From positions 629,588 through 661,587 of the forward strand of contig NZ_AP028907.1 in the NCBI RefSeq assembly GCF_036323395.1: a stretch of 32,000 bases of DNA. Direction: 5' to 3'. The notes under the pieces were generated by a model. That model saw only the letters and a program-made list of their open reading frames with translations, did not search any database and had not been told where the DNA came from. The position numbers and the translations under genes are program-made. Source of the stretch: Pyrodictium abyssi (GTDB lineage: Archaea > Thermoproteota > Thermoprotei_A > Sulfolobales > Pyrodictiaceae). Every line of letters starts with the position of its first letter. Positions within the stretch are counted from its first letter, which is position 1. This document shows positions 1 to 32,000 of this stretch, one piece after another.

Positions 1-293
1 GCATATGGGTGCTCTACTACGCCCTAGAGGAGGCCTGTAAGAAGGCTAGCCCCGACAACCTGGAGGAGTTCCGGGCAGCACTACGCGACGCGCTAGCCAG
101 CCTAGAGATACCAGCAGACAAGCTAATAGTGCCATGGAAGGGCGTCAAGTTCGACGAGAACGGCCAGAACATACTAGGCCAGGGCATCATAGTGCAGATG
201 ATGGAGGACGGCAAGTACCACACGATATACCCGCCAGAGTACGCCACCGCTGAGCCCAAGGTGCCGTTCCCACCGTGGAATGAGAGGAGCTAG
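1..293 (+). CDS. ABC transporter substrate-binding protein, Leu/Ile/Val-binding (LivK-like) family; C-terminal fragment, 5' end outside window
   Basis: Open frame from the window edge (in frame from nt 3) to a stop at 291-293. The tail ...PWKGVKFDENGQN...GIIVQMMEDGKYHTIYP is typical of LivK-type binding proteins. It sits directly upstream of livHMGF on the same strand. Confidence 0.6.
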   Translation, partial: IWVLYYALEEACKKASPDNLEEFRAALRDALASLEIPADKLIVPWKGVKFDENGQNILGQGIIVQMMEDGKYHTIYPPEYATAEPKVPFPPWNERS

Positions 294-300
294 CACCCTG

Positions 301-345
301 GGCGCAGACAGCGCCTAGGCTGTTTAACCCCCCGGGTTTTTCCCG
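301..345 (+). terminator. Candidate terminator after the binding-protein gene (short hairpin plus T5)
   Basis: Inverted repeat ggcgc-agaca-gcgcc at 301-315 and a T5 run at 337-341, a few nt after the stop at 293. Archaeal termination commonly uses oligo-T tracts. Confidence 0.3.
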
Positions 346-541
346 TCTGCGTTGCAGCCCGGGGCTCCCCCGGGAAGCCTCGCCTACGGCCTCCATGCAT
401 GGGTAGAGGTGCTTGCTCTCTAGACGCCACGCCCTCGCGGGCTGCGTCTCGCCGCCTCTACCCCTCCCTCTGCACTGACGCACCTAGGAACATCGTCCCT
501 AGAAGGTCTGGGCTCGGGTCAGGAGACGGTCTCGGAGAGGT

Positions 542-1429
542 GTGGGAGACGTGGCTGGCGTGGGTCTAGGCGACATAGTAGCCTCCGTGGTTGATGGTGT
601 GCTTATAGGCGGTCTCTACGGGCTCGTAGGCGTAGGGCTAGCGCTAATCTGGGGCGTCATGGAGGTAATCAACTTCGCTCACGGAGACTACATGATGCTG
701 GGGGCACTAGCCACATACTTTCTCGCCACGAGGCTCGGCCTAGACCCTCTACTAGCCGCGCCAGTAGCCTTCGGCCTAGTGTTTCTCCTCGGCGTCGCAA
801 CCCAGCGGACTGTGATCAACCGTATCCTCGACGCGCCCCTACTGACGCAGATAGCTGCGACCTTCGCCGTGCTCCTCATAATAAGGTACGGCGTCCAGGC
901 AGCATTCGGCCCCTACACGCGGAGGCTGAGCAGCTGGTACGCCAACGAGATATACTACCTAGGCCCCGTCGTCATACCCCTGCCTAAGCTGATAGCCTTC
1001 ATGGCCTCGGTCGCCGTGGCGGCTGTGCTCTACTTCTTCCTCTTCCACACGCGCACCGGGATAGCCCTCCGGGCGACCGCCCAGGACCGCGAAGTAGCCC
1101 AGCTCATGGGCATCAACGTGCACCGGATGTACGAGCTAGCCTTCGGAATAGGCGTCGGAGTAGCCGGGCTCGCCGGCGCAATCGCGTCCCTCTTCTACCC
1201 GGTTTTCCCCGAGATGGGCGCCTTCTTCGCCCTGATAGCCTTCATAGCGGTGGTGCTGGGTGGCTTCGGCAGCGTCTTCGGCGCCTTCCTGGGCGGTATA
1301 ATAGTTGGCGTGACCGAGGCCGTTAGCGCGTTGTTTATAGACCCTGCGCTGAAGGACGTGGTGGCCTTCCTCCTCTTCATAGTGATAGTGCTTGTCAAGC
1401 CTACGGGCATTTTCGGCAAGAAGGTGTAG
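542..1429 (+). CDS. livH: Branched-chain amino acid-type ABC transporter permease (LivH family)
   Basis: 295-aa polytopic membrane protein with a GTG start. N-terminus ...VDGVLIGGLYGLVGVGLALIWGV and overall hydrophobic pattern are typical of LivH. Operon position matches. Confidence 0.85.
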   Translation: MGDVAGVGLGDIVASVVDGVLIGGLYGLVGVGLALIWGVMEVINFAHGDYMMLGALATYFLATRLGLDPLLAAPVAFGLVFLLGVATQRTVINRILDAPLLTQIAATFAVLLIIRYGVQAAFGPYTRRLSSWYANEIYYLGPVVIPLPKLIAFMASVAVAAVLYFFLFHTRTGIALRATAQDREVAQLMGINVHRMYELAFGIGVGVAGLAGAIASLFYPVFPEMGAFFALIAFIAVVLGGFGSVFGAFLGGIIVGVTEAVSALFIDPALKDVVAFLLFIVIVLVKPTGIFGKKV

Positions 1430-1456
1430 AGCCAGGGAAGGAGGGGAGGTGGAGCC

Positions 1457-2488
1457 GTGATGGAGGCTAGGGCTGTCCTCCACGCGCTTCGCGGGCTACG
1501 CGGCTACACCCGGAGCCCCTACGTGTGGGCGGCCTCGCTGCTACTGGTAGCCTCGCCGATAGTGTTCATGAAGCTAGGGCTACCGTTCTACGCCAACATG
1601 GTGTTCCTCGCACTGATGTACGGTATCGCGGCGATGGCGTGGAACCTCATGCAGGGGTACACGGGGCTCTTCAGCTTGGGCCACGCGGTGTTCTTCGGCG
1701 TAGGCGCCTACACGACCATGATACTCGCGAAGTACTACGGCGTCACGCCGTGGCTGGGCATCTGGGCTGCCGGGGTACTCGCTGCTGCTGTCGGGTTCCT
1801 GCTAGGGTTTCCACTGTTCCGTCTACGGAGCCACTGGTTCACGCTAGCCACCATAGCCGTGGCGGAGATATTCAAGCTGCTGTTCGCTCACTGGGGCTAC
1901 GTAGGCGGCTCTGCCGGGCTCCAGATGCCCATAGTCGGGCCGGATGAGCAGCTCTACTACCTCCAGTACCCGGGGCCCTACATCTACGTCTACGTGGCCC
2001 TCCTAGTGCTACTAGTGGAGCTAGTAGTGCTCTACGCCGTAGTGAACAGCAAGATCGGCCTCTACCTCCAGACGATCCGCGAGGACGAGCTGGTAGCCCA
2101 GACGCTCGGTGTGGACACGTTCCGGTACAAGATGATAGCCATGGTTGTTAGCGGGTTCTTTACAGGGCTCGCTGGGGCACTCTACGCTGTGAGGTTCCGC
2201 TTCGTGGACCCCTTCGCCGTGTTCGACCTCATAACGATATCTACCTACATAGCTGTCGCGGGCATAGTGGGCGGGATATACACGTTCATAGGCCCGCTCG
2301 TGGGCGCGTTCATCTTCGTCCCCGCAGCAGAGTACGTGAGAGCCACTATAGTGCAGGCATTCCCACGGGTCTTCGGCCTCCACGTAGTGATAGTGGGCGT
2401 CATACTGCTGGTAATCTCCCTCTTCGTGCCCGAGGGCGTGGTGGGCTACCTACAGCGTAGAGCCGGGACGGTGAGGAGCCGTGGCTGA
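1457..2488 (+). CDS. livM: Branched-chain amino acid-type ABC transporter permease (LivM family)
   Basis: 343-aa polytopic membrane protein containing ...NLMQGYTGLFSLGHAVFFGVGAYT..., a LivM hallmark. GGAGGGGAGGTGGAG Shine-Dalgarno-like tract lies just upstream. Start is GTG 1457 or ATG 1460. Confidence 0.85.
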   Translation: MMEARAVLHALRGLRGYTRSPYVWAASLLLVASPIVFMKLGLPFYANMVFLALMYGIAAMAWNLMQGYTGLFSLGHAVFFGVGAYTTMILAKYYGVTPWLGIWAAGVLAAAVGFLLGFPLFRLRSHWFTLATIAVAEIFKLLFAHWGYVGGSAGLQMPIVGPDEQLYYLQYPGPYIYVYVALLVLLVELVVLYAVVNSKIGLYLQTIREDELVAQTLGVDTFRYKMIAMVVSGFFTGLAGALYAVRFRFVDPFAVFDLITISTYIAVAGIVGGIYTFIGPLVGAFIFVPAAEYVRATIVQAFPRVFGLHVVIVGVILLVISLFVPEGVVGYLQRRAGTVRSRG

Positions 2489-3203
2489 GAGGCTTCTCGT
2501 CGTGGAGGGCGTGTCTAAGAGGTTTGGCGGCCTCACAGCGCTAGAAGGCGTCAGCTTCACTATGCGGGAGGGCGAGAGGCTGGGACTCATAGGGCCTAAC
2601 GGCGCCGGGAAGACCACGCTGTTCAACTGCATCACCGGCGTCTACAGGCCGGACCGGGGGAGGATAGTCTTCAGGGGCACCGACATCACCGGCTGGCCCC
2701 CACACAGGATAACAAGGATCGGGATAGCCAGAACATTCCAGATAGTGAGGCCGCTAGCCAAGATGACCGTGCTCGACAACGTGGCTGTGGGGGCACTGCT
2801 CCACACCAGCGACGTCGACGAGGCCAGGAGAAAGGCGCTAGAGGTACTAGAGCTGGTAGGCCTCTACGAGAAGCGTCACGTCCCCGCGCAGTCGCTCACG
2901 CTGATCGAGAAGAAGAGGCTCGAGGTGGCCCGCGCGCTCGCTACCGAGCCTAGGCTGCTACTCCTCGACGAGATCGCAGCGGGGCTCAGGCCGGCCGAGG
3001 TGGACCGGCTCCTGGACATGCTGTTCGAGGTTAACAGGAGAGGCGTCTCCATGATAATGGTGGAGCACGTCATGAGGGCTGTGATGAACTTCGCTGAGAG
3101 GATCATAGTGCTCCAGTACGGGAGGAAGATAGCCGAGGGCAAGCCCGAGGAGGTCGCCAGGGACCCACGCGTAATAGACGCGTACCTGGGCACGGAGGAG
3201 TAA
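2481..3203 (+). CDS. livG: ABC transporter ATP-binding protein (LivG family)
   Basis: Walker A GPNGAGKTT, Walker B LLLLDEIAAGL, C-terminal ...DPRVIDAYLG. The GTG start overlaps the livM stop by 8 nt (GTGGCTGA), consistent with translational coupling. Confidence 0.9.
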   Translation: MAERLLVVEGVSKRFGGLTALEGVSFTMREGERLGLIGPNGAGKTTLFNCITGVYRPDRGRIVFRGTDITGWPPHRITRIGIARTFQIVRPLAKMTVLDNVAVGALLHTSDVDEARRKALEVLELVGLYEKRHVPAQSLTLIEKKRLEVARALATEPRLLLLDEIAAGLRPAEVDRLLDMLFEVNRRGVSMIMVEHVMRAVMNFAERIIVLQYGRKIAEGKPEEVARDPRVIDAYLGTEE

Positions 3204-3209
3204 GGGGCC

Positions 3210-3929
3210 ATGGCCGGGCGGCTCCTGTCGGTCGAGAACATAGACGTCTACTACGGCGAGTTCCAGGCATTGTTCGGCGTCAGCCTAGAGGTTTACGAGG
3301 GCGAGGTCGTAGCCCTAGTCGGCGCCAACGGCGCCGGGAAGACCACGACTCTGAAGACCATATCGGGGCTGCTTAGGCCGCGGCGCGGCAGAATAGTGTG
3401 GGAGGGCCAGGACATCACCAGTGTGCCCGCGTACCAGAGGGCCGAGCTCGGCATAGTCCATGTGCCCGAGGGCCGGGGGATCTTCCCCTACCTCACCGTG
3501 TACGAGAACCTGGTCGTGGCGGCGTACACCAGGAGGGCGCGGGAGAGGTTTGAGGAGAGCCTGGAGATGGTCTACGAGCTGTTCCCCAGGCTCCGGGAGA
3601 GGAAGCGGCAGCTAGCAGGAACCATGAGCGGCGGAGAGCAGCAAATGCTAGCCATAGCACGGGCGCTGATTCAGAGGCCCAGGCTCCTCATGCTCGACGA
3701 GCCCAGCCTCGGCCTCGCCCCTAAGCTGGCCCGGGAGGTAGTCTACCTGGCCCGGAGGCTCCGCGACGAGTACGGGATAACCGTGCTCCTCGTGGAGCAG
3801 AACGTGAGGCTCTCCCTCAAGGTCGCCGACCGGGCCTACGTCCTCGAGACCGGGCGGGTCGTCCGAGAGGGCCCGGCAGGGGAGCTCGAGAAGGACCCCG
3901 AGATACGCCGTGCGTACCTCGGGATCTAG
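3210..3929 (+). CDS. livF: ABC transporter ATP-binding protein (LivF family)
   Basis: Walker A GANGAGKTT, signature MSGGEQQMLAIARAL, Walker B LLMLDEPSLGL, C-terminal ...IRRAYLGI. Confidence 0.9.
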   Translation: MAGRLLSVENIDVYYGEFQALFGVSLEVYEGEVVALVGANGAGKTTTLKTISGLLRPRRGRIVWEGQDITSVPAYQRAELGIVHVPEGRGIFPYLTVYENLVVAAYTRRARERFEESLEMVYELFPRLRERKRQLAGTMSGGEQQMLAIARALIQRPRLLMLDEPSLGLAPKLAREVVYLARRLRDEYGITVLLVEQNVRLSLKVADRAYVLETGRVVREGPAGELEKDPEIRRAYLGI

Positions 3930-3951
3930 TCTGCATGGAGCCAGGGCAAGG

Positions 3952-6012
3952 GTGATCTCCGGGTTGAGGAGGATAGGGATAGACATAGGCGGTACCTTCA
4001 CGGACCTCGTGGCCTTCGACGACGAGACCGGCGAGCTGAGGAGCCTCAAGGTCCTGACGACGCCCCGGGAGCCCTGGCGGGGCTTCATGGAGGCTCTGCG
4101 GCAGCTAGGCTGGGACCTGGAGGGCGTCGAGGTAGTTATCCACGCGTCGACGCTTGGCACCAACCTGTTCCTAGGCCAGGTGGGGCTCGAGCCGCCGCCA
4201 GCAGTGCTAGTGGCCAACAAGGGGTTCCGCGACCTGCTGGAGATAGGGAGGCAGAACCGCCCGGAGCTATACAACCTGTTCTTCCAGCGCCCCCGGCCGC
4301 TCATCCCCCGGTCGCGGCGGCTCACCGTGGCCGGGAGGATCGGGCCCAGGGGAGAGGAGCTCGAGCCCCTCGACGAGGGGGCTGTCCGGCGGATAGCCCG
4401 GGAGTGGTGCAGCCGGGCCAAGGTATTCGTGGTAGTGTTCCTCCATAGCTACGCTAACCCGAGCCACGAGAAGCGCGCCAAGGAGATCATCGAGGAGGAG
4501 TGCCCCGGGGCCCTAGTGGTGGCGAGCCACGAGGTGGACCCGCAGCCGAAGGAGTACGAGCGCACCAGCACAGCAGTGGTCAACGCCCTGCTGAAGCCCG
4601 TGCTCTCCACCTACCTCTCCAGGGTCGCCGGGGAGCTCCGCTCAGCAGGATTCCGGGGCAAGCTCCTAGTCATGCAGAGTAGCGGCGGCGTAGCCGGAGT
4701 AGAGCAGGCCGTAGAGAGGCCAGCAGCCTTCATCGAGAGCGGCCCGGCGGCCGGCGCCGTGGCCGTAGCGTACTTCTCCAAGCTGATGGGTGTAGAGTAC
4801 GCCCTCGGCTTCGACATGGGCGGCACCACTGCTAAGGCCTCCGCTGTGGTGAACGGCGAGCCCCTAGTGGTCCCAGAGTACGAGGTGGGCGGCCGGGTCC
4901 ACATGGGGAGGCTGCTACGGGGCTCCGGGTACCCTGTCCGCTACCCCTACATAGACATAGCCGAGGTCAGCGCCGGTGGCGGCACGATAGCCTGGGTGGA
5001 CGCTGGGGGCGCGCTGCGGGTCGGCCCGGTGAGCGCTGGCGCCGACCCGGGCCCAGCCTGCTACGGCCGCGGAGGCCGCGAGCCCACGGTGACGGATGCG
5101 CAGCTCGTGCTGGGCAGGCTGCCCGAGGCCCTGGCCGGCGGGAGGATAAGGCTCCGCCGGGACCTCGCCCTGGAGGCCCTGGCGGGGCTAGCCGAGAAGC
5201 TGGGCATGGGGGTCGAGGAGGCCGCTGCCTCGATAATAAGGATAGCTAACACAGTCATGTCCAGGGCGCTGCGGCTCGTGACCATAGAGAGGGGGTACGA
5301 CCCCCGGCTCTTCGCGCTCTACGCCTACGGCGGCGCGGGGCCCCTCCACGCGGTGGAGCTCGCGGACGAGCTGGGAGCCAGGGAGGTCGTTGTCCCACCG
5401 CTGCCCGGCGTGTTCTCGGCGTTAGGCCTGCTCGTCACGGACTACCGCCACGACTTCCACGCCGCTGTTGTGCGGAGGGCCGACGAGCTAAGCGACGAGG
5501 AGCTCGAGAAGGTCTTCGCAGGGATGGCCGAGAAGGCCCTGGCGATGCTCCGCGACGAGGGCGTAGCCCCGGACCAGGCCCGGCTGGTACGCCGCCTAGA
5601 CATGAGGTATCAAGGGCAGGCGTACGAGCTGAGCGTGCCCTACCGCGGGAGCCTAGAGGAGGCCGTGAAGGAGTTCCACCGCCTACACGAGGCGAGGTAC
5701 GGGTTCAGCCTCCCCGACACCCCCGTGCAGGTGGTCAACGCGAGGCTCACAGCCTACGGAGTCGTGGCTAAGCCGAGGCTCCCCCAAGGGGAGCCGAGCC
5801 CCTACCGCCCGGAGCCCAGCGGCAGGAGGCGCGTCTACTTCGACGAGGCCGGGTGGACCATGACGCCGGTGTATAGGCGGGCCGAGCTACGCCCCGGCGC
5901 CGAGATCGAGGGCCCCGCAGTCATAGAGTCCGACGACAGCACCGTGCTCGTCCCCCCTGGCCATGTGGCCCGGGTAGACGGGCTCCACGCGGTCCACATA
6001 GAGAGGCTCTAG
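3952..6012 (+). CDS. hyuA: Hydantoinase/oxoprolinase family, A (beta) subunit (HyuA-like; N-methylhydantoinase A / 5-oxoprolinase / acetone carboxylase beta family)
   Basis: N-terminal IGIDIGGTFTDLV (ASKHA-type hydantoinase_A N-terminus) and a second ...GFDMGGTTAKAS motif. The ORF is open from GTG 3910, overlapping livF. GTG 3952 places the start about 8 codons before IGIDIGGT and is preferred, but the choice is uncertain. Confidence 0.85.
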   Translation: MISGLRRIGIDIGGTFTDLVAFDDETGELRSLKVLTTPREPWRGFMEALRQLGWDLEGVEVVIHASTLGTNLFLGQVGLEPPPAVLVANKGFRDLLEIGRQNRPELYNLFFQRPRPLIPRSRRLTVAGRIGPRGEELEPLDEGAVRRIAREWCSRAKVFVVVFLHSYANPSHEKRAKEIIEEECPGALVVASHEVDPQPKEYERTSTAVVNALLKPVLSTYLSRVAGELRSAGFRGKLLVMQSSGGVAGVEQAVERPAAFIESGPAAGAVAVAYFSKLMGVEYALGFDMGGTTAKASAVVNGEPLVVPEYEVGGRVHMGRLLRGSGYPVRYPYIDIAEVSAGGGTIAWVDAGGALRVGPVSAGADPGPACYGRGGREPTVTDAQLVLGRLPEALAGGRIRLRRDLALEALAGLAEKLGMGVEEAAASIIRIANTVMSRALRLVTIERGYDPRLFALYAYGGAGPLHAVELADELGAREVVVPPLPGVFSALGLLVTDYRHDFHAAVVRRADELSDEELEKVFAGMAEKALAMLRDEGVAPDQARLVRRLDMRYQGQAYELSVPYRGSLEEAVKEFHRLHEARYGFSLPDTPVQVVNARLTAYGVVAKPRLPQGEPSPYRPEPSGRRRVYFDEAGWTMTPVYRRAELRPGAEIEGPAVIESDDSTVLVPPGHVARVDGLHAVHIERL

Positions 6013-6028
6013 GAGGGCTGGGCACGCC

Positions 6029-7687
6029 ATGGTGGACAGGGTAACCATCGAGGTGATAAGGCACGCCGCTATCTTCACAGCCGAGGAGATGGGAGTAGTC
6101 CTGCGGAACACCGCGTTCAGCCCCAACATAAGGGACCGGCTCGACTACTCCTGCGCCATACTGGCCCCGAGCGGCGAGCTGGTGGCACAGGCCGAGCACA
6201 TACCGGTGCACCTAGGCAGCATGCCCATAGGAGTAAAGAACATGGTCAAGGCCCTGGAGGAGAACGGGGTCAGCCTAGGCCCCGGAGACGTCGCGGTCTC
6301 CAACGACCCCTACATAACCGGGACACACCTCAACGACGTCATGGTACTCAAGCCCGTCTACGTCGACGGAGAGCTAGTAGCCTACGTGGCCAACAAGGCC
6401 CACCACGTGGACGTCGGCGGCCTCGTGCCGGGCGGCATCGGAGCCGGTGTTAGGAGCCTACGCGAGGAAGGCCTAGTAATACCCCCGGTGAAGCTCGTCG
6501 AGGCAGGCAGGCTTAGAACCGACATAGTCAGGCTCCTAGAGGCCAACGTGAGGACGCCCCGGAGCCTCCGAGGCGACCTAATGGCCCAGCTGGCCGCCCT
6601 CAACACCGGGGAGAAGAGGATACGCGAGCTAGCCGAGCGCTACGGCGTAGACGCGCTGCTCGAGGCCTGGGAGGAGATACTCGGCTACACTGAGAAGTAC
6701 ACCCGTACACTCCTCCAGGGGCTCGTCGGGGACGGGGGCGGCGCATACGAGGCAGAGGACTACGTGGAGCTAGAGAGCGGCGAGCTGGCCAAGATACGGG
6801 TCCGGCTAGAGATAAGCCCCGAGCGCATAGTAGCCGACTTCACCGGGACGGACAGGCAGGTAGACGAGCCGCTCAACGCCGTCTACGGCGTCACCGTGGC
6901 CGCCACGACCTACGCGATAAAGGCAGTGATAGACCCCGACATGCCGATGAACAGCGGGTTCTACAGGGTCGTCGAGATACAGGCGCCCCGAGGGACGCTG
7001 GTCAACCCCGTACCCCCCGCGCCCGTCGGCGGCGGCAACGTGGAGACGTCGCAGAGAATAGCAGACGTCGTGCTACGCGCCCTAGCCGAGGCGTTCCCCG
7101 GCCGCGTGCCCGCCGCGAGCTGCGGCACCATGAGCAACCTGCTCCTAGGCGGCAAGGGATGGGCCTTCTACGAGACCATAGGCTGCGGCTCCGGCGCCCG
7201 GCCCTGCTGCGACGGCGTAGACGGGGTACACACCAACATGACCAACACGCTGAACACCCCGATAGAGGTGGCCGAGGCCGAGTACCCACTGCTCTTCCGC
7301 GCCTACGAGCTACGGCCAGACAGCGGCGGCCCCGGGCGCTGGCGGGGAGGCCTAGGCGTAGTCCGGGCGGTCACAGTGCTAGAGGACGGCGTCACCGTCA
7401 CAGTCTACGCTGAGCGCAGCCGGCTACGCCCCTGGGGGCTCGAGGGCGGAGAGCCGGGAGCCCCCTTCCGCAGCTACGTGGTGAAAGCCAGCGGCGAGCG
7501 GGTAGAGCTACCAGCCAAGGCCACGGTGAGGCTGAGCCGCGGCGACACAGTCTACATCGAGACACCGGGCGGAGGAGGCTACGGCAGTCCCTGCGAGAGG
7601 CCCCGGGACCAGCTAGAGCACGACGTAGAGGACGGCAAGGTCTCCCCCGAGGCTGCCAGGCGCTACTGCCAGCCGGGCAGCCGCTAG
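6029..7687 (+). CDS. hyuB: Hydantoinase/oxoprolinase family, B (alpha) subunit (HyuB-like)
   Basis: 552 aa. Motifs ...SNDPYITGTHLNDV... and C-terminal ...GGGGYGSP... are typical of Hydantoinase_B. Immediately follows hyuA. Confidence 0.85.
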   Translation: MVDRVTIEVIRHAAIFTAEEMGVVLRNTAFSPNIRDRLDYSCAILAPSGELVAQAEHIPVHLGSMPIGVKNMVKALEENGVSLGPGDVAVSNDPYITGTHLNDVMVLKPVYVDGELVAYVANKAHHVDVGGLVPGGIGAGVRSLREEGLVIPPVKLVEAGRLRTDIVRLLEANVRTPRSLRGDLMAQLAALNTGEKRIRELAERYGVDALLEAWEEILGYTEKYTRTLLQGLVGDGGGAYEAEDYVELESGELAKIRVRLEISPERIVADFTGTDRQVDEPLNAVYGVTVAATTYAIKAVIDPDMPMNSGFYRVVEIQAPRGTLVNPVPPAPVGGGNVETSQRIADVVLRALAEAFPGRVPAASCGTMSNLLLGGKGWAFYETIGCGSGARPCCDGVDGVHTNMTNTLNTPIEVAEAEYPLLFRAYELRPDSGGPGRWRGGLGVVRAVTVLEDGVTVTVYAERSRLRPWGLEGGEPGAPFRSYVVKASGERVELPAKATVRLSRGDTVYIETPGGGGYGSPCERPRDQLEHDVEDGKVSPEAARRYCQPGSR

Positions 7688-7989
7688 GCAGCCCCCTAGC
7701 CGCTTTCGCCCCGGCGCTCCACGGGGCTTACCCGGTCCCTCCCCGTCCTCGTCAACATCTGCTCCTCCTCGACGCGTCTCCGCGCAGAAGCGCACATGCA
7801 GCACCATGTCGCCGGTTGTGGCAGGTTGCGTGGCAGGCCCTGGGGGCTGCTATGGCCAGGGCCGAGCACCGCTACGAGGAACAGTCAGCGGAGTATGCAT
7901 GACTACCCCTCATTGCTTCATCGGATGAGAAGCTTGGCCGGTGGCCCAGAGGGCTCTGCTCGGGGACCAGCGTCCTACCGCTAGCGCGT

Positions 7990-8000
7990 GGTAAAAACCA
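7990..8000 (-). terminator. Oligo-T terminator candidate for the 83-aa gene
   Basis: A5 at 7993-7997 on the + strand gives T5 on the coding (-) strand, 45 nt past the stop at 8042. It is embedded in tggtAAAAAcca. Confidence 0.4.
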
Positions 8001-8041
8001 GTTCTCCCGGGCTGCCTGCTTATGGTGCAATTAGTGGGGTG

Positions 8042-8293
8042 TTAGAGCTGAACCTCTATTGTGCGGGTTATAGTAGCTGCTAGGTGCTCCGGCTTGGTGT
8101 ACCACTTGTCGTAGGTGTACTTCTTGCCCTTGAAGCTTAGCTCTACTATCTCGCCCTTGTCGGAGATGTTCATAAGGGTCTCTCCTTCCTTGATGAGCTT
8201 CATCGTCGAGCCGACGACCATTACCTTTATGCCCTTCTCCTGCAGCTTGGGCTTTATCAGGTCCTTTAGCTTGGATAGGTACTCGCTGGCCAT
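8042..8293 (-). CDS. Small Lys-rich hypothetical protein (83 aa)
   Basis: ATG start preceded by GGAGGGAG (reverse complement of 8296-8307). It has its own TATA-like box and T5 terminator. It is markedly AT-richer than its surroundings. No family recognised. Confidence 0.6.
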   Translation of the reverse strand: MASEYLSKLKDLIKPKLQEKGIKVMVVGSTMKLIKEGETLMNISDKGEIVELSFKGKKYTYDKWYTKPEHLAATITRTIEVQL

Positions 8294-8336
8294 AGGCCTG
8301 CTCCCTCCATGCAGGGGGCTGGGACCCCCGCTACTG

Positions 8337-8347
8337 TATTAAATATT
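8337..8347 (-). promoter_or_regulatory. TATA-like box for the 83-aa gene
   Basis: The + strand tattaaatatt reads AATATTTAATA on the - strand, about 45-55 nt upstream of the ATG at 8293. Confidence 0.4.
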
Positions 8348-8391
8348 GCCTTACAATACCGGGGGCCACCCATGGGGCTGACCCGAGCCAG

Positions 8392-9435
8392 CTAGTCCAG
8401 TGCATCCCAGCCAGTCGTCTCCTCCACCACCCGGCGGAACGCCTTTATCGTCTTGACGGGCTCCGGGTCCAGCCCCGCGTCCAGCGCGTAGCGGACAGAG
8501 GCCAGGCCCGCCAGCCAGGTGCCCCACACCATCCGGGAGAGCATACTGCCGCCACGTAGCCTGGCGACGTGCAGGCTCGCCGGCCGGGCCAGCCCCGCAG
8601 CCTGGTGCAGCAGCGTACTCCAGGGCTCCTCCCCGGGGTCGAGCAGGAGGATCCTCGTGTCGCCGCTCCGGGCCCACGCCTCCAGCATGTTGTGGCCCGC
8701 CTCCGGCACCTGGGCCGCGTCCGCCGTAAGCTTAGCGTTCTCAGCGAGCTCGCTCCTCGTGCGGACCGCCACCGGGTAGTAGGGCTCCGGCGCGAGCACT
8801 ACCAGGCTGCCCCTGCTCCCCTGGAGCCACTCGGCCAGCTCCCTCGCCTCCGCCTCGGCCCTCTCACGCTCGCCGAGGAGCTGGATAGACTCCTCCACGT
8901 GGCCGCCAGGGACCTGGATAAGCCCCGCGGCCTTCAGGCTGCCGAGGAGCGTGTAGAAGAGCTGGGGCCACCCCGCCCGCGGGGCAGGAGCCTCCTCGAC
9001 AACAGCCACGGGCACGCCTACGCGCCGCGCCCACGCGGCGAGACGCCCGCCAGTAGTCACCGCCACGACGTAGCCGCCTAGCCGGTAGGCCCGGGAGGCA
9101 CAGTTCAGCGTCTCCCGCGTATTCCCCGAGAAGCTCACAGCGTAGACCAGGCAGCCCCGCACCCACCTCGGGGGCTCAGCCGACTTGACCACGTAGACCG
9201 GGAGCCCGCCATAAGCCGCCGACAACGCCGCCAGATAGTCGCCCGCAGCACCGCTACCACCCATGCCACACACCACGACACAATCGGCCCGCGAGTAGCC
9301 GCTCGGCAGCTCCAGCGCCAGGCCCGCCGCGTAGGCCCGCCGGGCAGGCCCAGCCCAGCCCAGGTAATACCCGTAGAACTCCCCGCGCGCCACAGCACAT
9401 GCACCCCAGGGCACCGTGCTAGAGACGCGCCACAC
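8392..9435 (-). CDS. pgi: Bifunctional phosphoglucose/phosphomannose isomerase (SIS-domain, crenarchaeal PGI/PMI type)
   Basis: 347 aa with SIS motifs VVCGMGGSGAAGDYL and AVSFSGNTRETL. Size and layout match the archaeal PGI/PMI family. The GTG start lies 1 nt after the stop of the upstream gene. Confidence 0.75.
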   Translation of the reverse strand: MWRVSSTVPWGACAVARGEFYGYYLGWAGPARRAYAAGLALELPSGYSRADCVVVCGMGGSGAAGDYLAALSAAYGGLPVYVVKSAEPPRWVRGCLVYAVSFSGNTRETLNCASRAYRLGGYVVAVTTGGRLAAWARRVGVPVAVVEEAPAPRAGWPQLFYTLLGSLKAAGLIQVPGGHVEESIQLLGERERAEAEARELAEWLQGSRGSLVVLAPEPYYPVAVRTRSELAENAKLTADAAQVPEAGHNMLEAWARSGDTRILLLDPGEEPWSTLLHQAAGLARPASLHVARLRGGSMLSRMVWGTWLAGLASVRYALDAGLDPEPVKTIKAFRRVVEETTGWDALD

Positions 9436-9436
9436 C

Positions 9437-9745
9437 CTATAGCCGGAGCCTCCGCTTCAGAGCCTCCAGCGCCTCCCCGTGCTCCCGGCTCCACCCACCC
9501 TTCCTCTCCTTCTCGCCCAGCTTCTCGGCTATCCTGTCCCGCTCGAGGGCCGGCAGCGCCCCGGTTAGCGCCCGCCACGCCTGGAGCGCCTTACCCGCAG
9601 CACTCCTCGTAAAGCCCCGGCCGAGGAACCTCAGCGCCAGCAAAGCCTCCAACAGCGCCTCCAGGACACGGGCAGAAGCATAGCCCACTAGGCTCCTCTC
9701 CGGCTTGGGAAGAGGACGCTCCAAGAACTCCACGCCTACAGCCAT
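9437..9745 (-). CDS. PaREP1-family (HEPN-like) small protein, 102 aa
   Basis: Internal ATG at 9745 of the artefactual 355-aa ORF. The motif FTRSAAGKALQAWRALTGAL matches the PaREP1 core (N-A-A-G-K-A-F-Q-A-W-K-A). A TATA-like box lies about 37 nt upstream. Confidence 0.55.
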   Translation of the reverse strand: MAVGVEFLERPLPKPERSLVGYASARVLEALLEALLALRFLGRGFTRSAAGKALQAWRALTGALPALERDRIAEKLGEKERKGGWSREHGEALEALKRRLRL

Positions 9746-9776
9746 CCCGCACCCCTGGTATAGGCGGCGCCACAAC

Positions 9777-9786
9777 GCTATATACC
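9777..9786 (-). promoter_or_regulatory. TATA-like box for the PaREP1-like/pgi transcription unit
   Basis: The + strand gctatatacc reads GGTATATAGC on the - strand, 32-41 nt upstream of the ATG at 9745. Confidence 0.4.
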
Positions 9787-9910
9787 GTAGCCCCGGCCCC
9801 GCTGCACGCGCCAAGGCACCGGGAGTGAGACGGCACCGGACTGTGGAGGTACAGCAGAAGGGGGCACACCGTGGACCGTCAGAGGCCAGAGATAGGGGAG
9901 GGCTCTGCGG

Positions 9911-9987
9911 TGGTGGGCCCGGGGGGATTCGAACCCCCGACCTCCCGGTTATCAGCCGGGCGCTCCGCCGGGCTGAGCTACGGGCCC
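9911..9987 (-). tRNA. tRNA-Ile(GAU): tRNA-Ile, anticodon GAU, CCA encoded
   Basis: Manual fold of the reverse complement: acceptor GGGCCCG/CGGGCCC, D stem GCTC/GAGC, anticodon stem CCCGG/CCGGG with loop CT-GAT-AA, variable AGGTC, T arm GGGGG-TTCGAAT-CCCCC, discriminator A, CCA. Total 77 nt. Confidence 0.93.
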
Positions 9988-10016
9988 GCCCCGAGAGGCA
10001 AGGGACAATGCCCCGG

Positions 10017-10028
10017 GGATATTTCAGC
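10017..10028 (-). promoter_or_regulatory. TATA-like box for tRNA-Ile
   Basis: The + strand ggatatttcagc reads GCTGAAATATCC on the - strand, centred about 35 nt upstream of the tRNA 5' end. Confidence 0.35.
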
Positions 10029-10177
10029 ACTACGCCCAGGACCCAGAGGTCAGCCACAGCTCCAACACCGCCCAAAGGGGGACCCGCAGGAGCCGCAGGC
10101 ATGGTGGGCCGCGGGTGGAGGAGGAGAGGCCAAAAGAGCCAGAGTAGAGGGGCGGGGGCGCGCCCTCGCCCTCCCGA

Positions 10178-11275
10178 GCTCGTCCACTCTACGCTGAAGC
10201 CCACCACTACCAGCACAGTGTCGAGGAGCACGCCCTCCCCGGCCTCGTAGTACGCGGTCACACCGTAGTAGGCCGCTGTAGCGTTCTCGAAGCGCCACGC
10301 CTCCTCATCCACGGTTATAGTGTCCTCTGGCTGCAGCCAGCCACTAGGCTTGTCAAAGCCCACCCGGGCAACCTCCTGCCCAAGCACCAGGACATCGTAG
10401 CCGGCCACTATGGCCTCGTTGACGTACAATGTAGCCGAAGGTGGATGGAATATGTAGGCCAGCGTTATGTTAAAGAGCCAGTTGCCGTCCTCGTCCATGA
10501 ACACTAGTGTTACAGTGACGTTAGTCGCGCGGGTTATCCCGTCGCTTATCGTATTCCGCTATAATCCAGGACTGGGTATGGTTCAGAAAGCTATCATACA
10601 CATAGATGTCAGCAGGCCTATCGTCGTAGCCTACTACTAGAGATAGTTATTGTCACCGGTGTGAGCGTTGGACAGCTTTACCGTAATGCCGAATCATACC
10701 ACCACTCGACAAGCCTGTCAGAGACGTTCTTGTACACGTACTCTTGTCCGTTACTCTCGTTGCGTATAACAAGGTATATCTTTGCAACCTTGTTTACGAG
10801 TTCTTGCACTATACTGTAAGCTGTATAACCTAGCTCTGGCAGGCCCTGCGACTCCACACTACTTCTTATCGCATTCTCAATCCCTTCAATCTTAGTTTCA
10901 TTGCGGATTTGGTATACAGGCTGATTATTAGGGAACTCCCCAGACTTTTTCACTCGTGTATGTGCCTTTGCCCTCGAATTCTGCTGCTTCTCTTATTATT
11001 AGTATCAGGTAGCGGAAGTACTGTTTTAGCTCTTCGGCGTTCTCTAGCTTCACCTTAAACCACGGGTTCACAGAGACCATACCCTGGGCGTCGGAGGCAG
11101 CGCCTATGGCTAGCGGTTTCACGACCTCAAAGTGCACCGGCTCTTCCCGGGCACCCGCTAGGCCAAGGGCATAGAAGACACCAGGTGTGCCCGTGAGCAC
11201 TGCTGCAAAGCCTGCTAGCAGGGCGAGGGCGGCAGCCGAGGCCATAACGCCAGCAACGGGCGGGAGCATGACCAA
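10178..11275 (-). pseudogene. Decayed paralogue of the secreted Can-like family, closest to the 389-aa member
   Basis: Homology to 24913-26082 runs through at least four frames. These are 11275-10928 (signal peptide to ...YFRYLILIIREA), 10953-10678 (...VEWWYDS), about 10650-10550 (...YDSFLNHTQSWIIAEY) and 10560-10178 (...ISDGITRATNVTVTLVFMDEDGNW...YYEAGEGVLLD...VEWTS). The family's terminal TS-TAG reads TS-TCG here, so the frame runs on through the tRNA. Confidence 0.8.
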
Positions 11276-11367
11276 TACGCGCCACAGCCCCGAGGCTCGG
11301 TGGAGCGGGCAGAAACCGAGCGCAGATGTTCTGCACCAAGTGACGCATTAAATGGGCGAGGAGATGT

Positions 11368-11378
11368 GGGAAAAACCG
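11368..11378 (-). terminator. Oligo-T terminator candidate for the 174-aa gene
   Basis: A5 at 11371-11375 on the + strand gives T5 on the coding strand, 49 nt past the stop at 11424. Confidence 0.4.
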
Positions 11379-11423
11379 TGTTAGCGGGGTTATGGGGCTC
11401 TCATATGGGCCTGGCTATGGGTG

Positions 11424-11948
11424 TTAGCTGACGCTTAGCACCTGGAAGTTGAGGATCACTGGTAGGCTGTCGAACAGCATACCCTCCTTGGCCTCGTAGT
11501 AGGCTTCAACCTTTAGCTGTATCTTGTTAGTGCTACTGTAGTCGTCGTTGTCTAGTATTATGACTGCGCTGGGCTTCTTGAGGCTTAGCACAGCCTTGGT
11601 CTCCTCAACAGTACTAGAGGCATTGCTTGTGAGTACTAGCTGTAGGTACTTGAAGTATGGCCTTAGCTGGGCAGCATTGGCTAGAGTCACCTTTAGCTTT
11701 ACTACGTTCACGTCAGTATAGTTTATTATTTTTACGTAGCCCATATCCTTGTAGCCCTGTGCGCCAGCAGCAGGAGCTATGGTGTTGTCTAGGTGGCTCT
11801 CTACGTCTATTGGCTCTTGCACTGCTTGTGCTGTGCCGGTGGCGTAGAAGCTGTTGAGCGGGCTCTGGGTGGTGGCGAAGCCAGCTAGCAGGGCGAGGGC
11901 GGCAGCCGAGGCGATGATACCCGCTATAGCTAGGGTTGTGTACCTCAT
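11424..11948 (-). CDS. Secreted filament-subunit candidate, Can-like family (174 aa; cannula CanA/B/C-like by architecture)
   Basis: Signal-peptide-like MRYTTLAIAGIIASAAALALLAGFATT, then SPLNSFYATGTA, APAAGAQG, LANAAQLRPYFKYLQL, and a C-terminal YYEAKEGMLFDSLPVILNFQVLSVS-stop. Sequons NYT and NAS are present. The start at ATG 11948 is chosen by alignment with the paralogue; the ORF is also open to ATG 11960. Confidence 0.8.
   Translation of the reverse strand: MRYTTLAIAGIIASAAALALLAGFATTQSPLNSFYATGTAQAVQEPIDVESHLDNTIAPAAGAQGYKDMGYVKIINYTDVNVVKLKVTLANAAQLRPYFKYLQLVLTSNASSTVEETKAVLSLKKPSAVIILDNDDYSSTNKIQLKVEAYYEAKEGMLFDSLPVILNFQVLSVS
11830..11948. repeat. Copy 1 of a 119-bp near-identical segment covering the 5' end of Can-like genes
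   Basis: 116/119 identical to 22053-22171. Differences are g/a at position 6, a/t at position 53, and ATG versus GTG at the start codon. Confidence 0.95.
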
Positions 11949-12012
11949 GGCTCGAGGCACCTTCCCGTCTATGTTTTTGTTCTGTCAAGTGTTATGTAGA
12001 AGTTGTTTCTGG

Positions 12013-12022
12013 CTTATAATAT
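12013..12022 (-). promoter_or_regulatory. TATA-like box upstream of the 174-aa Can-like gene
   Basis: The + strand cttataatat reads ATATTATAAG on the - strand, 65-74 nt upstream of ATG 11948. A similar element sits 55-64 nt upstream of the paralogue at 22171. Confidence 0.3.
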
Positions 12023-12104
12023 CTGTGGTCTTCGGGTATAGCCCTATAGTTCACAGTTGTTGAAGAACAGGGTGCACGGGTTGTTGCCGCGGTTTTGAGC
12101 GGCG

Positions 12105-13301
12105 TTAGGGCCTGCAGTAGCCTGGGTCTGTGGAGTAGTCTAGTATCACCTTGAAGCGATAGGGTAGGCTCGTTGTACACGTGTCTATCCTTATCTCCGC
12201 TGTGAGCGGGACTGCGGGGTAGCTGTGGCCGCCGAGCTGTATTGCGACGCAGTCTCCCTCGTCTATTGTTATCTCGGCCTCGGGGTCGGAGGGCGTCAGC
12301 TCGCCCACCATGTTGTGGTTCGCGTCGTATAGTCTTACCTGGATGCCGCATACAGCGTGGTGGGGCTGTACGCCCTCTAGCTCTATCTCGAGGTCTATGG
12401 GCGTGTCTCTGCCGTCTAGGCAGCCGCAGTCCCGGTCGAGGATCACGTACAGCGTGTAGTTGGCTGCTACTATGCACCCGGATGGGCCGCAGCTTGTCTC
12501 CGAGCAGTCTGGGTAGATGCGCACATGCACATGTGTCCTGCCGTAGAGTATCCAGGCCTCGGGGCACTGCTGGGTGCTCGTGGTCGTCGTGCTTGTTGTG
12601 GTGCTCGTCTTTGTGGCCGTGCTGGTCGTAGTGGTGTTTACCGGCGGTGCTGTGACGGTTACCGTCGTGGTTACTGTCACCGTGGCTGTGCCGTTGGGCT
12701 GTGTCGTGGTTGTCGTGTAGGTGTACGTGTAGGTCTGGTTGTAGCTGGCTGGGCCTAGGTAGATTGTTCCCGTCTCCTGGTCGGCGACCGTCACTAGGAG
12801 TGGCACTGCTACTGTGGCGCTAGTGTTGCAGTCCCGTGGCTCGTAGTAGATCCTCGCCGCGAGGACCGCGTAGCGTGTTGTGCCGTTCTCTGCCCAGCTG
12901 CCTGCGTCGAGGACTATTGCTGCCGAGGGGTCCTGGAGCGACATGGTTGCGAGCAGCTCGTTGTTCACCGTGTTGAATACCTCGATGTGGAGCGCCCGGA
13001 GCCTGCCTGCCAGCATGTCCAGGTTGGCTATGGATAGTACTAGTCTCGCAACGTCGACTCCCGCTGCAGGCTCTATCCGGAGCCACTCGCCTACTTCTAG
13101 GCTCTGGGGGCCACATGCCCCGGGGGCTATCTGGAGGATAGGGGTCTCCAGTACCGATACCTTTACCGGCTTGTAGGGGGCGCTCACCTCGCCGGTGGCG
13201 TAGAACCCTGTGAGAGGGCTAACCGTGGTAGCGAAGACTGCCGCTAGGGCCAGGGCTAGCGTAGAGGCCAGTAGAGCTGCGAGGCCGAGACGGCGGTCCA
13301 T
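12105..13301 (-). CDS. Can-like family protein fused to a Thr-rich linker and a Cys-rich C-terminal domain (398 aa)
   Basis: MDRRLGLAALLASTLALALAAVFATTVSPLTGFYATGEV aligns with the family leader. SIANLDMLAGRLRALHIEV, SLQDPSAAIVLD and ARIYYEPRD align with family motifs. A Thr-rich linker (12570-12740) and a 10-Cys domain (12108-12564) follow. The start at ATG 13301 is chosen by alignment; the ORF is open to 13394. Confidence 0.75.
   Translation of the reverse strand: MDRRLGLAALLASTLALALAAVFATTVSPLTGFYATGEVSAPYKPVKVSVLETPILQIAPGACGPQSLEVGEWLRIEPAAGVDVARLVLSIANLDMLAGRLRALHIEVFNTVNNELLATMSLQDPSAAIVLDAGSWAENGTTRYAVLAARIYYEPRDCNTSATVAVPLLVTVADQETGTIYLGPASYNQTYTYTYTTTTTQPNGTATVTVTTTVTVTAPPVNTTTTSTATKTSTTTSTTTTSTQQCPEAWILYGRTHVHVRIYPDCSETSCGPSGCIVAANYTLYVILDRDCGCLDGRDTPIDLEIELEGVQPHHAVCGIQVRLYDANHNMVGELTPSDPEAEITIDEGDCVAIQLGGHSYPAVPLTAEIRIDTCTTSLPYRFKVILDYSTDPGYCRP
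12570..12740 (-). repeat. Low-complexity Thr-rich linker coding region
   Basis: Encodes YNQTYTYTYTTTTTQPNGTATVTVTTTVTVTAPPVNTTTTSTATKTSTTTSTTTTST. The ACN-codon periodicity is visible as gtgg/gtcg repeats on the + strand. Confidence 0.9.
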
Positions 13302-13403
13302 GGACGTGAGCACCCTCGCGGAGCGCCTAGGGGCCACGGCCCCCTCTGGGGCAGGGTTTGCTCTACCCCGGGGGCCCCGTGCTGGGCTCCACACAGCCAG
13401 ATA

Positions 13404-13412
13404 CTTATATAG
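13404..13412. promoter_or_regulatory. TATA-like element in the divergent intergenic region
   Basis: cttatatag is near-palindromic and lies between the divergent Can-like fusion gene (start 13301) and the ATPase gene (ORF from 13531). It could serve either direction. Confidence 0.3.
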
Positions 13413-13530
13413 TCCTGGCCAGGGCCAATGTACCCTAGGACCGGTACTCTAGACACCGCCATGGAGCCAAGCATAGCCGTGGCTGTCCTAGCCCCGGCCT
13501 CCGGGGCTTCCTCGAGGCCCCTGCTGAGAG

Positions 13531-14688
13531 GTGCCTGGCATGCGGCTACCGCTACCGCTGCCCCGGCGTATCAAGATACGGCGCGAGCCCCGGCTAGCAG
13601 ACATCTGGATCATGCAGCGCTGGCCTATTGAGTCGCTCGACGCCTGCAAGATGGCGGACCCCCCGTTCGCCGACATAAACGGCGTGGGCGCTGTGCTGGA
13701 GAGGCTCGTGGACCAGGTCGTGGCGGGGCGGGGCGGCATATACATAATAGTCGGGGCCCCGGGCTCCGGCAAGTCCACGCTCCTCAAGACCCTGCATAAC
13801 CGGCTCCGCCGGGGCGGTATATACTCCCTCTACATGGATACCGCTGGGCGGAGCCTCGACGACTTCGTGGCTAGCCTCTGCTCTATCCTCGGCTGCCGCG
13901 AGGTCTCGCTCGACTCGCTCATGGAGAGGATACGCGAGAAAGCCGCGGAAGAGGGCACCATGGCCCTGCTCCTGGACGACATCGACCGCATATCCGGGGG
14001 CAACATGGACGATGTGGGCAAGCTGCTTACGGGCCTCACTGCTGTCCAGCGGGAGATCGGCCGCGGGCTCTTCATAGCCTTCAGCATGGCCCGTGAGAGC
14101 CTGGCAAGGCTCACCCTAGACCCCCTGATGAGGGGCCTCGTCAAGTCCTACATGGAGGTTATAGACCTTGACGAGCACCTCGTGAACTCCCCCACCGATC
14201 TCTCCAGGCTCCTCTACGCCCACTTCGAGCGGGCCCGGCCGCCCAACCCAGACCCCAAGGCCGCTGCTATACTCAACCGGTACCCGCTCCACCCTATCCG
14301 CGACCAGAACGTCATAAACATGCTCTACGAGATACTCGGCACAGATACGCCGCGCATGTACCTCGAGAAGGTGGACGAGCTGCTAAGGATAGCCATACGC
14401 GCCCGCTCACGCGTCGTGAGCATAGCACACCTAAACATACTAGCGAGGAGGCTCATCCAGGCCCGGCGCGAGGCTGTGCCCATTACCCAGATACAGGTCA
14501 TGCTGGTCCGCCGCTACGTGAACGGCCTGATAGCCGGCGGCCTCGTAGTGCTAGGCACAGTTGCCATAACCCTGGCGGCGATAAACCTAGTCCCGCCGGG
14601 CCTCAAGCTGCCCTACGTAGTGGTCGGCCTAGTGCTGATGCTCGCCGGTATACTGGTGCACATGAGGTCCATAGCTAGGCCGGGCTGA
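13531..14688 (+). CDS. Membrane-anchored P-loop NTPase (AAA_22/ORC-like ATPase domain plus two C-terminal TM helices)
   Basis: Walker A IIVGAPGSGKSTLLKTL and Walker B MALLLDDIDRI. The C-terminus has two hydrophobic helices, LIAGGLVVLGTVAITLAAINLV and PYVVVGLVLMLAGILVHM. The true start may be ATG 13612 or ATG 13651. Confidence 0.7.
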   Translation: MPGMRLPLPLPRRIKIRREPRLADIWIMQRWPIESLDACKMADPPFADINGVGAVLERLVDQVVAGRGGIYIIVGAPGSGKSTLLKTLHNRLRRGGIYSLYMDTAGRSLDDFVASLCSILGCREVSLDSLMERIREKAAEEGTMALLLDDIDRISGGNMDDVGKLLTGLTAVQREIGRGLFIAFSMARESLARLTLDPLMRGLVKSYMEVIDLDEHLVNSPTDLSRLLYAHFERARPPNPDPKAAAILNRYPLHPIRDQNVINMLYEILGTDTPRMYLEKVDELLRIAIRARSRVVSIAHLNILARRLIQARREAVPITQIQVMLVRRYVNGLIAGGLVVLGTVAITLAAINLVPPGLKLPYVVVGLVLMLAGILVHMRSIARPG

Positions 14689-14750
14689 GCAGCCGGGGCC
14701 CTATTTACGGGCCAGCCCATGCTAGATAGAACCGTGTCCGGGGGTCTGCT

Positions 14751-15332
14751 GTGAGCGAGTACCTCAACGTAGTGGTACCGGAGGAGAGGGGCGGTATACC
14801 CCCCGCCCTGGTGGCGCTGGTAGCGCTAGCAGCCATAGTGGCCGCTGGGCTCAGCGTCTCTGGGCAGCTGCCGCGCTTCGCCGTCATCCAGACGACGAGT
14901 ATGGTCCCTACACTGGTTCCGGGAGACGTGGTGATGATAACGAAGGTTGACCCGATGTCGATCGATGTCGGCGACGTGATAGCCTTCAACCTTGTAGCCT
15001 ACGAGGTGGACGAGCAGGGGCGGCCCATCGACATGAAGGGCATCAAGATAACAGTGCACCGCGTGATAGAGAGGAAGATGATCAACGGCCGGCTCTACTT
15101 CCGCACCCAGGGCGATAACAACCCCGTGCCAGACCCCTGGCTCGTACCCGCCTCGGGCGTGCTGGGCAAGGCGGAGAAGGTTGCTAGCCTAGGCACCTTT
15201 GGCCTGGTACTGACCAACCCCATAGGCAGGGTGTTCGTGATAATGATAATGCTGTCGTCACTAGTCCTGCTGGGCAGCACTATGTGGAGCTATAGTAAGG
15301 GTATACGCGAGGATCTTGAGAACTACCTCTAG
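14751..15332 (+). CDS. Type I signal peptidase, archaeal/ER (Sec11/SipW-like, Ser-His) type
   Basis: Catalytic-Ser box IQTTSMVPTLVPGDVVMI, His box TVHRVIER and FRTQGDNNPVPDP box. N- and C-terminal TM helices are present. GTG start. Confidence 0.85.
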   Translation: MSEYLNVVVPEERGGIPPALVALVALAAIVAAGLSVSGQLPRFAVIQTTSMVPTLVPGDVVMITKVDPMSIDVGDVIAFNLVAYEVDEQGRPIDMKGIKITVHRVIERKMINGRLYFRTQGDNNPVPDPWLVPASGVLGKAEKVASLGTFGLVLTNPIGRVFVIMIMLSSLVLLGSTMWSYSKGIREDLENYL

Positions 15333-15384
15333 GTCTAGGCGCATCTAGGGCCCATAGGGGCGGTAGAGGGGCAGAGGAGGACGG

Positions 15385-15400
15385 TGGGGAAAAGAGGGGA
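15385..15400 (-). terminator. Pyrimidine-rich tract with T4, terminator candidate for the 146-aa gene
   Basis: The - strand reads CCCCTCCCCTCTTTTCCCC, with T4 at 15390-15393, 62 nt past the stop at 15455. Confidence 0.3.
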
Positions 15401-15454
15401 GGGGCGGCAGCCGGGGCCAGGGGGTTCCCTGGAGGGGCCGGCAGGGGGCGGGGC

Positions 15455-15895
15455 CTAGCCTGTGCTGCTGTCTTGCGTGTCCTCTAGGAAGGGCTTGCAG
15501 AGTGTCAGGTTCTCGGCTATGGTCTGGTTTAGGCTGTAGAGGGTCTTGCAGAGGTTCTCTAGCTCTTCGCCGCTCATGGTTACCTTGACGCCGTTTATCT
15601 CTAGGACTACGTTGCCGTCGCCGCCGCGGTAGAGGTTTATGGCGATGTTGTTGGAGCGGTTTACCAGCTCCACTATATCCTGGTGTATTTCGCGGACTAG
15701 CGTCTCGTTGAGAGTGCCCCTGGAGAGGGCAGTGGCGACCTTGGTGAGGTCCTGGCCCACCTGGTTAACGACAGTTGTGGCGTACTCGGCTATAGCCGTT
15801 ACCATGGCCATCGCCACGACGAAGGTCAGCAGGCCCGACAGCATAGCCTCCTTTAGCACCCGGTTCACCGTCTCTAGATACCCACCGTAAGGCAT
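15455..15895 (-). CDS. Small N-terminally anchored protein with conserved Cys pair, paralogue 1 (146 aa)
   Basis: TM helix LSGLLTFVVAMAMVTAIAEYA. The C-terminal ...EELENLCKTLYSLNQTIAENLTLCKPFLED aligns with 16817-17197, sharing C-x16-C and an NLT sequon. Confidence 0.65.
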   Translation of the reverse strand: MPYGGYLETVNRVLKEAMLSGLLTFVVAMAMVTAIAEYATTVVNQVGQDLTKVATALSRGTLNETLVREIHQDIVELVNRSNNIAINLYRGGDGNVVLEINGVKVTMSGEELENLCKTLYSLNQTIAENLTLCKPFLEDTQDSSTG

Positions 15896-15935
15896 CTATA
15901 ATACTGTTGTTTCAAATGCACTATGTAATGGAGGC

Positions 15936-15943
15936 GATATATC
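15936..15943 (-). promoter_or_regulatory. TATA-like box for the 146-aa gene
   Basis: gatatatc lies 41-48 nt upstream of ATG 15895, within a short AT-rich patch (15896-15950). Confidence 0.35.
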
Positions 15944-16040
15944 CATGGCTGATACGGGCCGTGGAGCACGCTACCCATGTGCTGCGTGGAAGCGTTTTTC
16001 TACACGATAAGCCCCGGCGTACGGGATCCAGGGCGGCGGG

Positions 16041-16208
16041 GTGCCGGGGCGTACACCTCTACATAGGAGTGGGCAGCGTCGAGTAGACCAGCGGGTTGCA
16101 CTAACACTTATCGTTGTAGGAGGCTTGCTCACCCCGTTCACGCCGTTTATAGGGGTAATCGTGATAGCTGCAGGAGCTGTTCTCCTAGCGATGCACGGGG
16201 ACTACTAG
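16041..16208 (+). CDS. Candidate 55-aa small membrane protein, below the ORF-track cutoff
   Basis: A GTG 16041 in-frame ORF ending at TAG 16206-16208. It encodes ...RVALTLIVVGGLLTPFTPFIGVIVIAAGAVLLAMHGDY, which has two short hydrophobic segments. There is no other support. Confidence 0.2.
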   Translation: MPGRTPLHRSGQRRVDQRVALTLIVVGGLLTPFTPFIGVIVIAAGAVLLAMHGDY

Positions 16209-16231
16209 CCCCGGGGGGCGTAAACAGCCGT

Positions 16232-16801
16232 TTAGACGCGGAAGCCTAGCTCCCGTAGCTTGTTTACTACAAAGCCCCTGTCCTCCTCGGGTAGCAGCTC
16301 TATCCCCTGCTTGATTATCCTCTCGTCCACCTTCAGCTTGCCCTCCTCTATGTACTCGCGTATTATCCTTAGGTCCTCTGTGTCCGCCTCGCGGGCCGCC
16401 TTAGCCTTGAGGACTATGTAGTCCTCTAGCCTTAGGAACCGGGCCTCGACACCGCCTATCTTCTTCTTGGGCGCATTCTCGAGCATCTCGGGGGGTATGT
16501 AGTAGTCGTGAATGTTCTCGTAGAACTCTACGACGACCTCCTCACCGCTCGGGACACGGGCTATGAACTTGGGGGTGCCGAGCGCGGTGTAGGCTACCTG
16601 CCAGCCCTCCTCCTCGGCTACCGCGTGGTACTTCTCCTCCTCTATCAGGGGGCTGGGCTCGAGGACGAACACGTCCACGTCGTCCTCCAGCCTGCGGCGG
16701 CGCAGCTCCAGCTCAACCACAGTGCTGCCCACGACGACGCCGCGGATGCCGTGCCTCTGTAGCCTGGATAGCAGCCACGCCAGGTCCTCCAGCGTGTACA
16801 C
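16232..16801 (-). CDS. Nucleotidyltransferase-fold protein (minimal NTase-like, 189 aa)
   Basis: VVVGSTVVELELRRRRLEDDVDVFV fits the G-S...D-x-D pattern of the pol-beta NTase superfamily, followed by a helical C-terminal half. It starts 15 nt after the upstream small membrane protein gene, so the two are probably co-transcribed. Confidence 0.5.
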   Translation of the reverse strand: MYTLEDLAWLLSRLQRHGIRGVVVGSTVVELELRRRRLEDDVDVFVLEPSPLIEEEKYHAVAEEEGWQVAYTALGTPKFIARVPSGEEVVVEFYENIHDYYIPPEMLENAPKKKIGGVEARFLRLEDYIVLKAKAAREADTEDLRIIREYIEEGKLKVDERIIKQGIELLPEEDRGFVVNKLRELGFRV

Positions 16802-16816
16802 CGGGGGCCACCAGGG

Positions 16817-17197
16817 CTAGCCGGCCAGCCCCTCGGACGTTATAACGTCTCTGCAGGGGGTCAGGTTGAGCGCGAGCCCGGGGTCGACGGCGTAGAGGGA
16901 CCAGCAGAAGAGCCTCAGCTGGGTCTCGTTGAGCACGAGCCTCTCGCCGCCGACGTAGACCGGGGTGCCGTTCAGCGCCTCCACGGCGCCCCGCAGGGCC
17001 GCCTCCTCCAAGTCGGCGAGGTCGCGCTGCAGCCTATCGAGGAGGCTCCAATCGGGCTCCCCCTCGGCCACGGCCTCGACCACGGCCATGAGGTCGGGCA
17101 GGACGCGGTCCACCAGGATACCCGCCACAAGCAGCGACGCGGCCAGGAGGGCTAGCGCGGGGGCGGCAGCCAGGGCTCCGCTGGCCACAGGGAGCAC
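16817..17197 (-). CDS. Small N-terminally anchored protein with conserved Cys pair, paralogue 2 (126 aa)
   Basis: Hydrophobic N-terminus ALAAAPALALLAASLLVAGILV. The C-terminal ...TQLRLFCWSLYAVDPGLALNLTPCRDVITS aligns with 15455-15895. Confidence 0.6.
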   Translation of the reverse strand: MLPVASGALAAAPALALLAASLLVAGILVDRVLPDLMAVVEAVAEGEPDWSLLDRLQRDLADLEEAALRGAVEALNGTPVYVGGERLVLNETQLRLFCWSLYAVDPGLALNLTPCRDVITSEGLAG

Positions 17198-17260
17198 CGG
17201 GTTATCTGGAGACGCTCCGGGGTGTATATTAGTGACGCCCGGGGACCGGCTAGCCGCGCG

Positions 17261-17428
17261 CTACGCCCATATAACCGCGGGGCCCGGGGGAGGCCTGGGG
17301 CCGGGCCTCCCCGGCCTCCTGCGCCCGCCGCGCCTGGTTCCGCGGAGCCGCTGGATCGCCGCCACTATGGCTGCGAGCGCTACGAGGCTCAGGAGGAGGG
17401 CTAGCAGCACCCGGTTGCCGGCGAGCCT
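17261..17428 (-). other. Out-of-frame (+1) membrane anchor plus basic tail downstream of the 1260-aa gene
   Basis: Translation by hand in the +1 frame gives ...APAPGLAERLAGNRVLLALLLSLVALAAIVAAIQRLRGTRRGGRRRPGRPGPRPPPGPAVIWA-stop (TAG at 17261-17263). This frame is open from about 17513. Confidence 0.6.
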
Positions 17429-17429
17429 C

Positions 17430-20400
17430 TCAGCCAGCCCCGGCGCGGGGGCCCGCGTAGTCGTCGCCGGCGGCCGGGGGGGCGGCTGTGGTGGCTGTGG
17501 CGTTCGCGGGGGTCACGTTGCCCGGTGCCGTGACGTTGGCTGGGGCTAGCTGGGCGCCCGGCCCCGCGGCTAGTACGCCGCTAGCACGGGCCAGTGTGAA
17601 GGACTCTCGGGCGCCGTCGGGCACGGCGCGCAGTACTGCCTCGTAGCTGGCCGTCGCGTTGCCCCTCAGCTGTATCTTCACCCTCATGGAGGCTATGTCG
17701 CCGGGCCGTAGCGCGTCAACCCTCATGACCGCCATGCTGGTGGTGTAGCTGCCCGGCTCGGCGTCGAGCACCTCTACCCCGCTGGGGAACTTTACGCTGA
17801 CAACCACGTTCCTGAGGTCTATCGAGTCCAGGTTCGCGGCGCTGACCTCTACTATGGCGCGGTCCCGGTACCTCTCCACCTCCTTGACCTCGAGGGCCAC
17901 GTGGGGCACCTTCACCCTCACCGGGACCGTGGCCAGCGTGTTGCCGTCGAGCCTGAGCACTATGTAGACCGTTGTCTCGCTCCCCAGCGGCGCGCCGGGG
18001 GAGACGTGTAGCGTAGCCCACCTGGTGGTGAACTCTCCGGGCTCAAGGTCCGCCCGCGTCGCCGGCAGGAAGAGCCTGGCTATCGAGTCGTTGCCGTTGA
18101 CCGGGACTATCTCCGCGCCCTCTATCCTCATACCAGAGGCCACGTCTATCCTCACGTCCACCTCGCTCCCGGGCGGCGCCGCGACGTAGCCCGGCGTCAC
18201 AGTGACCTCCACTGTGCGGCGGAGGAGCTCTAGCACTGGTATCCTGGCTACACGGTACTCCTTGATCAGGTACTGGCCGGTCTCGTCGTAGACCAGGAGC
18301 CTTGCGTCAAGCGTGTCCAGGGGCTCCAGCTTGACGGTGTCGAGGTTTACGCTTATGTCGAGCGTGCGGTGGCTCCGAGCCGGGAGCGCCACCGTCTCGG
18401 CGTAGTCGTATATCGTGCACGCCTTCACGTCGACGCAGTCGCCCTGCCCCTTGACGAGCACAAGCCGCGCTAGGAACACGGCGTCGCGGTCCTCTGGGTT
18501 GTAGAAGGACAAGCTTATGGTAAGCCCTCTCCTCGCTATGTCTACCTCCACGTCCTCTAGCCGGGGCTCCACCATGACGGAGCGTAGCTCCACGCCACTG
18601 GTGCTTGTTGCTATAACTTTGCCGTTCGGGTCGAGCACGTGTATGCTCATAGTGTAGACGCCGGGGTAGGCGGTCGGCGGCACCGGTATGTTGACCACGA
18701 AGCTAGCGCTGCCGCCCAGGGGCACCAGCTCCTCCCCGGACTCGGCCTCGCCCAGACCCTCTATCGAGACCCTGACCCTGAGCCGGGCGTCAGTGTTACC
18801 CGTGTTAGCCACCTTAACCTCTACGCGGAAGCTCTTACCCACCACCGGGAGGTCTAGCACACGCACCTCCTCCACGGTGGCAGAGACCACTGGCTCCACT
18901 GTCAGCAGGTTGTGGAGGCTCCAGGAGGCGTAGGGCATCCCCGCTATGTAGAGGACTGCGCGGGCGTCGTAGCTCCCTGCCGCGGCGTCGCCCGGGACCT
19001 GTATGGGGACCTGGACCAGGTTAATGCCGGGGAAGAGTGGCTCCTCAACGCTGTAGCTCCGGCCGAGCAGCTGTACCTCCAGCCGGCTCTGGACTGAGCC
19101 CTCGCCGTCCAGCCGGAGCTTCACCGAGACCAGGGCCTGGCCGCCGGGCTTCACGCTCCCCGGCGACGCGCTGTAGTCCTCCAGGGATATGCTGTACGAG
19201 ACTACCTCTAGCGCGGCCTCGGCGCGGGAGGCCTCGTAGAGGTCGTCGCCCCTGAACTCCACGGCGAGGCTGTGCCTGCCCACGCCGAGCCACGAGGTGT
19301 CGAACTCAACCACTGCCACGCCGTCTCGGCCGGTGCGGGCGCTGCCCACGAGCTTCCCGTCTACGTAGAAGCTCAGGGTGCGGCCCACGAGCGGGCCCCC
19401 GGAGACCCCGTCAACCAGCCTGGCCTCGACGTGGGCGAGGCTGCCGCGCGACACCACGAAGCTCTGAGCCTCTATCTTGCTCGGCCTCTTCAGCACCTCG
19501 ACTGTCTTGCTCTTGACGCCGGTTAGCCCCGTGTCGTCCACGACTGTGAGCGTGACGTTGTAGACACCGGGCTTCTCGAACACGTGGGTAACTATCGCGC
19601 CCTCGGCCACCGTGCCGTCGCCGAACTCCCAGCGGTACCCAGTGATGTTGCCGTCGGGGTCGTAGGAGAGGAGCCCGTAGAACGTGACGTTGACGCCCCA
19701 GTAGGGCTGCCGCGGCGAGAACCAGAACCCAGCGACCGGGGGCCTGCCCTCGACGCACCAGACCGGGCGCGAATCCAGCCAAGGCTCGTAGTACTGCCTG
19801 GGGTTAGGCCGCCCCTCAAGCCACGGCATCACTATAGGGCTGCCCTTGCCCTCCGGGTTGCCCGTAGCCCGGGGGCCCGAGGGGTCACCCCACCAGTTGT
19901 GCCCCGCGTAGACGTAGCCCTCCTCAACCTTCAGCCCGTACTCGGCGCCCTCCAGGCAGCTGTAGCTCACCACCGCGGTAGAGTCCACAACACTCTTCAC
20001 GTAGACCGCCTGGGGGCCCGAGACCCGGGAGTAGAGCACCTCTAGCCTCGCCCTGCCACCCACGCCGCCCTTCTCGCCGTCAATAATCAGGCTCTCCAGC
20101 TGGCACCTATAGATCCTCATCACGGTGGACTGGCCGTAGAGGCCCCAGTCCTCGCGCACCCAGTTATCCGCAATGCTCTCGCCCCGGACCAGAACCCTCC
20201 CCATAACGGTGTTGCTCGCAACAAGACTCGACTGGTCCAGGCCGCGGCCCGAGGAGGTGCCGTTGTAGAGCCCATAGCCGTGGATAGTGAGGCCCTCCAG
20301 CGTGGAGTCTGTGATGCTCATCCACGAGGATAGCAGCCCCTCAGGCCCCTCTACCACTACGCTGCCCAGCCTCACACGCTCCAGCACCAGGCTACTACGG

Positions 20401-21212
20401 AACAGCGCTGCGCCCTCCCCCGCGTAGCTCCGGTCTACCACCACGGAGAGCCCGGAGAACACGGAGTCGCTGATGCTTATCCGGGACTCGTAGACACCAT
20501 ACATGACCGCCGGCACTAGCTTGTAGCTCGTGACGGTGACAGTCGTGTTGCCGGTAGTGATGTTGTAGCGGATGGGCACCTTCACCTGCAGCCCGGTGGC
20601 GTAGGAGTGCACCACGAACTCCCCCGTGGCGTTGACGCGGCTCAAAGTTATCTCGGACTGGTACACCGCGCTAGTCTCGTTGCCCAGGCCCAGCGACTCC
20701 ACCCTAAAGTCGCCCACAATGGTCACGTTGTCCAGCGCCACCGTGGAGTTGTAGACGCTCCGGTAGGCCGCCTTGAAGGACAGCCCGCCACGTATAACAG
20801 AGTCCGTAAACGTCACGTTGGACTCCGTGAGCCCTGTAAACTCCAGGCCATCCTCGACAACAACGTTCTTGAACACCAGGACCGAGCCCGTCACAACAAG
20901 CGTGCCGCGCCCCACCAGTGTTACCGGGCTCCCCGGCTTACCCTCGGCAAGGATCACGCCACGGTCAACCGTGACCGTGACGCCGGGCGCGAATATCAGG
21001 ACAACACCGTCCTCTATCCGGACCTCGGCCTTAATCCGGATATCCCTCGTGATTATGTACGGGCTCCCCTCACGAGTCAACACAGTATTGACTATGATAT
21101 CGCGGTCGATAGGCGTAGGGCTCGCCTCAGCCCCCGCCGCGCCCCACACCCAGCCCGCCAGAGACACAAGGTACAGTACAAGGAGTATGGACACCAGTAG
21201 CCGCCTATACAA
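17430..21212 (-). CDS. Giant secreted surface protein: signal peptide, right-handed beta-helix region, PKD domain, multiple Ig/CARDB-like domains (1260 aa as encoded)
   Basis: Signal-like MYRRLLVSILLVLYLVSLAGWVWGAAGA. Repetitive beta-helix-type segments span aa 35-445 and end in HNWWGDPSGP. The PKD motif YRWEFGDGT...HVFEKPGVYNVTLTVVDDTG spans about 19494-19742. CARDB-like FRVEVKVANTGNTDA is present, with many N-x-S/T sequons and a C-terminal NVT/NAT/Thr-Pro tract. Confidence 0.85.
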   Translation of the reverse strand: MYRRLLVSILLVLYLVSLAGWVWGAAGAEASPTPIDRDIIVNTVLTREGSPYIITRDIRIKAEVRIEDGVVLIFAPGVTVTVDRGVILAEGKPGSPVTLVGRGTLVVTGSVLVFKNVVVEDGLEFTGLTESNVTFTDSVIRGGLSFKAAYRSVYNSTVALDNVTIVGDFRVESLGLGNETSAVYQSEITLSRVNATGEFVVHSYATGLQVKVPIRYNITTGNTTVTVTSYKLVPAVMYGVYESRISISDSVFSGLSVVVDRSYAGEGAALFRSSLVLERVRLGSVVVEGPEGLLSSWMSITDSTLEGLTIHGYGLYNGTSSGRGLDQSSLVASNTVMGRVLVRGESIADNWVREDWGLYGQSTVMRIYRCQLESLIIDGEKGGVGGRARLEVLYSRVSGPQAVYVKSVVDSTAVVSYSCLEGAEYGLKVEEGYVYAGHNWWGDPSGPRATGNPEGKGSPIVMPWLEGRPNPRQYYEPWLDSRPVWCVEGRPPVAGFWFSPRQPYWGVNVTFYGLLSYDPDGNITGYRWEFGDGTVAEGAIVTHVFEKPGVYNVTLTVVDDTGLTGVKSKTVEVLKRPSKIEAQSFVVSRGSLAHVEARLVDGVSGGPLVGRTLSFYVDGKLVGSARTGRDGVAVVEFDTSWLGVGRHSLAVEFRGDDLYEASRAEAALEVVSYSISLEDYSASPGSVKPGGQALVSVKLRLDGEGSVQSRLEVQLLGRSYSVEEPLFPGINLVQVPIQVPGDAAAGSYDARAVLYIAGMPYASWSLHNLLTVEPVVSATVEEVRVLDLPVVGKSFRVEVKVANTGNTDARLRVRVSIEGLGEAESGEELVPLGGSASFVVNIPVPPTAYPGVYTMSIHVLDPNGKVIATSTSGVELRSVMVEPRLEDVEVDIARRGLTISLSFYNPEDRDAVFLARLVLVKGQGDCVDVKACTIYDYAETVALPARSHRTLDISVNLDTVKLEPLDTLDARLLVYDETGQYLIKEYRVARIPVLELLRRTVEVTVTPGYVAAPPGSEVDVRIDVASGMRIEGAEIVPVNGNDSIARLFLPATRADLEPGEFTTRWATLHVSPGAPLGSETTVYIVLRLDGNTLATVPVRVKVPHVALEVKEVERYRDRAIVEVSAANLDSIDLRNVVVSVKFPSGVEVLDAEPGSYTTSMAVMRVDALRPGDIASMRVKIQLRGNATASYEAVLRAVPDGARESFTLARASGVLAAGPGAQLAPANVTAPGNVTPANATATTAAPPAAGDDYAGPRAGAG

Positions 21213-21249
21213 GCCCTAAGCCCCAGAGGACACGCCAAGCCAGTATCCC

Positions 21250-21260
21250 TACTTAAACCC
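21250..21260 (-). promoter_or_regulatory. TATA-like box for the giant surface protein gene
   Basis: The - strand reads GGGTTTAAGTAGG, centred about 43 nt upstream of ATG 21212. Confidence 0.3.
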
Positions 21261-21427
21261 ATTAGACCAACCACACAAATACGGGTAAACAGCTCCACAG
21301 AATACCCTAATAGACTAGAACAGCGCGGAGCCAGACAAGCCACAGAACAACATAGCCCGTAGACCAGCTCAAGAGAAACCAGCACACCCGGGAAGACAAC
21401 AAGGTGGAAGATATGCGGGCCGTAGCT

Positions 21428-21440
21428 GTCAAAAAAGCTT
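21428..21440 (-). terminator. Oligo-T terminator candidate for the 230-aa gene
   Basis: A6 at 21431-21436 on the + strand gives T6 on the coding strand, inside the inverted repeat gtcaa-aaaagc-ttgac. It lies 43 nt past the stop at 21479. Confidence 0.5.
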
Positions 21441-21478
21441 GACCTGCGCCTTGGAGAGCCCGGCGCTCTTAGCGTGCG

Positions 21479-22171
21479 TTAGCCTACCTGCAGTACCTGG
21501 AAGTTGAGTATTACTGGTAGGCTGTCGAATAGCATGCCCTCCCTAGCCTCATAGAAGGCCTTGACCGTTAGTACAGCGAATGTAGCGTCATTGCCCATGC
21601 CATTGAATACGCCACTCTTAGTTATCTGCCAGCTGCCAGTTGCGTTGCCTATTTCTATCTTATCGCTGGGTGAACCTGGTACCCAGAATGTTACGTTTGC
21701 TGGTATGCTTGCAGCTGTCTCGTTCAGCTTAGCAATATTGAACAAGTCTTCAGCGTCAAGTATTATTACGGCTTTAGGCTTCTGTAGGGAGAGGACAGCT
21801 TTGATCTCTGAGTAGTTGCCTATAGCGGACTCGTTTGTGTTGAAGGCGCTTGTTATCTGTAGCTGTAGGTACTTGAAGTATGGCCTTAGCTGTGCGGCAT
21901 TGGCTATTTTTACTAGGAGCTTTACGTCGTTTACGTCGGCGCGTACTGGCACTAGCACAAAGCCCATGTCCTCGCTGCCCTGGGCGCCGGCGGCGGGGGC
22001 TATGTTGGTGTTGAGCTTGCTCACTACGTCTATTGGCTCGCTTACCGCCTCTGCTGTACCGGTGGCGTAGAAGCTGTTGAGCGGGCTCTGGGTGGTGGCG
22101 AAGCCTGCTAGCAGGGCGAGGGCGGCAGCCGAGGCGATGATACCCGCTATAGCTAGGGTTGTGTACCTCAC
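21479..22171 (-). CDS. Secreted filament-subunit candidate, Can-like family (230 aa)
   Basis: GTG start. The first 40 aa are identical to the 174-aa paralogue. Motifs APAAGAQG, IANAAQLRPYFKYLQL and a C-terminal FYEAREGMLFDSLPVILNFQVLQVG-stop are present. Five sequons: NES, NYS, NET, NVT, NAT. Confidence 0.85.
   Translation of the reverse strand: MRYTTLAIAGIIASAAALALLAGFATTQSPLNSFYATGTAEAVSEPIDVVSKLNTNIAPAAGAQGSEDMGFVLVPVRADVNDVKLLVKIANAAQLRPYFKYLQLQITSAFNTNESAIGNYSEIKAVLSLQKPKAVIILDAEDLFNIAKLNETAASIPANVTFWVPGSPSDKIEIGNATGSWQITKSGVFNGMGNDATFAVLTVKAFYEAREGMLFDSLPVILNFQVLQVG
22053..22171. repeat. Copy 2 of the 119-bp near-identical 5' gene segment
   Basis: See 11830-11948. Confidence 0.95.
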
Positions 22172-22225
22172 TTTTTACGCACCCCTACTCTGGCTCTGGT
22201 TCGTGTCTACTCCCGTTTCATGCAA

Positions 22226-22235
22226 CTTATATATT
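22226..22235. promoter_or_regulatory. TATA-like element in the divergent region between the 230-aa gene and the PP2C-like gene
   Basis: cttatatatt lies 55-64 nt from GTG 22171 (- strand) and about 55-65 nt from the candidate starts at 22287-22299 (+ strand). Confidence 0.35.
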
Positions 22236-22289
22236 GTTTCTCTGCGCTGTCAAGCTGGTATATGTGTAACGTGTGTTATTATTGGCTTG

Positions 22290-23162
22290 GTGCGGTGGGT
22301 GTTTAGGCTCCGGGCGGGGGGAGCGCTACGAGGGGCGCTGGCTGTGGCCTGGCGTGCCTGGGTAGCTGTATCCAATGCTGTCCACTTCGAGGATGATGCT
22401 GGGCTCTGGGTTGATGGGGACCGCGGCGCTGTGGCGGTGGCGGATGGGGTCTCGATGTCCCGGGGCGGGGGCGCCTCGTTCCTGGCCGCGTGGGGGTTCG
22501 CTGCGCTCTGCCGGGCCCTGCTGCCGGACTGGAGGGGGAGCCTGGCGGGGGCCGCGCAGCGGTGCCTAGAGCTGCTGGACCGCGCCGCCCGGGAGGCGCT
22601 GGCGCTCGACGCCGCGGCTGTGGCGGAGGCGAAGCAGCGGTACTACCGCGGCTGCGGCTCTCCCTGCACCCGGCCCCCGGGCCTCGCCGAGCTAGAGGCC
22701 CTGAGGCCCCTGGAGCCCGGGGGGAGGGGCGCCGAGGCGAAGCCGAGCTCGACGCTCCTCGCAGCGCTCCTGGGCCCCGGGGGCCGGGCCGCGCTGGTGC
22801 TAGCCGGCGACGGCGCGGTGGTAGCGACCACGGGGGGCCGGGAGGACACCTGGCTCCTCTGGGGCGCGCTGCCCCAGTTCTACGAGGGGAGCCGGGTCGC
22901 CCGCTTCCTGGAGGTCGGCGGCGGGCTCCGGGGCGAGCCGGTGGTGCTGGAGACCATCCTGCCCCGGGGCACCCTGCTAGCCCTGGCGACGGACGGTGTG
23001 GACCCCGCGGCGCTCGCCGAGGAGCTGGTAGAGCTGGCCAGGCGGGGCATCCCCGAGCCCGCCGCCGAGAACCCGGCCGGCTACCTGCTACGCCGCATAG
23101 AGGAGCGCACCGGGGGCCTAGAGGACGACGCCACCCTCGCGCTGGTGGAGTGGACGGGCTAG
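22290..23162 (+). CDS. PP2C-like (PP2C_2/SpoIIE-type) protein phosphatase
   Basis: AVAVADGVSMSRGGGASFLAAW is the first metal-binding D-G motif region. LLALATDGVDP and the near-C-terminal LEDDATLALVEW are also present. The upstream part of the 361-aa ORF (22077-22289) is antisense to the Can-like gene and was discarded. Candidate starts are TTG 22287, GTG 22290 and GTG 22299. Confidence 0.55.
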   Translation: MRWVFRLRAGGALRGALAVAWRAWVAVSNAVHFEDDAGLWVDGDRGAVAVADGVSMSRGGGASFLAAWGFAALCRALLPDWRGSLAGAAQRCLELLDRAAREALALDAAAVAEAKQRYYRGCGSPCTRPPGLAELEALRPLEPGGRGAEAKPSSTLLAALLGPGGRAALVLAGDGAVVATTGGREDTWLLWGALPQFYEGSRVARFLEVGGGLRGEPVVLETILPRGTLLALATDGVDPAALAEELVELARRGIPEPAAENPAGYLLRRIEERTGGLEDDATLALVEWTG

Positions 23163-23223
23163 CCCCCCGGGGCCCAGCCCTAATTAGGCGCATACGGCCC
23201 GGTATAGCCTGGGGGCGGAGCTC

Positions 23224-24018
23224 GTGGCTGGCGCGGTGGACCGGAGGGCTCTCGGGGAGGCGCTGCTGGAGCTGCTTGAGGAGGACCGGGAGTTCCGCCA
23301 CGCTGTGATGGGGCTGCTGGGCTACCGCGAGGTACTGGAGAGGATAACCAGGCTTGAGGAGCGGTTCGCGAGACTAGAGGAGAGGTTCGCCAAGCTGGAG
23401 GAGGAGTTCCTGGAGCTGCGGAGGGCCCAGCAACGCCTCGAAGAGAGGCAGCAGCGCCTAGAGGAGAGGTTCCAGAAGCTAGAAGAAAGATTCGCAGAGC
23501 TAGAGGAGCACTTTGCCCGGCTGGAGGAGCGCTTCGCCAAGCTGGAGGAGGAGTTCCAGAAGCTAGAGGAGAGGCAGCAGCGCCTAGAGGAGAGGATGGC
23601 TAGGCTAGAGGAGGAGATGAGGGAGACGCGGAGGGTGCTGAACACGATCGCGCACAGGTTCGGGCTGCTCACGGAGACGGGGTTCCGCGAGGCCATGCGG
23701 TACGTGGTCGAGGAGGCTCTCGGCGCCGCCCGGGTCGAGAGGCTCTCCCTCCGGGACGAGGAGGGCCTAGTCTACGGCTACCCCGCCACCGTGGACATAG
23801 ACCTGGTGGTGAGGGACGGGGAGCACATAATCGTCGAGGTCAAGTCCAGGGTGGACCCGGGGGACGTGGCGGTCCTCGCCCGCAAGGCCAGGCTCTACGA
23901 GAGGGAGACCGGCACCAGGCCCCGGGCAGTGATACTGGGCGGCTACGTGGCCCCCTCGGCCTACGAGGCCGCAGCCCGGCTGGGCGTCACGGTCAGGCCC
24001 TACCTCAGGGAGGACTAA
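23224..24018 (+). CDS. Coiled-coil protein with C-terminal PD-(D/E)XK nuclease-fold domain
   Basis: GTG start. An approximately 90-aa heptad array (LEERFAKLEEEF...) is followed by ...ATVDIDLVVRDGEHIIVEVKSRV, the canonical D...E-x-K core. Confidence 0.65.
   Translation: MAGAVDRRALGEALLELLEEDREFRHAVMGLLGYREVLERITRLEERFARLEERFAKLEEEFLELRRAQQRLEERQQRLEERFQKLEERFAELEEHFARLEERFAKLEEEFQKLEERQQRLEERMARLEEEMRETRRVLNTIAHRFGLLTETGFREAMRYVVEEALGAARVERLSLRDEEGLVYGYPATVDIDLVVRDGEHIIVEVKSRVDPGDVAVLARKARLYERETGTRPRAVILGGYVAPSAYEAAARLGVTVRPYLRED
23344..23619 (+). repeat. In-frame 21-nt (heptad) tandem periodicity with an internal duplication of about 147 nt
   Basis: RLEERFAKLEEEF(L/Q)...QQRLEER occurs twice, at aa 50-78 and aa 99-124 of the 264-aa protein. 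Confidence 0.85.
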
Positions 24019-24075
24019 GCCCCCAGCGCCAGGATGCTATAGCTACGCTTATCCCTCTCCCCATCTCCTCTAGCG

Positions 24076-24747
24076 TTGTGGTGGAGAGGGGCCCCTACTG
24101 TGTCCCTGATAAGCCGGCTGCTGGAGGAGATGGACCGGGAGCCCGGGGAGGCCCGGAGGCTCGCAAGGAGGCTAGCCTCCGACATAGCCTCGGAGGAGAC
24201 GCTGCGCTCACTACTCCTAGAGGCCGTGGTCCGGGAGACGGCTACCAGGGAGGACCTGGAGCGGCTCGGAGACAGGCTAGAGGGGAGGATAGAAGCCCTA
24301 CACGGGGAGATGAAGACACTAGCCGCCAGGGACGAGCTGAGGGCGGAGGTACAGAGGCTGGAGGAGAGGATAGCAGGGGTAGAACAGAAGATAGAAGCCC
24401 TACGCGGAGAACTGGCGGAGACCAGGGAGAGGATGGCGACCAAGGAGGAGCTGGAGAAGCTGCGCGGGGAGATGAAGACGCTGGCATCGGAGGAGAGAGT
24501 GGCAAGGATAGAGGAGAGGATAGCAGGGGTAGAGCAGAGGATGGCGACACGGGAGGAGCTGTACGCCGTGAGGGAGGAGCTACGCGGGGAGATCCACCGT
24601 ACACGGGAGGAGCTACGGGCAGAGATAAGCCGGCTCCACAGCCGCCTCGACACCCTAGTCAAGTGGACCATAGGCCTACTCGTAACAGTCTGGGCAGCAA
24701 CACTAGCCGCAATGCTCACAGCACTAAGGCTACTAGCAGGAGGCTAG
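24076..24747 (+). CDS. Tail-anchored coiled-coil protein (DUF1640/CCDC90-like architecture), paralogue 1
   Basis: Repeated ATxEEL/ATREDL-initiated helical segments with an internal duplication: 24361-24390 versus 24511-24540 are 28/30 identical. C-terminal TM LVKWTIGLLVTVWAATLAAMLTALRLL. Start is TTG 24076 or GTG 24100. Confidence 0.7.
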   Translation: MWWRGAPTVSLISRLLEEMDREPGEARRLARRLASDIASEETLRSLLLEAVVRETATREDLERLGDRLEGRIEALHGEMKTLAARDELRAEVQRLEERIAGVEQKIEALRGELAETRERMATKEELEKLRGEMKTLASEERVARIEERIAGVEQRMATREELYAVREELRGEIHRTREELRAEISRLHSRLDTLVKWTIGLLVTVWAATLAAMLTALRLLAGG

Positions 24748-24861
24748 CCCCAGGAACACCCCCGTGCTTCTCTAAGGCGCTGACTCCGACGCCCCCAGCC
24801 CGAGCAGAACAAGGCCGTAGAAGAACCAAGAGGGGCCCAGAACCCCCCAGGAGGGGGAGGG

Positions 24862-24875
24862 GAAGGAAAAAGGCG
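24862..24875 (-). terminator. Oligo-T terminator candidate for the 389-aa gene
   Basis: A5 at 24867-24871 on the + strand. The - strand reads CCGCCTTTTTCCTTCCCCTCCCCC, 42 nt past the stop at 24913. Confidence 0.4.
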
Positions 24876-24912
24876 GTGTCTCTCGGGGGCCTCGGGCTGC
24901 CGCCCCCGCCGG

Positions 24913-26082
24913 CTAGCTGGTCTCCAGCACCTCTGCGTTGATGACTAGTGGTAGGCTGTCGAAGAGCACGCCCTCCAAGCCCTCGTAGAACACGGTGACA
25001 CCGTAGACAGCGGCGCGGCCGCCGTCAACCTTCCAGCTGTCCTCGTCAACCACCAGAGTATCCTCGGGCTGCCACCAGCCACTAGCCCGGTCAAAGCCTA
25101 AGGTGGCGCGAATATTGCCAAGCACAAGCACCGGATAGAGGCTACTCATGTACTCCTGAGCCTCAACTCTATCATAGACACCGTTTGTGTCGGTATCATA
25201 CCATGTCACATTCCACATCATGGTGAAGAGCACATTGCCTTCTTTATCAATGAACTCCAGTATCAATGTATAGTTGGTAGCTGCTATATCAGGCCATGTC
25301 CCTCCATCACTAACCTCGGCTATATATAAGCTTTCGTTCTCATAACTATCCCAGAAGAAGACACTAGGGTTATTATCGTAGAATATCCTTATGCTATAGT
25401 TTCCGTTGGGGTGTACAGGCTTCACTGAGAACCATAAACCCCGCTCAACAATATCATCAAGGCTTAAGTCTTCTACTAGTACTCGCCGACCGGGATTAGT
25501 TTCTGTGTTATTTATTAACGTCAGGTTAACATGGGCAACTTCTCCTAACAGCCTCCATGCAAATGCCGTAACGTTGACTCCTTCAGAAGCGTAGTTTGCT
25601 GAAACGTCGTAGATTTTCCCCGCCAATGTTGCGCTGTCTAGCGCATATCTGCCAAGGTTGTCAGGAGCACTTTCACTATCATTATCACTAGTCTCGATTC
25701 TCGGCGGGAGTTCCTCAAAGGGCGTTGGCCCTTTCCACTCCTCGTGTGCTTCCCGTATCTGTATGATGAGGTATCTGTAGTACTGTGCTAGCTGCTTGAT
25801 GTTCTCTAGCTCTAGGCGTATCTTTGTGGTGTTTACGTCGTTGTACCGTATGAGCTTGAGCCAGCTTGTCTCCTCTAGCTTGCCCTGTGCCCCCGCAGCA
25901 GGGCTTATGACGAGGTCCTTGAGCACCTGTAGGTCCACCGGCTCGCTAGTCGCCGCGCCGCCGCCGAGCCCGAGGAAGCCTGCTAGAGGGCTCCCCGTGG
26001 TGGCGAAGCCGGTTAGGAGGGCGAGGGCGGCAGCCGAGGCCACAACAGCCAGGAGAGCGAGAGTCTCGCGGCGGAGGCTCAC
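24913..26082 (-). CDS. Secreted Can-like family protein with large central insert (389 aa)
   Basis: GTG start. Leader MSLRRETLALLAVVASAAALALLTGFATTGSPLAGF, then SPAAGAQG, ELENIKQLAQYYRYLIIQIREA, and a C-terminal VFYEGLEGVLFDSLPLVINAEVLETS-stop. The central insert of about 230 aa is AT-rich and rich in N-x-S/T sequons. Confidence 0.85.
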   Translation of the reverse strand: MSLRRETLALLAVVASAAALALLTGFATTGSPLAGFLGLGGGAATSEPVDLQVLKDLVISPAAGAQGKLEETSWLKLIRYNDVNTTKIRLELENIKQLAQYYRYLIIQIREAHEEWKGPTPFEELPPRIETSDNDSESAPDNLGRYALDSATLAGKIYDVSANYASEGVNVTAFAWRLLGEVAHVNLTLINNTETNPGRRVLVEDLSLDDIVERGLWFSVKPVHPNGNYSIRIFYDNNPSVFFWDSYENESLYIAEVSDGGTWPDIAATNYTLILEFIDKEGNVLFTMMWNVTWYDTDTNGVYDRVEAQEYMSSLYPVLVLGNIRATLGFDRASGWWQPEDTLVVDEDSWKVDGGRAAVYGVTVFYEGLEGVLFDSLPLVINAEVLETS

Positions 26083-26427
26083 CTCTGGTGCACCCCGTCT
26101 TCTGGGGCTGTGTTGCCGAGTTCCTTGAGGCTACTGCTGTGTGGGATTATGTGGCGGGGCTGTATTAATAGTGTATTGTTCGTGGGCGGGGGTGTATGGC
26201 CCTGGCCCGGGTTGTACCCGGTTTGGGCCGCTGGGGTTGATACCCTCGCTCGTGTCCTAGTGTCTCTCCGGGGGCCCGGGGGCTTGGCTGGTGAGCTAGA
26301 GGTTGCTGGGGCAGAGGAGGCCAGGGAGCTGCGCCGGAGGATGGCCGACTGGAGGTTCATAGAGGAGCAGCCCCGCGGATATGGGAGGCGCTCAAATACT
26401 ACGTGGAGCCCGGGTCCCCGTCGTGGT

Positions 26428-27177
26428 CTAGGGGGGCGCTGGATGCGCCGGCTGCTGGAGCACCATCTTGAGCAGCAGGCCTATGATGCCCAGGAGTATG
26501 GGCAGGTTGAACACCACGAAGAGCTTCGCGAGGAGGTCTAGCTTCGCCTCAACCCTCGCCAGCCTCTCCTCTAGCCGGGAGACCTCCCGGCGTAGCTCCT
26601 CCTTCGTGGCCAGCCTGGCTATCTCCGCCCGTAGCTCCTCCCGTGTCGCCATCCTCTCCAGCTTCTCTTCTAGCCTCGCTATCTCTCTCTGTAGCTCCTC
26701 CCGGGCGGCCATCCTCTGCTCTATCCCCTCTAGCCTCTCCTCTAGCCGGCGTATCTCCCCGCGTAGCTCATCCCTCACAGCGTAGAGCTCCTCCCTGGTT
26801 GCTAGGGCCCGTGTCTTTTCCTCGAGCTGGCTCCGGGTGGCGAGCCTCTTCATCCCCTCCTCAAGCCGGGCCACCTCCGCCCGTAGCTCTTCGCGGGTAG
26901 CGAGCTTCCCTATTTCCCCGCGTAGCTTTTCTAGCTCCTCCTTGGTGGCTAGGGCCTTCACCTCGCCCCGGAGCGTCTCCACGCGCTCCTCTACAGCGTG
27001 TATCCTCTCCCCGAGCCTCACCAGCTCCTCTCTGACCCCGGCCACGTCGCGGCGCAGAAGCTCCACGTCGCCCCGGGTCGCCGACTCCCGGGCAACCGCG
27101 AGCAGTAGCGCCCGCCGGAGCCGCCGGTCCCCGAGAAGCTTCTCAACCACAGCGTCCACGTCTACAGGCTGGGACAA
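26428..27177 (-). CDS. Tail-anchored coiled-coil protein, paralogue 2 (249 aa)
   Basis: Shares LATREELYAVRDELRGEI and repeated ATKEEL/ATREEL segments with 24076-24747. C-terminal TM LFVVFNLPILLGIIGLLLKMVL. Confidence 0.75.
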   Translation of the reverse strand: MSQPVDVDAVVEKLLGDRRLRRALLLAVARESATRGDVELLRRDVAGVREELVRLGERIHAVEERVETLRGEVKALATKEELEKLRGEIGKLATREELRAEVARLEEGMKRLATRSQLEEKTRALATREELYAVRDELRGEIRRLEERLEGIEQRMAAREELQREIARLEEKLERMATREELRAEIARLATKEELRREVSRLEERLARVEAKLDLLAKLFVVFNLPILLGIIGLLLKMVLQQPAHPAPP

Positions 27178-27212
27178 GAGAAGGCCCTAGAAGAGGGTAC
27201 GCGGCGGACGGC

Positions 27213-27220
27213 GCTATAAA
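27213..27220 (-). promoter_or_regulatory. TATA box for the 249-aa coiled-coil gene
   Basis: The - strand reads CTTTATAG, centred about 40 nt upstream of ATG 27177. Confidence 0.45.
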
Positions 27221-27223
27221 GGG

Positions 27224-28960
27224 TTACGAGCCTATGGGCTGAAGGGTGGACCCCGTGCTGCCCTGCAGCTCCTCTACGAGTATGCTGCGTAGCTGTGCTC
27301 GTAGCTTCTTCTTGTCTATCTTGCCGACGCTTGTCCTCGGGAGCTCCCTGACTAGTACCACCTTGTCGGGTAGCCACCACTTGGGTATGGCTCCTTTCTC
27401 CACGTAGTTCTCCATGAGGTAGCGCCTTATCTCCTCGGTTGTGGGCTCATCCTTGCAGCCGGGCTTGGGGACTATTGCTGCTACTGGGCGTTCCTGCCAC
27501 TTGGGGTGATAGGCTGCCACGACTGCTACCTCTGCTACGCAGGGGTGCCTGCTTATCGCGTCCTCTAGCCTGGTGGAGCTTATCCACTCGCCGCCGCTCT
27601 TGATTATGTCCTTCTCGCGGTCTACTATCTCTATGCTGCCGTCGGGGTGCCAGACGGCTATGTCGCCGGTGTGGAACCAGCCGCCGCGCCACGCTTTCTC
27701 GGTCTTCTCGGGGTCCATGTAGTACTCGGGCGTCACCCAGGGCGCCCGGACGACCACCTCGCCCATTGTCTTGCCGTCGCGGGGCACGGGGTTCATGTCC
27801 TCGTCCACCACCCGTACCTCCACGAGGGGAACTGGCCAGCCGGTGCGGAGCGCGTAGTCGAGCCACCGCTCCCCGGCGTCGCTTAGCCCCGCGTGCGGCA
27901 GGGCTAGGGTGAGCACCGGGGCTGTCTCGGTCATGCCGTAGCCCACGATCACCCGTATCCCGCGGCGTGTCGCCTGCTCTGCGAGGCCGCGGGGGAGCGC
28001 TGAGCCGCCGTTGATGAAGGTGAGCCGGCTGAGGTCGTAGCGCTCGGAGTCGGGGTGGCTGAGCAGCATGTAGAGAATGGTAGGCACACCGGCTGTTAGC
28101 GTGACCTGCTCCTCGTCTATGAGGCGTAGGAGCACGCCGGGGTCGAGCTTGTTGGGGAAGACCTGGCGCATGCCTACGAGGGTCGCTAGGTAGGGGAGCC
28201 CCCAGCTGTACACGTGGAACATGGGGACTATGTGGAGTATCGTGTCCCCGCTGCTTATCCGGAACCAAGGCGACGCCGTGGCGAGGTGGAGCGCGGCACT
28301 CATCACGTGGAGCACTATCATCCGGTGGCTGTGGTAGGCCCCCTTCGGGAGCCCCGTGGTCCCGCTAGTGTAGCCCATCGCGGCGGGCTGGTTCTCGTCC
28401 AGCTCGGGCCACTCGTAGCCGCCCCGGTGCTCCCTCACGAGGTCCTCGTAGTTGTAGACGGGGCGGCCTGCTAGCCGGTCTGGGTGCGACTCCGCGTCCA
28501 CGACCACTACGGCCCGGAGCTGGTCCAGATGCGGGGCCACGGCCTCGATGAGGGGCAGGAAGTCCCGGTGGACTATGGCTACACGGTCCCCCGCCTGCCC
28601 CATTATGTAGGCTATCTCGCTGGGCGCGAGCCGTATGTTGACCGGGTGCAGCACAGCCCCCATCATGGGGACCGCTAGGTAGGCCTCGTAGTGCCAGTGC
28701 GTGTTCCAGTCGAGCGTGGCCACGGGGTCGAGGCGGCCCACTCCAAGCGCCTCTAGGGCGGCTGCGAGGGCCTTCATCCTCTCCGCGGCCCGGGAGAACG
28801 TGTACCTCTCCACGCCGCGGCTGGTGCGGTAGACTATCTCCACCCCGGGGAAGAGGCTCAGCGCGCGCTCGTAGAATGCTCGGAGGGTGAGGCTGTGGCC
28901 GGGCCTCCAGGGTACGCGTTCGGGGAGCCCCGGGAAGGCGGACCACCAGAATCCCACCAC
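27224..28960 (-). CDS. AMP-forming acyl-CoA synthetase (medium/long-chain fatty-acid--CoA ligase family)
   Basis: AMP-binding motif MGYTSGTTGLPKGAYHSH, plus VGYGMTET, WFHTGDIAVW...DREKDIIKSGGEWISS, and a C-terminal ...RTSVGKIDKKKLR. Confidence 0.9.
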   Translation of the reverse strand: MVGFWWSAFPGLPERVPWRPGHSLTLRAFYERALSLFPGVEIVYRTSRGVERYTFSRAAERMKALAAALEALGVGRLDPVATLDWNTHWHYEAYLAVPMMGAVLHPVNIRLAPSEIAYIMGQAGDRVAIVHRDFLPLIEAVAPHLDQLRAVVVVDAESHPDRLAGRPVYNYEDLVREHRGGYEWPELDENQPAAMGYTSGTTGLPKGAYHSHRMIVLHVMSAALHLATASPWFRISSGDTILHIVPMFHVYSWGLPYLATLVGMRQVFPNKLDPGVLLRLIDEEQVTLTAGVPTILYMLLSHPDSERYDLSRLTFINGGSALPRGLAEQATRRGIRVIVGYGMTETAPVLTLALPHAGLSDAGERWLDYALRTGWPVPLVEVRVVDEDMNPVPRDGKTMGEVVVRAPWVTPEYYMDPEKTEKAWRGGWFHTGDIAVWHPDGSIEIVDREKDIIKSGGEWISSTRLEDAISRHPCVAEVAVVAAYHPKWQERPVAAIVPKPGCKDEPTTEEIRRYLMENYVEKGAIPKWWLPDKVVLVRELPRTSVGKIDKKKLRAQLRSILVEELQGSTGSTLQPIGS

Positions 28961-29060
28961 GCTACGGCGATACTATTTAACGCTTCCATACCACTGTATC
29001 GAGCACGACAGAAAGCTCTAGAGGACGGTGGAACAGTGTAGCCGGGGCATAGCCCCGGGG

Positions 29061-30104
29061 CTAGAGTATGGAGGAGAGGGTGTAGCTGGGCATGTGCCGC
29101 TTCTCGCCCGGGTCTACGACGAATATGTGGTAGAAGGCCTCCACTATGTCGTCGCCTAGGCCGCGCCAGAGCTTGCTGAGCTCGAGGTACTCCTGCTGGT
29201 CCAGGTAGCCCTGGTCAGCCATGCTCAGCGGGGGCCAGCCGCCGGGGTAGCCGCGCTCCGCCTCGGCCTCGACGATCTCGCGCCAGTGGCCACCGGTGAG
29301 CATGGGGAGGCCGTGGAACGGGCTAAGCCCCGTGTAGACGATCGCTACGAGCTGTAGCCCGTACCAGGTCGGGGCCCAGGCTATCCAGGAGAGGACGGGC
29401 CGGGGCAGCTGGGAGACTATGAGGGGTATGGGGAGCTCGCCGGGGTCCGGGGGCTCGAGCTCTACGCCTATCTCGCTGAGGGCCTCGACGGGGAGGAGGT
29501 GTGCGTCGCGGGCGGGTAGGACTGTGAGCGGGTAGTCCTCCGAGCCTATTATCCCCGCGGTCTCGTAGTCGTAGAGGAAGACCCCGGTGACCCCGTCCAC
29601 GGTCCCGTAGGCCGCGTTAGCCGTGGTCGTGTCTACGTGGGCTATGTCGGCGGCGTCTAGGCATGCGAGGCCTCTTAGCACCTCGCGGGCGAACTCCCTC
29701 CTCTCCTCGTCGCTGTGCTTCTCCAGGTACTCGCCGAGCAGCTCCGGGTCGTTGATCAGCTCCGAGACAGTGGTGAAGCCCTCTAGCTCGCGGAAGACTA
29801 GCACCGCGCGGTCCTCTAGCGCGCCCACCGCTACGGGTAGGCCGCGGAGCCGGAGGCTGTCCGGGAGCACGCGGCCGCACTTGCGGCGGAGCCTGGTGAG
29901 CCGGCGGAGCATTTCGGCTATACGCTCTATGGGCTTGGCCAGACCCGTGTACTTGGGCGTGTAGACCTTGAGGATGTAGCTCTTGCCGCCGCGGAGCCGG
30001 GCCCGGTATATGTCGGCCTCGCCGCCGCTGTCGAGGAGCTCCCACTCGCCGCTACTAGTGTCCACGACCCAGCCGTCGTAGAAGACCAGGGTGACCTTGC
30101 TCAT
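29061..30104 (-). CDS. Atypical protein kinase-like protein (RIO/Bud32-like N-terminal domain plus unknown C-terminal domain)
   Basis: G-loop/Lys region DSGGEADIYRARLRGGKSYILKVY, catalytic-loop-like IAHVDTTTANAAY (H-x-D-x4-N) and metal-binding-like FLYDYETAG. The ATG 30104 start is preferred because GGAGGGAGGAG lies about 10 nt upstream and the longer ORF overlaps the vWA gene. Confidence 0.55.
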   Translation of the reverse strand: MSKVTLVFYDGWVVDTSSGEWELLDSGGEADIYRARLRGGKSYILKVYTPKYTGLAKPIERIAEMLRRLTRLRRKCGRVLPDSLRLRGLPVAVGALEDRAVLVFRELEGFTTVSELINDPELLGEYLEKHSDEERREFAREVLRGLACLDAADIAHVDTTTANAAYGTVDGVTGVFLYDYETAGIIGSEDYPLTVLPARDAHLLPVEALSEIGVELEPPDPGELPIPLIVSQLPRPVLSWIAWAPTWYGLQLVAIVYTGLSPFHGLPMLTGGHWREIVEAEAERGYPGGWPPLSMADQGYLDQQEYLELSKLWRGLGDDIVEAFYHIFVVDPGEKRHMPSYTLSSIL

Positions 30105-30130
30105 GGGGCGCCGCTCCTCCCTCCGCGGGC

Positions 30131-30922
30131 CTAGACCGTGGCTGTCTCGCTCAGCCTCTCGACGAACCTGCGCACAGCCTCCTCCCACTCGCGGGATATC
30201 CTGTCGTCCGCCGGCGCGTCGATGAACATCTTCTCGTGGTACGGCGGGTCCACGAGGTCTATGAGGCCGCGCTCCTCTAGGACCCGGCGCTGGGCCTCCC
30301 GGAGGAAGCTCGCTATGTCGCGCAGCGTCTCCCGGTCCGCGTCCTGGCCCAGGGCTATGGTTGCTAGGCCTATACGGTTCCTCTCGTGAAGCCTCCTCAT
30401 CCTCTCCGCCAGGTCCATGGTTATCTTCTCCGCAGCCGCCACCACGTCGTCGACGCTCCTCTTGGTCTCCTTGCCGTCGGTGAAGAGGAATATGGTGCCG
30501 TACTTCTCCGGCGGCAGCGTCAGCTGGTTCACGTAGCGCTCCACCACGGAGGCGGCCGCCTCAAGCGCGTCGGCCATAGCGGTCATGCCGTAGGGCCGGT
30601 TCCTCTCGAGGCTCTGGCGGAACACCTCCAGGGCAACGTTCCGGGGGGACACGGGGAAGTAGACGCGGCCATCCTGCTCGACTATCTCCACGTCGTCGCT
30701 GTACCAGACGAAGCCAACCTGGAACGCGGGAGCCATCCTGCTGCGGCCGAGCCTCCGGAGAAGCATCTCCACGAGGTCTGCGAGGTGGAACCACTTCCCC
30801 CGGTAGTCGTAGGTCTTGGGCTCCATCATGCTAAGGGAGCGGTCTAGGATGAAGACGACCAGGACTGTGTAGCTGAGCGGGCGCCTACGCAGCAGCTGCA
30901 GCGCGAAAGACCGTGACACCAT
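30131..30922 (-). CDS. von Willebrand factor type A (vWA) domain protein with intact MIDAS
   Basis: VVFILDRSLSMM (D-x-S-x-S), GMTAMADAL (MIDAS Thr) and IFLFTDGKET (MIDAS Asp). Confidence 0.75.
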   Translation of the reverse strand: MVSRSFALQLLRRRPLSYTVLVVFILDRSLSMMEPKTYDYRGKWFHLADLVEMLLRRLGRSRMAPAFQVGFVWYSDDVEIVEQDGRVYFPVSPRNVALEVFRQSLERNRPYGMTAMADALEAAASVVERYVNQLTLPPEKYGTIFLFTDGKETKRSVDDVVAAAEKITMDLAERMRRLHERNRIGLATIALGQDADRETLRDIASFLREAQRRVLEERGLIDLVDPPYHEKMFIDAPADDRISREWEEAVRRFVERLSETATV

Positions 30923-30982
30923 GACCAGCCTCCACGAGTTCTACGGGTGGGTGCTCCCGGGGCCGCGCGGGCAGCGCGAGGG

Positions 30983-31789
30983 CTAGGAGGCTTCCTCCCC
31001 GAGGCCTGTAGCCTCGCCCTCTCCCCCCGCACGCTGTAGCAGTGTTACCACAGATATACTACCCGCTATATTAGCTACTACAAGACCCTTATCACTCGAT
31101 ACTACCAGCCGCGCAACGTCGCCGCCGCCCACCGCGTCTAGGGCCTCGACTAGCCGGGCAAAGGCGTCGGAGAGGGCCCGGGCGAACACGACAGCCTCCT
31201 CCTCCTTGAGGCCCTCAGAGTCCAGCACACTGCCCTTGGAGAGGTCTATCGCTACGCTGCGTAGCCTACCGGTTAGCCGCGCCCCGCCGCCCTGAGCCAG
31301 GTTCACGAGCTCGAGGAGCTCGACGAAGTAGTCCCCTAGCTTGCCCCCGGGGACACGGGGCTGGAGGGTGGCGGGGAACACGCTCACCAGGGAGACTATG
31401 ATACGGTTTATGATGCGTGAGAGGGCTTCGCCCCCGTACTCCTCTATGAGCTTGCCCTCCGCCTCCGCCTCCAGGTAGAGGCGGCAGCCGCTCCCACGCG
31501 TGACCCCAGTAGCCCGGACCACGCCGTGCATGTCGCCGCGGAGGATGAACTCCACCCTGTCTATCCCGGCGCTCGTCTCCACCTCTACGCGCAGGCTGTC
31601 GTACTGAGAGGACGCGAAGGTGAGCACTATTATCCCGCGGCGCTCGCCTTTGCCGGTGAGCCGCGCAGCCCCGGCCACGAAGGACGCTGGGTCGCGGGCG
31701 GCGAGCAGCCGTATCACCCTATCGCAGGGAGCCGCTACGTCGAGGACAGCACTCCTCTTTACAGTGGCCAAGGCCTTGGAGCCCAACAA
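30983..31789 (-). CDS. Hypothetical protein; N-terminal half SRPBCC-like, C-terminal half Roadblock/LC7-like (both weak)
   Basis: 268-aa ORF with a TTG start, 60 nt upstream of the vWA gene on the same strand. The N-terminal ...VKRSAVLDVAAPCDRVIRLLA.DPASF resembles SRPBCC openings. The C-terminal ...VARLVVSSDKGLVVANIAGSISVV resembles Roadblock domains. Confidence 0.5.
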   Translation of the reverse strand: MLGSKALATVKRSAVLDVAAPCDRVIRLLAARDPASFVAGAARLTGKGERRGIIVLTFASSQYDSLRVEVETSAGIDRVEFILRGDMHGVVRATGVTRGSGCRLYLEAEAEGKLIEEYGGEALSRIINRIIVSLVSVFPATLQPRVPGGKLGDYFVELLELVNLAQGGGARLTGRLRSVAIDLSKGSVLDSEGLKEEEAVVFARALSDAFARLVEALDAVGGGDVARLVVSSDKGLVVANIAGSISVVTLLQRAGGEGEATGLGEEAS

Positions 31790-31800
31790 ACCAATTCCCC

Positions 31801-31818
31801 ATGTATAGGATTAATATG
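31801..31818 (-). promoter_or_regulatory. TATA-like elements upstream of the 268-aa/vWA/kinase operon
   Basis: The - strand reads CATATTAATCCTATACAT, about 12-29 nt upstream of TTG 31789. This is compatible with a leaderless or short-leader transcript. Confidence 0.35.
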
Positions 31819-32000
31819 TCTTGCCACAGGCCCCTGGCGCAGCCGCCCTCCCGGGAGAGCAGAGGAGGACGCGCCAAAGCCTGGATGGAGAGGCGCCACG
31901 CAGGGGAGAAAACGGGGATACGCCACCATCTAGGCCGGGGTGCTAGCGCGCTACTTCTTCTTGCGCCTTACGCCTCCCTGGCGTGACAGCAGCATCAGCC

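What the first reader, a model, noticed from the sequence alone, without database searches (positions are those of the whole stretch)
10178..26082. Multi-paralogue secreted-protein locus that looks like a cannula-like / TasA-like filament system with undescribed accessory genes
SEEN: five minus-strand paralogues are present (10178-11275 decayed; 11424-11948; 12105-13301; 21479-22171; 24913-26082). They share a signal-peptide-like N-terminus with h-region SAAALALL(A/T)GFATT, and a conserved post-signal segment SPLxxFYATG. They also share the motifs aPaAGAQG and L.(L/V)aNa.QL..YF.YL. All end in YYEa.EG.LFDSLP.(I/V).N..VL followed directly by the stop. A central insert varies so that total length ranges from 174 to 389 aa, and N-x-S/T sequons are abundant. 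The genes are interleaved with a type I signal peptidase, a membrane-anchored P-loop ATPase and a 1260-aa beta-helix/PKD surface protein. Two small Cys-pair membrane proteins, tail-anchored coiled-coil proteins and a PP2C-like phosphatase are also present. KNOWN (from memory): Pyrodictium cannulae are described as built from three homologous glycoproteins (CanA/B/C, roughly 20-24 kDa) with identical N-termini. Cannulae, archaeal bundling pili and bacterial TasA fibres are reported to polymerise by donor-strand complementation. TasA depends on a dedicated ER-type signal peptidase (SipW) encoded next to it. INFERENCE: this is a filament-subunit locus of that kind. The conserved N-terminal FYATG segment and the C-terminal strand are candidates for donor and acceptor elements. 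The neighbours are candidate processing, assembly, anchoring and regulatory factors that, to my knowledge, have not been described as one system.
Basis: partly seen in the sequence, partly recalled or inferred. Interest (0 to 1): 0.9.

Follow-up and report, generated by a model that had tools for sequence, protein, structure and literature searches.

The report
Cannula gene cluster with linked peptidase-ATPase
This is the already published gene cluster for the protein tubes (cannulae) of the deep-sea archaeon Pyrodictium abyssi, but it also holds a signal-peptidase/ATPase gene pair that sits beside cannula-type genes in distant archaea, which conflicts with the published view that cannula loci carry no dedicated processing genes.

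Summary
The window is the canX gene cluster of Pyrodictium abyssi AV2. The 174-aa ORF (11424-11948) is 100% identical to CanX, the subunit of the native cannula solved by cryoEM (PDB 9h8b). The other paralogues are a CanA-like protein, two large Can-domain proteins and one frameshifted pseudogene. Subunit identity, signal-peptide export, N-terminal donor-strand complementation and Ca2+ locking are already published (Sleutel et al. 2025).

What is not published is a divergently transcribed pair in the middle of the cluster. It encodes a membrane-anchored AAA+/STAND-like ATPase (13531-14688) and an archaeal-type signal peptidase I (14751-15332). That paper states that can loci lack dedicated signal peptidases.

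Both proteins belong to small, narrow subfamilies. I found the trio of Can-like gene, peptidase and ATPase in P. occultum and in two unrelated low-GC uncultured lineages. Gene order and flanking genes differ between lineages. A fourth lineage keeps at least the ATPase-peptidase pair. None of 51 control peptidase loci has either partner.

The giant PKD protein, small Cys-pair proteins, DUF2204 and PP2C are conserved with the block only within Pyrodictium. The coiled-coil proteins are not conserved. A dedicated processing role for the pair is inferred, not shown.

The parts
10178..11275 (-). Decayed Can paralogue (pseudogene). It is related to the 389-aa type, has at least 3 frameshifts and has lost its stop codon. 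It abuts tRNA-Ile (9911-9987).
   Evidence: Three-frame translation; alignment; tRNA.
11424..11948 (-). canX, the major subunit of native cannulae. It has a 25-aa Sec signal peptide, cleaved at ...AGFA|TTQSPL, followed by the N-terminal donor strand.
   Evidence: 174/174 aa identical to PDB 9h8b CanX. Paper. 25-aa signal reported for CanA.
12105..13301 (-). Can-domain protein of 398 aa. It has an N-terminal Can core of about 178 aa, then a Thr-rich linker and a 12-Cys C-terminal domain. The P. occultum orthologue is 44% identical.
13531..14688 (+). Membrane-anchored AAA+/STAND-like P-loop ATPase. Walker A is GxPGSGKS, Walker B is LLLDDID, and there is a C-terminal two-helix TM hairpin. It is the first gene of the pair transcribed divergently from the can398-canX genes.
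   Evidence: Pfam AAA_22/AAA_16. Alignment A5. Hydropathy. AF2 model and Foldseek. PDB profile search: best hit Orc1/Cdc6, 7e-10.
14751..15332 (+). Archaeal (ER-type) signal peptidase I. It has Ser50 (SMVPT), His103 (HRV) and a GDNN box, plus N- and C-terminal TM helices. It lies 62 bp downstream of the ATPase.
   Evidence: TIGR02228 77.7 bits vs cut-off 51.85. Alignments A4 and A6. NCBI names the identical protein 'signal peptidase I [Pyrodictium abyssi]'.
15455..15895 (-). Small N-terminally anchored, sequon-rich protein with two Cys (146 aa). It is conserved in P. occultum (40% identity). Its role is unknown.
   Evidence: No Pfam or NCBIfam match.
16232..16801 (-). DUF2204 nucleotidyltransferase-fold protein, cytoplasmic. 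It is 81% identical in P. occultum. It lies within the conserved Pyrodictium block, but no link to cannulae is shown.
   Evidence: Pfam PF09970, 230 bits.
16817..17197 (-). Second small anchored Cys-pair protein (126 aa). It is a distant relative of the 146-aa protein's family (23% to the P. occultum small protein, E 4e-6). No counterpart is called in the P. occultum block.
17261..21212 (-). Giant secreted surface protein. The ORF 17430-21212 encodes 1260 aa: signal peptide, all-beta (beta-helix-like) N-terminal region, PKD, Ig-like/DUF11 domains and a PT-rich tail. The C-terminal TM anchor (17261-17503) is in another reading frame here, but is in frame in P. occultum.
   Evidence: Pfam. 67% identity to the 1296-aa P. 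occultum protein. Frame analysis. AF2 and Foldseek.
21479..22171 (-). CanA-like cannula subunit (230 aa) with the surface-loop insertion.
   Evidence: phmmer vs CanA 7uii, 1.2e-62 over the whole mature length.
22344..23162 (+). PP2C-type phosphatase, cytoplasmic. The true start is probably the GTG at 22344. It is 74% identical in P. occultum and sits at the same position in the block.
   Evidence: Pfam PP2C_2.
24913..26082 (-). Can-domain protein of 389 aa with a large central insertion.
   Evidence: P. occultum relatives of 422 and 386 aa.

Best explanation
The window is the canX gene cluster of Pyrodictium abyssi AV2.

Shown by others: CanX, and probably the CanA-like and larger paralogues as minor or alternative subunits, are exported by Sec. 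They lose a 25-residue signal peptide at ...GFA|TTQSPL. The freed N-terminal strand (FYATGTAQAV) then inserts into the B/K groove of the next subunit, and Ca2+ sites lock the lattice.

Shown here: the cluster has at its centre a two-gene unit transcribed divergently from the can398-canX genes. It encodes a membrane-anchored AAA+/STAND-like ATPase and an archaeal signal peptidase I. Both proteins belong to small subfamilies. Where enough contig is available, their members lie next to Can-like genes in other archaeal lineages.

Inferred: the peptidase is the cannula-specific signal peptidase, analogous to SipW for TasA. It generates the exact N-terminus of the donor strand at the membrane. The ATPase, through its TM hairpin, is its accessory or regulatory partner, for example gating or localising processing so that polymerisation starts only at the cell surface. 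The ATPase role is the weakest step.

The giant PKD surface protein, the small anchored proteins and PP2C may be Pyrodictium-specific additions (anchor or regulation). This is not demonstrated.
For: Identity of the locus:
- CanX is 100% identical to 9h8b.
- The peptidase and ATPase are identical to P. abyssi proteins on a 2.22-Mb contig.
- The mechanism of export and assembly is published.

The peptidase is genuine:
- TIGR02228 scores above its cut-off.
- Ser50, His103 and the GDNN-box Asp (D122) are invariant in the subfamily alignment.

Both subfamilies are narrow:
- A full HMMER scan of 1.84 billion representatives gives only 5 clusters with E<1e-30, then a gap from 131 to 88 bits.
- The word-indexed searches find NCBI-named proteins only from P. 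abyssi and P. occultum.

Conserved neighbourhood:
- P. occultum has Can414 | ATPase, peptidase | small protein | DUF2204 | giant | PP2C | Can422. The flanks are rearranged relative to P. abyssi.
- L008 (GC 61%) has ATPase (42%) then peptidase (49%) with a 30-bp gap.
- L010 (GC 47%, 132-kb contig) has Can-like (E 7e-16 to CanX; CanX is its top PDB hit at 2e-11), then peptidase (48%), then a convergent ATPase (27% over 374 aa, same TM hairpin). All its other neighbours are housekeeping genes.
- L012 and L013 (GC 41-46%) have the peptidase, then a convergent ATPase, then a Can-like gene on the ATPase strand.

Controls: 51 distant signal-peptidase loci from the same metagenome scan, plus L004 and L005, have no member of this ATPase family. 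L005 carries only an Orc1/Cdc6-type AAA+ gene, with a weak hit of 31.7 bits. None has a Can-like ORF.

Literature:
- P. delaneyi is reported to lack Can genes. No NCBI-named close homologue of the peptidase or the ATPase came from any species other than P. abyssi and P. occultum.
- A different, AbpX-linked signal peptidase exists elsewhere in the P. abyssi genome.
Against: - No experiment links this peptidase or ATPase to cannulae.
- Recombinant CanA and CanX-like proteins polymerise in vitro with Ca2+ alone, so no accessory factor is needed for polymerisation itself.
- I could not enumerate all signal peptidases of P. abyssi or P. occultum. It is therefore not excluded that this enzyme is also, or only, the general two-TM housekeeping peptidase. 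The AbpX-linked class is described as a 10-TM type.
- One subfamily member on a 1.46-kb contig (L066, 59% identical) is flanked by the tail of a surface-anchored protein and an RHH gene, not by the ATPase.
- P. abyssi has 15 Can-like genes in two clusters plus orphans, and most are not next to a peptidase.
- The absence from P. delaneyi rests on the assumption that its proteome is in the database searched.
- The can genes have GC3 near 0.6, while the peptidase and ATPase have 0.77-0.81. Their compositional histories may therefore differ.
Confidence: 0.6

Rival explanations
1. The peptidase is simply the housekeeping Sec signal peptidase of these archaea, and the ATPase is an unrelated membrane protein. 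Their position beside can genes is inherited synteny without functional meaning. Cannulae need no dedicated factor, as published.
For: - In vitro assembly needs only Ca2+.
- The enzyme has the ordinary two-TM architecture.
- It matches the general archaeal equivalog TIGR02228 rather than SipW (NF046067: 34.5 bits vs cut-off 190).
- The only other P. abyssi peptidase known from the literature is AbpX-linked, and that class is described as 10-TM.
- L066 lacks the ATPase at the adjacent positions.
Against: - The trio recurs in three lineages that share 25-48% identity and differ by about 20 points in GC. Gene order and orientation differ, and no other neighbour is shared.
- None of 51 control peptidase loci has either partner.
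- The subfamily is very small. Close homologues named by NCBI come only from the two cannula-forming species.
Confidence: 0.22
2. The whole 16-kb block is one cannula assembly, anchoring and regulation system. It would comprise the peptidase, ATPase, two small Cys-pair membrane proteins, DUF2204, the giant PKD/beta-helix protein, PP2C and the coiled-coil proteins.
For: - The block Can414 | ATPase, peptidase | small | DUF2204 | giant | PP2C | Can422 is kept intact between P. abyssi and P. occultum (40-81% identity), while both flanks are rearranged.
- The giant and small proteins are sequon-rich surface proteins.
- The giant protein has a membrane anchor in P. occultum.
- In L066 a surface-anchored protein precedes the peptidase.
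Against: - Conservation is only within one genus.
- No homologue of the giant protein, small proteins, DUF2204 or PP2C lies within 10 kb of the trio in L010, or in the shorter stretches held for L012 and L013.
- The coiled-coil proteins are not found in either P. occultum stretch examined.
- DUF2204 and PP2C are cytoplasmic families with no known link to filaments.
Confidence: 0.15
3. The ATPase is a DNA-handling AAA+ protein of the Orc1/Cdc6-TnsC-MuB type, tethered to the membrane. It would serve the proposed DNA cargo of cannulae rather than signal-peptide processing.
For: - The closest solved relatives by profile and by fold are DNA-binding AAA+ proteins: Orc1/Cdc6 at 7e-10, then MuB and TnsC.
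- The paper reports a DNase-sensitive 2-nm filament inside native cannulae.
Against: - The matches are generic AAA+ core similarity. Foldseek E-values are about 1e-5 and TM-scores 0.35-0.4, on a model with pLDDT 58.8.
- No winged-helix or other DNA-binding domain was detected.
- The constant partner is a peptidase.
- The Walker B pattern D[DN]xD resembles STAND/NACHT switches.
Confidence: 0.05

Closest known systems
Pyrodictium abyssi cannulae: CanX (PDB 9h8b) and CanA (7uii); Sleutel et al., Nat Commun 2025, PMC12518558
   Same: It is the same locus. CanX is identical. The CanA-like protein, the flanking paralogues, the clustering of Can genes, Sec/SPase I export, N-terminal donor-strand complementation and Ca2+ coordination are all described there.
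   Different: The paper states twice that can loci contain no dedicated signal peptidase or chaperone. Here a signal peptidase I gene lies two genes from canX (about 1.45 kb beyond the start of can398), paired with a membrane ATPase. This pairing with Can-like genes recurs in other lineages.
Bacillus subtilis tapA-sipW-tasA operon (TasA fibres with the dedicated ER-type signal peptidase SipW). Established knowledge, also cited.
   Same: A donor-strand filament subunit of the TasA superfamily is encoded beside an ER/archaeal-type Ser-His signal peptidase.
   Different: The peptidase here does not reach the SipW equivalog cut-off (34.5 vs 190 bits). There is no TapA-like gene. The partner is an AAA+/STAND-like ATPase, which the TasA system lacks.
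AbpX loci: signal peptidase I (10-TM type) with the DUF5305 accessory protein (bioRxiv 10.64898/2026.01.04.697558)
   Same: [quoted passage not shown]
   Different: The peptidase here has two TM helices, not ten. The accessory protein is a P-loop ATPase with no extracellular beta-sandwich and no DUF5305 match.
Chaperone-usher pili of bacteria
   Same: Polymerisation is by donor-strand complementation, with pocket-specific donor residues.
   Different: There is no periplasmic chaperone or outer-membrane usher. Cannula subunits self-assemble with Ca2+ in vitro.
ExeA/GspA-type membrane-anchored AAA_22 ATPases of type II secretion. Recalled from memory as a lead, not tested.
   Same: A cytoplasmic AAA_22-type P-loop domain is tethered to the membrane and serves assembly of an envelope structure.
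   Different: No specific sequence relationship was tested or found here. The closest solved relatives are Orc1/Cdc6, TnsC and MuB.

Membership tests
Cannula subunit family (CanA/CanX; TasA superfamily) | Sequence homology to CanA/CanX | tested here: met
   CanX is identical. The 230-, 389- and 398-aa proteins score E 9e-64, 8e-30 and 2.6e-15 against CanX.
Cannula subunit family (CanA/CanX; TasA superfamily) | Sec-type signal peptide of about 25 residues, followed by an amphipathic N-terminal donor strand with an aromatic residue at P1 and a central Gly | tested here: met
   A hydrophobic segment spans about residues 5-26 in all intact paralogues. The donor segment is SPLxxF[YL]xxG. The published definition is, and the 25-aa signal.
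Cannula subunit family (CanA/CanX; TasA superfamily) | Jelly-roll fold that polymerises by donor-strand complementation with Ca2+ sites | tested here: met
   Met for CanX only, by identity with the solved filament 9h8b. The other paralogues were not modelled here. The paper reports AF2 models of them.
Archaeal/ER-type signal peptidase I (S26B; TIGR02228) | Profile score above the curated cut-off | tested here: met
   77.7 bits vs cut-off 51.85. Pfam Peptidase_S26 scores 23.8 vs 22.9.
Archaeal/ER-type signal peptidase I (S26B; TIGR02228) | Catalytic Ser (SM.PT box) and His (HR box, in place of the bacterial Lys), plus the GDN box | tested here: met
   S50, H103 and the GDNN-box Asp (D122) are invariant in six subfamily members. 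The archaeal sequences from loci show the same Ser and His.
Archaeal/ER-type signal peptidase I (S26B; TIGR02228) | Cleaves pre-Can proteins | not testable with these tools
   Needs biochemistry.
Dedicated filament signal peptidase (SipW-like role) | Encoded beside the filament subunit genes, with the linkage conserved across lineages | tested here: met
   Seen in the window, P. occultum, L010, and L012/L013. In L008 the sequence upstream is cut off. In L066 it is not seen within 1.46 kb.
Dedicated filament signal peptidase (SipW-like role) | A separate housekeeping signal peptidase exists in the same genome | tested here: inconclusive
   The literature reports one more enzyme (AbpX-linked) in P. 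abyssi. The genome itself could not be reached with the tools.
Dedicated filament signal peptidase (SipW-like role) | Member of the SipW equivalog NF046067 | tested here: not met
   34.5 bits vs cut-off 190.
AAA+/STAND P-loop ATPase (Pfam AAA_22 / AAA_16) | Walker A and Walker B motifs, and a profile score above the cut-off | tested here: met
   AAA_22 scores 49.9 vs 27, and AAA_16 scores 41.6 vs 32.6. Walker A is GxPG[SG]GK[ST] and Walker B is hhhhD[DN]xD, conserved in five sequences. The AAA core is modelled at pLDDT 70-90.
AAA+/STAND P-loop ATPase (Pfam AAA_22 / AAA_16) | Arginine finger or oligomeric ring | tested here: inconclusive
   The lid region has pLDDT below 50. No multimer modelling was available.
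DUF5305 signal-peptidase accessory protein | DUF5305 profile match and an extracellular beta-sandwich between two TM helices | tested here: not met
   No such Pfam hit for the ATPase or any neighbour. The TM hairpin has only a short loop.

The most novel reading that the evidence does not exclude
Cannula biogenesis in vivo is not machinery-free. A conserved membrane module, made of a STAND/AAA+ ATPase and its own signal peptidase, would control where and when the donor strand of Can subunits is released. This would make it an energy- or nucleotide-gated assembly platform for an archaeal donor-strand filament. It would be a functional counterpart of the chaperone-usher or SipW/TapA systems, built from unrelated parts and present beyond the Pyrodictiaceae in low-GC uncultured Thermoproteota.
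Probability: 0.25. Interest if true: 0.8.

Novelty: new variant of a known kind. Interest (0 to 1): 0.5.

Why it matters
Cannulae are among the most unusual archaeal surface structures and are being developed as heat-stable nanotubes. The current model is 'chaperone-free' self-assembly, supported in part by the reported absence of dedicated peptidases or chaperones in can loci. A peptidase-ATPase pair that is genomically coupled to Can-like genes in several lineages has three consequences. It gives the first concrete candidates for the in vivo processing or assembly step. It corrects that statement in the literature. It also extends Can-like systems to uncultured low-GC archaea. The core locus itself is already known, so the added value is limited to this module.

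Tried and rejected
Searches that gave little or nothing:
- Two genome-contig scans with Can alignments. The first found nothing and the second found only a 6.3-kb Hyperthermus MAG contig, L007. Neither scan returned P. abyssi or P. occultum, although the second pattern set should match P. occultum.
- A metagenome scan with Can patterns found nothing.
- The ATPase alignment was too divergent to seed a scan.
- Exact look-ups of P. abyssi proteins and of one P. occultum Can protein (P0038) were not on record. I therefore could not see the second P. abyssi can cluster or count the signal peptidases per genome.
- The listing of cluster members gave no organism names for the closest peptidase relatives.
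- A PCNA comparison did not resolve the taxon of L010 beyond 'crenarchaeal-like'.
- The paper's supplements are not held as text.

Ideas considered and rejected:
- Pfam and NCBIfam gave nothing for the Can proteins, the two small membrane proteins or the N-terminal 490 aa of the giant protein.
- L004 has a 50%-identical peptidase core beside secreted proteins, but no ATPase or Can-like gene. L005 is a euryarchaeal housekeeping context. I used both as controls, not as members.
- I considered the coiled-coil proteins (23224-24018, 24076-24747, 26428-27177) as part of the system. I rejected this because no counterpart is found in the P. occultum stretches examined.

Full report
**What is there.** The window has about 64% GC. 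Between 10.2 and 26.1 kb it carries four intact minus-strand paralogues and one decayed one, at the coordinates given.
- The 174-aa ORF (11424-11948) is identical over all 174 residues to PDB 9h8b 'CanX'.
- The 230-aa ORF matches CanA (7uii) over its whole mature length (E 1e-62).
- The 389- and 398-aa ORFs match CanX at E 8e-30 and 2.6e-15.
- The peptidase and ATPase ORFs are 100% identical to NCBI proteins of Pyrodictium abyssi on a 2.22-Mb contig.

The window is therefore the canX region of P. abyssi AV2.

**Check of the observation.** Most motifs hold. There are two corrections.
- The 398-aa protein has its Can core in the first ~178 residues. This is followed by a Thr-rich linker and a 12-Cys domain, so it does not end in the family's C-terminal motif.
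- 10178-11275 is a real pseudogene. It has three frame changes, internal stops and a lost stop codon, and it runs into tRNA-Ile.

Sequons are enriched 2-3 fold in the Can proteins, the giant protein and the two small anchored proteins. They are absent from all cytoplasmic proteins of the window.

The neighbours are as described:
- Archaeal signal peptidase I (TIGR02228, 77.7 vs 51.85 bits).
- AAA_22/AAA_16 ATPase with two C-terminal TM helices.
- A 1260-aa protein with a PKD domain. Its N-terminal region is all-beta, and its only structural neighbours are parallel beta-helices, though none is significant.
- PP2C, DUF2204, two small Cys-pair membrane proteins and two tail-anchored coiled-coil proteins.

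**What is already known.** Sleutel et al. (Nat Commun 2025, PMC12518558) solved the native cannula of strain AV2 at 2.3 A and identified WP_338251948.1 as CanX.
- They found 15 Can-like genes, 11 of them in two clusters.
- They noted that CanX is flanked by two paralogues, and they described a CanA-like paralogue.
- They showed N-terminal donor-strand complementation (strand A into the B/K groove; aromatic at P1, central Gly) and three Ca2+ sites.
- CanA has a 25-residue signal peptide (PMC12326000).

[quoted passage not shown] It repeats this in the discussion. Full-text searches found no paper linking a peptidase or ATPase to can genes. Yet 230 bp from the start of the 398-aa Can gene, on the other strand, begins a two-gene unit:
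- ATPase, 13531-14688.
- A 62-bp gap.
- Signal peptidase I, 14751-15332.

**Comparative evidence for the pair.**

(a) Both subfamilies are narrow.
- The word-indexed search finds close peptidase homologues only in P. abyssi-like sequences (93-100%), P. occultum (71%) and two metagenome proteins (~50%).
- The exhaustive HMMER scan of 1.84 billion representatives finds only five clusters below 1e-30, then a drop from 131 to 88 bits.
- The ATPase search returns only P. abyssi and P. occultum.

(b) P. occultum keeps the block Can414 | ATPase (71%), peptidase (71%) | small protein (40%) | DUF2204 (81%) | giant (67%, with an in-frame TM anchor) | PP2C (74%) | Can422. The segments that flank the block in P. 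abyssi lie elsewhere and inverted (hydantoinase-PGI-CanX on one side; Can389-kinase-like-VWA-Roadblock on the other).

(c) Distant lineages.
- L008 (GC 61%) has ATPase then peptidase with a 30-bp gap.
- L010 (132-kb contig, GC 47%) has a Can-like gene, then the peptidase, then a convergent ATPase, among housekeeping genes. CanX is the top PDB hit of its Can-like protein (2e-11).
- L012 (NCBI MAG, GC 46%) and L013 (JGI contig, GC 41.5%) belong to one lineage. They have the peptidase, then a convergent ATPase, then a Can-like gene on the ATPase strand.

(d) Controls. In 51 more distant signal-peptidase loci from the same scan, and in L004 and L005, profile searches find no member of this ATPase family and no Can-like ORF. 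L005 holds only an Orc1/Cdc6-type gene with a weak 31.7-bit hit.

(e) Exceptions and unknowns.
- L066 (59% identical peptidase, 1.46 kb) is flanked by the PT-rich, TM-anchored tail of a surface protein and by an RHH gene.
- L014 and L007 are cut by contig ends.

**The two proteins.**
- The peptidase has the ER/archaeal Ser-His signature: S50 in SMVPT, H103 in HRV, and GDNN. It has N- and C-terminal TM helices.
- It does not reach the SipW equivalog cut-off.
- The ATPase has Walker A GxPGSGK[ST] and a Walker B of the D[DN]xD type, as in NACHT/STAND proteins. It also has conserved NP[LI]HP and TPRxY motifs and a Gly-rich TM hairpin.
- Its AAA core is modelled with pLDDT 70-90, but the lid is poor (overall pLDDT 58.8).
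- Its closest solved relatives are Orc1/Cdc6, MuB and TnsC, at generic AAA+ level only.
- It is not DUF5305, the accessory protein described for AbpX-linked peptidases.

**Interpretation.** The secure part is that this is the cannula subunit cluster, and that it works as published. The new, inferred part is that the peptidase-ATPase pair is functionally coupled to Can-like proteins.
- Most likely the peptidase is the enzyme that removes the highly conserved Can signal peptide and so creates the donor-strand N-terminus.
- The ATPase would be a membrane accessory or regulatory subunit.
- Recurrence of the trio in three lineages, with different gene orders and no other shared neighbour, is the standard signature of functional coupling. 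I put about 0.6 on this reading.

It does not contradict Ca2+-driven self-assembly in vitro. It concerns processing and control in the cell.

The main rival is a housekeeping peptidase with inherited synteny. It cannot be excluded, because I could not list all peptidases of these genomes. The giant protein, small proteins, DUF2204 and PP2C are linked only by within-genus block conservation. The coiled-coil proteins are not linked at all.

**Verdict.** The finding is real and correctly read, but the subunit locus is already known. The added value is the conserved Can-peptidase-ATPase module, which conflicts with a published statement and is testable. This amounts to a new variant of the known 'TasA-type filament plus dedicated signal peptidase' arrangement, of moderate interest.

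Noticed in passing
window 17261-17503 (minus strand): The C-terminal TM anchor and Arg-rich tail of the giant surface protein (…RVLLALLLSLVALAAIVAAIQRLRGTRRGG…) are encoded in a different reading frame. This frame overlaps the last ~24 codons of the 1260-aa ORF, which stops at 17430. The P. occultum orthologue has the anchor in frame. This could be a real frameshift giving a released form, a sequencing error, or recoding.
   Followed up: partly
window 11831-11948 vs 22054-22171 (minus strand): The first ~118 nt of canX and of the CanA-like gene (signal peptide plus donor strand) differ at only 2 positions, silent sites included. The upstream DNA is unrelated and the downstream DNA diverges. 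This suggests gene conversion or very recent exchange of this segment.
   Followed up: partly
window 10178-11948, 21479-22171, 24913-26082: canX, the CanA-like gene, the 389-aa gene and the pseudogene have GC3 of 0.58-0.63. Every other gene in the window has 0.72-0.91, including the peptidase (0.77) and the ATPase (0.81). This could reflect foreign origin or a special codon usage of very highly expressed secreted proteins.
   Followed up: partly
window 9911-10504: The Can pseudogene lies directly beside tRNA-Ile (GAT), and its open frame now runs through the tRNA gene. tRNA genes are common integration and rearrangement points.
   Followed up: no
window 29061-31789; L067 7155-9843: A trio of genes lies next to a large Can paralogue in both Pyrodictium species: Can389 in P. 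abyssi and Can386 in P. occultum. The trio is a protein with weak Bud32-kinase similarity (375 aa), a VWA-domain protein and a Roadblock/LC7-like protein. Together with the PP2C gene, this resembles archaeal phospho-signalling modules that control surface structures (resemblance from memory; not tested).
   Followed up: partly
window 23224-24018, 24076-24747, 26428-27177: There are three coiled-coil proteins with repeated ...ATREEL/LEERxxxxE... heptads. One carries DUF3782 plus a PD-(D/E)XK domain, and two are tail-anchored. No counterpart is found in the P. occultum stretches examined, so they are probably unrelated insertions.
   Followed up: partly
L004 6893-13037: An uncultured high-GC (66%) archaeon has a 217-aa signal peptidase whose core is 50% identical to the can-linked enzyme. 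It sits among several secreted beta-rich proteins without Pfam matches, with no ATPase or Can-like gene nearby. This may be another filament-type locus.
   Followed up: partly
L066 1-1053 and L007 5784-6308: The closest metagenomic relative of the peptidase (59% identical) and a Can-like gene assigned to a Hyperthermus MAG come from the same JGI metagenome (Ga0232637), but on separate short contigs. In L066 the peptidase follows the PT-rich, TM-anchored tail of a surface protein, reminiscent of the giant protein's tail.
   Followed up: partly
L010, L012, L013: Can-like proteins that are recognisably related to CanX occur in uncultured archaea with 41-47% GC. CanX is the top PDB hit at 2e-11 for the L010 protein. 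The L012 and L013 proteins are linked to it through L010 at about 1e-16. The taxonomic identity of these contigs was not resolved, so it is open whether they fall outside the Pyrodictiaceae, the family to which direct CanX homologues were reported to be confined.
   Followed up: partly

Follow-up and report, generated by a model that had tools for sequence, protein, structure and literature searches.

Probable short-tract gene conversion between two cannula subunit genes at their 5' coding ends in Pyrodictium abyssi

Why should two genes for filament subunits, lying 10.2 kb apart in the same orientation, be nearly identical in DNA at their 5' ends when the remainder of each gene has diverged? 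The question arises from a 32,000-nt stretch of the genome of Pyrodictium abyssi AV2, referred to here as the window. Cannulae are tubes of protein that withstand heat; to polymerise, each subunit inserts its N-terminal donor strand into its neighbour (PMC12518558). The subunits, typified by CanA and CanX, are jelly-roll filament proteins of the TasA superfamily. There are 15 Can paralogues in P. abyssi, 11 of them in two clusters (PMC12518558), and phmmer searches identified five Can-like loci within the window:

11424..11948, minus strand: CanX gene, 174 aa (WP_338251948.1 / PABY_06890; PDB 9H8B)
21479..22171, minus strand: CanA-like cannula paralogue, here called g2, 230 aa, with a GTG start and loop insertions (WP_338251966.1 / PABY_06990)
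24913..26082, minus strand: 389-aa Can-like paralogue with a large insertion (phmmer E=1.8e-33 against CanX)
10179..11272, minus strand: disrupted Can-like gene, its N-terminal part open at 10928-11272
12105..13301, minus strand: divergent Can-like gene (phmmer E=3e-17 against CanX)

The minus-strand open reading frame at 11424-11948 is a 100% match over 174 aa to CanX 9H8B (E=9e-107), which is known from ex vivo cannulae of P. abyssi AV2 as their major subunit (PMC12518558). The second gene, g2, is similar to both CanA 7UII (E=1.2e-62) and CanX (9e-64), and its product, WP_338251966.1, is a CanA-like protein named in Sleutel et al. 2025 (PMC12518558). Calcium-dependent polymerisation into tubes is experimental for CanX (ex vivo) and for CanA (PMC12518558). 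In the disrupted gene, the open N-terminal part is followed by middle and C-terminal parts that are out of frame with it and contain stop codons, and the family C-terminus reaches position 10179, where there is no stop codon. The divergent gene, which encodes a Thr-rich linker and a Cys-rich C-terminal domain, is 398 aa long if it starts at the ATG at 13301, or 429 aa if it starts at the GTG at 13394.

A sequence-only reading of the window had proposed that CanX and g2, of 174 and 230 aa, share a 119-nt block encoding the same 40-aa N-terminus, that one of its few differences changes the start codon, and that identity drops sharply past it. All of this held, including the gene lengths. The minus-strand segments 11830-11948 and 22053-22171 differ at exactly 3 of 119 positions (on the plus strand, 11835 G versus 22058 A, 11883 A versus 22106 T, and 11948 T versus 22171 C). 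The last of these is nt 1 in gene orientation, giving ATG in CanX and GTG in g2; the other two are synonymous, at nt 66 (Ala22, GCT in CanX and GCA in g2) and nt 114 (Gly38, GGC in CanX and GGT in g2). With the GTG start counted as Met, both genes give MRYTTLAIAGIIASAAALALLAGFATTQSPLNSFYATGTA. Identity is 97.5% over nt 1-119 but 68% over the other 403 aligned nt, and is already down to 0.73 in the 30-nt window directly after the block. An independent repeat finder also recovered the block pair (families D3-D5). Alignment of the regions upstream of the two start codons found no similarity between them. Two TATA-like boxes were read from these upstream regions:

12013..12022, minus strand: TATA-like box ATATTATAAG, 65-74 nt upstream of the CanX start
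22226-22235, minus strand: similar TATA-like box AATATATAAG, upstream of g2

Each of the two genes thus seems to have its own, unrelated promoter region.

The block falls on a functionally defined part of the protein. Can proteins have a 25-residue Sec signal peptide, followed by strand A, the first ~19 mature residues, which is the donor strand that inserts into the neighbouring subunit (PMC12518558). The mature CanA chain in 7UII starts TTQSPLNSFYATG (TTQSP...) and aligns with residue 26 of CanX and g2. Given this start and the 25-aa peptide described in PMC12518558, the block corresponds to the signal peptide plus 15 donor-strand residues:

11829..11948, minus strand: proposed converted tract in CanX, codons 1-40, 116/119 identical to g2, dS 0.063
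22052..22171, minus strand: proposed converted tract in g2, codons 1-40, the counterpart of the CanX tract
11874-11948, minus strand: signal peptide of CanX, 25 aa, codons 1-25 (length from PMC12518558)
11829-11873, minus strand: donor strand of CanX, first 15 mature residues, TTQSPLNSFYATGTA (strand extent from PMC12518558)
22097-22171, minus strand: signal peptide of g2
22052-22096, minus strand: start of the donor strand of g2

Deleting the first 10 donor-strand residues abolishes polymerisation, and the strand is characterised by an aromatic P1 residue and a conserved central Gly (PMC12518558). Mature F9, Y10 and G13 are present in both CanX and g2, and precursor G38, which is mature Gly13, is invariant across the family alignment. 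That published cannula subunits have identical N-termini had been given as known in the sequence-only reading and agrees with the literature: a review states that the first 25 residues are the same in CanA, CanB and CanC (PMC4187195), subunits described in Rieger 1995 and Mai 1998, as cited there.

One possible explanation for the shared block is protein-level purifying selection combined with codon bias and nothing else. No part of the Can family is more conserved than the N-terminal 40 residues, and the two-fold codons TTC, TAC, AAC and CAG are nearly fixed by bias. We compared synonymous divergence inside and outside the block in a codon alignment of eight members, comprising CanX, g2, P. 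occultum P0014 (L002; P0014 sequences are L002-L004) and five metagenome contigs (L005-L010, which are short and could be chimeric); for AV2 itself, DNA covered 2 of ~8 short paralogues. Between CanX and g2, the Nei-Gojobori dS was 0.063 over codons 2-40 versus 1.066 from codon 41 to the end, ~17-fold lower in the 119-nt block, where the estimate rests on ~39 codons. Among codons encoding the same residue in both genes, 2/39 differed in codons 2-40 versus 34/84 in the rest (Fisher p=3e-5), and a scan permutation that tried every position and length of scanning window, and so allows for the block having been chosen post hoc, gave p=0.001. The comparison of synonymous divergence that had been proposed for this locus therefore places the block far below the rest of the pair. 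Other family pairs, by contrast, showed synonymous codon differences of 25-49% in the block, equal to those in the gene body. Moreover, identical codon choice in two copies has a chance of only ~0.3 in this genome for Ala, Leu, Pro, Thr and Val (codon usage from 12 neighbouring genes). The earlier claim that protein-level selection alone is inadequate is upheld by these data, as codons at invariant residues vary freely between other members of the family, and we regard selection plus codon bias as an extremely unlikely account of the block.

GC-biased conversion was considered as well. In the short genes of P. abyssi type, four-fold GC3 was 0.63-0.67 for the block but 0.34-0.47 for the bodies, against a background of 0.81; this contrast between block and body was absent in P. 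occultum and in the 429-aa gene.

We next consider the history of the two genes relative to an orthologue. The metagenome contig L005 matches the window colinearly for 1060 nt, a stretch that takes in the 3' end of the 429-aa gene upstream. This makes L005 the positional orthologue of CanX, from a related, metagenomic Pyrodictium. Over the block, CanX is 97.5% identical to g2 versus 82.5-83% to L005, whereas over the gene body it is 68% identical to g2 versus 76% to L005, a comparison that involves this one orthologue from a metagenome contig. The orthologue comparison suggested beforehand hence finds the block closer to the paralogue in the same genome and the body closer to the orthologue. 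The region upstream of CanX is colinear with L005, so the flanking DNA has been kept. For g2, the orthologue is L008, a frameshifted sequence without its 5' end.

These comparisons also bear on whether CanX and g2 could be very recent duplicates, with bodies that diverged fast under positive selection and an N-terminus held by purifying selection. The bodies do differ by insertions as well as at 48/134 aligned residues, and surface-exposed loops are plausible targets of diversifying selection. However, the body dS is saturated (1.07), which indicates that the bodies are old, the CanX body is nearer to L005, from another genome, than to g2, and the upstream regions of CanX and g2 are unrelated. 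A recent duplication is accordingly most improbable. A crossover or hybrid-gene origin is excluded, because the upstream regions of the two genes are unalignable. Paralogues that are more similar to each other than orthologues are, in one segment only and with unrelated flanks kept, bear the signature of non-crossover gene conversion. The sequence-only reading had put forward gene conversion or concerted evolution of the module comprising the leader and first strand, and the dS contrast, the scan permutation and the comparison with L005 support it. We conclude that a recent, short, non-reciprocal gene conversion of ~120 nt between CanX and g2 at the 5' coding end is the likely origin of the block. 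Each of the three differences is unique to one gene when set against the family, ATG and GCT being found only in CanX and GGT only in g2. This pattern fits a single clean event followed by three point mutations.

Another possible explanation is that assembly or polishing created the identity, with reads from one paralogue used to correct the other. Multi-copy families are error-prone in this respect, and the neighbouring Can-like gene has several frameshifts, which could reflect real decay or sequencing error. Against an artefact, the three differences have been kept and the block ends exactly at unique flanks. In addition, a 2.3 A cryo-EM map allowed the mature N-terminus of CanX to be modelled de novo (PMC12518558), CanA of strain TAG11 has the same mature N-terminus, and analogous N-terminal blocks are common to the distant AV2 paralogues P0003 (PABY_00420) and P0018 (PABY_15020). 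We therefore consider an artefact highly improbable, and gene conversion remains our preferred explanation.

Conversion alone is not the whole story, because codons 13-25 are conserved at synonymous sites throughout the family. The positions of this core in the two genes are as follows:

11874..11912, minus strand: nucleotide core of CanX, codons 13-25 (GCC TCG GCT GCC GCC CTC GCC CTG CTA GCN GGC TTC GCC)
22097-22135, minus strand: nucleotide core of g2, codons 13-25

A 23-mer within the core had been noted at four places, and all four copies proved to be exact (11220-11242, 11890-11912, 22113-22135 and 26018-26040). In three of them, including the copy in the decayed paralogue (11214-11242), the exact match runs on to a 29-mer, and in the 389-aa gene (26012-26040) 27/29 positions of the 29-mer agree; shuffled sequences are expected to yield 0 matches. 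In alignments, the 389-aa gene retains the core but not the wider 5' block, and the divergent Can-like gene is without the core. Across five lineages including P. occultum, the dS of the core was 0.08-0.40 (mean 0.22), ~5x lower than in neighbouring codons, with values outside it of ~0.8 in the block flanks and ~1.1 in the bodies. A permutation on the invariant four- or six-fold residues of the core gave p=0.005-0.01. The core also includes minor codons, TCG accounting for 6-13% of Ser codons and GCT for 13-22% of Ala codons. It is not kept in the Hyperthermus homologue (a MAG locus), whose amino acids differ too.

These properties are relevant to a further alternative, that the whole 119-nt block is constrained at the nucleotide level, for example by 5' mRNA structure, co-translational targeting or an antisense or cis-regulatory element. 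The low family-wide dS of the core (mean 0.22 versus ~1) and its minor codons are what such a constraint would produce within those 13 codons. Outside the core, however, the block is near-saturated in other members: with codons 13-25 removed, dS was 0.56-1.97 in ten independent pairs versus 0.05 for CanX and g2. The positional orthologue L005, too, is only 82.5-83% identical to CanX in the block, as given above. The nucleotide-level constraint raised in the sequence-only reading thus largely fails for the full block, for which mRNA structure, targeting and antisense regulation are unsupported, although codons 13-25 do show some conservation at the nucleotide level, and we judge constraint on the whole block to be very unlikely.

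Individual candidates of this kind were also considered separately. The 5' 119-150 nt fold no more stably than shuffled sequences (z +0.34 to +0.95), and a Rfam search of the window returned only a tRNA, with no family match in the block. An antisense gene was rejected as well: the only plus-strand open reading frame that overlaps the g2 block, at 22077-23162, belongs to a PP2C-like gene and reaches the block solely by way of a TTG-extended 5' end that is spurious, and nothing equivalent exists at the CanX locus.

What keeps codons 13-25 so uniform? Candidate causes are a codon-specific constraint on the hydrophobic region (h-region) of the signal peptide, a cis-acting site common to the genes, and an anchor for recombination whose uniformity would be maintained by frequent micro-conversion. 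Biased and rare codons have reportedly been described in the signal-peptide coding regions of E. coli, as a statistical bias, by Zalucki, Beacham and Jennings in Trends Microbiol in 2009. A bias of that sort could account for the synonymous conservation of the 13-codon h-region core, although the E. coli bias is statistical and the Can core is an exact string of 29-39 nt across paralogues and species. Its low dS, its minor codons, its presence in a decayed paralogue and the mosaicism of the family, described below, leave open a reading in which the core (GCCTCGGCTGCCGCCCTCGCCCTGCTAGC...) is a functional nucleic-acid element of Pyrodictium cannula genes and no mere by-product of conservation of the protein, either a recombination anchor or a cis-acting site in DNA or mRNA. 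We regard this as unlikely but worth stating.

The probable exchange between CanX and g2 does not stand by itself in the family. The PHI test for recombination gave p=0.0005 with eight sequences and p=0.001 with six. Among eight AV2 proteins, which sequence is closest depends on the segment. Over the signal peptide, CanX pairs with g2, and P0003 with P0018. Over residues 41-65 the partners are exchanged, CanX going with P0018 and g2 with P0003, and over the body it is g2 with which the truncated P0018 pairs. P0003 and P0018 are distant from each other in the AV2 genome. Similar mosaics were found among the metagenome contigs, which could be chimeric: L005 and L007 have near-identical bodies (dS 0.03) at different loci and with different 5' ends, and L006 and L010 share a locus and the first ~140 codons but have a different C-terminal third. 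Judged from these alignments, recombination appears to be recurrent in the Can family and to yield mosaic genes.

A plausible course of events for the CanX-g2 conversion begins with a heteroduplex between the two 5' ends during repair by homologous recombination. The heteroduplex would probably have been seeded on the invariant 29-39-nt core of the signal-peptide region and then resolved without a crossover. Its tract would have been bounded upstream at the start codon, where homology ends, and downstream near codon 40 by divergence that already existed. Later point changes would then have altered the CanX start from GTG to ATG and its Ala22 codon from GCA to GCT, and the g2 Gly38 codon from GGC to GGT. 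Such a conversion may have been tolerated, or may even have been favoured, since what the tract encodes, signal peptide and donor strand, is a module that can be interchanged. It would have left the g2 donor strand identical to that of CanX through mature residue 15, and a donor strand matched in this way would be predicted to let g2 dock into the acceptor groove of CanX.

How does this compare with what is known? The proteins are those of the published cannula subunits CanA, CanB, CanC and CanX, and their identical N-termini, signal peptide and donor strand have already been published. The cannula papers treat the proteins only, and PMC12518558 nowhere uses the terms 'gene conversion', 'recombination' or 'duplication'; the present analysis adds the near-identity of the DNA, the contrast in dS and the mosaic histories. 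Gene conversion limited to one domain is established between archaeal paralogues (PMC4632066, PMC6053082). As in those cases, part of two paralogues appears to have been homogenised non-reciprocally while the remainder diverges, such that paralogues exceed orthologues in similarity. The CanX-g2 tract differs in being much shorter (~120 nt), in apparently reflecting a single recent event, and in belonging to a dispersed multigene family of surface filaments. A short-patch, unidirectional mode of conversion has been demonstrated experimentally in Sulfolobus acidocaldarius, which does without MutSL (PMC3367456). S. acidocaldarius is a hyperthermophilic crenarchaeon, and the short unidirectional intervals found there are compatible with a tract of ~120 nt, although that work used transformation with added DNA, and the event proposed here is deduced from sequence and concerns chromosomal paralogues in another crenarchaeal order.

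The pilE/pilS system of Neisseria likewise involves filament subunits with a conserved 5' end and a variable body, between which segments are exchanged by gene conversion. Unlike in that system, CanX and g2 are not silent cassettes and are not known to carry an initiating element, and it is the conserved end that was probably copied between them, not the variable part. Programmed cassette variation of the pilE/pilS type, in which silent donors lacking promoters feed a single expression locus, was rejected, as CanX and g2 are both complete open reading frames with a start codon, a Shine-Dalgarno-like GGTG motif and a TATA-like box.

The conversion between CanX and g2 is thus well supported as an ordinary evolutionary process, of which the newly characterised cannula filament family provides a new instance. 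The conserved core is the sole part that might lead to something new. If it acts as a recombination anchor, the 15 paralogues would keep swapping 5' modules and bodies, which would amount to a built-in shuffling system for the extracellular matrix; if it is a cis-acting site, it would imply co-regulation or co-targeting of all can transcripts. For work on the family, the segment-wise switching of relatives means that Can protein phylogenies need a separate tree for each segment. Exchange of the leader and donor-strand module at the DNA level would explain the long-noted identical N-termini with no need for selection at each position. Such exchange suggests, too, that minor paralogues may remain able to assemble with the major subunit CanX, a point relevant to whether cannulae are ever heteropolymers.

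Base composition sets the cannula (Can) genes apart from their surroundings. Their GC content was about ten points below that of the flanking DNA in every genome compared, a comparison that took in the gene for the 174-aa major cannula subunit, CanX (11424-11948), its 230-aa CanA-like paralogue (21479-22171) and the 389-aa Can-like gene (24913-26082) of the window, together with the P. occultum P0014 DNA and metagenome contigs carrying Can genes (L005-L010). GC was 52-53% in the Can genes versus 63.6% in the surroundings in the window, 63% versus 71% in P. occultum, and 51-55% versus 55-63% in the metagenome contigs. At four-fold degenerate third positions, GC in the gene bodies of the P. abyssi-like short Can genes was 0.34-0.47, whereas it reached 0.81 in neighbouring genes of the window; the 5' block (codons 1-40) of these short genes lay in between, at 0.63-0.67. 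Unlike in the P. abyssi-like short genes, the body value was not low in P. occultum P0014 (0.90).

Exchange among Can genes may extend beyond their 5' ends. The bodies of the Can genes on L005, the positional counterpart of CanX, and L007 were almost the same (dS 0.03) and occupied two separate genomic positions, downstream of a homologue of the 429-aa gene in L005 and downstream of a metallo-beta-lactamase-fold gene in L007; their 5' ends were unlike each other. L006 and L010 were alleles of the lactamase-adjacent locus that differed mainly in the C-terminal third, which in L010 was similar to the type found in P0017 and P0019, two other members of the Can family. Unless contigs L005-L007 and L010 are chimeric, these sequence comparisons suggest that whole bodies and 3' parts of Can genes have also been exchanged. 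In column 1 of the family alignment, which comprised CanX and the seven members with DNA, CanX has an ATG start codon (11946-11948) and all seven others, including the CanA-like paralogue, have GTG. The ATG may reflect a translation-efficiency change peculiar to the major subunit.

Other features of the cluster are as follows.

9437-11347, minus strand: disrupted Can-like gene that belongs to the large-insertion type and is a relative of the 389-aa gene
9911-9987: tRNA-Ile (GAT)
12105-13301, minus strand: divergent Can-like gene (398 or 429 aa) upstream of CanX, with a counterpart at L005 1-361
13531-14688: AAA/STAND-like ATPase gene
14751-15332, plus strand: archaeal-type signal peptidase I gene (WP_338251954.1)
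17430-21212, minus strand: gene, situated between CanX and its CanA-like paralogue, for a 1260-aa protein with PKD, Big_3_5 and DUF11 domains; the product is probably a surface protein of large size
23224-24018, plus strand: gene with DUF3782 and PD-(D/E)XK nuclease domains, among the repeat-bearing neighbours of the 389-aa gene

The disrupted gene is open in its N-terminal part, changes frame with stops in the middle and has lost its C-terminal stop codon. Because that stop is missing, the 355-aa ORF at 9437-10504 is a chimera, continuing from the Can-like part across the tRNA gene into a PaREP1-family gene. The disruption could be true decay or the product of homopolymer sequencing errors.

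The divergent gene's product had no match in Pfam. It carries a long linker that is rich in Thr (TYTYTYTTTTT...TSTTTSTTTTST) and probably bears O- or N-linked glycans, and the gene's Cys-rich C-terminal domain is 81% conserved at the DNA level in L005.

Genes on either side of the 389-aa gene contain 21-nt-periodic repeats (23224-24941 and 26428-27177), which encode coiled coils abundant in L-E-E-R motifs.

The cannula cluster also encloses the signal peptidase gene, whose product matched NCBIfam TIGR02228 (77.7 bits; cut-off 51.85) and Pfam S26 and is labelled 'signal peptidase I' in RefSeq. An interval of 1.4 kb, occupied by the ATPase gene, separates it from the Can-like gene of 429 aa, and CanX is about 2.8 kb away. 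TasA/AbpX homologues usually adjoin a signal peptidase gene, whereas can neighbourhoods have been described as being without dedicated signal peptidases (PMC12518558).

Follow-up and report, generated by a model that had tools for sequence, protein, structure and literature searches.

A membrane-anchored AAA+ ATPase and a signal peptidase I encoded beside the cannula gene canX of Pyrodictium abyssi: a candidate accessory module of the cannula system

The canX locus and its divergent gene pair

The stretch of DNA analysed here, referred to as the window, covers 32,000 nucleotides of the Pyrodictium abyssi genome (contig NZ_AP028907.1, positions 629,588 to 661,587). It contains a 174-aa ORF on the reverse strand (11424–11948), which was identified by exact-sequence look-up as CanX (WP_338251948.1), the cryo-EM-defined subunit of ex vivo cannulae (PMC12518558). 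Two genes away from canX lie two forward-strand genes encoding a membrane-anchored AAA+ ATPase (WP_338251952.1, 382 aa, 13540–14688) and an ER/archaeal-type signal peptidase I (WP_338251954.1, 193 aa, 14751–15332), the second of which starts 62 nt past the ATPase stop codon, as had been proposed from the sequence. This pair is divergent from a reverse-strand gene for a 398-aa Can-like protein (WP_338251950.1, 12105–13301), an earlier assignment that was confirmed. The Can-like protein has a Can-type leader and an N-terminal Can domain, which a Thr-rich linker joins to a C-terminal domain rich in Cys, and its Pyrodictium occultum orthologue, with 43% identity, is found in an unchanged position.

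Further Can-like genes on the reverse strand of the window encode a 115-aa ORF with the common leader (10928–11275, probably WP_338251946.1), a 230-aa CanX paralogue of 56% identity with an identical leader (21479–22171) and a 389-aa protein that again has the common leader (24913–26082). CanX is presumed to be the main substrate of the peptidase, and the 230-aa and 389-aa proteins are presumed to be further ones. The window also encodes a large PKD surface protein, the leader of which is unlike those of the Can proteins. There are 15 Can-like genes in P. abyssi and only a single ATPase–peptidase pair, from which several of these genes are distant, and this counts against regarding the pair as a module of the cannula system.

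The sequence-only reading had described an ATPase of 385 aa; its ORF stands, while its GTG start at 13531 probably does not. This codon falls within a GAGGTG Shine–Dalgarno-like motif (13528–13533, forward strand), so that the ATG at 13540, 6 nt further on, is the most likely start and gives the 382 aa of the RefSeq protein. Both the motif and its 6-nt spacing to the ATG are kept in P. occultum. With this correction the divergent region, formerly put at 230 nt, becomes 229–238 nt. The near-palindromic TATA-like element described within it was recovered as CTTATATAG (13404–13412, no strand assigned), which has a symmetric TATATA core and is the sole AT-rich element of the spacer. It lies within ten bases, CTTATATAGT, that recur unchanged in P. 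occultum as an island in a spacer that is otherwise poorly conserved. Judged by its sequence, the TATA-like element could serve as a promoter element, either shared or bidirectional. Neither between the ATPase and peptidase genes nor downstream of the latter was a clear T-run terminator or separate promoter found.

Architecture and affinities of the two proteins

The ATPase comprises a cytoplasmic AAA+ core and lid, which a linker helix connects to a TM hairpin at the C-terminus, with Pfam matches to AAA_22 (PF13401, 5e-13) and AAA_16 (2e-10). Both nucleotide-binding motifs of the sequence-only reading are present, namely the Walker A motif or P-loop GAPGSGKST (13753–13779, forward strand), in which G72, G75, G77, K78 and T80 are invariant in a six-lineage alignment, and the Walker B motif LLLDDID (13966–13986, forward strand), in which invariance is limited to D146, the residue after it being D or N in the members of the family. 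The family alignment therefore has DD or DN in place of a conserved Walker B Glu, and it has no invariant Arg at the canonical arginine-finger position, the invariant R233 and R272 both being located in the lid. In the absence of a conserved Walker B Glu and of an obvious arginine finger, the ATPase may bind ATP rather than turn it over. The lid motif TPRMY (14347–14361, forward strand) contains the invariant residues P271, R272 and Y274; alignment by eye to the GDAR of Cdc6 makes R272 a candidate sensor-2 arginine. No conserved pore-loop-like aromatic residue was identified in the family.

Two C-terminal TM helices had also been proposed, and they are supported by hydropathy across five lineages, by invariant columns and by an AF2 model (pLDDT 82) with C-terminal helices at 316–347 and 353–379. 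The resulting hairpin (residues ~326–379; 14515–14676, forward strand) carries an invariant G329-x3-G333 and G339 in its first helix, and its outside loop has only a few residues. A word-index search for homologues of the ATPase did not go beyond the proteins of P. abyssi and P. occultum, and the rest were found by an exhaustive search of representative sequences. This profile search covered 1.84 billion representatives, among which the family amounted to about six clusters (P0002, P0026–P0029 and one fragment), beyond which there were only generic P-loop matches at E 1e-6 and weaker. Its members share an N-terminal DPPFADI motif, Walker A, Walker B, NPLHP, TPR.Y and the two C-terminal TM helices; the TM hairpin is present in every member and a winged helix in none.

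Orc1/Cdc6 proteins provide the best match for the core and lid of the ATPase. The top PDB sequence match is Cdc6-1 of S. solfataricus (2qby_A, E = 1.8e-11, AAA core only), Foldseek returned ORC1, Cdc6, MuB, TnsC, FtsH and PAN at E 1e-7 to 1e-6 (7jgr_A and 2qby_A among the Orc1/Cdc6 structures), and the lid motif is of the Cdc6-like form G..(T/A)PR.Y. In contrast to Orc1/Cdc6, however, the ATPase is membrane-anchored and has its gene linkage with secretion functions, not with origins, and Cdc6_C or another winged helix is not among its listed Pfam matches. Thus, although the AAA+ core is ORC/Cdc6-like, the TM hairpin of every family member sets these proteins apart from the known TM-less families.

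The sequence-only reading had also compared the ATPase with GspA/ExeA. ExeA consists of an AAA_22 ATPase domain, one TM segment and a peptidoglycan-binding domain in the periplasm, and ExeB is its partner in assembly of the type II secretion secretin. The order of an AAA_22 domain followed by a membrane anchor holds for the P. abyssi protein as well, as does a genetic tie to the building of an envelope structure, but the extracytoplasmic domain and the ExeB-like partner do not; the ATPase instead has a TM hairpin with an outside loop of a few residues and a peptidase as its partner, and no ExeB/GspB-like gene recurs in eight genomic contexts. Membership of the GspA/ExeA family was rejected on account of the absent extracytoplasmic domain, and the comparison is retained as an analogy only.

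The catalytic domain of the peptidase is extracytoplasmic and stands between an N-terminal and a C-terminal TM segment. It scores 77.7 bits against NCBIfam TIGR02228 (archaeal signal peptidase I), for which the cutoff is 51.85, and 23.8 against Pfam Peptidase_S26, for which it is 22.9. The Ser/His-type motifs noted earlier were all confirmed in a 30-sequence alignment: box B, SMVPTL (14898–14915), contains the catalytic Ser50 and has S50 and M51 invariant; box D, HRV (15057–15065), contains the catalytic His103 and has H103 and R104 invariant, the His instead of Lys being that of the ER/archaeal type; and box E, GDNNPVPD (15111–15134), provides D122 and D128 and has G121, D122, N124 and D128 invariant (all on the forward strand). 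An AF2 model has a pLDDT of 88.7, with N- and C-terminal TM segments by hydropathy, and the best Foldseek matches are human SEC11A/C (7p2p_A and 7p2q_A, E = 1e-4; 26% identity to 7p2p_A). The protein is an archaeal/ER-type signal peptidase I (MEROPS S26B) with intact catalytic motifs, from which cleavage of Sec-type signal peptides is predicted.

In a neighbour-joining tree with 24 other archaeal peptidases, the ATPase-linked peptidases form one clade, which is distinguished by T(T/K)SM as opposed to SGSM, and by KV.SLG.(F/L)GL as opposed to IPYLG(W/Y) elsewhere. A peptidase placed just outside this clade (P0019, L006) has neither an ATPase nor a Can-like neighbour.

Linkage to Can-like genes across lineages

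A peptidase of this clade adjoins the ATPase in all eight lineages for which genomic context is available, and a Can-like gene lies no more than one gene away from the pair in each of the seven lineages with enough flanking DNA. Four gene orders occur among the eight. P. occultum has the order seen in P. abyssi, with a divergent Can-like gene followed by ATPase and peptidase, and L004 likewise has the ATPase gene ahead of the peptidase gene. In L012 the peptidase gene comes first, followed by the ATPase gene and then by three Can-like genes; in L007 and L008 a Can-like gene precedes the ATPase gene, with the peptidase gene convergent; and in L011 and L014 a Can-like gene precedes the peptidase gene, with the ATPase gene convergent. 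The trio of L014 is surrounded by housekeeping genes. The lineages range in GC content from 38 to 67%, and the pairwise identities of the ATPases are congruent with those of the peptidases.

The neighbouring proteins were assigned as Can-like in two ways. With phmmer, CanX was matched by those of P. occultum (5e-24), L011 (6e-19) and L007 (2e-5), the last from the one locus that came from a genome-contig scan. A Can profile built partly from these three sequences matched the independent sequences of L014 (2e-51), L012 (4e-43) and L008 (7e-40). A scan of genome contigs with the Pyrodictium-type ATPase alignment gave no match, and Pyrodictium loci are apparently either masked in that collection or missing from it; a JGI metagenome scan with the AT-rich ATPase subfamily likewise gave no match. 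Several AT-rich lineages and a MAG with the label Thermoproteaceae show that the occurrence of the module and of Can-like proteins extends beyond the Pyrodictiaceae. Co-occurrence with Can-like genes had been suggested as a check on the sequence-only reading, and the pair is not found beside unrelated genes: the P. occultum orthologue is divergently adjacent and five further lineages have a Can-like gene no more than one gene away. The peptidase and Can-like genes are the only recurring neighbours of the ATPase in the eight contexts, none of which shares a transposase or defence partner with the others.

Possible roles in the formation of cannulae

The 2025 structural study of cannulae described their assembly as chaperone-free and the neighbourhoods of Can genes as lacking dedicated signal peptidases (PMC12518558). 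The conserved pair beside canX contrasts with this published absence of dedicated helpers. A literature search by accession found nothing, and neither did one for TasA-like loci that combine a signal peptidase with an AAA+ ATPase. We consider that the two genes for the ATPase and peptidase probably make up an accessory module in the cannula filament system (Can family, TasA superfamily), and that this is most likely a dedicated leader-peptidase module, which would release the donor strand at the N-terminus of Can subunits and in which the ATPase would be the partner facing the cytoplasm. From the linkage of these genes we infer, as had been suggested previously, that the peptidase may be the cognate leader peptidase and that the ATPase may couple ATP to the process.

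Dedicated peptidases are known for the TasA, AbpX and TafE filaments of the same superfamily. SipW, encoded in tapA–sipW–tasA of Bacillus subtilis, and the peptidases beside AbpX and TafE are likewise ER-type Ser/His peptidases I encoded by the genes for TasA-superfamily subunits; these subunits form filaments by donor-strand complementation, and cleavage yields the mature protein that polymerises. The P. abyssi peptidase is, however, not an orthologue of SipW, since it scores 34.5 bits against the NF046067 equivalog (cutoff 190) and belongs to its own clade, so that its function could at most be SipW-like. Judged by their descriptions, the TasA, AbpX and Tafi loci have no counterpart to the membrane-anchored AAA+ partner. 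The third-best structural match (4n31_B) is a SipA/LepA-type protein of Streptococcus pyogenes, a peptidase-fold protein of a filament locus that is needed for polymerisation. SipA lacks catalytic residues and is chaperone-like for sortase pili, whereas the peptidase described here retains its Ser, His and Asp.

In the proposed mechanism, Can subunits would leave the cell via Sec with a family-specific leader. The end of this leader, (A/P)G(F/Y/V)(A/S), is kept across all lineages and lies ~8–12 residues ahead of the donor-strand segment (F/Y)Y(A/V)(T/P)G; its small-x-small pattern also agrees with the ordinary rule for peptidase I. The peptidase of this distinct clade, which has its catalytic domain on the outer side of the membrane, would cut the Can leader, and the mature N-terminus would then serve as the donor strand that drives polymerisation, mature subunits self-assembling in calcium. 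Leader cleavage would license assembly, because the new N-terminus would be the polymerising strand and self-assembly in calcium follows. CanA no longer polymerises when its mature N-terminus loses the first 10 residues, which belong to the putative donor strand. In vitro, no factor is required for assembly of recombinant mature CanA, Hyper2 and CanX-like proteins, and the module is therefore not needed for the chemistry of polymerisation itself.

The role of the ATPase is the weakest link of this explanation. It may be a membrane partner of the peptidase, with its nucleotide-binding part in the cytoplasm and with the TM hairpin, which has an invariant GxxxG-type face, as its membrane part. 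As a nucleotide-dependent switch or scaffold it could set the site and time of Can precursor processing, and thereby the site of cannula nucleation, for example at division. Cleavage of Can leaders by the peptidase, contact between the two proteins and a part for ATP binding or hydrolysis are all postulates of this scheme. A parallel for an accessory subunit is offered by the eukaryotic signal peptidase complex (SPC), the catalytic subunit of which, SEC11A/C, has a fold in common with the P. abyssi peptidase, and by the DUF5305 ‘SPase I accessory’ proteins of AbpX and Tafi loci, which combine two TM helices with an alpha/beta domain in the cytoplasm. The ATPase differs from both in being an AAA+ NTPase without an extracytoplasmic domain, SPC12, SPC25, SPC22/23 and DUF5305 are not among its listed Pfam matches, and a complex with the peptidase is hypothetical.

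An unlikely alternative is that the peptidase is the general housekeeping signal peptidase I and the ATPase a lineage-specific secretion accessory, their linkage reflecting the Can proteins as the most abundant secreted substrates. The enzyme is compact, has two TM segments and is of the ordinary archaeal type, the Can leaders obey the small-x-small rule, and the L014 genes stand amid housekeeping genes. As to other signal peptidases in the genome, the sequence-only reading had asked whether this was the only copy, and it is not: published work (including PMC12518558) describes a second P. abyssi peptidase, WP_338249487.1, an unusual 10-TM protein matching TIGR02228, which is encoded next to abpX and is called AbpX-dedicated by its authors. 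Since the only other known copy is this AbpX-linked enzyme, the 2-TM peptidase could double as the general one; no other named Pyrodictium peptidase, and thus none of P. abyssi, is among the best 120 of 735 profile matches. A housekeeping enzyme would, however, be expected in the cannula-less P. delaneyi, Hyperthermus and Pyrolobus, and no named relative from these organisms is present in a single-sequence search (17 matches) or among the best 120 of the 735; P. delaneyi has no CanX homologues (PMC12518558). Members of the peptidase clade and of the ATPase family, moreover, are extremely rare among archaea and were found only with Can-like genes, and adjacency to these genes persists through four rearrangements, which also argues against a general function.

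Two further readings give the ATPase a more active part. That it is an export or targeting motor, a substrate-specific stand-in for the SecA missing from archaea which pushes Can precursors through Sec post-translationally with the peptidase acting downstream, seems quite unlikely. A cytoplasmic, membrane-tethered ATPase domain linked to Sec substrates and their peptidase would suit such a motor, as would the large flux of one small protein that cannula growth demands, and a review (PMC6098224), according to which a substitute for SecA has yet to be identified in archaea, also favours it. The core is, however, nearest to the switch-type ORC/Cdc6, MuB and TnsC and not to the unfoldase or translocase clades, the Walker B Glu and a pore-loop-like aromatic are not conserved features of the family, and a single small hairpin makes no channel. 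A hitherto unrecognised, energy-coupled biogenesis machine for archaeal donor-strand filaments, in which the ATPase uses ATP to drive or target Can precursors through Sec, again in place of SecA for this substrate, or forms a ring platform that brings peptidases together and starts the 25-nm tube at a defined site during division, is unlikely. It is highly improbable that the adjacency is incidental and that the ATPase has nothing to do with filaments, being a paralogue of ORC/Cdc6, a TniB/TnsC/MuB-type transposition helper or a defence NTPase of the STAND kind, even though the Cdc6-1 match to the AAA core, the Foldseek matches to ORC1, MuB and TnsC, and weak PADLOC and STAND-type matches point that way. 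The lack of a winged-helix or other DNA-binding domain and the conservation of the TM hairpin throughout led to rejection of the ORC/Cdc6 paralogue; the transposition helper and defence NTPase were set aside because the PADLOC matches are weak (E 1e-5 and weaker, P-loop region only) and partner genes of these kinds do not recur in the eight contexts.

Cannulae, which are heat-proof tubes of protein, are a classic unexplained structure of archaea, the subunit structure of which was solved only in 2025. A dedicated leader-peptidase module would align them with the TasA, AbpX and Tafi filaments, each of which has its own peptidases, while an ATPase partner would be without precedent for a prokaryotic signal peptidase I. 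Should the energy-coupled machine prove true, cannula assembly in vivo would not be ‘chaperone-free’. The pair of genes beside canX provides the first concrete candidates for the means by which the cell may control where and when these self-assembling tubes start.

The gene pair beside the canX operon

In this Pyrodictium abyssi window, exact-sequence look-ups identified CanX (WP_338251948.1, 174 aa; 11424-11948, - strand), which was found by Sleutel et al. (Nat Commun 2025, PMC12518558) to be the subunit of ex vivo cannulae by cryo-EM, and the 398-aa Can-like protein WP_338251950.1 (12105-13301, - strand), which that paper treats as part of one operon with WP_338251946.1 and CanX. The two genes directly after that operon, on the opposite strand, are the 'ATP-binding protein' WP_338251952.1 (13540-14688, + strand; 382 aa in RefSeq) and the RefSeq-annotated 'signal peptidase I' WP_338251954.1 (14751-15332, + strand), both again exact matches. 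The peptidase gene starts 62 nt past the ATPase stop codon and lies two genes away from canX.

In the spacer between the divergent Can-like gene and the ATPase, CTTATATAG (13404-13412) is the sole AT-rich element; it is enclosed by a ten-base island, CTTATATAGT, which is identical in P. occultum while the remainder of the spacer aligns poorly. The spacer alignment also shows a conserved GAGGTG 6 nt before ATG 13540. Annotations differ on the ATPase start, GenBank (BES81125, 385 aa) using GTG 13531 and RefSeq ATG 13540. The sequence-only reading had taken the former, but since GTG 13531 falls within the conserved, ribosome-binding-like GAGGTG, ATG 13540 is, judged from sequence, most likely the true start. 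Apart from this 3-codon correction, what that reading had described here (the ATPase motifs and TM pair, the peptidase, the spacer element) was confirmed.

The window holds five Can-like genes, all on the - strand (10928-11275, 11424-11948, 12105-13301, 21479-22171 and 24913-26082), the first a 115-aa ORF far shorter than the other four. CanX and the 230-aa product of 21479-22171 share 56% identity and the very same leader, suggesting that a recent duplication took place. The 398-aa protein has a long Thr-rich linker (residues ~200-270) followed by a Cys-rich C-terminal domain. P. occultum keeps this domain (6e-31), where it matches the Can profile weakly a second time; the protein may serve as a minor subunit, as an anchor or at the tip. 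A 355-aa ORF (9437-10504, - strand) combines a C-terminal PaREP1 domain (1e-7) with a weak Can-profile match (2e-6, ~50 residues). Beyond the peptidase lie two small paralogues of 146 aa (15455-15895, - strand) and 126 aa (16817-17197, - strand), each with an N-terminal membrane anchor and two conserved Cys, and between them a DUF2204 nucleotidyltransferase gene. The 146-aa gene converges with the peptidase gene, and P. occultum has its orthologue in the corresponding place (L001, 11812-12219); homologues of the two small proteins were not found in the other lineages. A 1260-aa secreted protein (17430-21212, - strand) carries PKD, Big_3_5 and DUF11 domains and has a syntenic counterpart in P. 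occultum (68% identity). The flanks (542-7687, 8392-9435 and 27224-30922) carry ordinary metabolic genes that have no bearing on the pair: a branched-chain amino acid ABC transporter, hydantoinase A and B, a phosphoglucose-isomerase-like SIS protein, an AMP-binding enzyme and a VWA protein.

A membrane-anchored AAA+ family

The ATPase matches AAA_22 (5e-13) and AAA_16 (2e-10) in Pfam, and its sequence and alignment contain Walker A (GAPGSGKST, 13753-13779, + strand) and Walker B (LLLDDID, 13966-13986, + strand). Hydropathy gives two C-terminal hydrophobic segments, and the AF2 model (pLDDT 82, pTM 0.71) places after an alpha/beta core, helical lid and linker helix a helical hairpin of residues 316-347 and 353-379, upholding the proposed Walker ATPase with two C-terminal TM helices.

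A word-index search returned proteins of P. abyssi and P. occultum only. Exhaustive profile searching of 1.84 billion representative proteins yielded P0002 (P. occultum, 71% identity), P0026 (35-36%), P0027-P0029 (25-27%) and one fragment; beyond these homologues came generic P-loop matches (E 1e-6 and weaker). All family members share the N-terminal segment W.L..(W/L)P.E..DA..V.DPPFADI.G, Walker A, a Walker B of the form hhhhD(D/N), the lid motifs NPLHP and TPR.Y, and, at the C-terminus, a pair of TM helices in which the glycines G329-x3-G333 and G339 are invariant. A TM region thus characterises the family as a whole, which disposes of one outcome that the sequence-only reading had named as refuting it, orthologues in a well-known family that have no TM region.

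A profile search of PDB sequences matched Sulfolobus Cdc6-1 (2qby_A, E = 1.8e-11), with the match confined to the AAA core, and Foldseek ranked ORC1, Cdc6, MuB and TnsC before FtsH and PAN. The protein belongs to the AAA+ superfamily, with a core closest to the clade of initiator or switch type; membership of Orc1/Cdc6 was rejected because the winged helix is absent. PADLOC matches were weak and limited to the P-loop region. Like GspA/ExeA, the ATPase is of AAA_22 type and membrane-anchored, but it lacks the periplasmic domain of those proteins. In the place of the Walker B glutamate the family members have D or N, and no invariant arginine was seen at the canonical finger position in their alignment; these features would be more in keeping with a nucleotide switch than with a processive motor.

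The peptidase clade and its gene context

The peptidase passes TIGR02228, the archaeal signal peptidase I model (77.7 bits; cutoff 51.85), its S50, H103, D122 and D128 are invariant in an alignment of 30 sequences, and the best structural match of its model (pLDDT 88.7) is human SEC11A plus SEC11C, the catalytic subunits, so that its earlier identification as a signal peptidase I stands. Hydropathy places TM segments at both termini. Placed in a neighbour-joining tree beside 24 other signal peptidases of archaea, the eight enzymes linked to an ATPase group as one clade, marked by T(T/K/S)SM(V/I)PTL.PGD where the others have SGSM.PTL, by KV.SLG.(F/L)GL in place of IPYLG(W/Y), and by an insertion between boxes C and D. 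The N-terminal cytoplasmic tail of the clade is acidic (e.g. VPEERG; window 14751-14790), whereas that of generic archaeal peptidases is basic. Its C-terminal cytoplasmic tails (window 15291-15332) are conserved and subclade-specific, DLENYL-like in GC-rich and R-(I/V)-(I/V)-V-like in AT-rich lineages. The cytoplasmic ATPase could make contact with the peptidase through these tails.

In P. occultum (L001-L003) a 414-aa Can-like gene, orthologous to the 398-aa gene (43% identity), diverges from the ATPase and then the peptidase (71%), followed by orthologues of the small 146-aa protein, DUF2204 and the large PKD protein. A 61% GC metagenome (L004/L005) has the ATPase (42%) and then the peptidase (49%) on a contig that ends too soon for more, and NCBI MAG GCA_054016755.1 (L012/L013) has peptidase, ATPase, a 382-aa Can-like gene, a 397-aa protein, and 198-aa and 170-aa Can-like genes. 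In the 40% GC GTDB MAG 'uncultured Thermoproteaceae archaeon' (L007), genes for 714-aa secreted, 319-aa anchored and 238-aa Can-like proteins precede the ATPase, with the peptidase convergent; L008-L010 likewise have Can-like then ATPase, peptidase convergent. The order is Can-like then peptidase, ATPase convergent, in NCBI MAG GCA_054043325.1 (L011) and in L014/L015, the latter among housekeeping genes such as GlnRS and PCNA.

The peptidase thus directly adjoins the ATPase in 8/8 lineages (P. abyssi included; GC content 38 to 67%), in four different arrangements, and a Can-like gene lies at most one gene away in all seven with enough flanking DNA, rather than the unrelated neighbours that would have spoken against the pairing. 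Pairwise identities of the two proteins show the same pattern (P. abyssi-P. occultum, L007-L008, L011-L014). P0019 (L006), a peptidase just outside the clade, has neither ATPase nor Can-like gene among its neighbours.

In the AT-rich lineages, mutually homologous 306-319-aa proteins with a C-terminal TM anchor precede the Can-like gene (L007, 7944-8903; L008, 12988-13908), and the 714-aa protein (L007, 5788-7932) has a Can-type leader and a Ser/Thr-rich linker; all are possible anchor or tip components.

Can leaders and the proposed role of the pair

Can-like leaders in every lineage have a hydrophobic core ending in (A/P)(G/A/V)(F/Y/L/V)(A/S), with an (F/Y)Y(A/V)(T/P)G segment 8-12 residues after the leader end. 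The shared leader motif proposed earlier, SAAALALLAGFATT, occurs in four of the five Can-like genes in the window; the leader of the 1260-aa PKD surface protein (17430-21212, - strand) is unlike the Can type. Cutting CanX after ...AGFA (residue 25) fits, giving a predicted 149-aa mature protein within the 140-160 aa range used in PMC12518558 and matching the 25-residue leader removed from CanA in the literature.

Cannula subunits polymerise by inserting an N-terminal strand into the neighbouring subunit, and recombinant mature subunits do so spontaneously with calcium (PMC12518558 and related published work); polymerisation is lost once the mature protein lacks its first ten residues (published work). 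With the leader still on, this strand would be tied to the membrane, and leader removal would therefore be a natural licensing step. The gene linkage, the topology and the intact catalytic motifs are observed; from them we infer, as the most likely reading, that the window peptidase serves as leader peptidase of Can-family precursors, much as SipW does for TasA, and that the AAA+ ATPase is its membrane partner, in putative physical contact with it. The nucleotide-binding part of the ATPase faces the cytoplasm, leaving only the glycine-faced hairpin in the membrane, and the protein, as a nucleotide-dependent switch or scaffold, could determine the site and timing of cleavage and, through them, those of nucleation.

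The peptidase may instead be the housekeeping signal peptidase I of the cell, which we consider unlikely. The other P. abyssi enzyme, known from the literature, is an unusual 10-TM peptidase next to abpX, and no third was found among the best 120 of 735 profile matches, as that reading would have it; however, both the peptidase clade and the ATPase occur very rarely, and always in linkage with Can-like genes, and cannula-less relatives gave no close peptidase relative in a single-sequence search or among those 120 matches. P. delaneyi is without CanX homologues (PMC12518558). It is attractive to see in the ATPase an export motor, as archaea lack SecA and no substitute has been identified (PMC6098224), yet its switch-like features speak against a translocase and make this improbable. 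That it is an incidental neighbour, be it an ORC paralogue, transposition helper or defence NTPase, is rejected by the conserved TM hairpin and recurring neighbours, and we give it hardly any credence.

The reading of the pair as dedicated leader peptidase and ATPase thus passed the tests run, on the TM region of the family and on Can-like linkage in relatives. A dedicated peptidase, SipW, is known for TasA, and proposals of the same kind exist for AbpX and TafE; some of these peptidases are accompanied by an accessory DUF5305 protein. For cannulae, PMC12518558 describes the surroundings of Can genes as devoid of a dedicated signal peptidase. Scoring 34.5 bits against a cutoff of 190 in the SipW equivalog model, the window peptidase falls outside the SipW family, although it may act in a SipW-like way. 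Neither these accessions nor a TasA-like locus in which a signal peptidase has an AAA+ partner came up in the literature searched. CanX homologues were exclusive to Pyrodictiaceae at the stringent threshold used in PMC12518558, and with the Can-like genes described here the family and its module reach into AT-rich lineages and a MAG carrying the Thermoproteaceae label. The cannula system, reported to have neither, would have a SipW-like dedicated peptidase arrangement together with a novel, very rare AAA+ membrane partner, the one putatively cleaving the leaders and the other in complex with it.

Follow-up and report, generated by a model that had tools for sequence, protein, structure and literature searches.

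A previously undescribed family of small, predicted membrane-anchored proteins near the cannula genes of Pyrodictium abyssi, and the nucleotidyltransferase gene that lies between two of its members

Eukaryotic Spc3 is a type II single-pass membrane protein with a glycosylated ectodomain and, together with SPCS3 and the DUF5305 proteins proposed as accessory factors for the archaeal TasA-like AbpX and Tafi loci, offers one point of comparison for small membrane proteins encoded next to a signal peptidase I gene. Accessory proteins of signal peptidase have been proposed at the AbpX and Tafi loci (bioRxiv 10.64898/2026.01.04.697558). Another comparison is provided by the anchors of the TasA superfamily (TapA of B. 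subtilis, AbpB of P. calidifontis and the Tafi membrane anchor), whose genes lie among those for filament subunits and signal peptidase I. For small nucleotidyltransferases (NTases), the relevant systems are the MNT-HEPN/AbiE pairs and the archaeal Pol-beta-fold nucleotidyltransferases of PF09970/DUF2204, to our knowledge a family without assigned function. Cannulae are a unique archaeal nanotube system, the structure of which was solved only recently. The pseudo-periplasm is where they end, and regulation is thought to be required against premature assembly; Ca2+ alone suffices for the polymerisation of CanA and Hyper2 in vitro (PMC12518558). In a published analysis, the cannula gene loci were stated to be without dedicated signal peptidase or accessory genes. 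The P. abyssi locus contradicts this picture: about 2.8 to 5.2 kb from canX, it encodes a signal peptidase I of the TIGR02228 type, an ATPase anchored in the membrane and proteins belonging to an orphan family of predicted glycosylated membrane proteins, most of these genes being gained or lost as one block with the canX operon.

The locus lies within a 32,000-nt stretch of P. abyssi AV2 contig NZ_AP028907.1 (positions 629,588 to 661,587), hereafter called the window, the features of which are given in Table 1. A preliminary description had proposed that two small paralogous proteins, here called A and B, flank a co-directional nucleotidyltransferase gene and constitute a duplicated small-protein family specific to this locus. 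For comparison, we used the Pyrodictium-type contigs L004 (about 89% identical to the window) and L006, and the can-less metagenome relatives L009-L012.

Table 1. Features of the window discussed in the text (SPase I, signal peptidase I; TM, transmembrane helix)
Feature	Coordinates	Strand	Identifiers and remarks
tRNA-Ile(GAT)	9911..9987	-	one boundary of the 6.2-kb variable block
Variable 6.2-kb block	9991..16231	.	can operon, AAA, SPase I, A and 55-aa ORF; in P. abyssi and L004
Further Can-like coding sequence, at least 3 reading frames	10150..11275	-	pseudogene or assembly errors
canX	11424..11960	-	WP_338251948.1; 178-aa ORF, protein starts at M5
Can-like protein, 429 aa	12105..13394	-	probably WP_338251950.1; Thr-rich linker, Cys-rich C-terminal extension
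AAA_22/AAA_16 P-loop ATPase	13531..14688	+	two TM helices at the C-terminus; lies 5' of the SPase I gene
ER/archaeal-type signal peptidase I	14751..15332	+	WP_338251954.1, PABY_06930; convergent with A
Small paralogue A	15455..15895	-	PABY_06940, BES81127.1, WP_338251956.1; longest ORF 146 aa
Conserved 55-aa ORF	16041..16208	+	basic N-terminus and hydrophobic hairpin (2 TM); divergent from A, convergent with the NTase gene
Nucleotidyltransferase, PF09970/DUF2204	16232..16801	-	PABY_06950, WP_338251960.1; 189 aa, cytoplasmic
Small paralogue B	16817..17197	-	PABY_06960, WP_338251962.1; longest ORF 126 aa
49-aa ORF	17261..17410	-	TM helix and basic tail; corresponds to the membrane anchor at the C-terminus of the giant surface protein
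Giant secreted surface protein, 1260 aa	17430..21212	-	signal peptide; PKD, Big_3_5 and DUF11/CARDB-like Ig domains
CanA-like cannula subunit, 230 aa	21479..22171	-	probably WP_338251966.1 (assigned via published gene numbering); loop insertions

Pairwise alignment bore out the proposed paralogy of A and B. BLASTP aligned 93 aa at 24% identity (E=3e-9; 25% in the family comparison), and the Smith-Waterman score of 106, against a mean of 28 +/- 4.8 for shuffled sequences, corresponded to z=16 and was reached by none of 2000 shuffles, z being 13 when the ectodomains only were compared. Each protein has one N-terminal hydrophobic segment by hydropathy (residues 17-35 in A and 11-29 in B), and the C-terminal modules quoted in the preliminary description are correct, with identical C-x16-C spacing (Cys116/133 in A and Cys98/115 in B). 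The likely true starts are internal to both ORFs, at M18 (position 15844; 129 aa, GenBank) or V10 (15868; 137 aa, RefSeq) in A and at V4 (17188; 123 aa, as annotated) in B. B has a GC content of 71.7% and a GC3 of 0.91, and A is under purifying selection, with a dN/dS of 0.145 against L004.

The rest of each protein had been described as helical and acidic, in agreement with ectodomain pI values of 4.1-4.7 and with AF2 models of A and B in which helices predominate beside a short beta-hairpin or meander, at low confidence (pLDDT 60 and 58). Hydropathy and charge place an acidic flank directly after the transmembrane segment, and potential N-glycosylation sites are enriched: the A ectodomain has four N-x-S/T sequons, and all three Asn residues of the B ectodomain lie within N-x-T, an enrichment significant in shuffling (P<0.0005; P=0.04-0.08 for the others). 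These features suggest that the ectodomains are probably extracytoplasmic, as had been proposed. The Cys pair probably staples two helices of a C-terminal helical module. Disulfides within the cytoplasm are common among hyperthermophilic Crenarchaeota, so the Cys pair alone does not prove the outside location. We hold with high confidence that A and B are old paralogues belonging to an orphan, Pyrodictiaceae-restricted family of single-pass membrane proteins oriented N-in/C-out. A class III (pilin-like) signal peptide, which requires a short charged leader with [KR]-[GAS] at its end, adjoining the hydrophobic helix, was rejected for both, the invariant Gly before the transmembrane segment being preceded at position -2 by Ser or Ala (LSG/ASG/LAG); neither a prepilin peptidase nor a pilus ATPase gene was found in the window.

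The family is previously undescribed and, as the preliminary description implied, narrowly restricted. Searches of 5.8 billion and 1.84 billion proteins returned hits only in P. abyssi, in two metagenome sequences resembling Pyrodictium and in Hyperthermus sp. DSY37, and the six clusters formed among the 5.8 billion proteins all come from Pyrodictium or the Hyperthermus MAG DSY37, the only genome recovered in a genome scan for the family. Each of the six clusters retains the Cys pair, and the proposal of a real duplicated family with a conserved Cys pair is supported. The NLT sequon, in contrast, is common to the two P. abyssi paralogues but does not hold family-wide, being replaced by NLA in P0003 and P0005/P0007 and by NMT in P0002, such that Asn alone is invariant. 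Since B shares 25% identity with A and 21% with the Hyperthermus protein, while A and the Hyperthermus protein share 33-36%, the duplication, judged by these identities, did not arise recently at this locus. The annotated proteins of the other Pyrodictiaceae searched, which we infer to include the cannula-forming P. occultum, yielded no homologue, suggesting that cannulae do not always require the family.

Locus specificity held within P. abyssi but not beyond it. Both P. abyssi copies lie less than 6 kb from Can-family genes, whereas the genes around the Hyperthermus homologue are those for an HTH_20 regulator, a multi-TM protein and an ABC-2 transporter, as well as tRNA-Asn, and the 8 kb visible upstream contain no Can gene. 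The DSY37 MAG nevertheless encodes the cannula formers Hyper1 and Hyper2, the latter of which makes cannula-like tubes in vitro (PMC12518558).

Similarity searches gave no hint of function by homology or fold in Pfam, NCBIfam, PADLOC or PDB or with Foldseek: neither A nor B had a Pfam match at E<=0.1, the matches to NCBIfam, PADLOC and PDB sequence profiles were sub-threshold only, and Foldseek with the A model against PDB gave a best E of 0.43. A Foldseek match to TolR (probability 0.6, 48 residues) was dismissed as noise because the pLDDT of the A model is only 60. P0006, a 3183-aa repetitive bacterial protein obtained in an exhaustive HMM search (E=2.4e-7 summed over seven repeats), was rejected as a homologue since its Pfam matches are artefacts that arise when a generic beta-hairpin-helix motif is summed over the repeats. 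Two metagenome scans, one for the A family and one for the AAA ATPase, retrieved nothing, and searches for the exact sequences of P0001 and P0004 led to no recorded contig.

A and B lie among cannula genes. The canX product matched CanX (PDB 9H8B) over residues 5-178 on 1-174 (E=1e-106), identifying canX as the gene for the major subunit of the native cannulae of strain AV2, and the CanA-like protein matched both CanA (7UII, E=1e-62) and CanX (9H8B, E=9e-64). The signal peptidase I scored 77.7 bits against TIGR02228 (cut-off 51.85), matched Peptidase_S26 and contains the motifs TSMVPT, VHRV and GDNN; the AAA ATPase had a dN/dS of 0.10. Comparison with close relatives alone, at 85-93% nucleotide identity, revealed two variable blocks. 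In L009-L012, a spacer of about 0.57-0.59 kb (AT-rich and 573 nt long in L012) stands in place of the 6.2-kb block, the can, AAA, signal peptidase, A, giant and B sequences are all absent, and homology with the window stops exactly at both ends of the NTase coding sequence and at the tRNA. The arrangement of 55-aa ORF, A and signal peptidase recurs in L004 and L006. By this synteny, A moves with a block comprising the canX operon, signal peptidase I, the membrane-anchored AAA ATPase and the 55-aa membrane protein, and B moves with a second variable block that also holds the genes for the giant surface protein and the CanA-like subunit; B was not found at the syntenic locus of L004 and is thus dispensable in this close relative. 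Because two variable surface-structure blocks thus sit on either side of the NTase gene, the layout in which paralogues flank it is incidental. A search for att-like direct repeats of tRNA-Ile at the opposite end of the block found none, and we therefore rate the block as variable, not as an established mobile element.

A TATA-like element (tattata), kept in L004 and L006, lies immediately 5' of A and, together with the opposite-strand 55-aa ORF, puts A outside the transcription unit of B and the NTase gene; as read from these sequence features, A has its own promoter and is monocistronic. Compared with L004, the 55-aa ORF shows 91% amino acid identity, an in-frame 3-nt indel and a dN/dS of 0.13; it has no Pfam match, and its exact sequence with this start is absent from the protein collection. 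We rejected the possibility that it is a frameshifted form of a 101-aa gene annotatable in L004: the 45 codons upstream have 80% amino acid identity against 93% nucleotide identity, that is, they are altered at nearly every nucleotide difference and are probably non-coding promoter DNA.

The middle gene had been recognised by a G-S...D-D-V-D-V motif, and its classification is clear: it matches PF09970/DUF2204 along the full model (1-181 of 181; 230.1 bits against a gathering score of 20.3; E=1.9e-68). Both types of catalytic motif, hG[GS] and [DE]h[DE]h, are present as VVVGS (24-25) and EDDVDV (39-44), and VVVEF offers a candidate third carboxylate. At about 190 aa, cytoplasmic and with both motifs, it has nothing to set it apart from this family; no conserved partner gene was seen here, and PADLOC, NCBIfam and PDB sequence searches gave no match. 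The gene has a dN/dS of 0.09 and begins, as stated previously, exactly 15 nt past the stop codon of B. Its neighbour varies, being B in the window, the giant gene in L004 and an unrelated 202-aa ORF in L012, and both its sequence and its position are kept in L004, where B is missing, and in L009-L012, where B, A and the 55-aa ORF are all missing and the gene adjoins the short spacer, tRNA-Ile and PGI. The idea of a three-gene unit thus dissolves into a backbone gene near tRNA-Ile/PGI, a B gene that a close relative lacks and a transcriptionally separate A; the NTase is very probably unrelated to the small-protein family and a bystander to A and B.

The same synteny largely refutes the reading in which B, the NTase and the 55-aa TM protein constitute a toxin-antitoxin or defence module, either a minimal NTase with membrane effectors or an MNT-HEPN remnant. 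A minimal Pol-beta-fold enzyme abutted by a small 2-TM gene and separated by 15 nt from a small gene with which it is probably co-transcribed in P. abyssi does recall the MNT-HEPN/AbiE pairs, but the NTase is conserved in place in relatives without these supposed partners, and B is a membrane protein with no HEPN/wHTH signature. The Rx4-6H HEPN motif is absent from A, B and the 55-aa protein, as read from their sequences, and no conserved neighbour serves as a HEPN partner; the closest HEPN-like element, a PaREP1 fragment, is 6.5 kb off, beyond the can operon. In PADLOC, the NTase, B and the 55-aa ORF had no match, and the only match, to A, was below threshold and at chance level (E=0.015). 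A toxin-antitoxin remnant, as suggested in the preliminary description, thus has no partner gene to support it, and we regard such a module as very unlikely. Somewhat better placed, though still improbable, is the possibility that A, by analogy, is an accessory subunit for the signal peptidase I of Sec11/SipW type encoded next to it and aids the processing of Can precursors. The two genes adjoin in three of three Pyrodictium-type contigs (window, L004 and L006), which are too close in kinship for this adjacency to count, and A resembles Spc3/SPCS3 and the DUF5305 proteins in its type II single-pass topology and predicted glycosylated ectodomain. However, A had no SPC22 or DUF5305 Pfam match (E<=0.1), its ectodomain is predicted to be mostly helical and not a beta-sandwich, the two genes are convergent and so not co-transcribed, and neither B nor the Hyperthermus homologue adjoins a signal peptidase gene.

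A reading of A and B as minor cannula components themselves starts from the donor strand. The juxtamembrane segment EYATTVVNQV of A resembles the CanX donor strand FYATGTAQAV, each directly following a hydrophobic N-terminal segment, and the proteins might then mimic the Can donor strand as membrane-anchored initiators or terminators, as TapA does for TasA. Every Can-like donor strand has a conserved Gly at its centre, and Hyper2 carrying G13A is crippled in assembly (PMC12518558). A, however, has Thr at this position, B has no such motif, the A segment forms an unbroken helix with the TM in the AF2 model, a jelly-roll domain is lacking in both proteins, and no Can ORF in the window was matched by the A/B family profile; phmmer searches in the opposite direction, with Can proteins as queries, covered L006-L012 only. 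This mimicry is therefore highly improbable, and the minor-subunit role raised earlier is as little supported, no jelly-roll being detectable in Pfam and PDB searches or in the mostly helical, low-confidence AF2 models. A periplasmic chaperone of the chaperone-usher type would be expected to have two Ig-like domains of about 200 aa that donate a G1 strand, as opposed to a predicted mostly helical ectodomain of about 100 aa without Pfam match, and for chaperone, usher, primer and minor-subunit roles alike we found no supporting fold or sequence evidence. By analogy with TapA, AbpB and the Tafi anchor, predicted membrane-anchored, extracytoplasmic proteins such as A and B could tie a donor-strand-complemented filament to the cell, but they differ from these anchors in having no sequence or predicted-fold similarity to them, no jelly-roll or subunit-like domain and no valid donor strand, in being much smaller (ectodomain of about 100 aa) and in not being co-transcribed with subunit genes. 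A role unrelated to cannulae has to be taken seriously, although we put it well short of an even chance: A and B would be lineage-specific small membrane proteins, for example in envelope stress, transport or signalling, accumulated with other accessory genes in a recombination-prone region near tRNA-Ile. The surroundings of the Hyperthermus homologue, the presence or absence of B between close relatives, the apparent pseudogenes or frameshifts of the region and the lack of homologues in the other Pyrodictiaceae proteomes searched are consistent with this. Against it stand the finding that P. abyssi and the DSY37 MAG, the genomes in which the family occurs, are demonstrated formers of cannulae, the co-inheritance of A with the canX operon, signal peptidase and AAA genes in one 6.2-kb block, and the proximity of both P. 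abyssi copies to Can-family genes.

Taken as a whole, the explanation that we favour, combining orphan paralogues, a bystander NTase and membrane-proximal partners, falls a little below an even chance of being right. A functional tie of A and B to cannula or surface-protein biogenesis is itself tentative, as is the suggestion that they are membrane-proximal accessory factors, glycosylated by prediction, of a cannula/surface-protein island; with A convergent with the signal peptidase gene and monocistronic, co-regulation with the can genes is conjectural. As such factors, each would have a short or absent cytoplasmic N-terminus followed by one TM helix and, outside the membrane, an acidic N-glycosylated ectodomain of about 100 aa with helices, a short beta-hairpin and the C-terminal helical module. 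The ectodomains would be placed in the pseudo-periplasm, where cannula ends embed, and might dock, anchor or modulate the assembly of secreted Can subunits or the giant surface protein; the proteins would be neither chaperones, ushers nor polymerising subunits. A bolder extension, which we consider rather unlikely, is that the canX island represents an overlooked membrane-side cannula apparatus consisting of A and B, signal peptidase I, the TM-anchored AAA ATPase and the 55-aa protein, in which A and B, as membrane-anchored partners, localise, nucleate or hold back the Ca2+-driven polymerisation of Can proteins within the pseudo-periplasm. If true, this would revise the published view of loci without dedicated peptidase or accessory genes and of accessory-free assembly in vivo. 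The locus provides a short and concrete list of candidates for cannula biogenesis, from which the NTase is removed as a false lead.

The giant surface protein encoded upstream of B has a Thr/Pro/Ala linker predicted from sequence to be glycosylated. In this assembly, the 49-aa anchor ORF is out of frame with the giant gene, whereas in L004 the giant gene is a single 1313-aa ORF with the anchor intact. Apparent pseudogenes or frameshifts in the region affect this anchor and the further Can-like coding sequence at 10150..11275, and C/G homopolymer runs occur at window positions 17400-17500.

The window belongs to the chromosome of Pyrodictium abyssi AV2. Exact sequence look-ups identified the two small membrane-anchored proteins, A and B, as PABY_06940 at 100% identity (BES81127.1 / WP_338251956.1) and WP_338251962.1 (99% identical to one P. 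abyssi protein), respectively, and the nucleotidyltransferase-like protein between them (NTase) as WP_338251960.1; the positions of the three genes agreed with the preliminary description. The paralogy claimed for A and B proved significant: BLASTP aligned 93 aa at 24% identity (E=3e-9), and Smith-Waterman alignment gave a z score of 16 with the complete sequences and of 13 with the ectodomains alone, the observed score being reached in 0 of 2000 shuffles. In both, one strongly hydrophobic stretch near the N-terminus gives way to an acidic flank, and the ectodomains are acidic (pI 4.1-4.7), which fits the hydrophobic helix and acidic remainder described before.

When 5.8 billion clustered proteins were searched with single sequences and profiles, and 1.84 billion representatives exhaustively with an HMM, only six clusters of this family were recovered, all of Pyrodictium type or from Hyperthermus sp. 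DSY37: A and B themselves, two Pyrodictium-like metagenome proteins 84-86% identical to A (P0002 and P0003), and a near-identical pair from the Hyperthermus sp. MAG DSY37 (P0005 and P0007). No homologue was found among the annotated proteins of other Pyrodictiaceae, and comparisons with Pfam, NCBIfam, PADLOC, a PDB sequence profile and, by Foldseek, the PDB gave nothing significant. By sequence this is a genuine new family of very narrow distribution, without known relatives. With an identity of 25% to A and 21% to the Hyperthermus protein, as against 33-36% between those two, B is an old or fast-evolving paralogue and not a recent local duplicate; it also differs in composition, with GC and GC3 of 71.7% and 0.91 compared with 56.9% and 0.78 in A.

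No member departs from the C-x16-C pair, the LY dipeptide or the A-x-N motif; thus the Cys spacing of the proposed C-x16-C/NLT module holds family-wide, but the NLT sequon does not, its Asn alone being kept. Each of the three Asn residues in the B ectodomain belongs to an N-x-T sequon (shuffle mean 0.18, P<0.0005), and the other members have three to five sequons each (P=0.04-0.08). This enrichment, with the acidic flank after the transmembrane (TM) helix, favours N-in, C-out glycoproteins, in line with the extracytoplasmic location first envisaged. The low-confidence AF2 models (pLDDT 60 for A and 58 for B) have the same order of elements, namely a TM helix continuing into a long helix, a second helix, a short beta-hairpin or meander, and three short helices containing both Cys residues, in which the pair would connect helices one and three of the C-terminal module. 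We only infer the linkage, since hyperthermophilic Crenarchaeota have disulfides in the cytoplasm as well. Purifying selection acts on A (dN/dS 0.145), at a level like that of its neighbours (0.09-0.11).

Features of the A-B region and its surroundings (window positions)
Feature	Position	Strand	Remarks
PaREP1-like (HEPN-related) fragment	9380-9910		between tRNA-Ile and PGI
Variable block, 6.2 kb	9991-16231		Can-like fragments to 55-aa ORF
Can-like gene, apparently split	10150-11275	-	at least three reading frames
 signal peptide and donor strand	10931-11275	-	N-terminal
 middle part	10681-10992	-	
 C-terminus	near 10200	-	AYYEAGEGVLLDTVLVVVGFSV
CanX, major subunit of native cannulae	11424-11960	-	178-aa ORF; PDB 9H8B, E=1e-106
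Can-like protein	12105-13394	-	429 aa
AAA_22 ATPase, TM-anchored	13531-14688	+	
Signal peptidase I	14751-15332	+	WP_338251954.1; TIGR02228, 77.7 bits (cut-off 51.85)
A	15455-15895	-	146 aa
Small ORF	16041-16208	+	55 aa
NTase	16232-16801	-	189 aa
B	16817-17197	-	126 aa
Anchor and basic tail of giant protein	17261-17410	-	
Giant surface protein	17430-21212	-	1260 aa
CanA-like protein	21479-22171	-	230-aa ORF; 7UII, E=1e-62
PP2C/SpoIIE-like phosphatase	22077-23162	+	N-terminal TM segments
DUF3782 and PD-(D/E)XK protein	23224-24018	+	coiled-coil

The middle gene does have the suspected fold, being a full-length PF09970/DUF2204 nucleotidyltransferase (E=1.9e-68) with the GS...DDVDV motif. It starts 15 nt past the B stop codon, and the two genes are probably co-transcribed in P. 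abyssi. A TATA-like 'tattata', kept in the Pyrodictium-type metagenome contigs L004 and L006, lies immediately 5' of A, and 'taatata' lies about 37 nt 5' of B. Between NTase and A is a conserved 55-aa ORF on the opposite strand, encoding a basic N-terminus and a hydrophobic hairpin (dN/dS 0.13 and an in-frame indel relative to L004); it matched no family, and its exact sequence with this start was absent from the protein collection.

The layout itself, with A and B flanking NTase, did not survive comparison with related contigs. In L004, a 9.3-kb Logan contig with about 89-90% nucleotide identity to the window, the giant-protein gene is followed by NTase, the small opposite-strand ORF, A, signal peptidase, AAA ATPase and a Can-like gene; B is absent, with no remnant detected by the family HMM, and identity collapses between window positions of about 17670 and 16802, returning sharply at the NTase start codon. 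The order small ORF, A and signal peptidase recurs in the short contigs L006-L008. The contigs holding members of the 90%-identity cluster of NTase (L009-L012) have no can gene, AAA ATPase, signal peptidase, A, B or giant protein, L009-L011 stopping soon after the PGI start. L012, whose flanking backbone is 93% identical to window 3569-9379 and whose NTase is 85.6% identical, has the order 202-aa ORF, NTase, 573-nt AT-rich spacer, tRNA-Ile, PGI, hydantoinase B, hydantoinase A and ABC transporter, and homology to the window breaks off precisely where the NTase CDS begins and ends and at the tRNA. From these comparisons we deduce two variable blocks, one between tRNA-Ile and NTase containing Can-like fragments, canX, the 429-aa Can-like gene, AAA ATPase, signal peptidase I, A and the 55-aa ORF, and a second across NTase containing B, the giant protein and the CanA-like gene. 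NTase, found without B in L004 and L012, is a backbone bystander, its flanking by paralogues a by-product of the two blocks, and the proposed three-gene unit is not real.

The block next to the tRNA is missing in close metagenome contigs, where a short spacer occurs (L012 10570-11143). The can genes have a GC content of 52-55% against 64-70% in the flanks, and no att-like repeats were found at this block. The stretch with the PaREP1-like fragment is about 425 nt longer than in L012, indicating another small indel at the tRNA.

No function could be assigned to A or B by homology. We tentatively prefer, as possible though rather unlikely, a reading in which, close to the membrane, they would serve the cannula and surface-protein island as docking, anchoring or assembly-modulating factors, because A is gained or lost along with the canX operon, signal peptidase I and the TM-anchored AAA_22 ATPase, and because cannulae are reported to end in the pseudo-periplasm, with premature assembly having to be prevented somehow (PMC12518558). 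The same paper states that no dedicated signal peptidase or accessory protein is found in cannula loci. From the gene numbers in the supplement of that paper (#670-672 for the canX operon, #680 for WP_338251966.1), the A-NTase-B region falls between the two. The family also co-occurs with cannula genes at the genome level, since DSY37, the source of P0005 and P0007, is the MAG of Hyper2, which makes cannula-like tubes in vitro and whose paralogue Hyper1 was also chosen for study (PMC12518558). Against a docking, anchoring or assembly-modulating role, the Hyperthermus homologue has an HTH_20 regulator, an ABC-2 transporter and tRNA-Asn as neighbours, the 8 kb upstream contain no Can gene and the contig stops at the tRNA; L004 does without B; Ca2+ alone suffices for Can proteins to self-assemble in vitro (PMC12518558); and the peptidase could be a dedicated or a housekeeping enzyme.

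That A and B are unrelated lineage-specific membrane proteins is about as likely. A role as accessory subunit of the signal peptidase seems improbable. An NTase-linked toxin-antitoxin or defence module, a toxin-antitoxin remnant having been among the earlier suggestions, is very improbable, being largely refuted by synteny. A donor-strand mimic was rejected as equally improbable, since A has Thr in place of the essential central Gly (PMC12518558) and B lacks the motif. A and B may be lineage-specific accessory membrane proteins of a surface-filament locus, with docking or anchoring as a candidate function. The wider locus is more interesting than the original finding: a signal peptidase I, a membrane ATPase and predicted orphan membrane glycoproteins are all encoded in the canX island and have not been considered in the literature.

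Several further features were observed. The peptidase and ATPase genes lie 1.6-3.4 kb from canX, within the same variable block. The split Can-like gene is either a pseudogene or the result of assembly errors, and a long ORF listed at 9437-10504 was rejected as an artefact running over the tRNA-Ile gene. The 429-aa Can-like protein has a Thr-rich linker and also a C-terminal extension rich in Cys (about 170 aa, 10 Cys), which matches nothing in Pfam and is unusual for a cannula-type subunit. The phosphatase gene, divergent from the CanA-like gene, and the DUF3782 gene next to it could be either regulatory or unrelated. In the Hyperthermus MAG (L002 8690-8765 and the end of L003), tRNA-Asn comes after the small-protein gene, and contigs from separate assemblies (L002; L001, L003 and L005, one sequence under JGI and NCBI ids) all terminate exactly at its 3' end, suggesting a variable or repeated region beyond. 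A single 1313-aa ORF encodes the giant protein of L004, with a TM anchor and basic tail at its end, whereas in the window these two parts are in a different frame from the 1260-aa ORF, behind C7, C5 and G4 homopolymer runs (17261-17432 (-) versus L004 3900-4244), reflecting either a real frameshift, by which the protein would be released and not anchored, or an assembly error.

Follow-up and report, generated by a model that had tools for sequence, protein, structure and literature searches.

The 32,000-nucleotide stretch of Pyrodictium abyssi analysed here (hereafter the window; source genome strain AV2, AP028907) contains a giant open reading frame with the features of an exported surface protein. 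The frame closes just before a segment that resembles a membrane anchor and that lies in the +1 frame beyond a run of seven identical bases. This arrangement raises the question of whether the anchor belongs to the gene and, if so, what separates the two frames: a mutation, an error in the consensus sequence, or a device that yields anchored and released forms of one protein. On the evidence set out below, the extra base looks like an ordinary one-base mutation or a sequencing error and not like a designed switch.

A surface-protein gene that closes before its anchor

The giant ORF (17430..21212, minus strand), which encodes 1260 aa from a TTG start, was characterized by accession matching, Pfam search and an AlphaFold model. 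It is recorded as PABY_06980/BES81131.1 (1254 aa) and as WP_338251964.1 (1260 aa), both corresponding to the truncated frame. The product comprises a signal peptide, a beta-helix of about 410 aa, a PKD domain (aa 492-571), Ig-like/DUF11-like domains and a Thr/Pro/Ala stalk. Pfam matches were obtained to PKD_4, PKD, Big_3_5 and DUF11, and the structural model reached a pLDDT of 85, with weak matches for the beta-helix. The N-terminus, MYRRLLVSILLVLYLVSLAGWVWGAAGAEA, was read as a secretion signal by eye, and the protein carries 16 NxS/T sequons. A secretion signal, extracellular domains and N-glycosylation sequons are all features of TM-anchored archaeal surface glycoproteins, in which a C-terminal TM helix follows a Thr/Pro-rich stalk, as in the precursor of the halobacterial S-layer glycoprotein.

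The last feature of that class, a stalk leading in one frame into a TM helix and a basic tail, is missing from the gene as sequenced. The main frame ends in ...TAAPPAAGDDYAGPRAGAG and is closed by the TGA at 17430-17432, exactly where an earlier note on this DNA had placed the stop, with no anchor in frame. The complete succession is present in four of four orthologs, and in the window once a single C is removed. The orthologs and the repaired protein thus share with the TM-anchored archaeal glycoproteins a signal peptide, sequons, a stalk, a single TM helix and a basic tail, but they differ in lacking PGF-CTERM or any other archaeosortase-type signal, none of which was detected by an NCBIfam scan (E up to 1) of the repaired C-terminus and the four orthologs. 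The body of the gene has a dN/dS of 0.19 relative to its closest ortholog, of 91% identity, and contains no other lesion; the ratio indicates purifying selection.

The displaced anchor in the +1 frame

Translation and alignment to the four ortholog C-termini delimited an open +1 segment at 17264..17512 (minus strand), which reads PPRTPQPPQPPPRPPATTTRAPAPGLAERLAGNRVLLALLLSLVALAAIVAAIQRLRGTRRGGRRRPGRPGPRPPPGPAVIWA up to the TAG at 17261-17263. The earlier note had described a Pro/Thr spacer, one TM helix and a strongly basic tail here, and this description holds; the frame is open only from 17512, a base later on the coding strand than proposed, since 17513-17515 is itself a stop. Within this segment, only the part 3' of the C run is in the ancestral frame, and it holds the remainder of the stalk, the TM helix and the basic tail. 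On the 5' side of the run, the true frame is frame 0.

The predicted TM helix, VLLALLLSLVALAAIVAAI (17354..17410, minus strand), has a mean Kyte-Doolittle hydropathy of 3.06 and begins at the GTG codon with which a 49-codon ORF formally starts. It is followed by an Arg-rich tail, QRLRGTRRGGRRRPGRPGPRPPPGPAVIWA (17264..17353, minus strand), predicted to be cytoplasmic, the end of which resembles the ortholog tail ...RRGGRLSARRTGRRQPPAVFWI; the extreme C-termini share 13/23 identities (E 72), which is not significant alone. A BLASTP comparison of just the +1 segment with the orthologs likewise gave no significant match, the TM helix reaching E 0.039 against the 68% ortholog (P0003). As pairwise BLASTP gave no significance, homology of the anchor is argued from its position, its architecture and a uniqueness test, and not from an E-value. 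For that test, the window was scanned for 19 uncharged hydrophobic residues with a mean Kyte-Doolittle value of at least 2.4, followed within 15 residues by at least six Arg/Lys and no acidic residue. The motif occurred once in all six frames (64,000 positions), at this site. The anchor ORF downstream of the run is intact, without secondary decay.

A single C between the two frames

The run itself, C7 on the coding strand and G7 on the plus strand (17476..17482; GCC-CCC-CCG), was confirmed and is the most likely site of a one-base insertion from C6 to C7. No other homopolymer in the window reaches 7 nt, although dinucleotide shuffles predict 20.1 +/- 5.9 C/G heptamers; long C/G runs are otherwise avoided about 20-fold. 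The probability that one randomly placed run would fall within the 80-nt interval in which an indel could join the frames (17433-17512) is about 0.0025. Codon register relative to the closest ortholog follows frame 0 upstream of the run and the +1 frame downstream of it. Amino acid composition points the same way: after the run, the +1 reading scores +13.9 bits as stalk and the frame-0 reading -6.0 bits. The frame-0 read-out between run and stop, AAGDDYAGPRAGAG (17433..17475, minus strand), is out-of-frame stalk DNA with a composition that is not stalk-like. As the earlier note had anticipated, deleting one C fuses the frames; the continuous product of 1316 aa compares with 1313 aa in the closest ortholog and aligns with all four other lineages. 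The proposal that the gene has its own anchor in the +1 segment, split off at the homopolymer, is therefore supported by four contiguous lineages out of four, by codon register and by stalk composition.

Other placements of the lesion were considered. On a GC3 frame plot, the switch of frame falls somewhere from about 17430 to 17490, and the plot is too coarse to locate it exactly. An indel in the C5 or the G4 run, both closer to the stop, is improbable, because the frame-0 reading between C7 and the stop is not stalk-like. An out-of-frame recombination junction at 17541/17542 was rejected, since frame 0 retains sequons and the ortholog codon register to about 17483. Position 17541/17542 is the left edge of a lineage-specific segment of 740 bp, described below.

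Orthologs and the question of an evolved switch

The repaired gene belongs to a small family of exported surface glycoproteins in Pyrodictiaceae, whose ectodomain (beta-helix, PKD and Ig-like domains) is known from five lineages only. The four other lineages, at 91% (P0002), 68% (P0003), 47% (P0004) and 38% (P0005) identity, each carry a single continuous ORF through the stalk, TM helix and basic tail, which is the outcome of the ortholog alignment that the earlier note had recommended. The 91% ortholog is intact in three independent samples: DNA of one (L001), aligned across the site, has no homopolymer at the matching position, and the other two (L002, L003) encode the same intact 1313-aa protein. 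The ortholog of P. occultum is intact as well. A profile search revealed no further family members and no natural anchor-less ortholog, and a family-alignment scan of genome-contig and metagenome-contig collections found no relatives. In the same contig collections, a DNA pattern across the run that allowed C6 to C9 had no match, and the protein collection contained no AV2-derived sequence besides that from AP028907. The repaired 158-aa C-terminus matched nothing in the large protein collection, not even itself, and low-complexity words probably swamped its candidates.

These comparisons bear directly on whether the run could be a contingency locus, that is, a selected, hypermutable poly-C tract that reversibly gives an anchored (C6 or C9) or a released (C7) surface protein. 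The tract does lie inside the ORF, and a one-base change does alter the product, C6 restoring the anchor. Such a change would toggle the anchor alone and leave the whole ectodomain untouched, the C7 is the sole exception in a sequence that shuns long C/G runs, and surface proteins are the usual class subject to phase variation (PMC3711429; PMC2831843). Against this, the tract is not conserved at the site: the three 91% orthologs lack it, and it is not evident in the other, contiguous lineages. Genes with established phase variation also have longer G/C tracts than these 7 nt. To our knowledge, simple-repeat phase variation has no precedent in hyperthermophilic archaea, and a literature search turned up none.

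Comparison with bacterial systems sharpens the contrast. In Listeria monocytogenes, some natural 3' alleles of inlA have lost the C-terminal cell-wall anchor, and the protein is secreted. As in P. abyssi, a one-base homopolymer slip in this surface-protein gene changes the product, homopolymeric tracts serving as mutational on/off sites (PMC2831843); however, the tract described there, a 5' poly(A), eliminates the protein, whereas the poly(C) of P. abyssi lies 3' of the ectodomain and removes only the TM anchor, in a hyperthermophilic archaeon known here from one genome sequence. The poly-G/C contingency loci of Campylobacter, Neisseria and Helicobacter (PMC3711429, PMC3315296) likewise combine a G/C run in a surface-protein gene with a one-base switch. 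Their tracts, however, are usually at least 8 nt long, conserved and strain-polymorphic, and they turn the whole protein on or off, while the P. abyssi tract is missing in its nearest relatives. We consider a contingency locus unlikely. Comparably doubtful is a looser variant, in which the C7 is truly in the DNA and unstable at 98-110 degrees C, so that populations mix anchored (C6) and released (C7) forms, with leaky +1 slippage of tRNA-Pro possibly adding to the mixture. If it were true, such mixed populations would be the first homopolymer-driven switch of this kind described in a hyperthermophilic archaeon, and the mixture could affect attachment of cells to the cannula network.

Recoding and the 49-codon reading frame

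Two frames separated by one base could also be joined during expression. On a genuine C7, tRNA-Pro might slip by +1 on CCC-C, or RNA polymerase might slip, leaving a fraction of the protein anchored and most of it released. On the sequence CCC-CCG-G, a tRNA-Pro in the P site could re-pair perfectly in the +1 frame; in bacteria, CCC-C is known to be prone to +1 shifts of tRNA-Pro; and the +1 product would be identical to the C6 product. Two overlapping frames to be joined, with a P-site codon able to re-pair in the +1 frame, are also what is seen in programmed +1 frameshifting of bacterial prfB; the best-known archaeal case of recoding, fucA1 of Saccharolobus solfataricus, is a -1 frameshift. 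Programmed sites differ, however, in being conserved across orthologs and in having a slow A-site codon or a stimulator, and P. abyssi offers neither. The frameshift is found in none of the four other lineages. CCG, which occupies the A site, is a frequent codon (32% of those for Pro), and the downstream 121-nt fold (-53.8) is no more stable than the shuffled mean (-53.6; z -0.06), so that no slow codon or stimulatory RNA element was found. The slippery P-site codon in GCC-CCC-CCG-G is present yet unspecific: 15 genes of the window together contain 46 in-frame CCC-C, and it is not a special signal. Slippage by RNA polymerase, for its part, usually needs longer A/T runs (PMC3711429). Recoding is accordingly very improbable.

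The possibility that the 49-codon, GTG-initiated ORF (17261..17410) is an independent gene for a small membrane protein was raised in the earlier note. Its start codon lies 20 nt past the upstream stop, and it would encode a TM helix with a basic tail. However, it is called neither in GenBank nor in RefSeq nor in any other source, and its exact product is absent among 15 billion proteins that include both genome annotations. In every other lineage, the matching segment is the C-terminus of the large protein, and in the window the stalk-like reading in the same frame reaches upstream of the GTG. No promoter-like element is evident between stop and GTG, the nearest purine-rich stretch being GAGAGG, about 14 nt upstream. 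With its product nowhere on record and its counterpart elsewhere a protein C-terminus, the proposal finds no support, and we regard it as scarcely credible.

Taken together, these results make both an evolved switch and a separate peptide improbable: the orthologs have neither tract nor frameshift, neither a rare A-site codon nor an unusual RNA structure accompanies the run, and the 49-codon ORF is nowhere else a gene. Nothing positive was obtained for the slippage-based switch that had been suggested, its tract being only 7 nt long, absent from the closest orthologs and unaccompanied by any recoding signal.

A recent mutation or a consensus error

The explanation we favor, tentatively, is a genuine single-C insertion (C6 to C7) that is recent and unprogrammed and that leaves the product without its anchor. 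A C6 tract in the DNA for the stalk would have gained one C, probably by replication slippage, either within the AV2 lineage or in a culture-collection stock. Translation would then leave the ancestral frame, read 14 out-of-frame codons and stop at the TGA at 17430. The intact DNA for the anchor would stay in the +1 frame and go untranslated. With its signal peptide in place, the product would still be exported, minus the membrane anchor, and would be released or held by non-covalent contacts only. A recent date is suggested by the low dN/dS of a body free of other lesions and by the intact anchor ORF. As the C7 tract could also slip back to C6, rare revertants would be expected; they would be a side effect, not an evolved switch. 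The layout of the frames, the ancestral character of the anchor, the site of the lesion and the lack of recoding signals are shown by the data above, while we infer both that the extra C is present in the DNA, not just in the consensus, and what becomes of the truncated protein.

The main competitor is a consensus error: with C6 as the true sequence, an intact gene would encode a product of 1316 aa anchored like the orthologs, and only the database record and its annotation would be wrong. This is a substantial possibility, although we rate it below a real mutation. The frame is lost at the sole run of 7 nt or more in the 32 kb, and the DNA there is very GC-rich; local GC around the lesion is 71-87%, and the longest G/C homopolymer of such a stretch is a classic site of consensus indels. 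All orthologs are intact, and the absence of secondary decay in the downstream anchor ORF is just as compatible with an error. Antonov et al. 2013 (PMC3711429), who surveyed 1106 genomes, expected frameshifts confined to one genome, with homologues intact elsewhere, to be mostly sequencing errors. The cases of that GeneTack survey resemble ours in showing a frame transition in one genome, intact homologues elsewhere and an adjoining homopolymer of at least 7 nt; they differ in that the assignment is statistical and the genomes come from an earlier sequencing era. The platform used for AP028907 is not stated in PMC11284389 or PMC12153357; as its genome reference, PMC12518558 cites Miyazaki et al. 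2023 (PubMed 37843723).

The window itself speaks against a poor consensus. No other frameshift was detectable, and all Pfam-recognized genes have full-length domain matches, despite 89 C/G pentamers and 16 hexamers; the consensus thus appears generally clean, which argues against a noisy, long-read-only assembly. Real gene decay is also present nearby, in a cannula-like paralogue of the same cluster that carries several lesions inexplicable by homopolymer errors. Moreover, the 3' end of the gene lies within a lineage-specific 740-bp segment (16802..17541, minus strand) that spans the stalk end, the anchor, the intergenic region and an orphan ORF and that replaces 410 bp of the 91% relative. 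Its flanks retain 89-90% DNA identity to that relative, while the segment itself is unalignable by blastn and has evolved fast in the AV2 lineage. The orphan ORF (16817..17197, minus strand; 126 aa) encodes a protein with a hydrophobic segment at its N-terminus, and a TATA-like box is seen at about 17225-17232. The relatives lack this ORF, which is distantly paralogous to 15455..15895 and belongs to the context, outside the frameshifted gene. A clean window and nearby decay lower the prior probability of an error and do not decide the matter. Given the clean consensus, the lesion-bearing paralogue and the fast-evolving segment, we slightly prefer a real mutation.

Implications for the cannula cluster

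The giant gene sits in a cluster of CanX/CanA-like cannula genes. Directly upstream on the same strand is a gene for a CanA-like cannula protein (21479..22171, minus strand; PMC12518558), whose product, probably WP_338251966.1, shares 56% identity with a CanX-like 178-aa ORF. The putative S-layer protein of P. abyssi is the product of a different gene, PABY_19310 (PMC11284389). The order of a cannula-like gene followed by the giant gene recurs in a relative (L006) of only 38% identity, and on this ground the giant protein may be a cell-surface partner of the cannulae.

In GenBank and RefSeq alike, the truncated ORF appears as an ordinary protein with no mention of the anchor, and this omission from the annotation leads genome users to misjudge the topology of the protein. 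The locus illustrates cleanly how a homopolymer indel can take away a C-terminal anchor alone. AV2 is the strain behind the cannula cryoEM work and the glycoproteome, and if the type strain is truly without the anchor, conclusions on the attachment of cannulae to cells could be biased.

The displaced C-terminus of the giant gene

The giant surface-protein gene, located at 17430..21212 on the minus strand, encodes 1260 aa and ends in ...TAAPPAAGDDYAGPRAGAG-TGA. In the +1 frame, a stop at 17513-17515 is followed by sequence that stays open as far as the TAG at 17261-17263 and is translated as ...PPATTTRAPAPGLAERLAGNR-VLLALLLSLVALAAIVAAI-QRLRGTRRGGRRRPGRPGPRPPPGPAVIWA, with a C7 run of the coding strand at 17476-17482. 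An earlier note, made from the sequence alone, described these frames and the run accurately, apart from placing the opening of the +1 frame one base off; it lies at 17512. The frame is kept through the signal peptide and the entire ectodomain but lost for the TM helix and tail, and removing one C from the run yields a 1316-aa protein. The giant protein is 100% identical to PABY_06980 (BES81131.1, 1254 aa) and WP_338251964.1 (1260 aa) of Pyrodictium abyssi, the published record for this genome being that of strain AV2 (JCM 9394 / DSM 6158; AP028907). Both annotations list the truncated ORF as an ordinary "PKD domain-containing protein".

The C7 run is the only homopolymer of at least 7 nt in the 32 kb window. 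Long C/G runs are strongly depleted there: one C/G heptamer occurs where dinucleotide shuffles give 20.1 +/- 5.9, and hexamer matches number 18 where 64 would be expected, which agrees with the report that poly(C)/poly(G) tracts are generally under-represented (PMC2831843). Were this single run placed at random, it would land in the 80-nt stretch within which a net -1 indel joins the frames with p ~0.0025, and the six frames of the window contain a single TM-like stretch with a basic, acid-free tail behind it, at this site.

A search of 5.8 billion proteins found the family in five lineages only, all remaining matches being confined to the PKD domain. The four orthologs share 91% (P0002, 1313 aa), 68% (CF15_07055 of P. 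occultum, 1290 aa), 47% (P0004, 1331 aa) and 38% identity (P0005, 1299 aa) with the giant protein. The earlier note had asked whether orthologs are contiguous through a TM anchor, and in all four a Thr/Pro/Ala stalk leads unbroken into one hydrophobic helix and an Arg/Lys-rich tail; the intact 91% ortholog is present in contigs of three separate sequencing runs. The C-terminus of the repaired 1316-aa protein aligns with those of the orthologs, ending in PAVIWA versus PAVFWI in P0002. Pairwise BLASTP of the +1 segment (17264..17512) by itself was not significant, the segment being short and of low complexity. Judged by its position, architecture and uniqueness, this segment is the ancestral anchor of the giant protein. 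No archaeosortase-type signal was detected in the C-terminus. It is very improbable that the 49-codon ORF encodes an independent peptide, as the earlier note had also proposed: it stands as a separate gene in no lineage and is called by no source in the protein collection, including both annotations. Negatives from two further approaches carry little weight, as the word-indexed protein search with the low-complexity C-terminus missed the query's own parent protein, and scans of the genome and metagenome contig collections returned none of P. abyssi, P. occultum and the JGI contig L005.

The first ~410 aa of the protein are predicted to form a right-handed parallel beta-helix (pLDDT 85), whose only matches are tailspikes, the adhesin PfbA and polysaccharide lyases/epimerases, weak and at fold-class level with TM-scores of 0.2-0.3. 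A PKD domain and Ig-like/DUF11-like domains follow, and 16 N-glycosylation sequons are present.

Site and nature of the frame change

Codon register, stalk composition and a GC3 frame plot make the C7 run the best candidate for the site of the frame change. When the DNA is aligned with that of the 91% ortholog, the codons match up in frame 0 before the run (AAC-GCC-AC versus AAC-GCT-AC, at a NAT sequon) and in the +1 frame immediately after it (CCG-GCG in both), with a 2-nt length difference at the run itself. Against the amino-acid composition of the stalks of the four orthologs, the post-run +1 reading (RPPATTTRAPAPGLAE) scores +13.9 bits and the frame-0 reading (PAAGDDYAGPRAGAG) -6.0 bits; the GC3 plot is consistent with this location, though coarse. 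The implied change would be the gain of one C by a C6 run or, as the more complicated alternative, the loss of three-to-one fewer Cs, namely two, from a C9 run.

We place a real one-base change in the DNA at just short of an even chance. Every Pfam-recognised gene in the window, including two BPD_transp_2 permeases, two ABC ATPases, hydantoinase A and B, a PGI-like protein, DUF2204, AMP-binding and VWA, has its domains matched end to end despite 89 C/G pentamers and 16 hexamers, so homopolymer errors are not a general feature of this consensus. Moreover, a long cannula-like paralogue (~10232-11275) carries several frame changes, none at long homopolymers, indicating that surface-structure genes of this cluster do undergo real decay. 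A 740-bp stretch (16802..17541) that holds the stalk end, anchor, intergenic region and one additional ORF fails to align with the 91% relative, which has 410 bp in its place between flanks of 89-90% DNA identity; the 3' end of the giant gene is thus in flux. Given purifying selection on the gene body (dN/dS 0.19), any real lesion would be recent. A consensus error at the run nevertheless retains a sizeable, if lesser, probability, as every other G/C homopolymer of this very GC-rich stretch is shorter than the run, the anchor coding is undamaged, and such single-genome cases were expected to be mainly errors (PMC3711429).

An evolved switch or recoding, taken together, is unlikely. The frameshift is present in none of the orthologs, and in the closest ones the site lacks a homopolymer, leaving the slippage switch suggested earlier without support. 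CCG, the A-site codon, is frequently used (32% of Pro codons), CCC-C occurs in frame 46 times in 15 genes, and RNA around the run folds no better than shuffles (z -0.06). Orthologs, codon use and RNA folding thus argue against programmed frameshifting and offer nothing in favour of a conserved contingency locus.

The right edge of the 740-bp segment coincides exactly with the DUF2204 start codon (16801). Its extra 126-aa ORF (16817..17197, minus strand) has no relatives but itself among 1.8 billion representative proteins; it is a weak paralogue (25% identity, 115 aa) of a conserved 146-aa ORF two genes on (15455..15895, minus strand), has a TATA-like box ~30 nt upstream and happens to lie in the same frame as the displaced anchor.

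Genomic context and significance

PMC12518558 describes clusters of cannula genes, of which the window is one. Its cannula-like paralogues (10232..13394, 21479..22171, 24913..26082) comprise 178, 230, 429 and 389 aa. The 178-aa ORF (11424..11960) fits CanX in its mature length of 149 aa and its NYT sequon at mature residue 51, coinciding with the glycosylated Asn51 reported for CanX (PMC12518558). The 178-aa and 230-aa proteins share a near-identical long N-terminal stretch (~39 identical residues from MRYTTL...), signal peptide included. The broken fifth paralogue (10232..11275, minus strand) aligns to the 389-aa paralogue in two pieces in a common frame, 10928..11275 (aa 13-125) and 10232..10549 (aa 257-389), separated by ~380 nt with stops in that frame and two other frames open; it resembles a pseudogene that carries several lesions. 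A 355-aa ORF (9437..10504, minus strand), which extends from the C-terminal piece of this gene through a tRNA-Ile(GAT) gene (9911..9987, minus strand) into a PaREP1-domain gene, is an artefact of the high GC content.

The giant gene's immediate upstream neighbour, ORF 21479..22171 on the same strand, is probably the CanA-like WP_338251966.1, whose accession comes directly after that of the giant gene. In L006, the contig of the relative with 38% identity, a CanX-like ORF (3..278) again directly precedes the giant-gene ortholog (411..4310). AAA_22 ATPase and Peptidase_S26 genes lie nearby in the window, L006 and another relative's contig, L002; in L004 the S26 gene occurs alone. This conserved order and these recurring neighbours make a functional link to cannulae plausible. 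The family searches yielded no member from P. delaneyi, a species reported to have no cannula-like genes (PMC12518558); together with the gene order kept at 38% identity, this hints at a cannula-related role.

The event itself is ordinary: a single-base indel in a homopolymer cuts off a C-terminal anchor. Its detection in the earlier note was correct and useful. The case merits an annotation note and, since cannula work uses AV2 as its reference strain, a check of the C7 site. Were the change real, the product would be exported and then released or held only through non-covalent contacts, and the C7 tract would slip back to C6 at some rate, giving rare anchored revertants.

Follow-up and report, generated by a model that had tools for sequence, protein, structure and literature searches.

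The PP2C-like gene that diverges from a cannula-subunit gene in the analysed stretch of the Pyrodictium abyssi chromosome (32,000 nucleotides, hereafter called the window) encodes, as judged from its sequence and its structure model, a genuine PPM/PP2C-type protein phosphatase. Its product is probably the phosphatase arm of a vWA–kinase–PP2C module like TerY-P or YegL–PphC–YegI, which would have been displaced from its partners by the growth of the can cluster. The conserved partner of the phosphatase gene is a vWA–kinase operon and not the Can gene with which the initial annotation had joined it as a co-regulated pair. The features of the locus and of the module are listed in Table 1.

Table 1. 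Features of the phosphatase locus and of the kinase module (positions are those of the window).
Feature	Position	Strand	Basis or remark
PP2C_2-family PPM phosphatase gene, 272 aa	22344..23162	+	corrected GTG start
Most likely 5′ leader, counted as coding earlier	22290..22343	+	indel and TGA in L020; no conservation in homologs
Candidate TATA box of the phosphatase gene, ggtatatgtgtaac	22258..22271	+	predicted; one mismatch in L019/L020
TATA-like AATATATAAG with purine-rich BRE-like AGAGAAAC directly 5′	22226..22235	-	probable Can230 promoter
PPM motif I, E16-D17-D18	22389..22397	+	invariant in 19 orthologs; D17 kept in the wider alignment A3
PPM motif II, A-D34-G35-V-S (metal-bridging Asp-Gly)	22440..22454	+	invariant
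G155-D156-G157	22806..22814	+	invariant, distant relatives in A3 included
PPM motif VIII, T-D217-G218-V-D	22989..23003	+	invariant; aligned to MSDGI of SpoIIE
PPM motif XI, E-D261-D262-A-T	23121..23135	+	invariant; aligned to IEDDMT of SpoIIE
Can230, CanA/CanX-family cannula-subunit paralog, divergent neighbour	21479..22171	-	PDB matches
Can389, large Can paralog between phosphatase gene and kinase module	24913..26082	-	Can-like N- and C-termini
Predicted cognate protein kinase of 347 aa, starting with ATG at 30104	29061..30104	-	AF2, Foldseek, invariant residues
vWA protein, 263 aa, intact MIDAS (DRSLS…T…D)	30131..30922	-	Pfam VWA, E 2.1e-9
First module gene, 268 aa, weak Roadblock/LC7-like C-terminal region	30983..31789	-	Pfam Robl_LC7, orthology

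The open reading frame annotated for the phosphatase is intact, ends with the stop codon at 23160–23162 and contains all of the motifs quoted for it before (VADGVSMSRGGGAS, LATDGV, and DDATLALVEW). Its start had to be corrected. A length of about 290 aa and a distance of about 120 nt to Can230 had been given, but all 18 homologs begin with MAWRAW or MPW at the position of GTG 22344, and in a relative whose phosphatase is 92% identical (loci L019/L020) the L020 stretch that matches 22290–22343 contains an indel of 2 nt and a TGA in frame. The protein therefore consists of 272 aa, and the gap to Can230 measures 172 nt. The extension encoded by 22290–22343 is kept in none of the homologs, and the homolog starts together with the indel and stop codon of L020 rule out the start at GTG 22290 as well as a long ORF beginning at TTG 22077. 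Two shadow ORFs, 22303–23301 (-) and 22490–23308 (+), were treated as GC-rich artefacts, as homology backs the PP2C frame only.

The protein matches the Pfam family PP2C_2 (PF13672; E 4.6e-7 to 4.8e-7, 30 bits with a gathering cut-off of 24) over residues 16–220 of 272, and a precomputed match to this family exists for most orthologs. Of the PP2C_2/SpoIIE type suggested earlier, the SpoIIE part did not hold, since PF07228 reaches only 19.3 bits with a cut-off of 25 and aligns to the C-terminal 70 residues only. No NCBIfam family was matched. Searches of the PDB by sequence, profile searches included, gave nothing below E 0.005; the single-sequence search was without any match, and the profile searches returned only C-terminal SpoIIE matches of marginal significance, so that a fold comparison was needed. 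The AlphaFold2 (AF2) model of the phosphatase is confident (pLDDT 87.6, pTM 0.89) and has the central β-sandwich with flanking helices that characterizes the PPM fold. Each of the best 50 Foldseek matches in the PDB is either a PPM phosphatase or TAB1, a protein of PP2C fold; among them are PstP, tPphA, RsbX, SpoIIE, and PPM1K, with a probability of 1.0, E-values of 1e-9 to 1e-7 and target-normalised TM-scores of up to 0.73. With PF13672 above its cut-off and a fold comparison pointing to PP2C only, the presumed PP2C fold was confirmed.

Likewise, the metal-binding aspartates are intact. All 19 orthologs share D17, D34-G35, D156, D217-G218, and D261 without exception, and distant relatives keep these residues, too. 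Motif II was aligned to SDGMGN of SpoIIE by HMMER and to VADGAGS of Escherichia coli PphC by hhalign, and the residue-level SpoIIE alignment takes in motifs VIII and XI as well. The segment G155-D156-G157 is presumably the counterpart of the PPM motif GDS, which binds the third metal in PstP and tPphA. The phosphatase is probably active. The window protein has the β-sandwich in common with the bacterial PPM phosphatases PstP of Mycobacterium tuberculosis, tPphA of Thermosynechococcus elongatus, and RsbX and SpoIIE of Bacillus subtilis and with the archaeal PPM of Thermoplasma volcanium. It also shares their acidic residues in motifs I, II, V, VIII, and XI, although the sequence identity is only 11–18%. 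Four conserved cysteines (C56, C74, C104, C108) and an invariant WxxWGALPQ segment are specific traits of the family, unlike the solved bacterial PPMs. The family is small, comprising 20 clusters out of 1.84 billion at E<=1e-3; all named sources of homologs are Pyrodictiaceae, to which the family is restricted. One archaeal PPM has been studied biochemically so far, that of Thermoplasma volcanium (PMC5007285).

As described before, the phosphatase gene is very GC-rich compared with the AT-richer Can gene (0.759 vs. 0.527 for Can230), and the whole window has a GC content of 0.636. A composition so unusual for its surroundings and the lost adjacency to the operon might mark a decaying gene or a dead pseudophosphatase that was stranded when the operon was separated from it. 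This is hardly credible, however, for an intact ORF with a confident structure model and invariant metal-binding motifs, which is under purifying selection (dN/dS of 0.13 against the 92% identical ortholog). Because the ortholog of P. occultum is similarly GC-rich (0.741), the composition is better seen as a trait of the lineage.

The neighbourhood of the phosphatase gene was compared at 13 other distinct loci of Pyrodictiaceae. A scan of genome contigs covered neither P. occultum nor H. butylicus nor the source genome, whose loci were obtained by exact-protein look-ups. At each of the 13 loci the ortholog diverges from an operon whose genes encode, in this order, a Roadblock-like 268-aa protein, a vWA protein, a kinase, a protein with a zinc ribbon, and a second 268-aa protein. 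Ortholog and operon are arranged directly head-to-head in 11 of the 13 loci and are separated by an insertion of 3.6 kb in the other two. No Can homolog was found in the available sequenced flanks of the ortholog at these 13 loci. The chromosomal context of the operon (ODP, DUF2204, PGI) is the same across the family.

In P. occultum, the closest species with a name, the phosphatase gene diverges from a gene encoding a PKD-domain protein with no Can gene in between, is convergent with Can422 and lies about 27.6 kb from the kinase module, in which the kinase gene is followed after 158 nt by Can386 on the same strand. A WD40-like gene fills the ancestral PP2C slot in P. occultum, as it does in a MAG of a Hyperthermus sp. 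Two species keep the phosphatase gene at the translocated site next to the PKD protein and Can genes, and in both Pyrodictium genomes (the P. abyssi window and P. occultum) genes of the module border on Can paralogs. The synteny with Can-like genes on which the proposed link to filaments was to be judged is found in both Pyrodictium genomes but is missing outside the genus in the available flanks of the 13 loci.

The kinase and vWA genes had been placed 6–8 kb from the phosphatase gene, which is correct; they are located 5.9–7.8 kb downstream of it and are convergent with it. Together with the gene for the 268-aa protein they form the first three genes of the operon (29061–31789), with 40–73% identity to the orthologs of the relatives, while the zinc-ribbon gene and the fifth gene are not in the window. 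The vWA protein is 67–73% identical to that of the PP2C-neighbouring operon in relatives. As the phosphatase gene lies 5.9 kb from the module in the window and the still larger distance mentioned above in P. occultum, the coupling at operon level is lost in both genomes.

For the kinase, which lacks a Cys-rich tail, no Pfam family was matched at E<=0.01. Its AF2 model (pLDDT 93.2) has an ePK fold and gave more than 1388 Foldseek matches at E<=1e-3, the best 50 of which are protein-kinase-fold chains. The residues K46, H156-x-D158-x4-N163, and D179 are invariant, and the alignment with Bud32 takes in the G-loop, the lysine, and the catalytic loop. A PDB sequence search with the vWA protein gave chance-level matches only, with no homology to ArnA or ArnB detected. 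The Robl_LC7 match of the 268-aa protein encoded by the first gene remains below the cut-off (18 bits, cut-off 23); in 11 loci, its ortholog is the gene that directly faces the PP2C gene in divergent orientation. The fourth operon protein of the relatives combines a Roadblock domain, a zinc ribbon, and a TM segment. An FHA domain was found in none of the module proteins by Pfam and NCBIfam, and no transcription factor was found in the module.

Triads of a vWA protein, a PP2C phosphatase, and a Ser/Thr kinase have been defined as TerY-P (PMC11090510), and in E. coli the Mn2+-dependent phosphatase PphC (YegK) is encoded in the yegL–pphC–yegI cluster (10.1101/303594). PphC and the window phosphatase both belong to PF13672, of which PphC is the archetype (176 bits vs. 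30 bits), both open directly with M-x-W-R and both carry VADG…S…GG. In addition, YegL–PphC–YegI and the present module both include a small vWA protein with a MIDAS motif, as well as a kinase without Pfam match (E<=0.01). The likeness to PphC is remote (hhalign E 8.5e-4, probability 24%, 68 N-terminal columns), and the Asp of motif VIII, kept in the window phosphatase, is missing from PphC (10.1101/303594). The vWA protein matches YegL by BLASTP with an E-value of 6e-4 over 61 residues only. Between the kinase and YegI, hhalign gave no significant alignment.

The gene arrangement differs as well. The phosphatase gene of YegL–PphC–YegI and TerY-P is part of the operon, whereas it diverges from the operon in the present relatives and stands apart from it in the window; the vWA gene adjoins the phosphatase gene in 11 of the 13 relatives and is 7 kb away in the window. 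A Ser/Thr kinase is encoded in the same operon as the vWA protein, as in TerY-P, but it is not fused C-terminally to a zinc ribbon or OB fold; here the zinc ribbon is carried by the separate Roadblock–zinc-ribbon–TM protein. Two Roadblock-like proteins and one further protein are additional to the known triads.

TerY-P triads are tied to restriction systems, and TerY-P-like modules form stand-alone defence systems (PMC11090510). The module of the Pyrodictiaceae might correspondingly serve in stress or anti-virus responses, with the phosphatase gating an effector like the DUF3782/PD-(D/E)XK protein of the gene 23224–24018, which follows 62 nt downstream in the same orientation; this protein contains a PDDEXK_10 nuclease domain and matches the PADLOC candidate family C3a181 (E 1.8e-26). 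Such a role seems improbable, as P. occultum lacks the nuclease gene and the 92% relative keeps only a remnant of it, and the chromosomal context shared family-wide is that of a vertically inherited core locus and not of a mobile island. Furthermore, neither the phosphatase nor the vWA protein matched any defence-system model of PADLOC at E<=1, and the only match of the kinase is a weak one to MkoA (E 5e-4). We take these models to include TerY-P.

The assignment of the divergent neighbour to the Can family was verified by its PDB matches to CanX (9h8b, E 9e-64) and CanA (7uii, E 1.2e-62). The 5′ 314 nt of Can230 are 82% identical to canX DNA at 11637–11947, its signal peptide is identical in the comparison with the canX/canA type, and P. 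occultum lacks the gene between its PKD and PP2C genes. From these comparisons, Can230 looks like a recently inserted paralog that arose by a canX/canA-type duplication. Can389 has two orthologs in P. occultum, of which Can422 neighbours the PP2C gene and Can386 directly follows the kinase gene. The can cluster comprises five paralogs in the window, and rearrangements end at Can paralogs; an adjacency of other genes to Can genes is therefore expected from the growth of the cluster alone.

The element cttatatatt was found between the two starts at 22226–22235, as annotated. A search for the TATA-like pattern gave three matches, with 0.24 expected by chance. The second one lies upstream of the Can429 ORF on the Can429 coding strand, and CanX carries ATATTATAAG at the equivalent position. 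The element therefore looks, at the level of sequence, like a can-type minus-strand promoter rather than a shared operator, and it is probably the promoter of Can230. The candidate TATA box of the phosphatase gene is a separate A/T box nearer to that gene, and in P. occultum, too, a separate A/T-rich box precedes the start of the phosphatase gene by 38–45 nt.

The initial annotation had proposed phosphorylation-dependent control of filament genes. According to this proposal the phosphatase, probably with the kinase and the vWA protein, would control the expression or export of Can proteins by a retargeted Arn-like network, and the divergent promoter would co-regulate both genes. In the archaellum network of Sulfolobus acidocaldarius, filament expression is controlled by vWA proteins, zinc-finger/zinc-ribbon proteins, eukaryote-like kinases, and a phosphatase (PMC5007285), and the components ArnA, ArnB, ArnC/D, and PP2A share with the present module the crenarchaeal Ser/Thr phosphorylation, the vWA and zinc-ribbon domains, a kinase, and a phosphatase. 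Arn genes are never located in the filament loci they target (PMC4858521), so that the missing Can synteny elsewhere is not fatal to the proposal. It is also favoured by the contacts between module genes and Can paralogs in both Pyrodictium genomes, i.e., by Can230 diverging from the PP2C gene and Can389 lying between it and the kinase gene in the window, by the convergent Can422 and the tandem of kinase gene and Can386 in P. occultum, and by the maintenance of the translocated position in two species.

Nevertheless, we consider such a control of the cannulae unlikely. Given the common ancestry of the two Pyrodictium genomes, the association counts as roughly a single evolutionary event. The co-regulated pair is not supported by the 13 loci, where no Can homolog lies in the available flanks, by P. 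occultum, where Can230 is missing at this position, or by the can-type element on the minus strand, which leaves a separate A/T box nearer to the phosphatase gene. The five paralogs of the window and the ends of the rearrangements offer an explanation of the contacts by cluster growth. The Arn precedent is different: its phosphatase is a PPP enzyme (PP2A) and not a PPM, ArnA has an FHA domain, for which the present module gave no match, and the target is the type IV-pilus-like archaellum, whereas the cannula is Sec-secreted and built by donor-strand exchange. Can proteins leave the cell by Sec secretion and self-assemble outside it with Ca2+ (10.1101/2024.12.30.630787), by which they are ruled out as direct substrates, and the module contains neither an FHA protein nor a transcription factor by the searches described above. 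The phosphatase–cannula link is thus possible but weak.

That module genes adjoin Can genes in Pyrodictium could still have a functional reason and not be accidental. The can cluster might have captured an ancient module of vWA protein, kinase, and PP2C, which then became a phosphorylation switch for cannulae or matrix fibres, in which case the move of the PP2C gene to the PKD/Can locus, the tandem of kinase gene and Can386, and the pair of PP2C gene and Can230 would represent functional rewiring. We regard this capture as quite unlikely.

The displaced phosphatase arm is the explanation we prefer. The protein is predicted to be a cytoplasmic Mn2+/Mg2+-dependent PPM (PP2C_2-type) Ser/Thr phosphatase and would act as the off-switch of the vWA–kinase module, removing phosphates that the kinase puts on itself and/or on the vWA and Roadblock proteins. 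The model for this are the bacterial vWA–PP2C–kinase triads, TerY-P and E. coli YegL–PphC–YegI. In the Pyrodictium lineage the phosphatase gene would have left its ancestral slot, and Can paralogs would have invaded and rearranged the neighbourhood. On this view, the phosphatase gene and Can230 would have come to stand head-to-head only recently, as a by-product specific to the lineage, and each gene probably has its own TATA box.

To our knowledge, nothing is known about the control of cannula production in Pyrodictium. The position of the phosphatase gene next to a gene for a cannula subunit is of recent evolutionary origin and is therefore, taken alone, no sign of a regulatory link. Phosphatase, kinase, and vWA protein form a module that is present throughout the Pyrodictiaceae and resembles the bacterial triads TerY-P and YegL–PphC–YegI. 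It offers a testable target, made up of the small PP2C of a hyperthermophile, whose catalytic residues are intact, the kinase predicted to be cognate to it, and the vWA protein as a partner.

The gene that diverges from the cannula-subunit paralog Can230 encodes a PP2C-type phosphatase, as the initial annotation had proposed. Its reading frame lies on the forward strand with a stop at 23162, and the motifs quoted for it, LATDGV and DDATLALVEW among them, are present. Pfam places the protein in PP2C_2 (PF13672) with an E of 4.8e-7; its 30 bits exceed the family's gathering score (24), and the match to SpoIIE stays below the cut-off (19 bits vs 25). Based on 19 orthologs, AlphaFold2 gave a confident model (pLDDT 87.6, pTM 0.89), and the best 50 Foldseek matches in the PDB all have the PP2C fold (50/50; probability 1.0, E ~1e-9), including PstP, tPphA, RsbX, SpoIIE, PPM1K, plant PP2Cs and TAB1 at identities of 11–18%. 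Throughout the family, the acidic residues of the PPM motifs do not vary (E16-D17-D18, D34-G35, G155-D156-G157, D217-G218 and D261-D262) and are kept in an alignment taking in relatives at ~20% identity. Furthermore, motifs II, VIII and XI align to the corresponding SpoIIE motifs using HMMER.

The family is tiny. Among 1.84 billion representatives, 20 clusters were found at E<=1e-3 and 7 at E<=1e-30, and all named sources are Pyrodictiaceae. Four conserved cysteines were identified, three of them invariant and one, C56, present in >=90% of the orthologs (C56, C74, C104, C108). In addition, a WxxWGALPQ segment (residues 170-178) is invariant and specific to this family; it overlaps the sole stretch with a pLDDT below 50 (residues 176–184). 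A metal or disulfide site and a flap for substrate recognition are possible roles of these features.

The start of the gene, placed before at 22290, has to be corrected. The N-termini of 18/18 homologs (MAWRAW or MPW) are equivalent to GTG 22344, and in metagenomic contigs encoding a 92%-identical protein, the equivalent of 22290–22343 contains a TGA in frame as well as an indel of 2 nt. Based on this, the phosphatase has 272 amino acids and lies 172 nt from the Can230 start. The reported contrast in composition is real: the GC content of the window is 0.636, that of Can230 0.527 and that of the phosphatase gene 0.759. In P. occultum the gene is about as rich in GC (0.741, in a locus at 0.657). 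Against the 92%-identical ortholog, dN/dS is 0.13.

Ortholog loci from P. occultum, Hyperthermus butylicus, four metagenomic contigs and ten MAG contigs were searched by tblastn for homologs of all window proteins. Beyond the P. abyssi/P. occultum pair, 13 distinct loci remained. The phosphatase gene is directly head-to-head with a five-gene vWA–kinase operon in 11 of these; in the other two, ~3.6 kb are inserted between them, with cytochrome oxidase genes in one insert (L006). On the other flank come genes for a 196-aa protein, ODP, DUF2204 and PGI. Within the phosphatase flanks of the 13 loci (3.5–20.8 kb), no Can homolog was found, so the gene is not syntenic with Can-like genes there.

The 347-aa operon protein has no Pfam match. 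Its structural model (pLDDT 93.2) yielded >1388 Foldseek matches at E<=1e-3, the best 50 being protein-kinase-fold chains. Lys46, H156-x-D158-x4-N163 and D179 are invariant, and the protein aligns to Bud32 over the G-loop, the catalytic Lys and the catalytic loop. The window copies of the first three operon genes are 40–73% identical to their orthologs, and no zinc-ribbon gene, fifth operon gene, 196-aa gene or ODP gene was found in the window. One of the two Roadblock/LC7-like proteins per operon is fused to the zinc knuckles and ends in a membrane helix, an architecture of which no description was found in the literature searched.

The best-supported reading is that the protein serves as the phosphatase of a signalling module that also has a vWA protein and a kinase. 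It would reverse phosphorylation by the 347-aa kinase, and possible targets are either this kinase or its vWA and Roadblock-like partners. A comparable bacterial set is the TerY-P triad (PMC11090510), in which a vWA protein and a PP2C are combined with a kinase that carries a fused zinc ribbon. An example of a vWA–PP2C–kinase set is the yegL–pphC–yegI cluster of E. coli; its PphC, a Mn2+-dependent phosphatase (10.1101/303594), is the archetypal PF13672 member, at 176 bits. However, the zinc ribbon of the Pyrodictiaceae operon is on a separate protein, the PADLOC defence models match neither the phosphatase nor the vWA protein, and similarity to PphC is remote; the module is therefore not a TerY-P system in the strict sense. 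The Arn network of Sulfolobus is a functional analogue, but its phosphatase is of the PP2A class and it includes an FHA protein (PMC5007285), which was not found in the module.

Features of the window and of the compared loci (L001 and L018, P. occultum; L023, Hyperthermus sp. MAG; L003, L004, L005, L007, L009, L010 and L012, other Pyrodictiaceae loci)
Feature	Position	Strand	Product	Remarks
PaREP1 ORF	9437–10504	-		PaREP1 C-terminus; first ~148 residues match C-terminal domain of Can389-like proteins
ORF with Can N-terminus	10928–11275	-	115 aa	
CanX	11424–11960			match to CanX itself, E 1e-106
AAA ATPase and Peptidase_S26-like genes	13531–15332	+		beside CanX cluster
Same pair, P. occultum	L001 2660–4429			71% identity, beside Can paralog
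Secreted protein	17430–21212	-	1260 aa	PKD, Big_3_5, DUF11; 68% identical to P. occultum ortholog
Can230	21479–22171	-		PDB 9h8b CanX E 9e-64; 7uii CanA E 1.2e-62
Phosphatase	22344–23162	+		
DUF3782 and PDDEXK_10 protein	23224–24018	+		LEERFAKLEE-type coiled-coil repeats
Can389	24913–26082	-		
Operon gene 3	29061–30104	-	347 aa	protein kinase
Operon gene 2	30131–30922	-	263 aa	vWA protein, MIDAS motif intact
Operon gene 1	30983–31789	-	~255 aa (268 aa in the window)	weak Roadblock/LC7 signal
Operon gene 4			~260 aa	Roadblock-like N-terminus, four CPxCG zinc knuckles, C-terminal hydrophobic helix
Operon gene 5			~265 aa	protein of unknown kind
Operon with two Roadblock/LC7-like proteins	L003 5421–9809			orthologs in L004, L005, L007, L009, L010, L012
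WD40/β-propeller-like gene	L018 6354–8210; L023 3358–5298		618 or 646 aa	
Can386, inversion end	L018 11202–12362	+		
Can422, inversion end	L001 10902–12170	-		

The arrangement in Pyrodictium is a different one. In P. occultum, the direct divergent neighbour of the phosphatase gene is a gene for a 1296-aa PKD-domain protein, the ortholog of the secreted protein in the window, with no Can gene between them; a convergent Can389-like gene follows next, and the kinase module is ~27.6 kb away. The ancestral phosphatase slot is taken by a WD40-like gene, and the same replacement was found in the Hyperthermus sp. MAG. This gene is adjoined by the 196-aa gene and the 263-aa/vWA/kinase operon, and in all other Pyrodictiaceae the phosphatase occupies that slot. 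The P. occultum kinase gene is followed after 158 nt by another Can389-like gene on the same strand. Over ~21479-31789, an inversion distinguishes the window from P. occultum; its end points coincide with inverted Can389-like paralogs, which suggests that recombination between can paralogs reshapes the region.

Can230 itself, annotated before as Can-like, is a genuine cannula-family protein. It shares a signal peptide with canX and 82% DNA identity over 314 nt. Its absence beside the P. occultum phosphatase gene makes it look like a paralog that was inserted recently, and the Can230–phosphatase pair is therefore young. Five can paralogs are located in the window; 11 of 15 were reported to sit in two clusters (10.1101/2024.12.30.630787). 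One of the window's ORFs being CanX itself, the DNA comes from Pyrodictium abyssi or a very close relative.

A TATA-like element (22226–22235) is located in the intergenic region, 55–64 nt before Can230 starts; on the minus strand it reads AATATATAAG and is preceded by a purine-rich AGAGAAAC. Allowing one mismatch, three matches to the pattern were found in the window vs 0.24 expected by chance, one of them immediately upstream of the Can429 ORF and in its coding orientation; the corresponding place upstream of CanX reads ATATTATAAG. A second A/T-rich box (22258–22271), closer to the phosphatase gene, is conserved in the 92% relative, and in P. occultum each of the two divergent genes has a box of its own. 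The element between the two starts stands, and the proposed shared promoter reads, from the sequence, as two candidate promoters back to back rather than a shared operator.

Further observations concern the surroundings. The PaREP1 ORF and the 115-aa ORF may together represent a Can paralog that has split or decayed; GC falls to 0.454 across 10501-11000. The Peptidase_S26 match beside CanX has 23.8 bits, above its cut-off of 22.9. As can neighbourhoods were reported without dedicated signal peptidases in the cannulae paper, the AAA ATPase/S26-like pair may merit a look. The gene for the DUF3782 and PDDEXK_10 protein lies 62 nt downstream of that for the phosphatase, and its product matches C3a181, a candidate family of PADLOC (E 1.8e-26). 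P. occultum lacks this gene, and in the metagenomic 92% relative L019 it is reduced to a remnant in inverted orientation.

Conserved synteny gives no support to the suggested link between the phosphatase and filament expression, and the adjacency behind it is lineage-specific; the link is an interesting possibility of low probability. Relatives of the phosphatase already carry a PP2C-domain label in public databases. The protein belongs to a known phosphatase family, of which it is a divergent member, and its module is a variant of a triad already described; the module genes of Pyrodictium lie inside a growing can cluster.

Follow-up and report, generated by a model that had tools for sequence, protein, structure and literature searches.

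A candidate vWA-kinase-PP2C phospho-switch encoded by a three-gene operon and a distant phosphatase gene in Pyrodictium abyssi

Three co-directional genes in a 32,000-nucleotide stretch of the Pyrodictium abyssi genome (the window) encode a protein whose fold was at first uncertain, a vWA protein and a kinase-like protein, and the gene for a PP2C-family phosphatase is found elsewhere in the same window. The locus raises the question of whether these proteins form a single signalling unit and, if so, of what kind. Similar vWA-kinase-PP2C switches are known in bacteria; the archaeal candidate considered here is rare yet conserved.

The open reading frame list and the sequence both showed the spacing given in the initial annotation, with three minus-strand genes (268, 263 and 347 aa) separated by gaps of 60 nt and 26 nt. 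Gene 1 (P1; 30983-31789) encodes a predicted SRPBCC/START and Roadblock/LC7 fusion of 268 aa and begins with TTG, though which TTG is uncertain: the start may be at 31789 or at an in-frame TTG at 31786 or 31771. Gene 2 (30131-30922) encodes the 263-aa vWA protein from an ATG, and gene 3 (29061-30104) encodes the kinase, 347 aa when counted from its ATG, within a maximal open reading frame that extends to 30188. A GGAGG ribosome-binding motif (30929-30933, minus strand) is located 6 nt 5' of the vWA ATG, and the strong GGAGG previously noticed before the kinase ATG is present as GGAGGGAGGAG within the 26-nt gap (30124-30114, minus strand). An A/T-rich TATA-like element, ATATTAAT (31810-31817, minus strand), lies 21-28 nt 5' of the first gene 1 TTG; from known crenarchaeal promoter architecture this is a putative operon promoter, from which the first gene would be transcribed leaderless. 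The operon probably stops after the kinase, because the downstream acyl-CoA synthetase gene has a TATA-like box of its own, TTAAATAG. The short gaps, the GGAGG motifs before genes 2 and 3 and the TATA-like boxes show that the three genes are a genuine operon. All three are under purifying selection, with dN/dS values relative to Pyrodictium occultum of 0.26 for gene 1, 0.12 for the vWA gene and 0.20 for the kinase gene.

The vWA gene is the most conserved of the three (88% identity to P. occultum, and 67-88% across Pyrodictiaceae genera). Its product scored above the Pfam VWA cut-off (38.3 bits vs 23.8; VWA_2, 31.9), and the complete MIDAS that had been read from the sequence was present (D27-R-S29-L-S31, T114, D149). 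The C-terminal helical tail was also conserved (E248, R251, F253, S258 and T260, ending in RLSETA). Both the MIDAS and the tail residues were invariant in an alignment that included three remote homologs.

Analysis of gene neighborhoods showed that the three genes were syntenic in all of the examined Pyrodictiaceae loci that cover them. In eight Pyrodictiaceae loci the block consisted of a divergently transcribed PP2C gene followed by P1, vWA, kinase, Zn-ribbon and u268 genes, and the flanking ODP-u196 genes were conserved beside it across genera. Most Pyrodictiaceae genomes add two more proteins, one membrane-anchored with multiple zinc ribbons and the other composed of two domains, but neither is encoded within the window. 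Outside the Pyrodictiaceae, in loci with GC contents from 0.27 to 0.63, a vWA gene was directly 5' of the kinase gene in all 16 distinct loci, and a PP2C gene was directly 3' of it on the same strand in 16 of 17. Gene 1 and the Zn-ribbon protein were found in none of these remote loci, which indicates that the core switch can do without them.

The PP2C gene of the window (22290-23162, plus strand) encodes a protein of about 290 aa that matched Pfam PP2C_2 (29.0 bits vs a cut-off of 24) and has invariant metal-binding motifs (H32/D35, D52-G53, G173-D174, D235-G236 and D279-D280). It is 6 kb from the operon on the opposite strand, within the cannula gene cluster and flanked by two cannula-family (Can) genes. 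Its orthologs, however, directly adjoin the operon in eight other Pyrodictiaceae loci, most of the others examined, and it is 46-47% identical to the operon-adjacent PP2C proteins of Hyperthermus butylicus and Pyrofollis japonicus. Sequence comparison thus identifies it as the evolutionary partner of the operon despite the distance. In P. occultum, the closest relative, there was no PP2C gene within 10 kb of the operon; together with the position of the gene in the window, this indicates that tight co-expression is dispensable in this lineage. The suggestion that the operon and the PP2C gene belong to a three-part module therefore agreed with the gene order both in the Pyrodictiaceae and in nearly every remote locus. 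The most probable reading is that they constitute a reversible Ser/Thr phospho-switch with a core of vWA protein, ePK-type kinase and PP2C.

The initial annotation had pointed to vWA, kinase and PP2C "ternary" modules, but in Kaur et al. 2020 that name applies to MoxR-vWA-VMAP systems, which are not kinase/PP2C modules (PMC7159879). The proper precedent is the TerY-P triad of vWA, PP2C and STK, a hypothesised metal-sensing phospho-switch (Anantharaman, Iyer and Aravind 2012; Gao et al. 2020; both as summarised in PMC11090510). The switch is best read as built like this triad, with family-specific accessory proteins added: each comprises three genes, whose products are a free-standing vWA protein, a phosphatase of the PP2C type and an ePK-type kinase. 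The kinase also goes with a zinc ribbon in both; in TerY-P this is fused at the C terminus of the kinase, and in most Pyrodictiaceae it is encoded by a separate downstream gene. The gene order here, however, is vWA-kinase-PP2C, neither a zinc ribbon nor an OB fold is fused to the kinase, ter genes and restriction systems are not linked to the module, and the Pyrodictiaceae module appears vertically inherited with accessories of its own (SRPBCC-Roadblock, Zn-ribbon/TM, u268).

This likeness raises the possibility of an archaeal TerY-P-type conflict or defence system, in which infection or stress would be sensed by the vWA or SRPBCC protein and phosphorylation by the kinase would set off growth arrest or an effector. 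The three-part architecture is the same, a zinc ribbon goes with the kinase in TerY-P and in most Pyrodictiaceae, and stand-alone anti-phage activity has been demonstrated for TerY-P-like modules (Gao 2020, as cited in PMC11090510). Some remote loci adjoin HerA/NurA-like or TraG-like ATPase genes or PIN genes, the kinase or vWA gene is duplicated in some loci, and the copy in the window sits in a variable region. Nevertheless, a defence role appears unlikely. The vWA, PP2C and gene 1 proteins had no match to PADLOC defence models at E ≤ 1, and the kinase had generic kinase-level matches only. No relatives were found on viral contigs and there were no plasmid matches. No nuclease, pore or other effector gene was conserved alongside the module. 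The position of the block was conserved in every Pyrodictiaceae locus examined, apparently by vertical descent, and this pattern, like the vWA identity across genera given above, differs from that of patchy, fast-evolving defence islands. In the Pyrodictiaceae it is probably a signalling device with a housekeeping role, not a mobile defence island.

A second alternative is that the module controls how Pyrodictium makes or assembles its cannulae or other surface structures, as ArnB and ArnA act on the Sulfolobus archaellum. In sequence the window is almost the same as the cannula locus of P. abyssi: the open reading frame at 11424-11960 is CanX (PDB 9h8b, E 1e-106), Can paralogs at 24913-26082 and 21479-22171 flank the PP2C gene, and a Can-like gene is directly 3' of the kinase gene in P. 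occultum. Cannula assembly is calcium-dependent and MIDAS sites bind divalent cations (10.1101/2024.12.30.630787). ArnB provides the precedent of a phosphorylated vWA protein that controls a surface filament, its phosphorylation being on the C-terminal helical domain (PMC6509490). Like ArnB, the present vWA protein is crenarchaeal, has its MIDAS intact and carries Thr/Ser in a helical C-terminal region (PMC6509490), and both systems include ePK-type kinases (ArnC/ArnD in Sulfolobus), a phosphatase and a zinc-binding partner protein. The analogy stood in principle only. ArnB partners an FHA protein, but no FHA partner, beta-sandwich or four-helix bundle was found in the present module, and the vWA protein did not match the sequence of vWA2 (5A8J), an ArnB paralog of known structure; the Arn system uses PP2A where the present module has PP2C, and its kinase genes do not share an operon with ArnB. 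Only the window and P. occultum had Can genes at 10 kb or less from the module, and there were none within that distance in Hyperthermus, Pyrofollis, the other Pyrodictiaceae loci or any of the remote triad loci. A role in cannula formation is weakened because Can genes flank the module in Pyrodictium alone. In addition, the cannula study reported no regulatory genes (10.1101/2024.12.30.630787), and the module proteins look cytoplasmic or membrane-proximal whereas cannula polymerisation is extracellular and chaperone-free. Cannula control is thus doubtful, and somewhat more so than defence.

The assignment of gene 3 as a kinase was borne out by its AF2 model, which had two full lobes (pLDDT 93, pTM 0.91). 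Foldseek comparison to the PDB gave 1322 matches at E ≤ 1e-3, and the top matches were canonical ePKs (DYRK, CLK, PRPF4B, CASK, CaMKII) aligned across both lobes. What had been described as an uncharacterised C-terminal domain of about 140 aa corresponded, in the model and the Foldseek matches, to helices aF to aI of the kinase C-lobe. All of the motifs quoted earlier were present (S26-GGEADIY33, Y-I-L-K46-V-Y, H156-V-D158-TTT-A-N163 and D179-Y-E181), and the kinase is of the non-RD type (H-V-D) with every catalytic residue in place. Invariant positions included G27/G28, K46, E60, H156, D158, N163 and D179, as well as W247-YGLQLV, F263-G-L and W290-PP, and the catalytic residues were invariant in 17 close and 22 broad family members. 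The family had only 26 matches among 1.84 billion representative proteins. On this evidence the product of gene 3 is a two-lobed eukaryotic-type protein kinase, complete rather than a truncated Bud32/RIO, and its family is rare and divergent.

The RIO/Bud32-like label proposed for this protein fits its catalytic loop, HxDxTTxN, which resembles HGDLTTSN of Bud32, but not its architecture, which includes a full ePK C-lobe and activation segment, nor its partners, which are constantly vWA and PP2C proteins with no linked Kae1 gene. It is very improbable that gene 3 encodes a pseudokinase, a small-molecule kinase or, with incidental neighbors, a paralog of Bud32/RIO that works in tRNA/ribosome biogenesis. 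In favor of such a reading, the protein had no Pfam match, its best sequence-level matches were Bud32/TP53RK, and its loop HVDTTTAN is without the Lys of HRDLKxxN, which is also missing from Bud32, RIO and APH/ChoK kinases. Against it, the family is invariant at the glycine loop, the beta3 Lys, the catalytic Asp, the catalytic Asn and the metal-binding Asp, canonical protein kinases match best structurally, the NCBIfam Bud32 score was 22.9 against an equivalog cut-off of 246, Pfam Pkinase recognises remote family members, and the gene is almost always accompanied by genes for a protein phosphatase and a vWA protein.

Gene 1 orthologs were confined to the Pyrodictiaceae. The AF2 model (mean pLDDT 77, N-terminal domain about 90) and Foldseek supported both of the folds guessed for the protein, fused in one chain: an SRPBCC/START helix-grip domain at about residues 10-143 and a Roadblock/LC7 domain at about residues 151-252, with a highly conserved linker of low model confidence at 145-173. 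The N-terminal domain matched 2ns9 (APE2225, CoxG-type; E 5e-7), 2d4r and PYL receptors, an assignment at the level of fold, with no Pfam match to this domain. The C-terminal domain matched Roadblock protein 3kye (rmsd 1.8 Å over 80 columns), MglB and LAMTOR; Pfam Robl_LC7 matched gene 1 weakly (E 0.0024, 18 bits vs a cut-off of 23) and 4 of 17 orthologs. Roadblock domains usually partner small GTPases, but no GTPase gene was found in the neighborhood of the operon. The protein is a probable input sensor or scaffold, with predicted ligand binding by the SRPBCC/START domain and a Roadblock/LC7 dimerisation platform, and is likely a small-molecule sensor added to the switch only in this archaeal family. 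The plant abscisic-acid module PYR/PYL/RCAR-PP2C-SnRK2 similarly couples a START/SRPBCC-fold receptor to PP2C and a protein kinase; PYL-PP2C complexes were among the fold matches of the N-terminal domain, and gene 1 and the PP2C gene are divergently transcribed neighbors in most Pyrodictiaceae. This likeness is at the fold level only (13-17% identity), and the domain here is fused to Roadblock.

In the proposed phospho-switch, the operon would supply the adaptor (vWA) and kinase arms. A constitutively competent non-RD kinase would phosphorylate a protein partner, and the likeliest substrate is the vWA protein's own C-terminal tail, as suggested by the two invariant hydroxyls of Ser258/Thr260 and the ArnB analogy. 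The PP2C would then strip the phosphate, and the phosphorylation state would set which partner the vWA protein binds at its metal-ion site (MIDAS). In the Pyrodictiaceae, gene 1 probably feeds input to the switch or scaffolds it. No DNA-binding or effector domain that could serve as an output was found in the module.

Comparable circuits differ in their parts. In the type VI secretion (T6SS) threonine-phosphorylation pathway PpkA/PppA/Fha1, an ePK kinase, a vWA domain and PP2C act in one circuit; there the vWA domain, which is periplasmic, is fused to the kinase PpkA, an FHA protein serves as substrate and the circuit acts on T6SS assembly, and the present module showed none of these features. 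The DRA0331-DRA0334 operon of Deinococcus radiodurans (vWA, STPK, FHA, PP2C; bioRxiv 10.64898/2026.01.23.701218) likewise joins vWA, Ser/Thr kinase and PP2C as a push-pull phospho-regulatory unit, a likeness of gene content; its FHA and KI-FHA docking domains are absent here, and its kinase is a conventional Hanks kinase. In the GAP1-N2 systems (Kaur et al. 2020, PMC7159879), genes for an active kinase, which often carries a zinc ribbon or TM helices, for a PP2C and for a stand-alone vWA protein are linked, but these systems are GTPase-centric and found in actinobacteria only, whereas the present module has no GTPase.

Upstream of gene 1, comparison of translations placed the probable 3' end of another minus-strand gene at 31951-31998, ending in LMLLSRQGGVRRKKK before the stop. 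A similar transmembrane-plus-basic tail closes the WD40 beta-propeller protein encoded ahead of gene 1 in P. occultum; over the 15 residues available for comparison the likeness is only suggestive.

The three genes of the operon lie co-directionally on the minus strand, as the initial annotation had read them, and the gene limits were borne out by the ORF list and the sequence. Gene 1 (30983-31789, minus strand) encodes 268 aa from a TTG start, gene 2, the vWA gene (30131-30922, minus strand), encodes 263 aa from an ATG start, and gene 3, the kinase gene (29061-30104, minus strand), encodes 347 aa counted from its ATG. The intergenic gaps are 60 nt between genes 1 and 2 and 26 nt between genes 2 and 3, and every motif quoted in that annotation was found in the sequence. 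GGAGG motifs are readable ahead of genes 2 and 3, and a TATA-like A/T-rich element is readable 21-28 nt 5' of the first TTG of gene 1. These signals would fit the crenarchaeal norm, in which the first gene is leaderless and the internal genes are led by Shine-Dalgarno motifs. A scan for sigma-70 promoters and intrinsic terminators was disregarded as meaningless for an archaeon. The downstream neighbour of the operon is an acyl-CoA synthetase gene (27224-28960; Pfam AMP-binding, E 2e-81), which is preceded by its own TATA-like box. The operon proteins are 72-88% identical to their counterparts in Pyrodictium occultum, and dN/dS against these orthologs was 0.26 for gene 1, 0.12 for gene 2 and 0.20 for gene 3, indicating that all three genes are functional. 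Long ORFs that overlap real genes in another frame or on the other strand, at 22303-23301, 27447-28268, 28365-28946 and 29617-30045 (minus strand) and 30386-30847 (plus strand), have Arg/Pro/Gly-rich translations; the one scanned (22303-23301) had no family match, and all of them most probably stem from the high GC content and are not genes.

A PP2C-family phosphatase gene (22290-23162, plus strand; Pfam PP2C_2, 29.0 bits, cut-off 24) is located 6 kb downstream of the kinase gene, on the opposite strand and between two cannula-family (Can) genes. Its metal-binding motifs (D35, D52-G53, D174, D235-G236 and D279-D280) were invariant in 10 sequences, remote ones included. The encoded protein is 46-47% identical to PP2C proteins of Hyperthermus butylicus and Pyrofollis japonicus, whose genes are immediately upstream of the operon and divergently transcribed. 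Fourteen Pyrodictiaceae loci were fetched for comparison of gene neighbourhoods. The PP2C gene directly adjoined gene 1 in six of them (L001, L002, L005, L006, L007 and L011) and was parted from it by a 3.6-kb insert in two others (L009 and L010). In P. occultum and one MAG, the PP2C position was taken by a gene for a membrane-anchored WD40 protein, and the window's final 48 nt (31951-31998, minus strand) appear from their sequence to encode the tail of this WD40 beta-propeller surface protein, which has a C-terminal TM segment and a basic tail. This indicates that the PP2C gene was displaced from the operon in the Pyrodictium lineage. The proposal that the vWA gene, the kinase gene and the distant phosphatase gene form one module is upheld by the orthologs beside the operon in relatives and by the linkage at remote loci; the PP2C gene belongs to the module of the operon. 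Directly 3' of the PP2C gene is a gene (23224-24018, plus strand) that overlaps the 3' end of the maximal PP2C ORF; its coiled-coil product has DUF3782 and a PD-(D/E)XK nuclease domain (PDDEXK_10).

The block conserved in the Pyrodictiaceae has the order ODP-u196, PP2C (divergent), P1-vWA-kinase-Zn-ribbon protein-u268, where ODP is an oxygen-binding di-iron protein, P1 is the gene 1 protein, and u196 and u268 are unassigned neighbour proteins. The Zn-ribbon protein and u268 genes were absent from this block only at contig ends. They accompany the operon elsewhere in the Pyrodictiaceae (L001 11136-11894 and 11923-12729, with equivalents in L002, L005-L010 and L012; L003 665-3231, minus strand) and are not in the window. 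The Zn-ribbon protein, of about 255 aa, reads as a domain of about 110 aa at the N-terminus, then three or four zinc ribbons and a pair of hydrophobic helices at the C-terminus. The u268 protein, of about 260 aa, has two domains and a linker rich in Pro and Ala. A Roadblock-like identity had been suspected for the N-terminal part of this Zn-ribbon protein and was not borne out, as hhalign against the Roadblock domain of gene 1 was not significant (E 0.0045-0.018, probability <8%) and PDB profiles gave zinc ribbons alone. No relationship was detectable between u268 and either the gene 1 protein or the Zn-ribbon protein, and the folds of u268 and the Zn-ribbon N-terminal part are unassigned. The ODP gene, identified by Pfam, and the gene of about 195 aa beside it were always just past the PP2C or WD40 position (L001 5234-7322; equivalents in L002, L003, L005, L007, L009-L011 and L013), and may be part of the same conserved block.

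The window spans a Can gene cluster, one of those reported in bioRxiv 10.1101/2024.12.30.630787. The ORF at 11424-11960 (minus strand) matches the P. abyssi cannula subunit CanX (PDB 9h8b, E 1e-106) over its full length, which places the window in P. abyssi or a very close relative, and further Can-family paralogs or fragments are found at 24913-26082, 21479-22171, 12768-13235 and approximately 10232-11194, all on the minus strand; one paralog is 389 aa with Can-like N- and C-terminal parts. Regulation of the cannulae by the module is an attractive explanation given its location by these genes, which flags a candidate regulator beside the P. abyssi cannula genes, but Can genes are found beside the module solely in Pyrodictium. 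No kinase, vWA protein or phosphatase is mentioned in the cannula paper (10.1101/2024.12.30.630787). Two other genes in this region, about 3 kb from CanX, are a signal-peptidase-I-like ORF (14751-15332, plus strand; Pfam Peptidase_S26, E 4.8e-5, 23.8 bits, cut-off 22.9) and a gene for a membrane-anchored AAA/STAND-like ATPase (13531-14688, plus strand). The pair may be of interest because dedicated signal peptidases are stated to be absent from Can neighbourhoods in the same paper. Also within the Can cluster, 17430-21212 (minus strand) encodes a protein of 1260 aa, probably a large surface protein, whose Ig-like domains are of the PKD, Big_3_5 and DUF11 types.

A HMMER search of 1.84 billion representative proteins with the kinase profile (E ≤ 1e-3) gave 26 matches in total, showing that this kinase family is rare and distinct from ordinary eukaryotic-type protein kinases (ePKs). 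Every remote member with a retrievable contig was included as a remote locus, and its ORFs were scored against alignment-derived profiles for five proteins (vWA, PP2C, kinase, gene 1 and Zn-ribbon). A vWA gene was directly upstream of the kinase gene in all 16 distinct remote loci having upstream sequence. A PP2C gene on the same strand was directly downstream, often overlapping, in 16 of the 17 remote loci having downstream sequence, the lone exception being a bacterial MAG with a longer kinase. The GC content of the remote loci ranged from 0.27 to 0.63, and their flanking genes were of both archaeal and bacterial types. Neither gene 1 nor the Zn-ribbon protein was found in these loci outside the Pyrodictiaceae.

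The closest known kind for the operon and its PP2C gene is the TerY-P triad, which combines vWA and PP2C proteins with a kinase that has a fused zinc ribbon or OB fold (PMC11090510). The likeness is in the architecture of three genes, vWA, PP2C and Ser/Thr kinase, with the PP2C ortholog 6 kb off in the window; the three genes, with the vWA protein stand-alone, were neighbours in 16 of the 17 remote loci and in eight Pyrodictiaceae loci. In contrast to TerY-P, the operon kinase ends at its C-lobe without a fused zinc ribbon or OB fold, a separate Zn-ribbon/TM gene, absent from the window, follows the kinase gene in other Pyrodictiaceae, and the gene order is different. The PADLOC models gave no match at E ≤ 1 to the vWA, PP2C or gene 1 proteins, Pfam TerY_C had no match, tblastn of the vWA protein against 72,556 plasmids had none, and a scan of viral contigs for the kinase family returned nothing. 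Membership of the operon in TerY-P is not established. A defence role akin to that of TerY-P is possible, but the conserved synteny, the strong purifying selection and the absence of an effector speak against it.

The general design of the switch is already known from bacteria. One related example is PpkA/PppA/Fha1 of type VI secretion. Others are a vWA-STPK-FHA-PP2C operon in Deinococcus (bioRxiv 10.64898/2026.01.23.701218) and kinase, PP2C and vWA genes linked to actinobacterial GTPase systems (Kaur et al. 2020, PMC7159879). ArnA/ArnB of Sulfolobus (PMC6509490) is a related archaeal example. The initial annotation had referred to a literature precedent for vWA, kinase and PP2C 'ternary' modules; the 'ternary systems' of Kaur et al. 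were rejected as that precedent, since they consist of MoxR-vWA-VMAP. What distinguishes the present module is a rare kinase family invisible to Pfam, the different gene order, vertical inheritance in a hyperthermophilic family, and family-specific accessories. No description of SRPBCC-Roadblock and Zn-ribbon/TM accessories of such a module was found in the literature.

Structure prediction indicated that gene 3 encodes a complete eukaryotic-type protein kinase. The AlphaFold2 model, built with 16 homologs, had a mean pLDDT of 93 and a pTM of 0.91, and Foldseek found 1322 PDB matches at E ≤ 1e-3. The best of these were the canonical ePKs DYRK1A, CLK1, PRPF4B, CASK and CaMKII, with alignments of about 340-380 columns at probability 1.00 that spanned both lobes. 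The model thus has the two-lobed protein-kinase fold on which the initial reading depended, including C-lobe helices aE-aI, and its helices 235-258, 271-283, 303-314 and 318-333 align to ePK C-lobes. Since these alignments cover both lobes, the C-terminal stretch of about 140 aa that had been described as an uncharacterised domain is the kinase C-lobe. Among 17 close relatives, the invariant residues were S26-GGEA, K46, E60, H156-x-D158, N163 and D179-x-E181, which include the Gly-rich loop (G27/G28), the beta3 lysine (K46), catalytic D158 and N163, and metal-binding D179 at the DFG position. The core G, K, D, N and D were invariant or nearly so in 22 sequences of the broad family. A further invariant stretch, W247-YGLQLV...SPF-x-GL, corresponds to ePK subdomains IX and X, and the subdomain XI signature 'P..R.SF' is carried by remote relatives. 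The kinase is of the non-RD type (H-V-D), with D-x-E in place of DFG, and its activation segment contains no invariant Ser or Thr. These sequence features suggest that the kinase is independent of activation-loop phosphorylation. Pfam had no match at E ≤ 1, and hence none to Pkinase (PF00069), for the window protein; PF00069 matches were seen in remote family members, and the P. occultum ortholog is named 'Protein kinase domain-containing protein' in UniRef.

The alternative of a RIO/Bud32-like protein, a pseudokinase or a small-molecule kinase, as had been suggested, is unlikely given the invariant catalytic residues and the full ePK structure of the model. The best NCBIfam Bud32 model scored 22.9 bits against an equivalog cut-off of 246, the PDB profile match to TP53RK had an E of only 0.029, and the truncated Bud32/RIO form (about 200-260 aa, without an activation segment or aG-aI) differs from the 347 aa of gene 3 with its C-lobe helices, so membership was ruled out. 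No link to Kae1 of KEOPS was present among genomic neighbours in the window or in relatives; the neighbours of gene 3 encode the vWA protein, the SRPBCC-Roadblock protein and an acyl-CoA synthetase, and in relatives also PP2C.

Gene 2, the most conserved protein of the operon, is a vWA adaptor comprising a vWA domain (residues 22-205) and a tail of about 55 aa. The complete MIDAS noted in the initial annotation was corroborated by Pfam matches above the gathering cut-offs (VWA, 38.3 against 23.8 bits; VWA_2, 31.9 against 27) and by conservation: the five residues of the motif DxSxS...T...D (D27, S29, S31, T114 and D149) were invariant in 11 sequences, three of them remote. The C-terminal tail ('...FVERLSETA') was equally conserved, at E248, R251, F253, S258 and T260. 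The archaellum regulator ArnB has a beta-sandwich and a C-terminal four-helix bundle in about 370-400 aa (PMC6509490), whereas gene 2 has a vWA domain and tail in 263 aa. The ArnB paralog vWA2 (PDB 5A8J) was not recovered with gene 2 by phmmer or PDB profile search (E ≤ 1), and ArnB-type membership was rejected on the differing architecture and the lack of a sequence match to 5A8J. No FHA partner of the ArnA type was detected in the window ORFs scanned or among the module-associated proteins of relatives.

Gene 1 is, according to its AlphaFold2 model, an SRPBCC-Roadblock fusion (mean pLDDT 77, N-terminal domain about 90). Residues 10-143 have the beta-alpha-alpha-beta6-alpha helix-grip pattern, and Foldseek matched them to CoxG-type and SRPBCC/START structures (2ns9 from Aeropyrum pernix, E 5e-7; 2d4r; 3p9v) as well as to plant PYL receptors, with E values from 5e-7 to 5e-4 over these matches. 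No Pfam family matched this part in any of 17 orthologs. Residues 151-252 have an alpha-beta-beta-alpha-beta-beta-beta pattern and matched 3kye (rmsd 1.8 A, 28% identity, 80 columns), dynein LC7, LAMTOR and MglB. The Pfam Robl_LC7 score was weak (E 0.0024; 18 bits, below the cut-off of 23), with any match in just four of the 17 orthologs, and nothing significant was obtained in a PDB sequence-profile search. No small GTPase partner for the Roadblock domain was encoded by the scanned ORFs of the window, nor at a distance of up to 10 kb in three complete genomes. The best-conserved segment, Y118-GGEAL...FPA-x-LQPR-x-PGG-x-LGD-x-F-x-ELL, covers the end of the SRPBCC domain and a low-confidence linker, a pattern that would be typical of an interaction surface. 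Searches and profile scoring of remote loci showed that gene 1 orthologs are confined to the Pyrodictiaceae.

The conserved triad and its intact catalytic and metal-binding residues point to a reversible phosphorylation switch centered on the vWA adaptor, with the kinase and PP2C presumably acting in opposition. With an invariant Ser and Thr at its C-terminus, the vWA protein is the most economical candidate substrate, and phosphorylation of ArnB on its C-terminal helical domain (PMC6509490) is a precedent. Such a switch would fit the logic of the TerY-P triad, proposed to be a metal-sensing phospho-switch (PMC11090510). From sequence and by analogy, we infer that in the Pyrodictiaceae the SRPBCC-Roadblock protein adds a ligand-sensing dimeric platform and that the Zn-ribbon protein may tether the complex to the membrane through its two predicted C-terminal hydrophobic helices. 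No output domain was identified in the module.

A more specific role for gene 1, as a ligand-gated PP2C regulator that releases the kinase to phosphorylate the vWA adaptor, is improbable. Here the ligand of the SRPBCC/START domain would be a hydrophobic small molecule or lipid, and the protein, dimerised through its Roadblock domain, would act on PP2C by inhibition or recruitment. Such a circuit would parallel, in an archaeon, the PYL-PP2C-SnRK2 logic of plants, whether by convergence or by ancient origin, and might be wired to the formation of the cannula network in Pyrodictium. In addition, the invariant low-confidence loop G149-x-x-G152-D153 could supply an acidic ligand that plugs the vWA MIDAS. 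If these speculative links fail, the operon would be an ordinary signalling operon.

To our knowledge, archaeal Ser/Thr phosphorylation signalling is largely uncharted outside Sulfolobus. The Pyrodictiaceae are the most heat-loving archaea, growing at about 100°C or above, and a compact conserved module is now defined in this family; it combines a vWA adaptor and a PP2C with a protein kinase that is divergent yet complete. The unit is well defined, conserved and tractable by experiment in an under-studied group: the kinase with the vWA tail, the SRPBCC-Roadblock protein and PP2C are units with which phospho-switching of vWA/MIDAS adaptors can be probed. The vWA-kinase-PP2C core recurs across phylogenetically diverse uncultured organisms, and the finding broadens the evolutionary context of the bacterial TerY-P triads.

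Several remote loci contained additional genes. Components were duplicated in three (L033 102-2929, L039 2-2414 and L038 1958-5927): a second kinase of the same family was encoded upstream of the vWA gene in two remote loci, and one locus had an additional vWA protein of about 1000 aa. In two other loci a gene was convergent on PP2C (L021 8822-10171 and L024 5939-7999, both minus strand). The N-terminal parts of the encoded proteins differ, one resembling repeat or beta-propeller proteins, the other being a multi-pass membrane protein, while a C-terminal domain of about 35-95 aa is common to both and may be a fourth component of the module.
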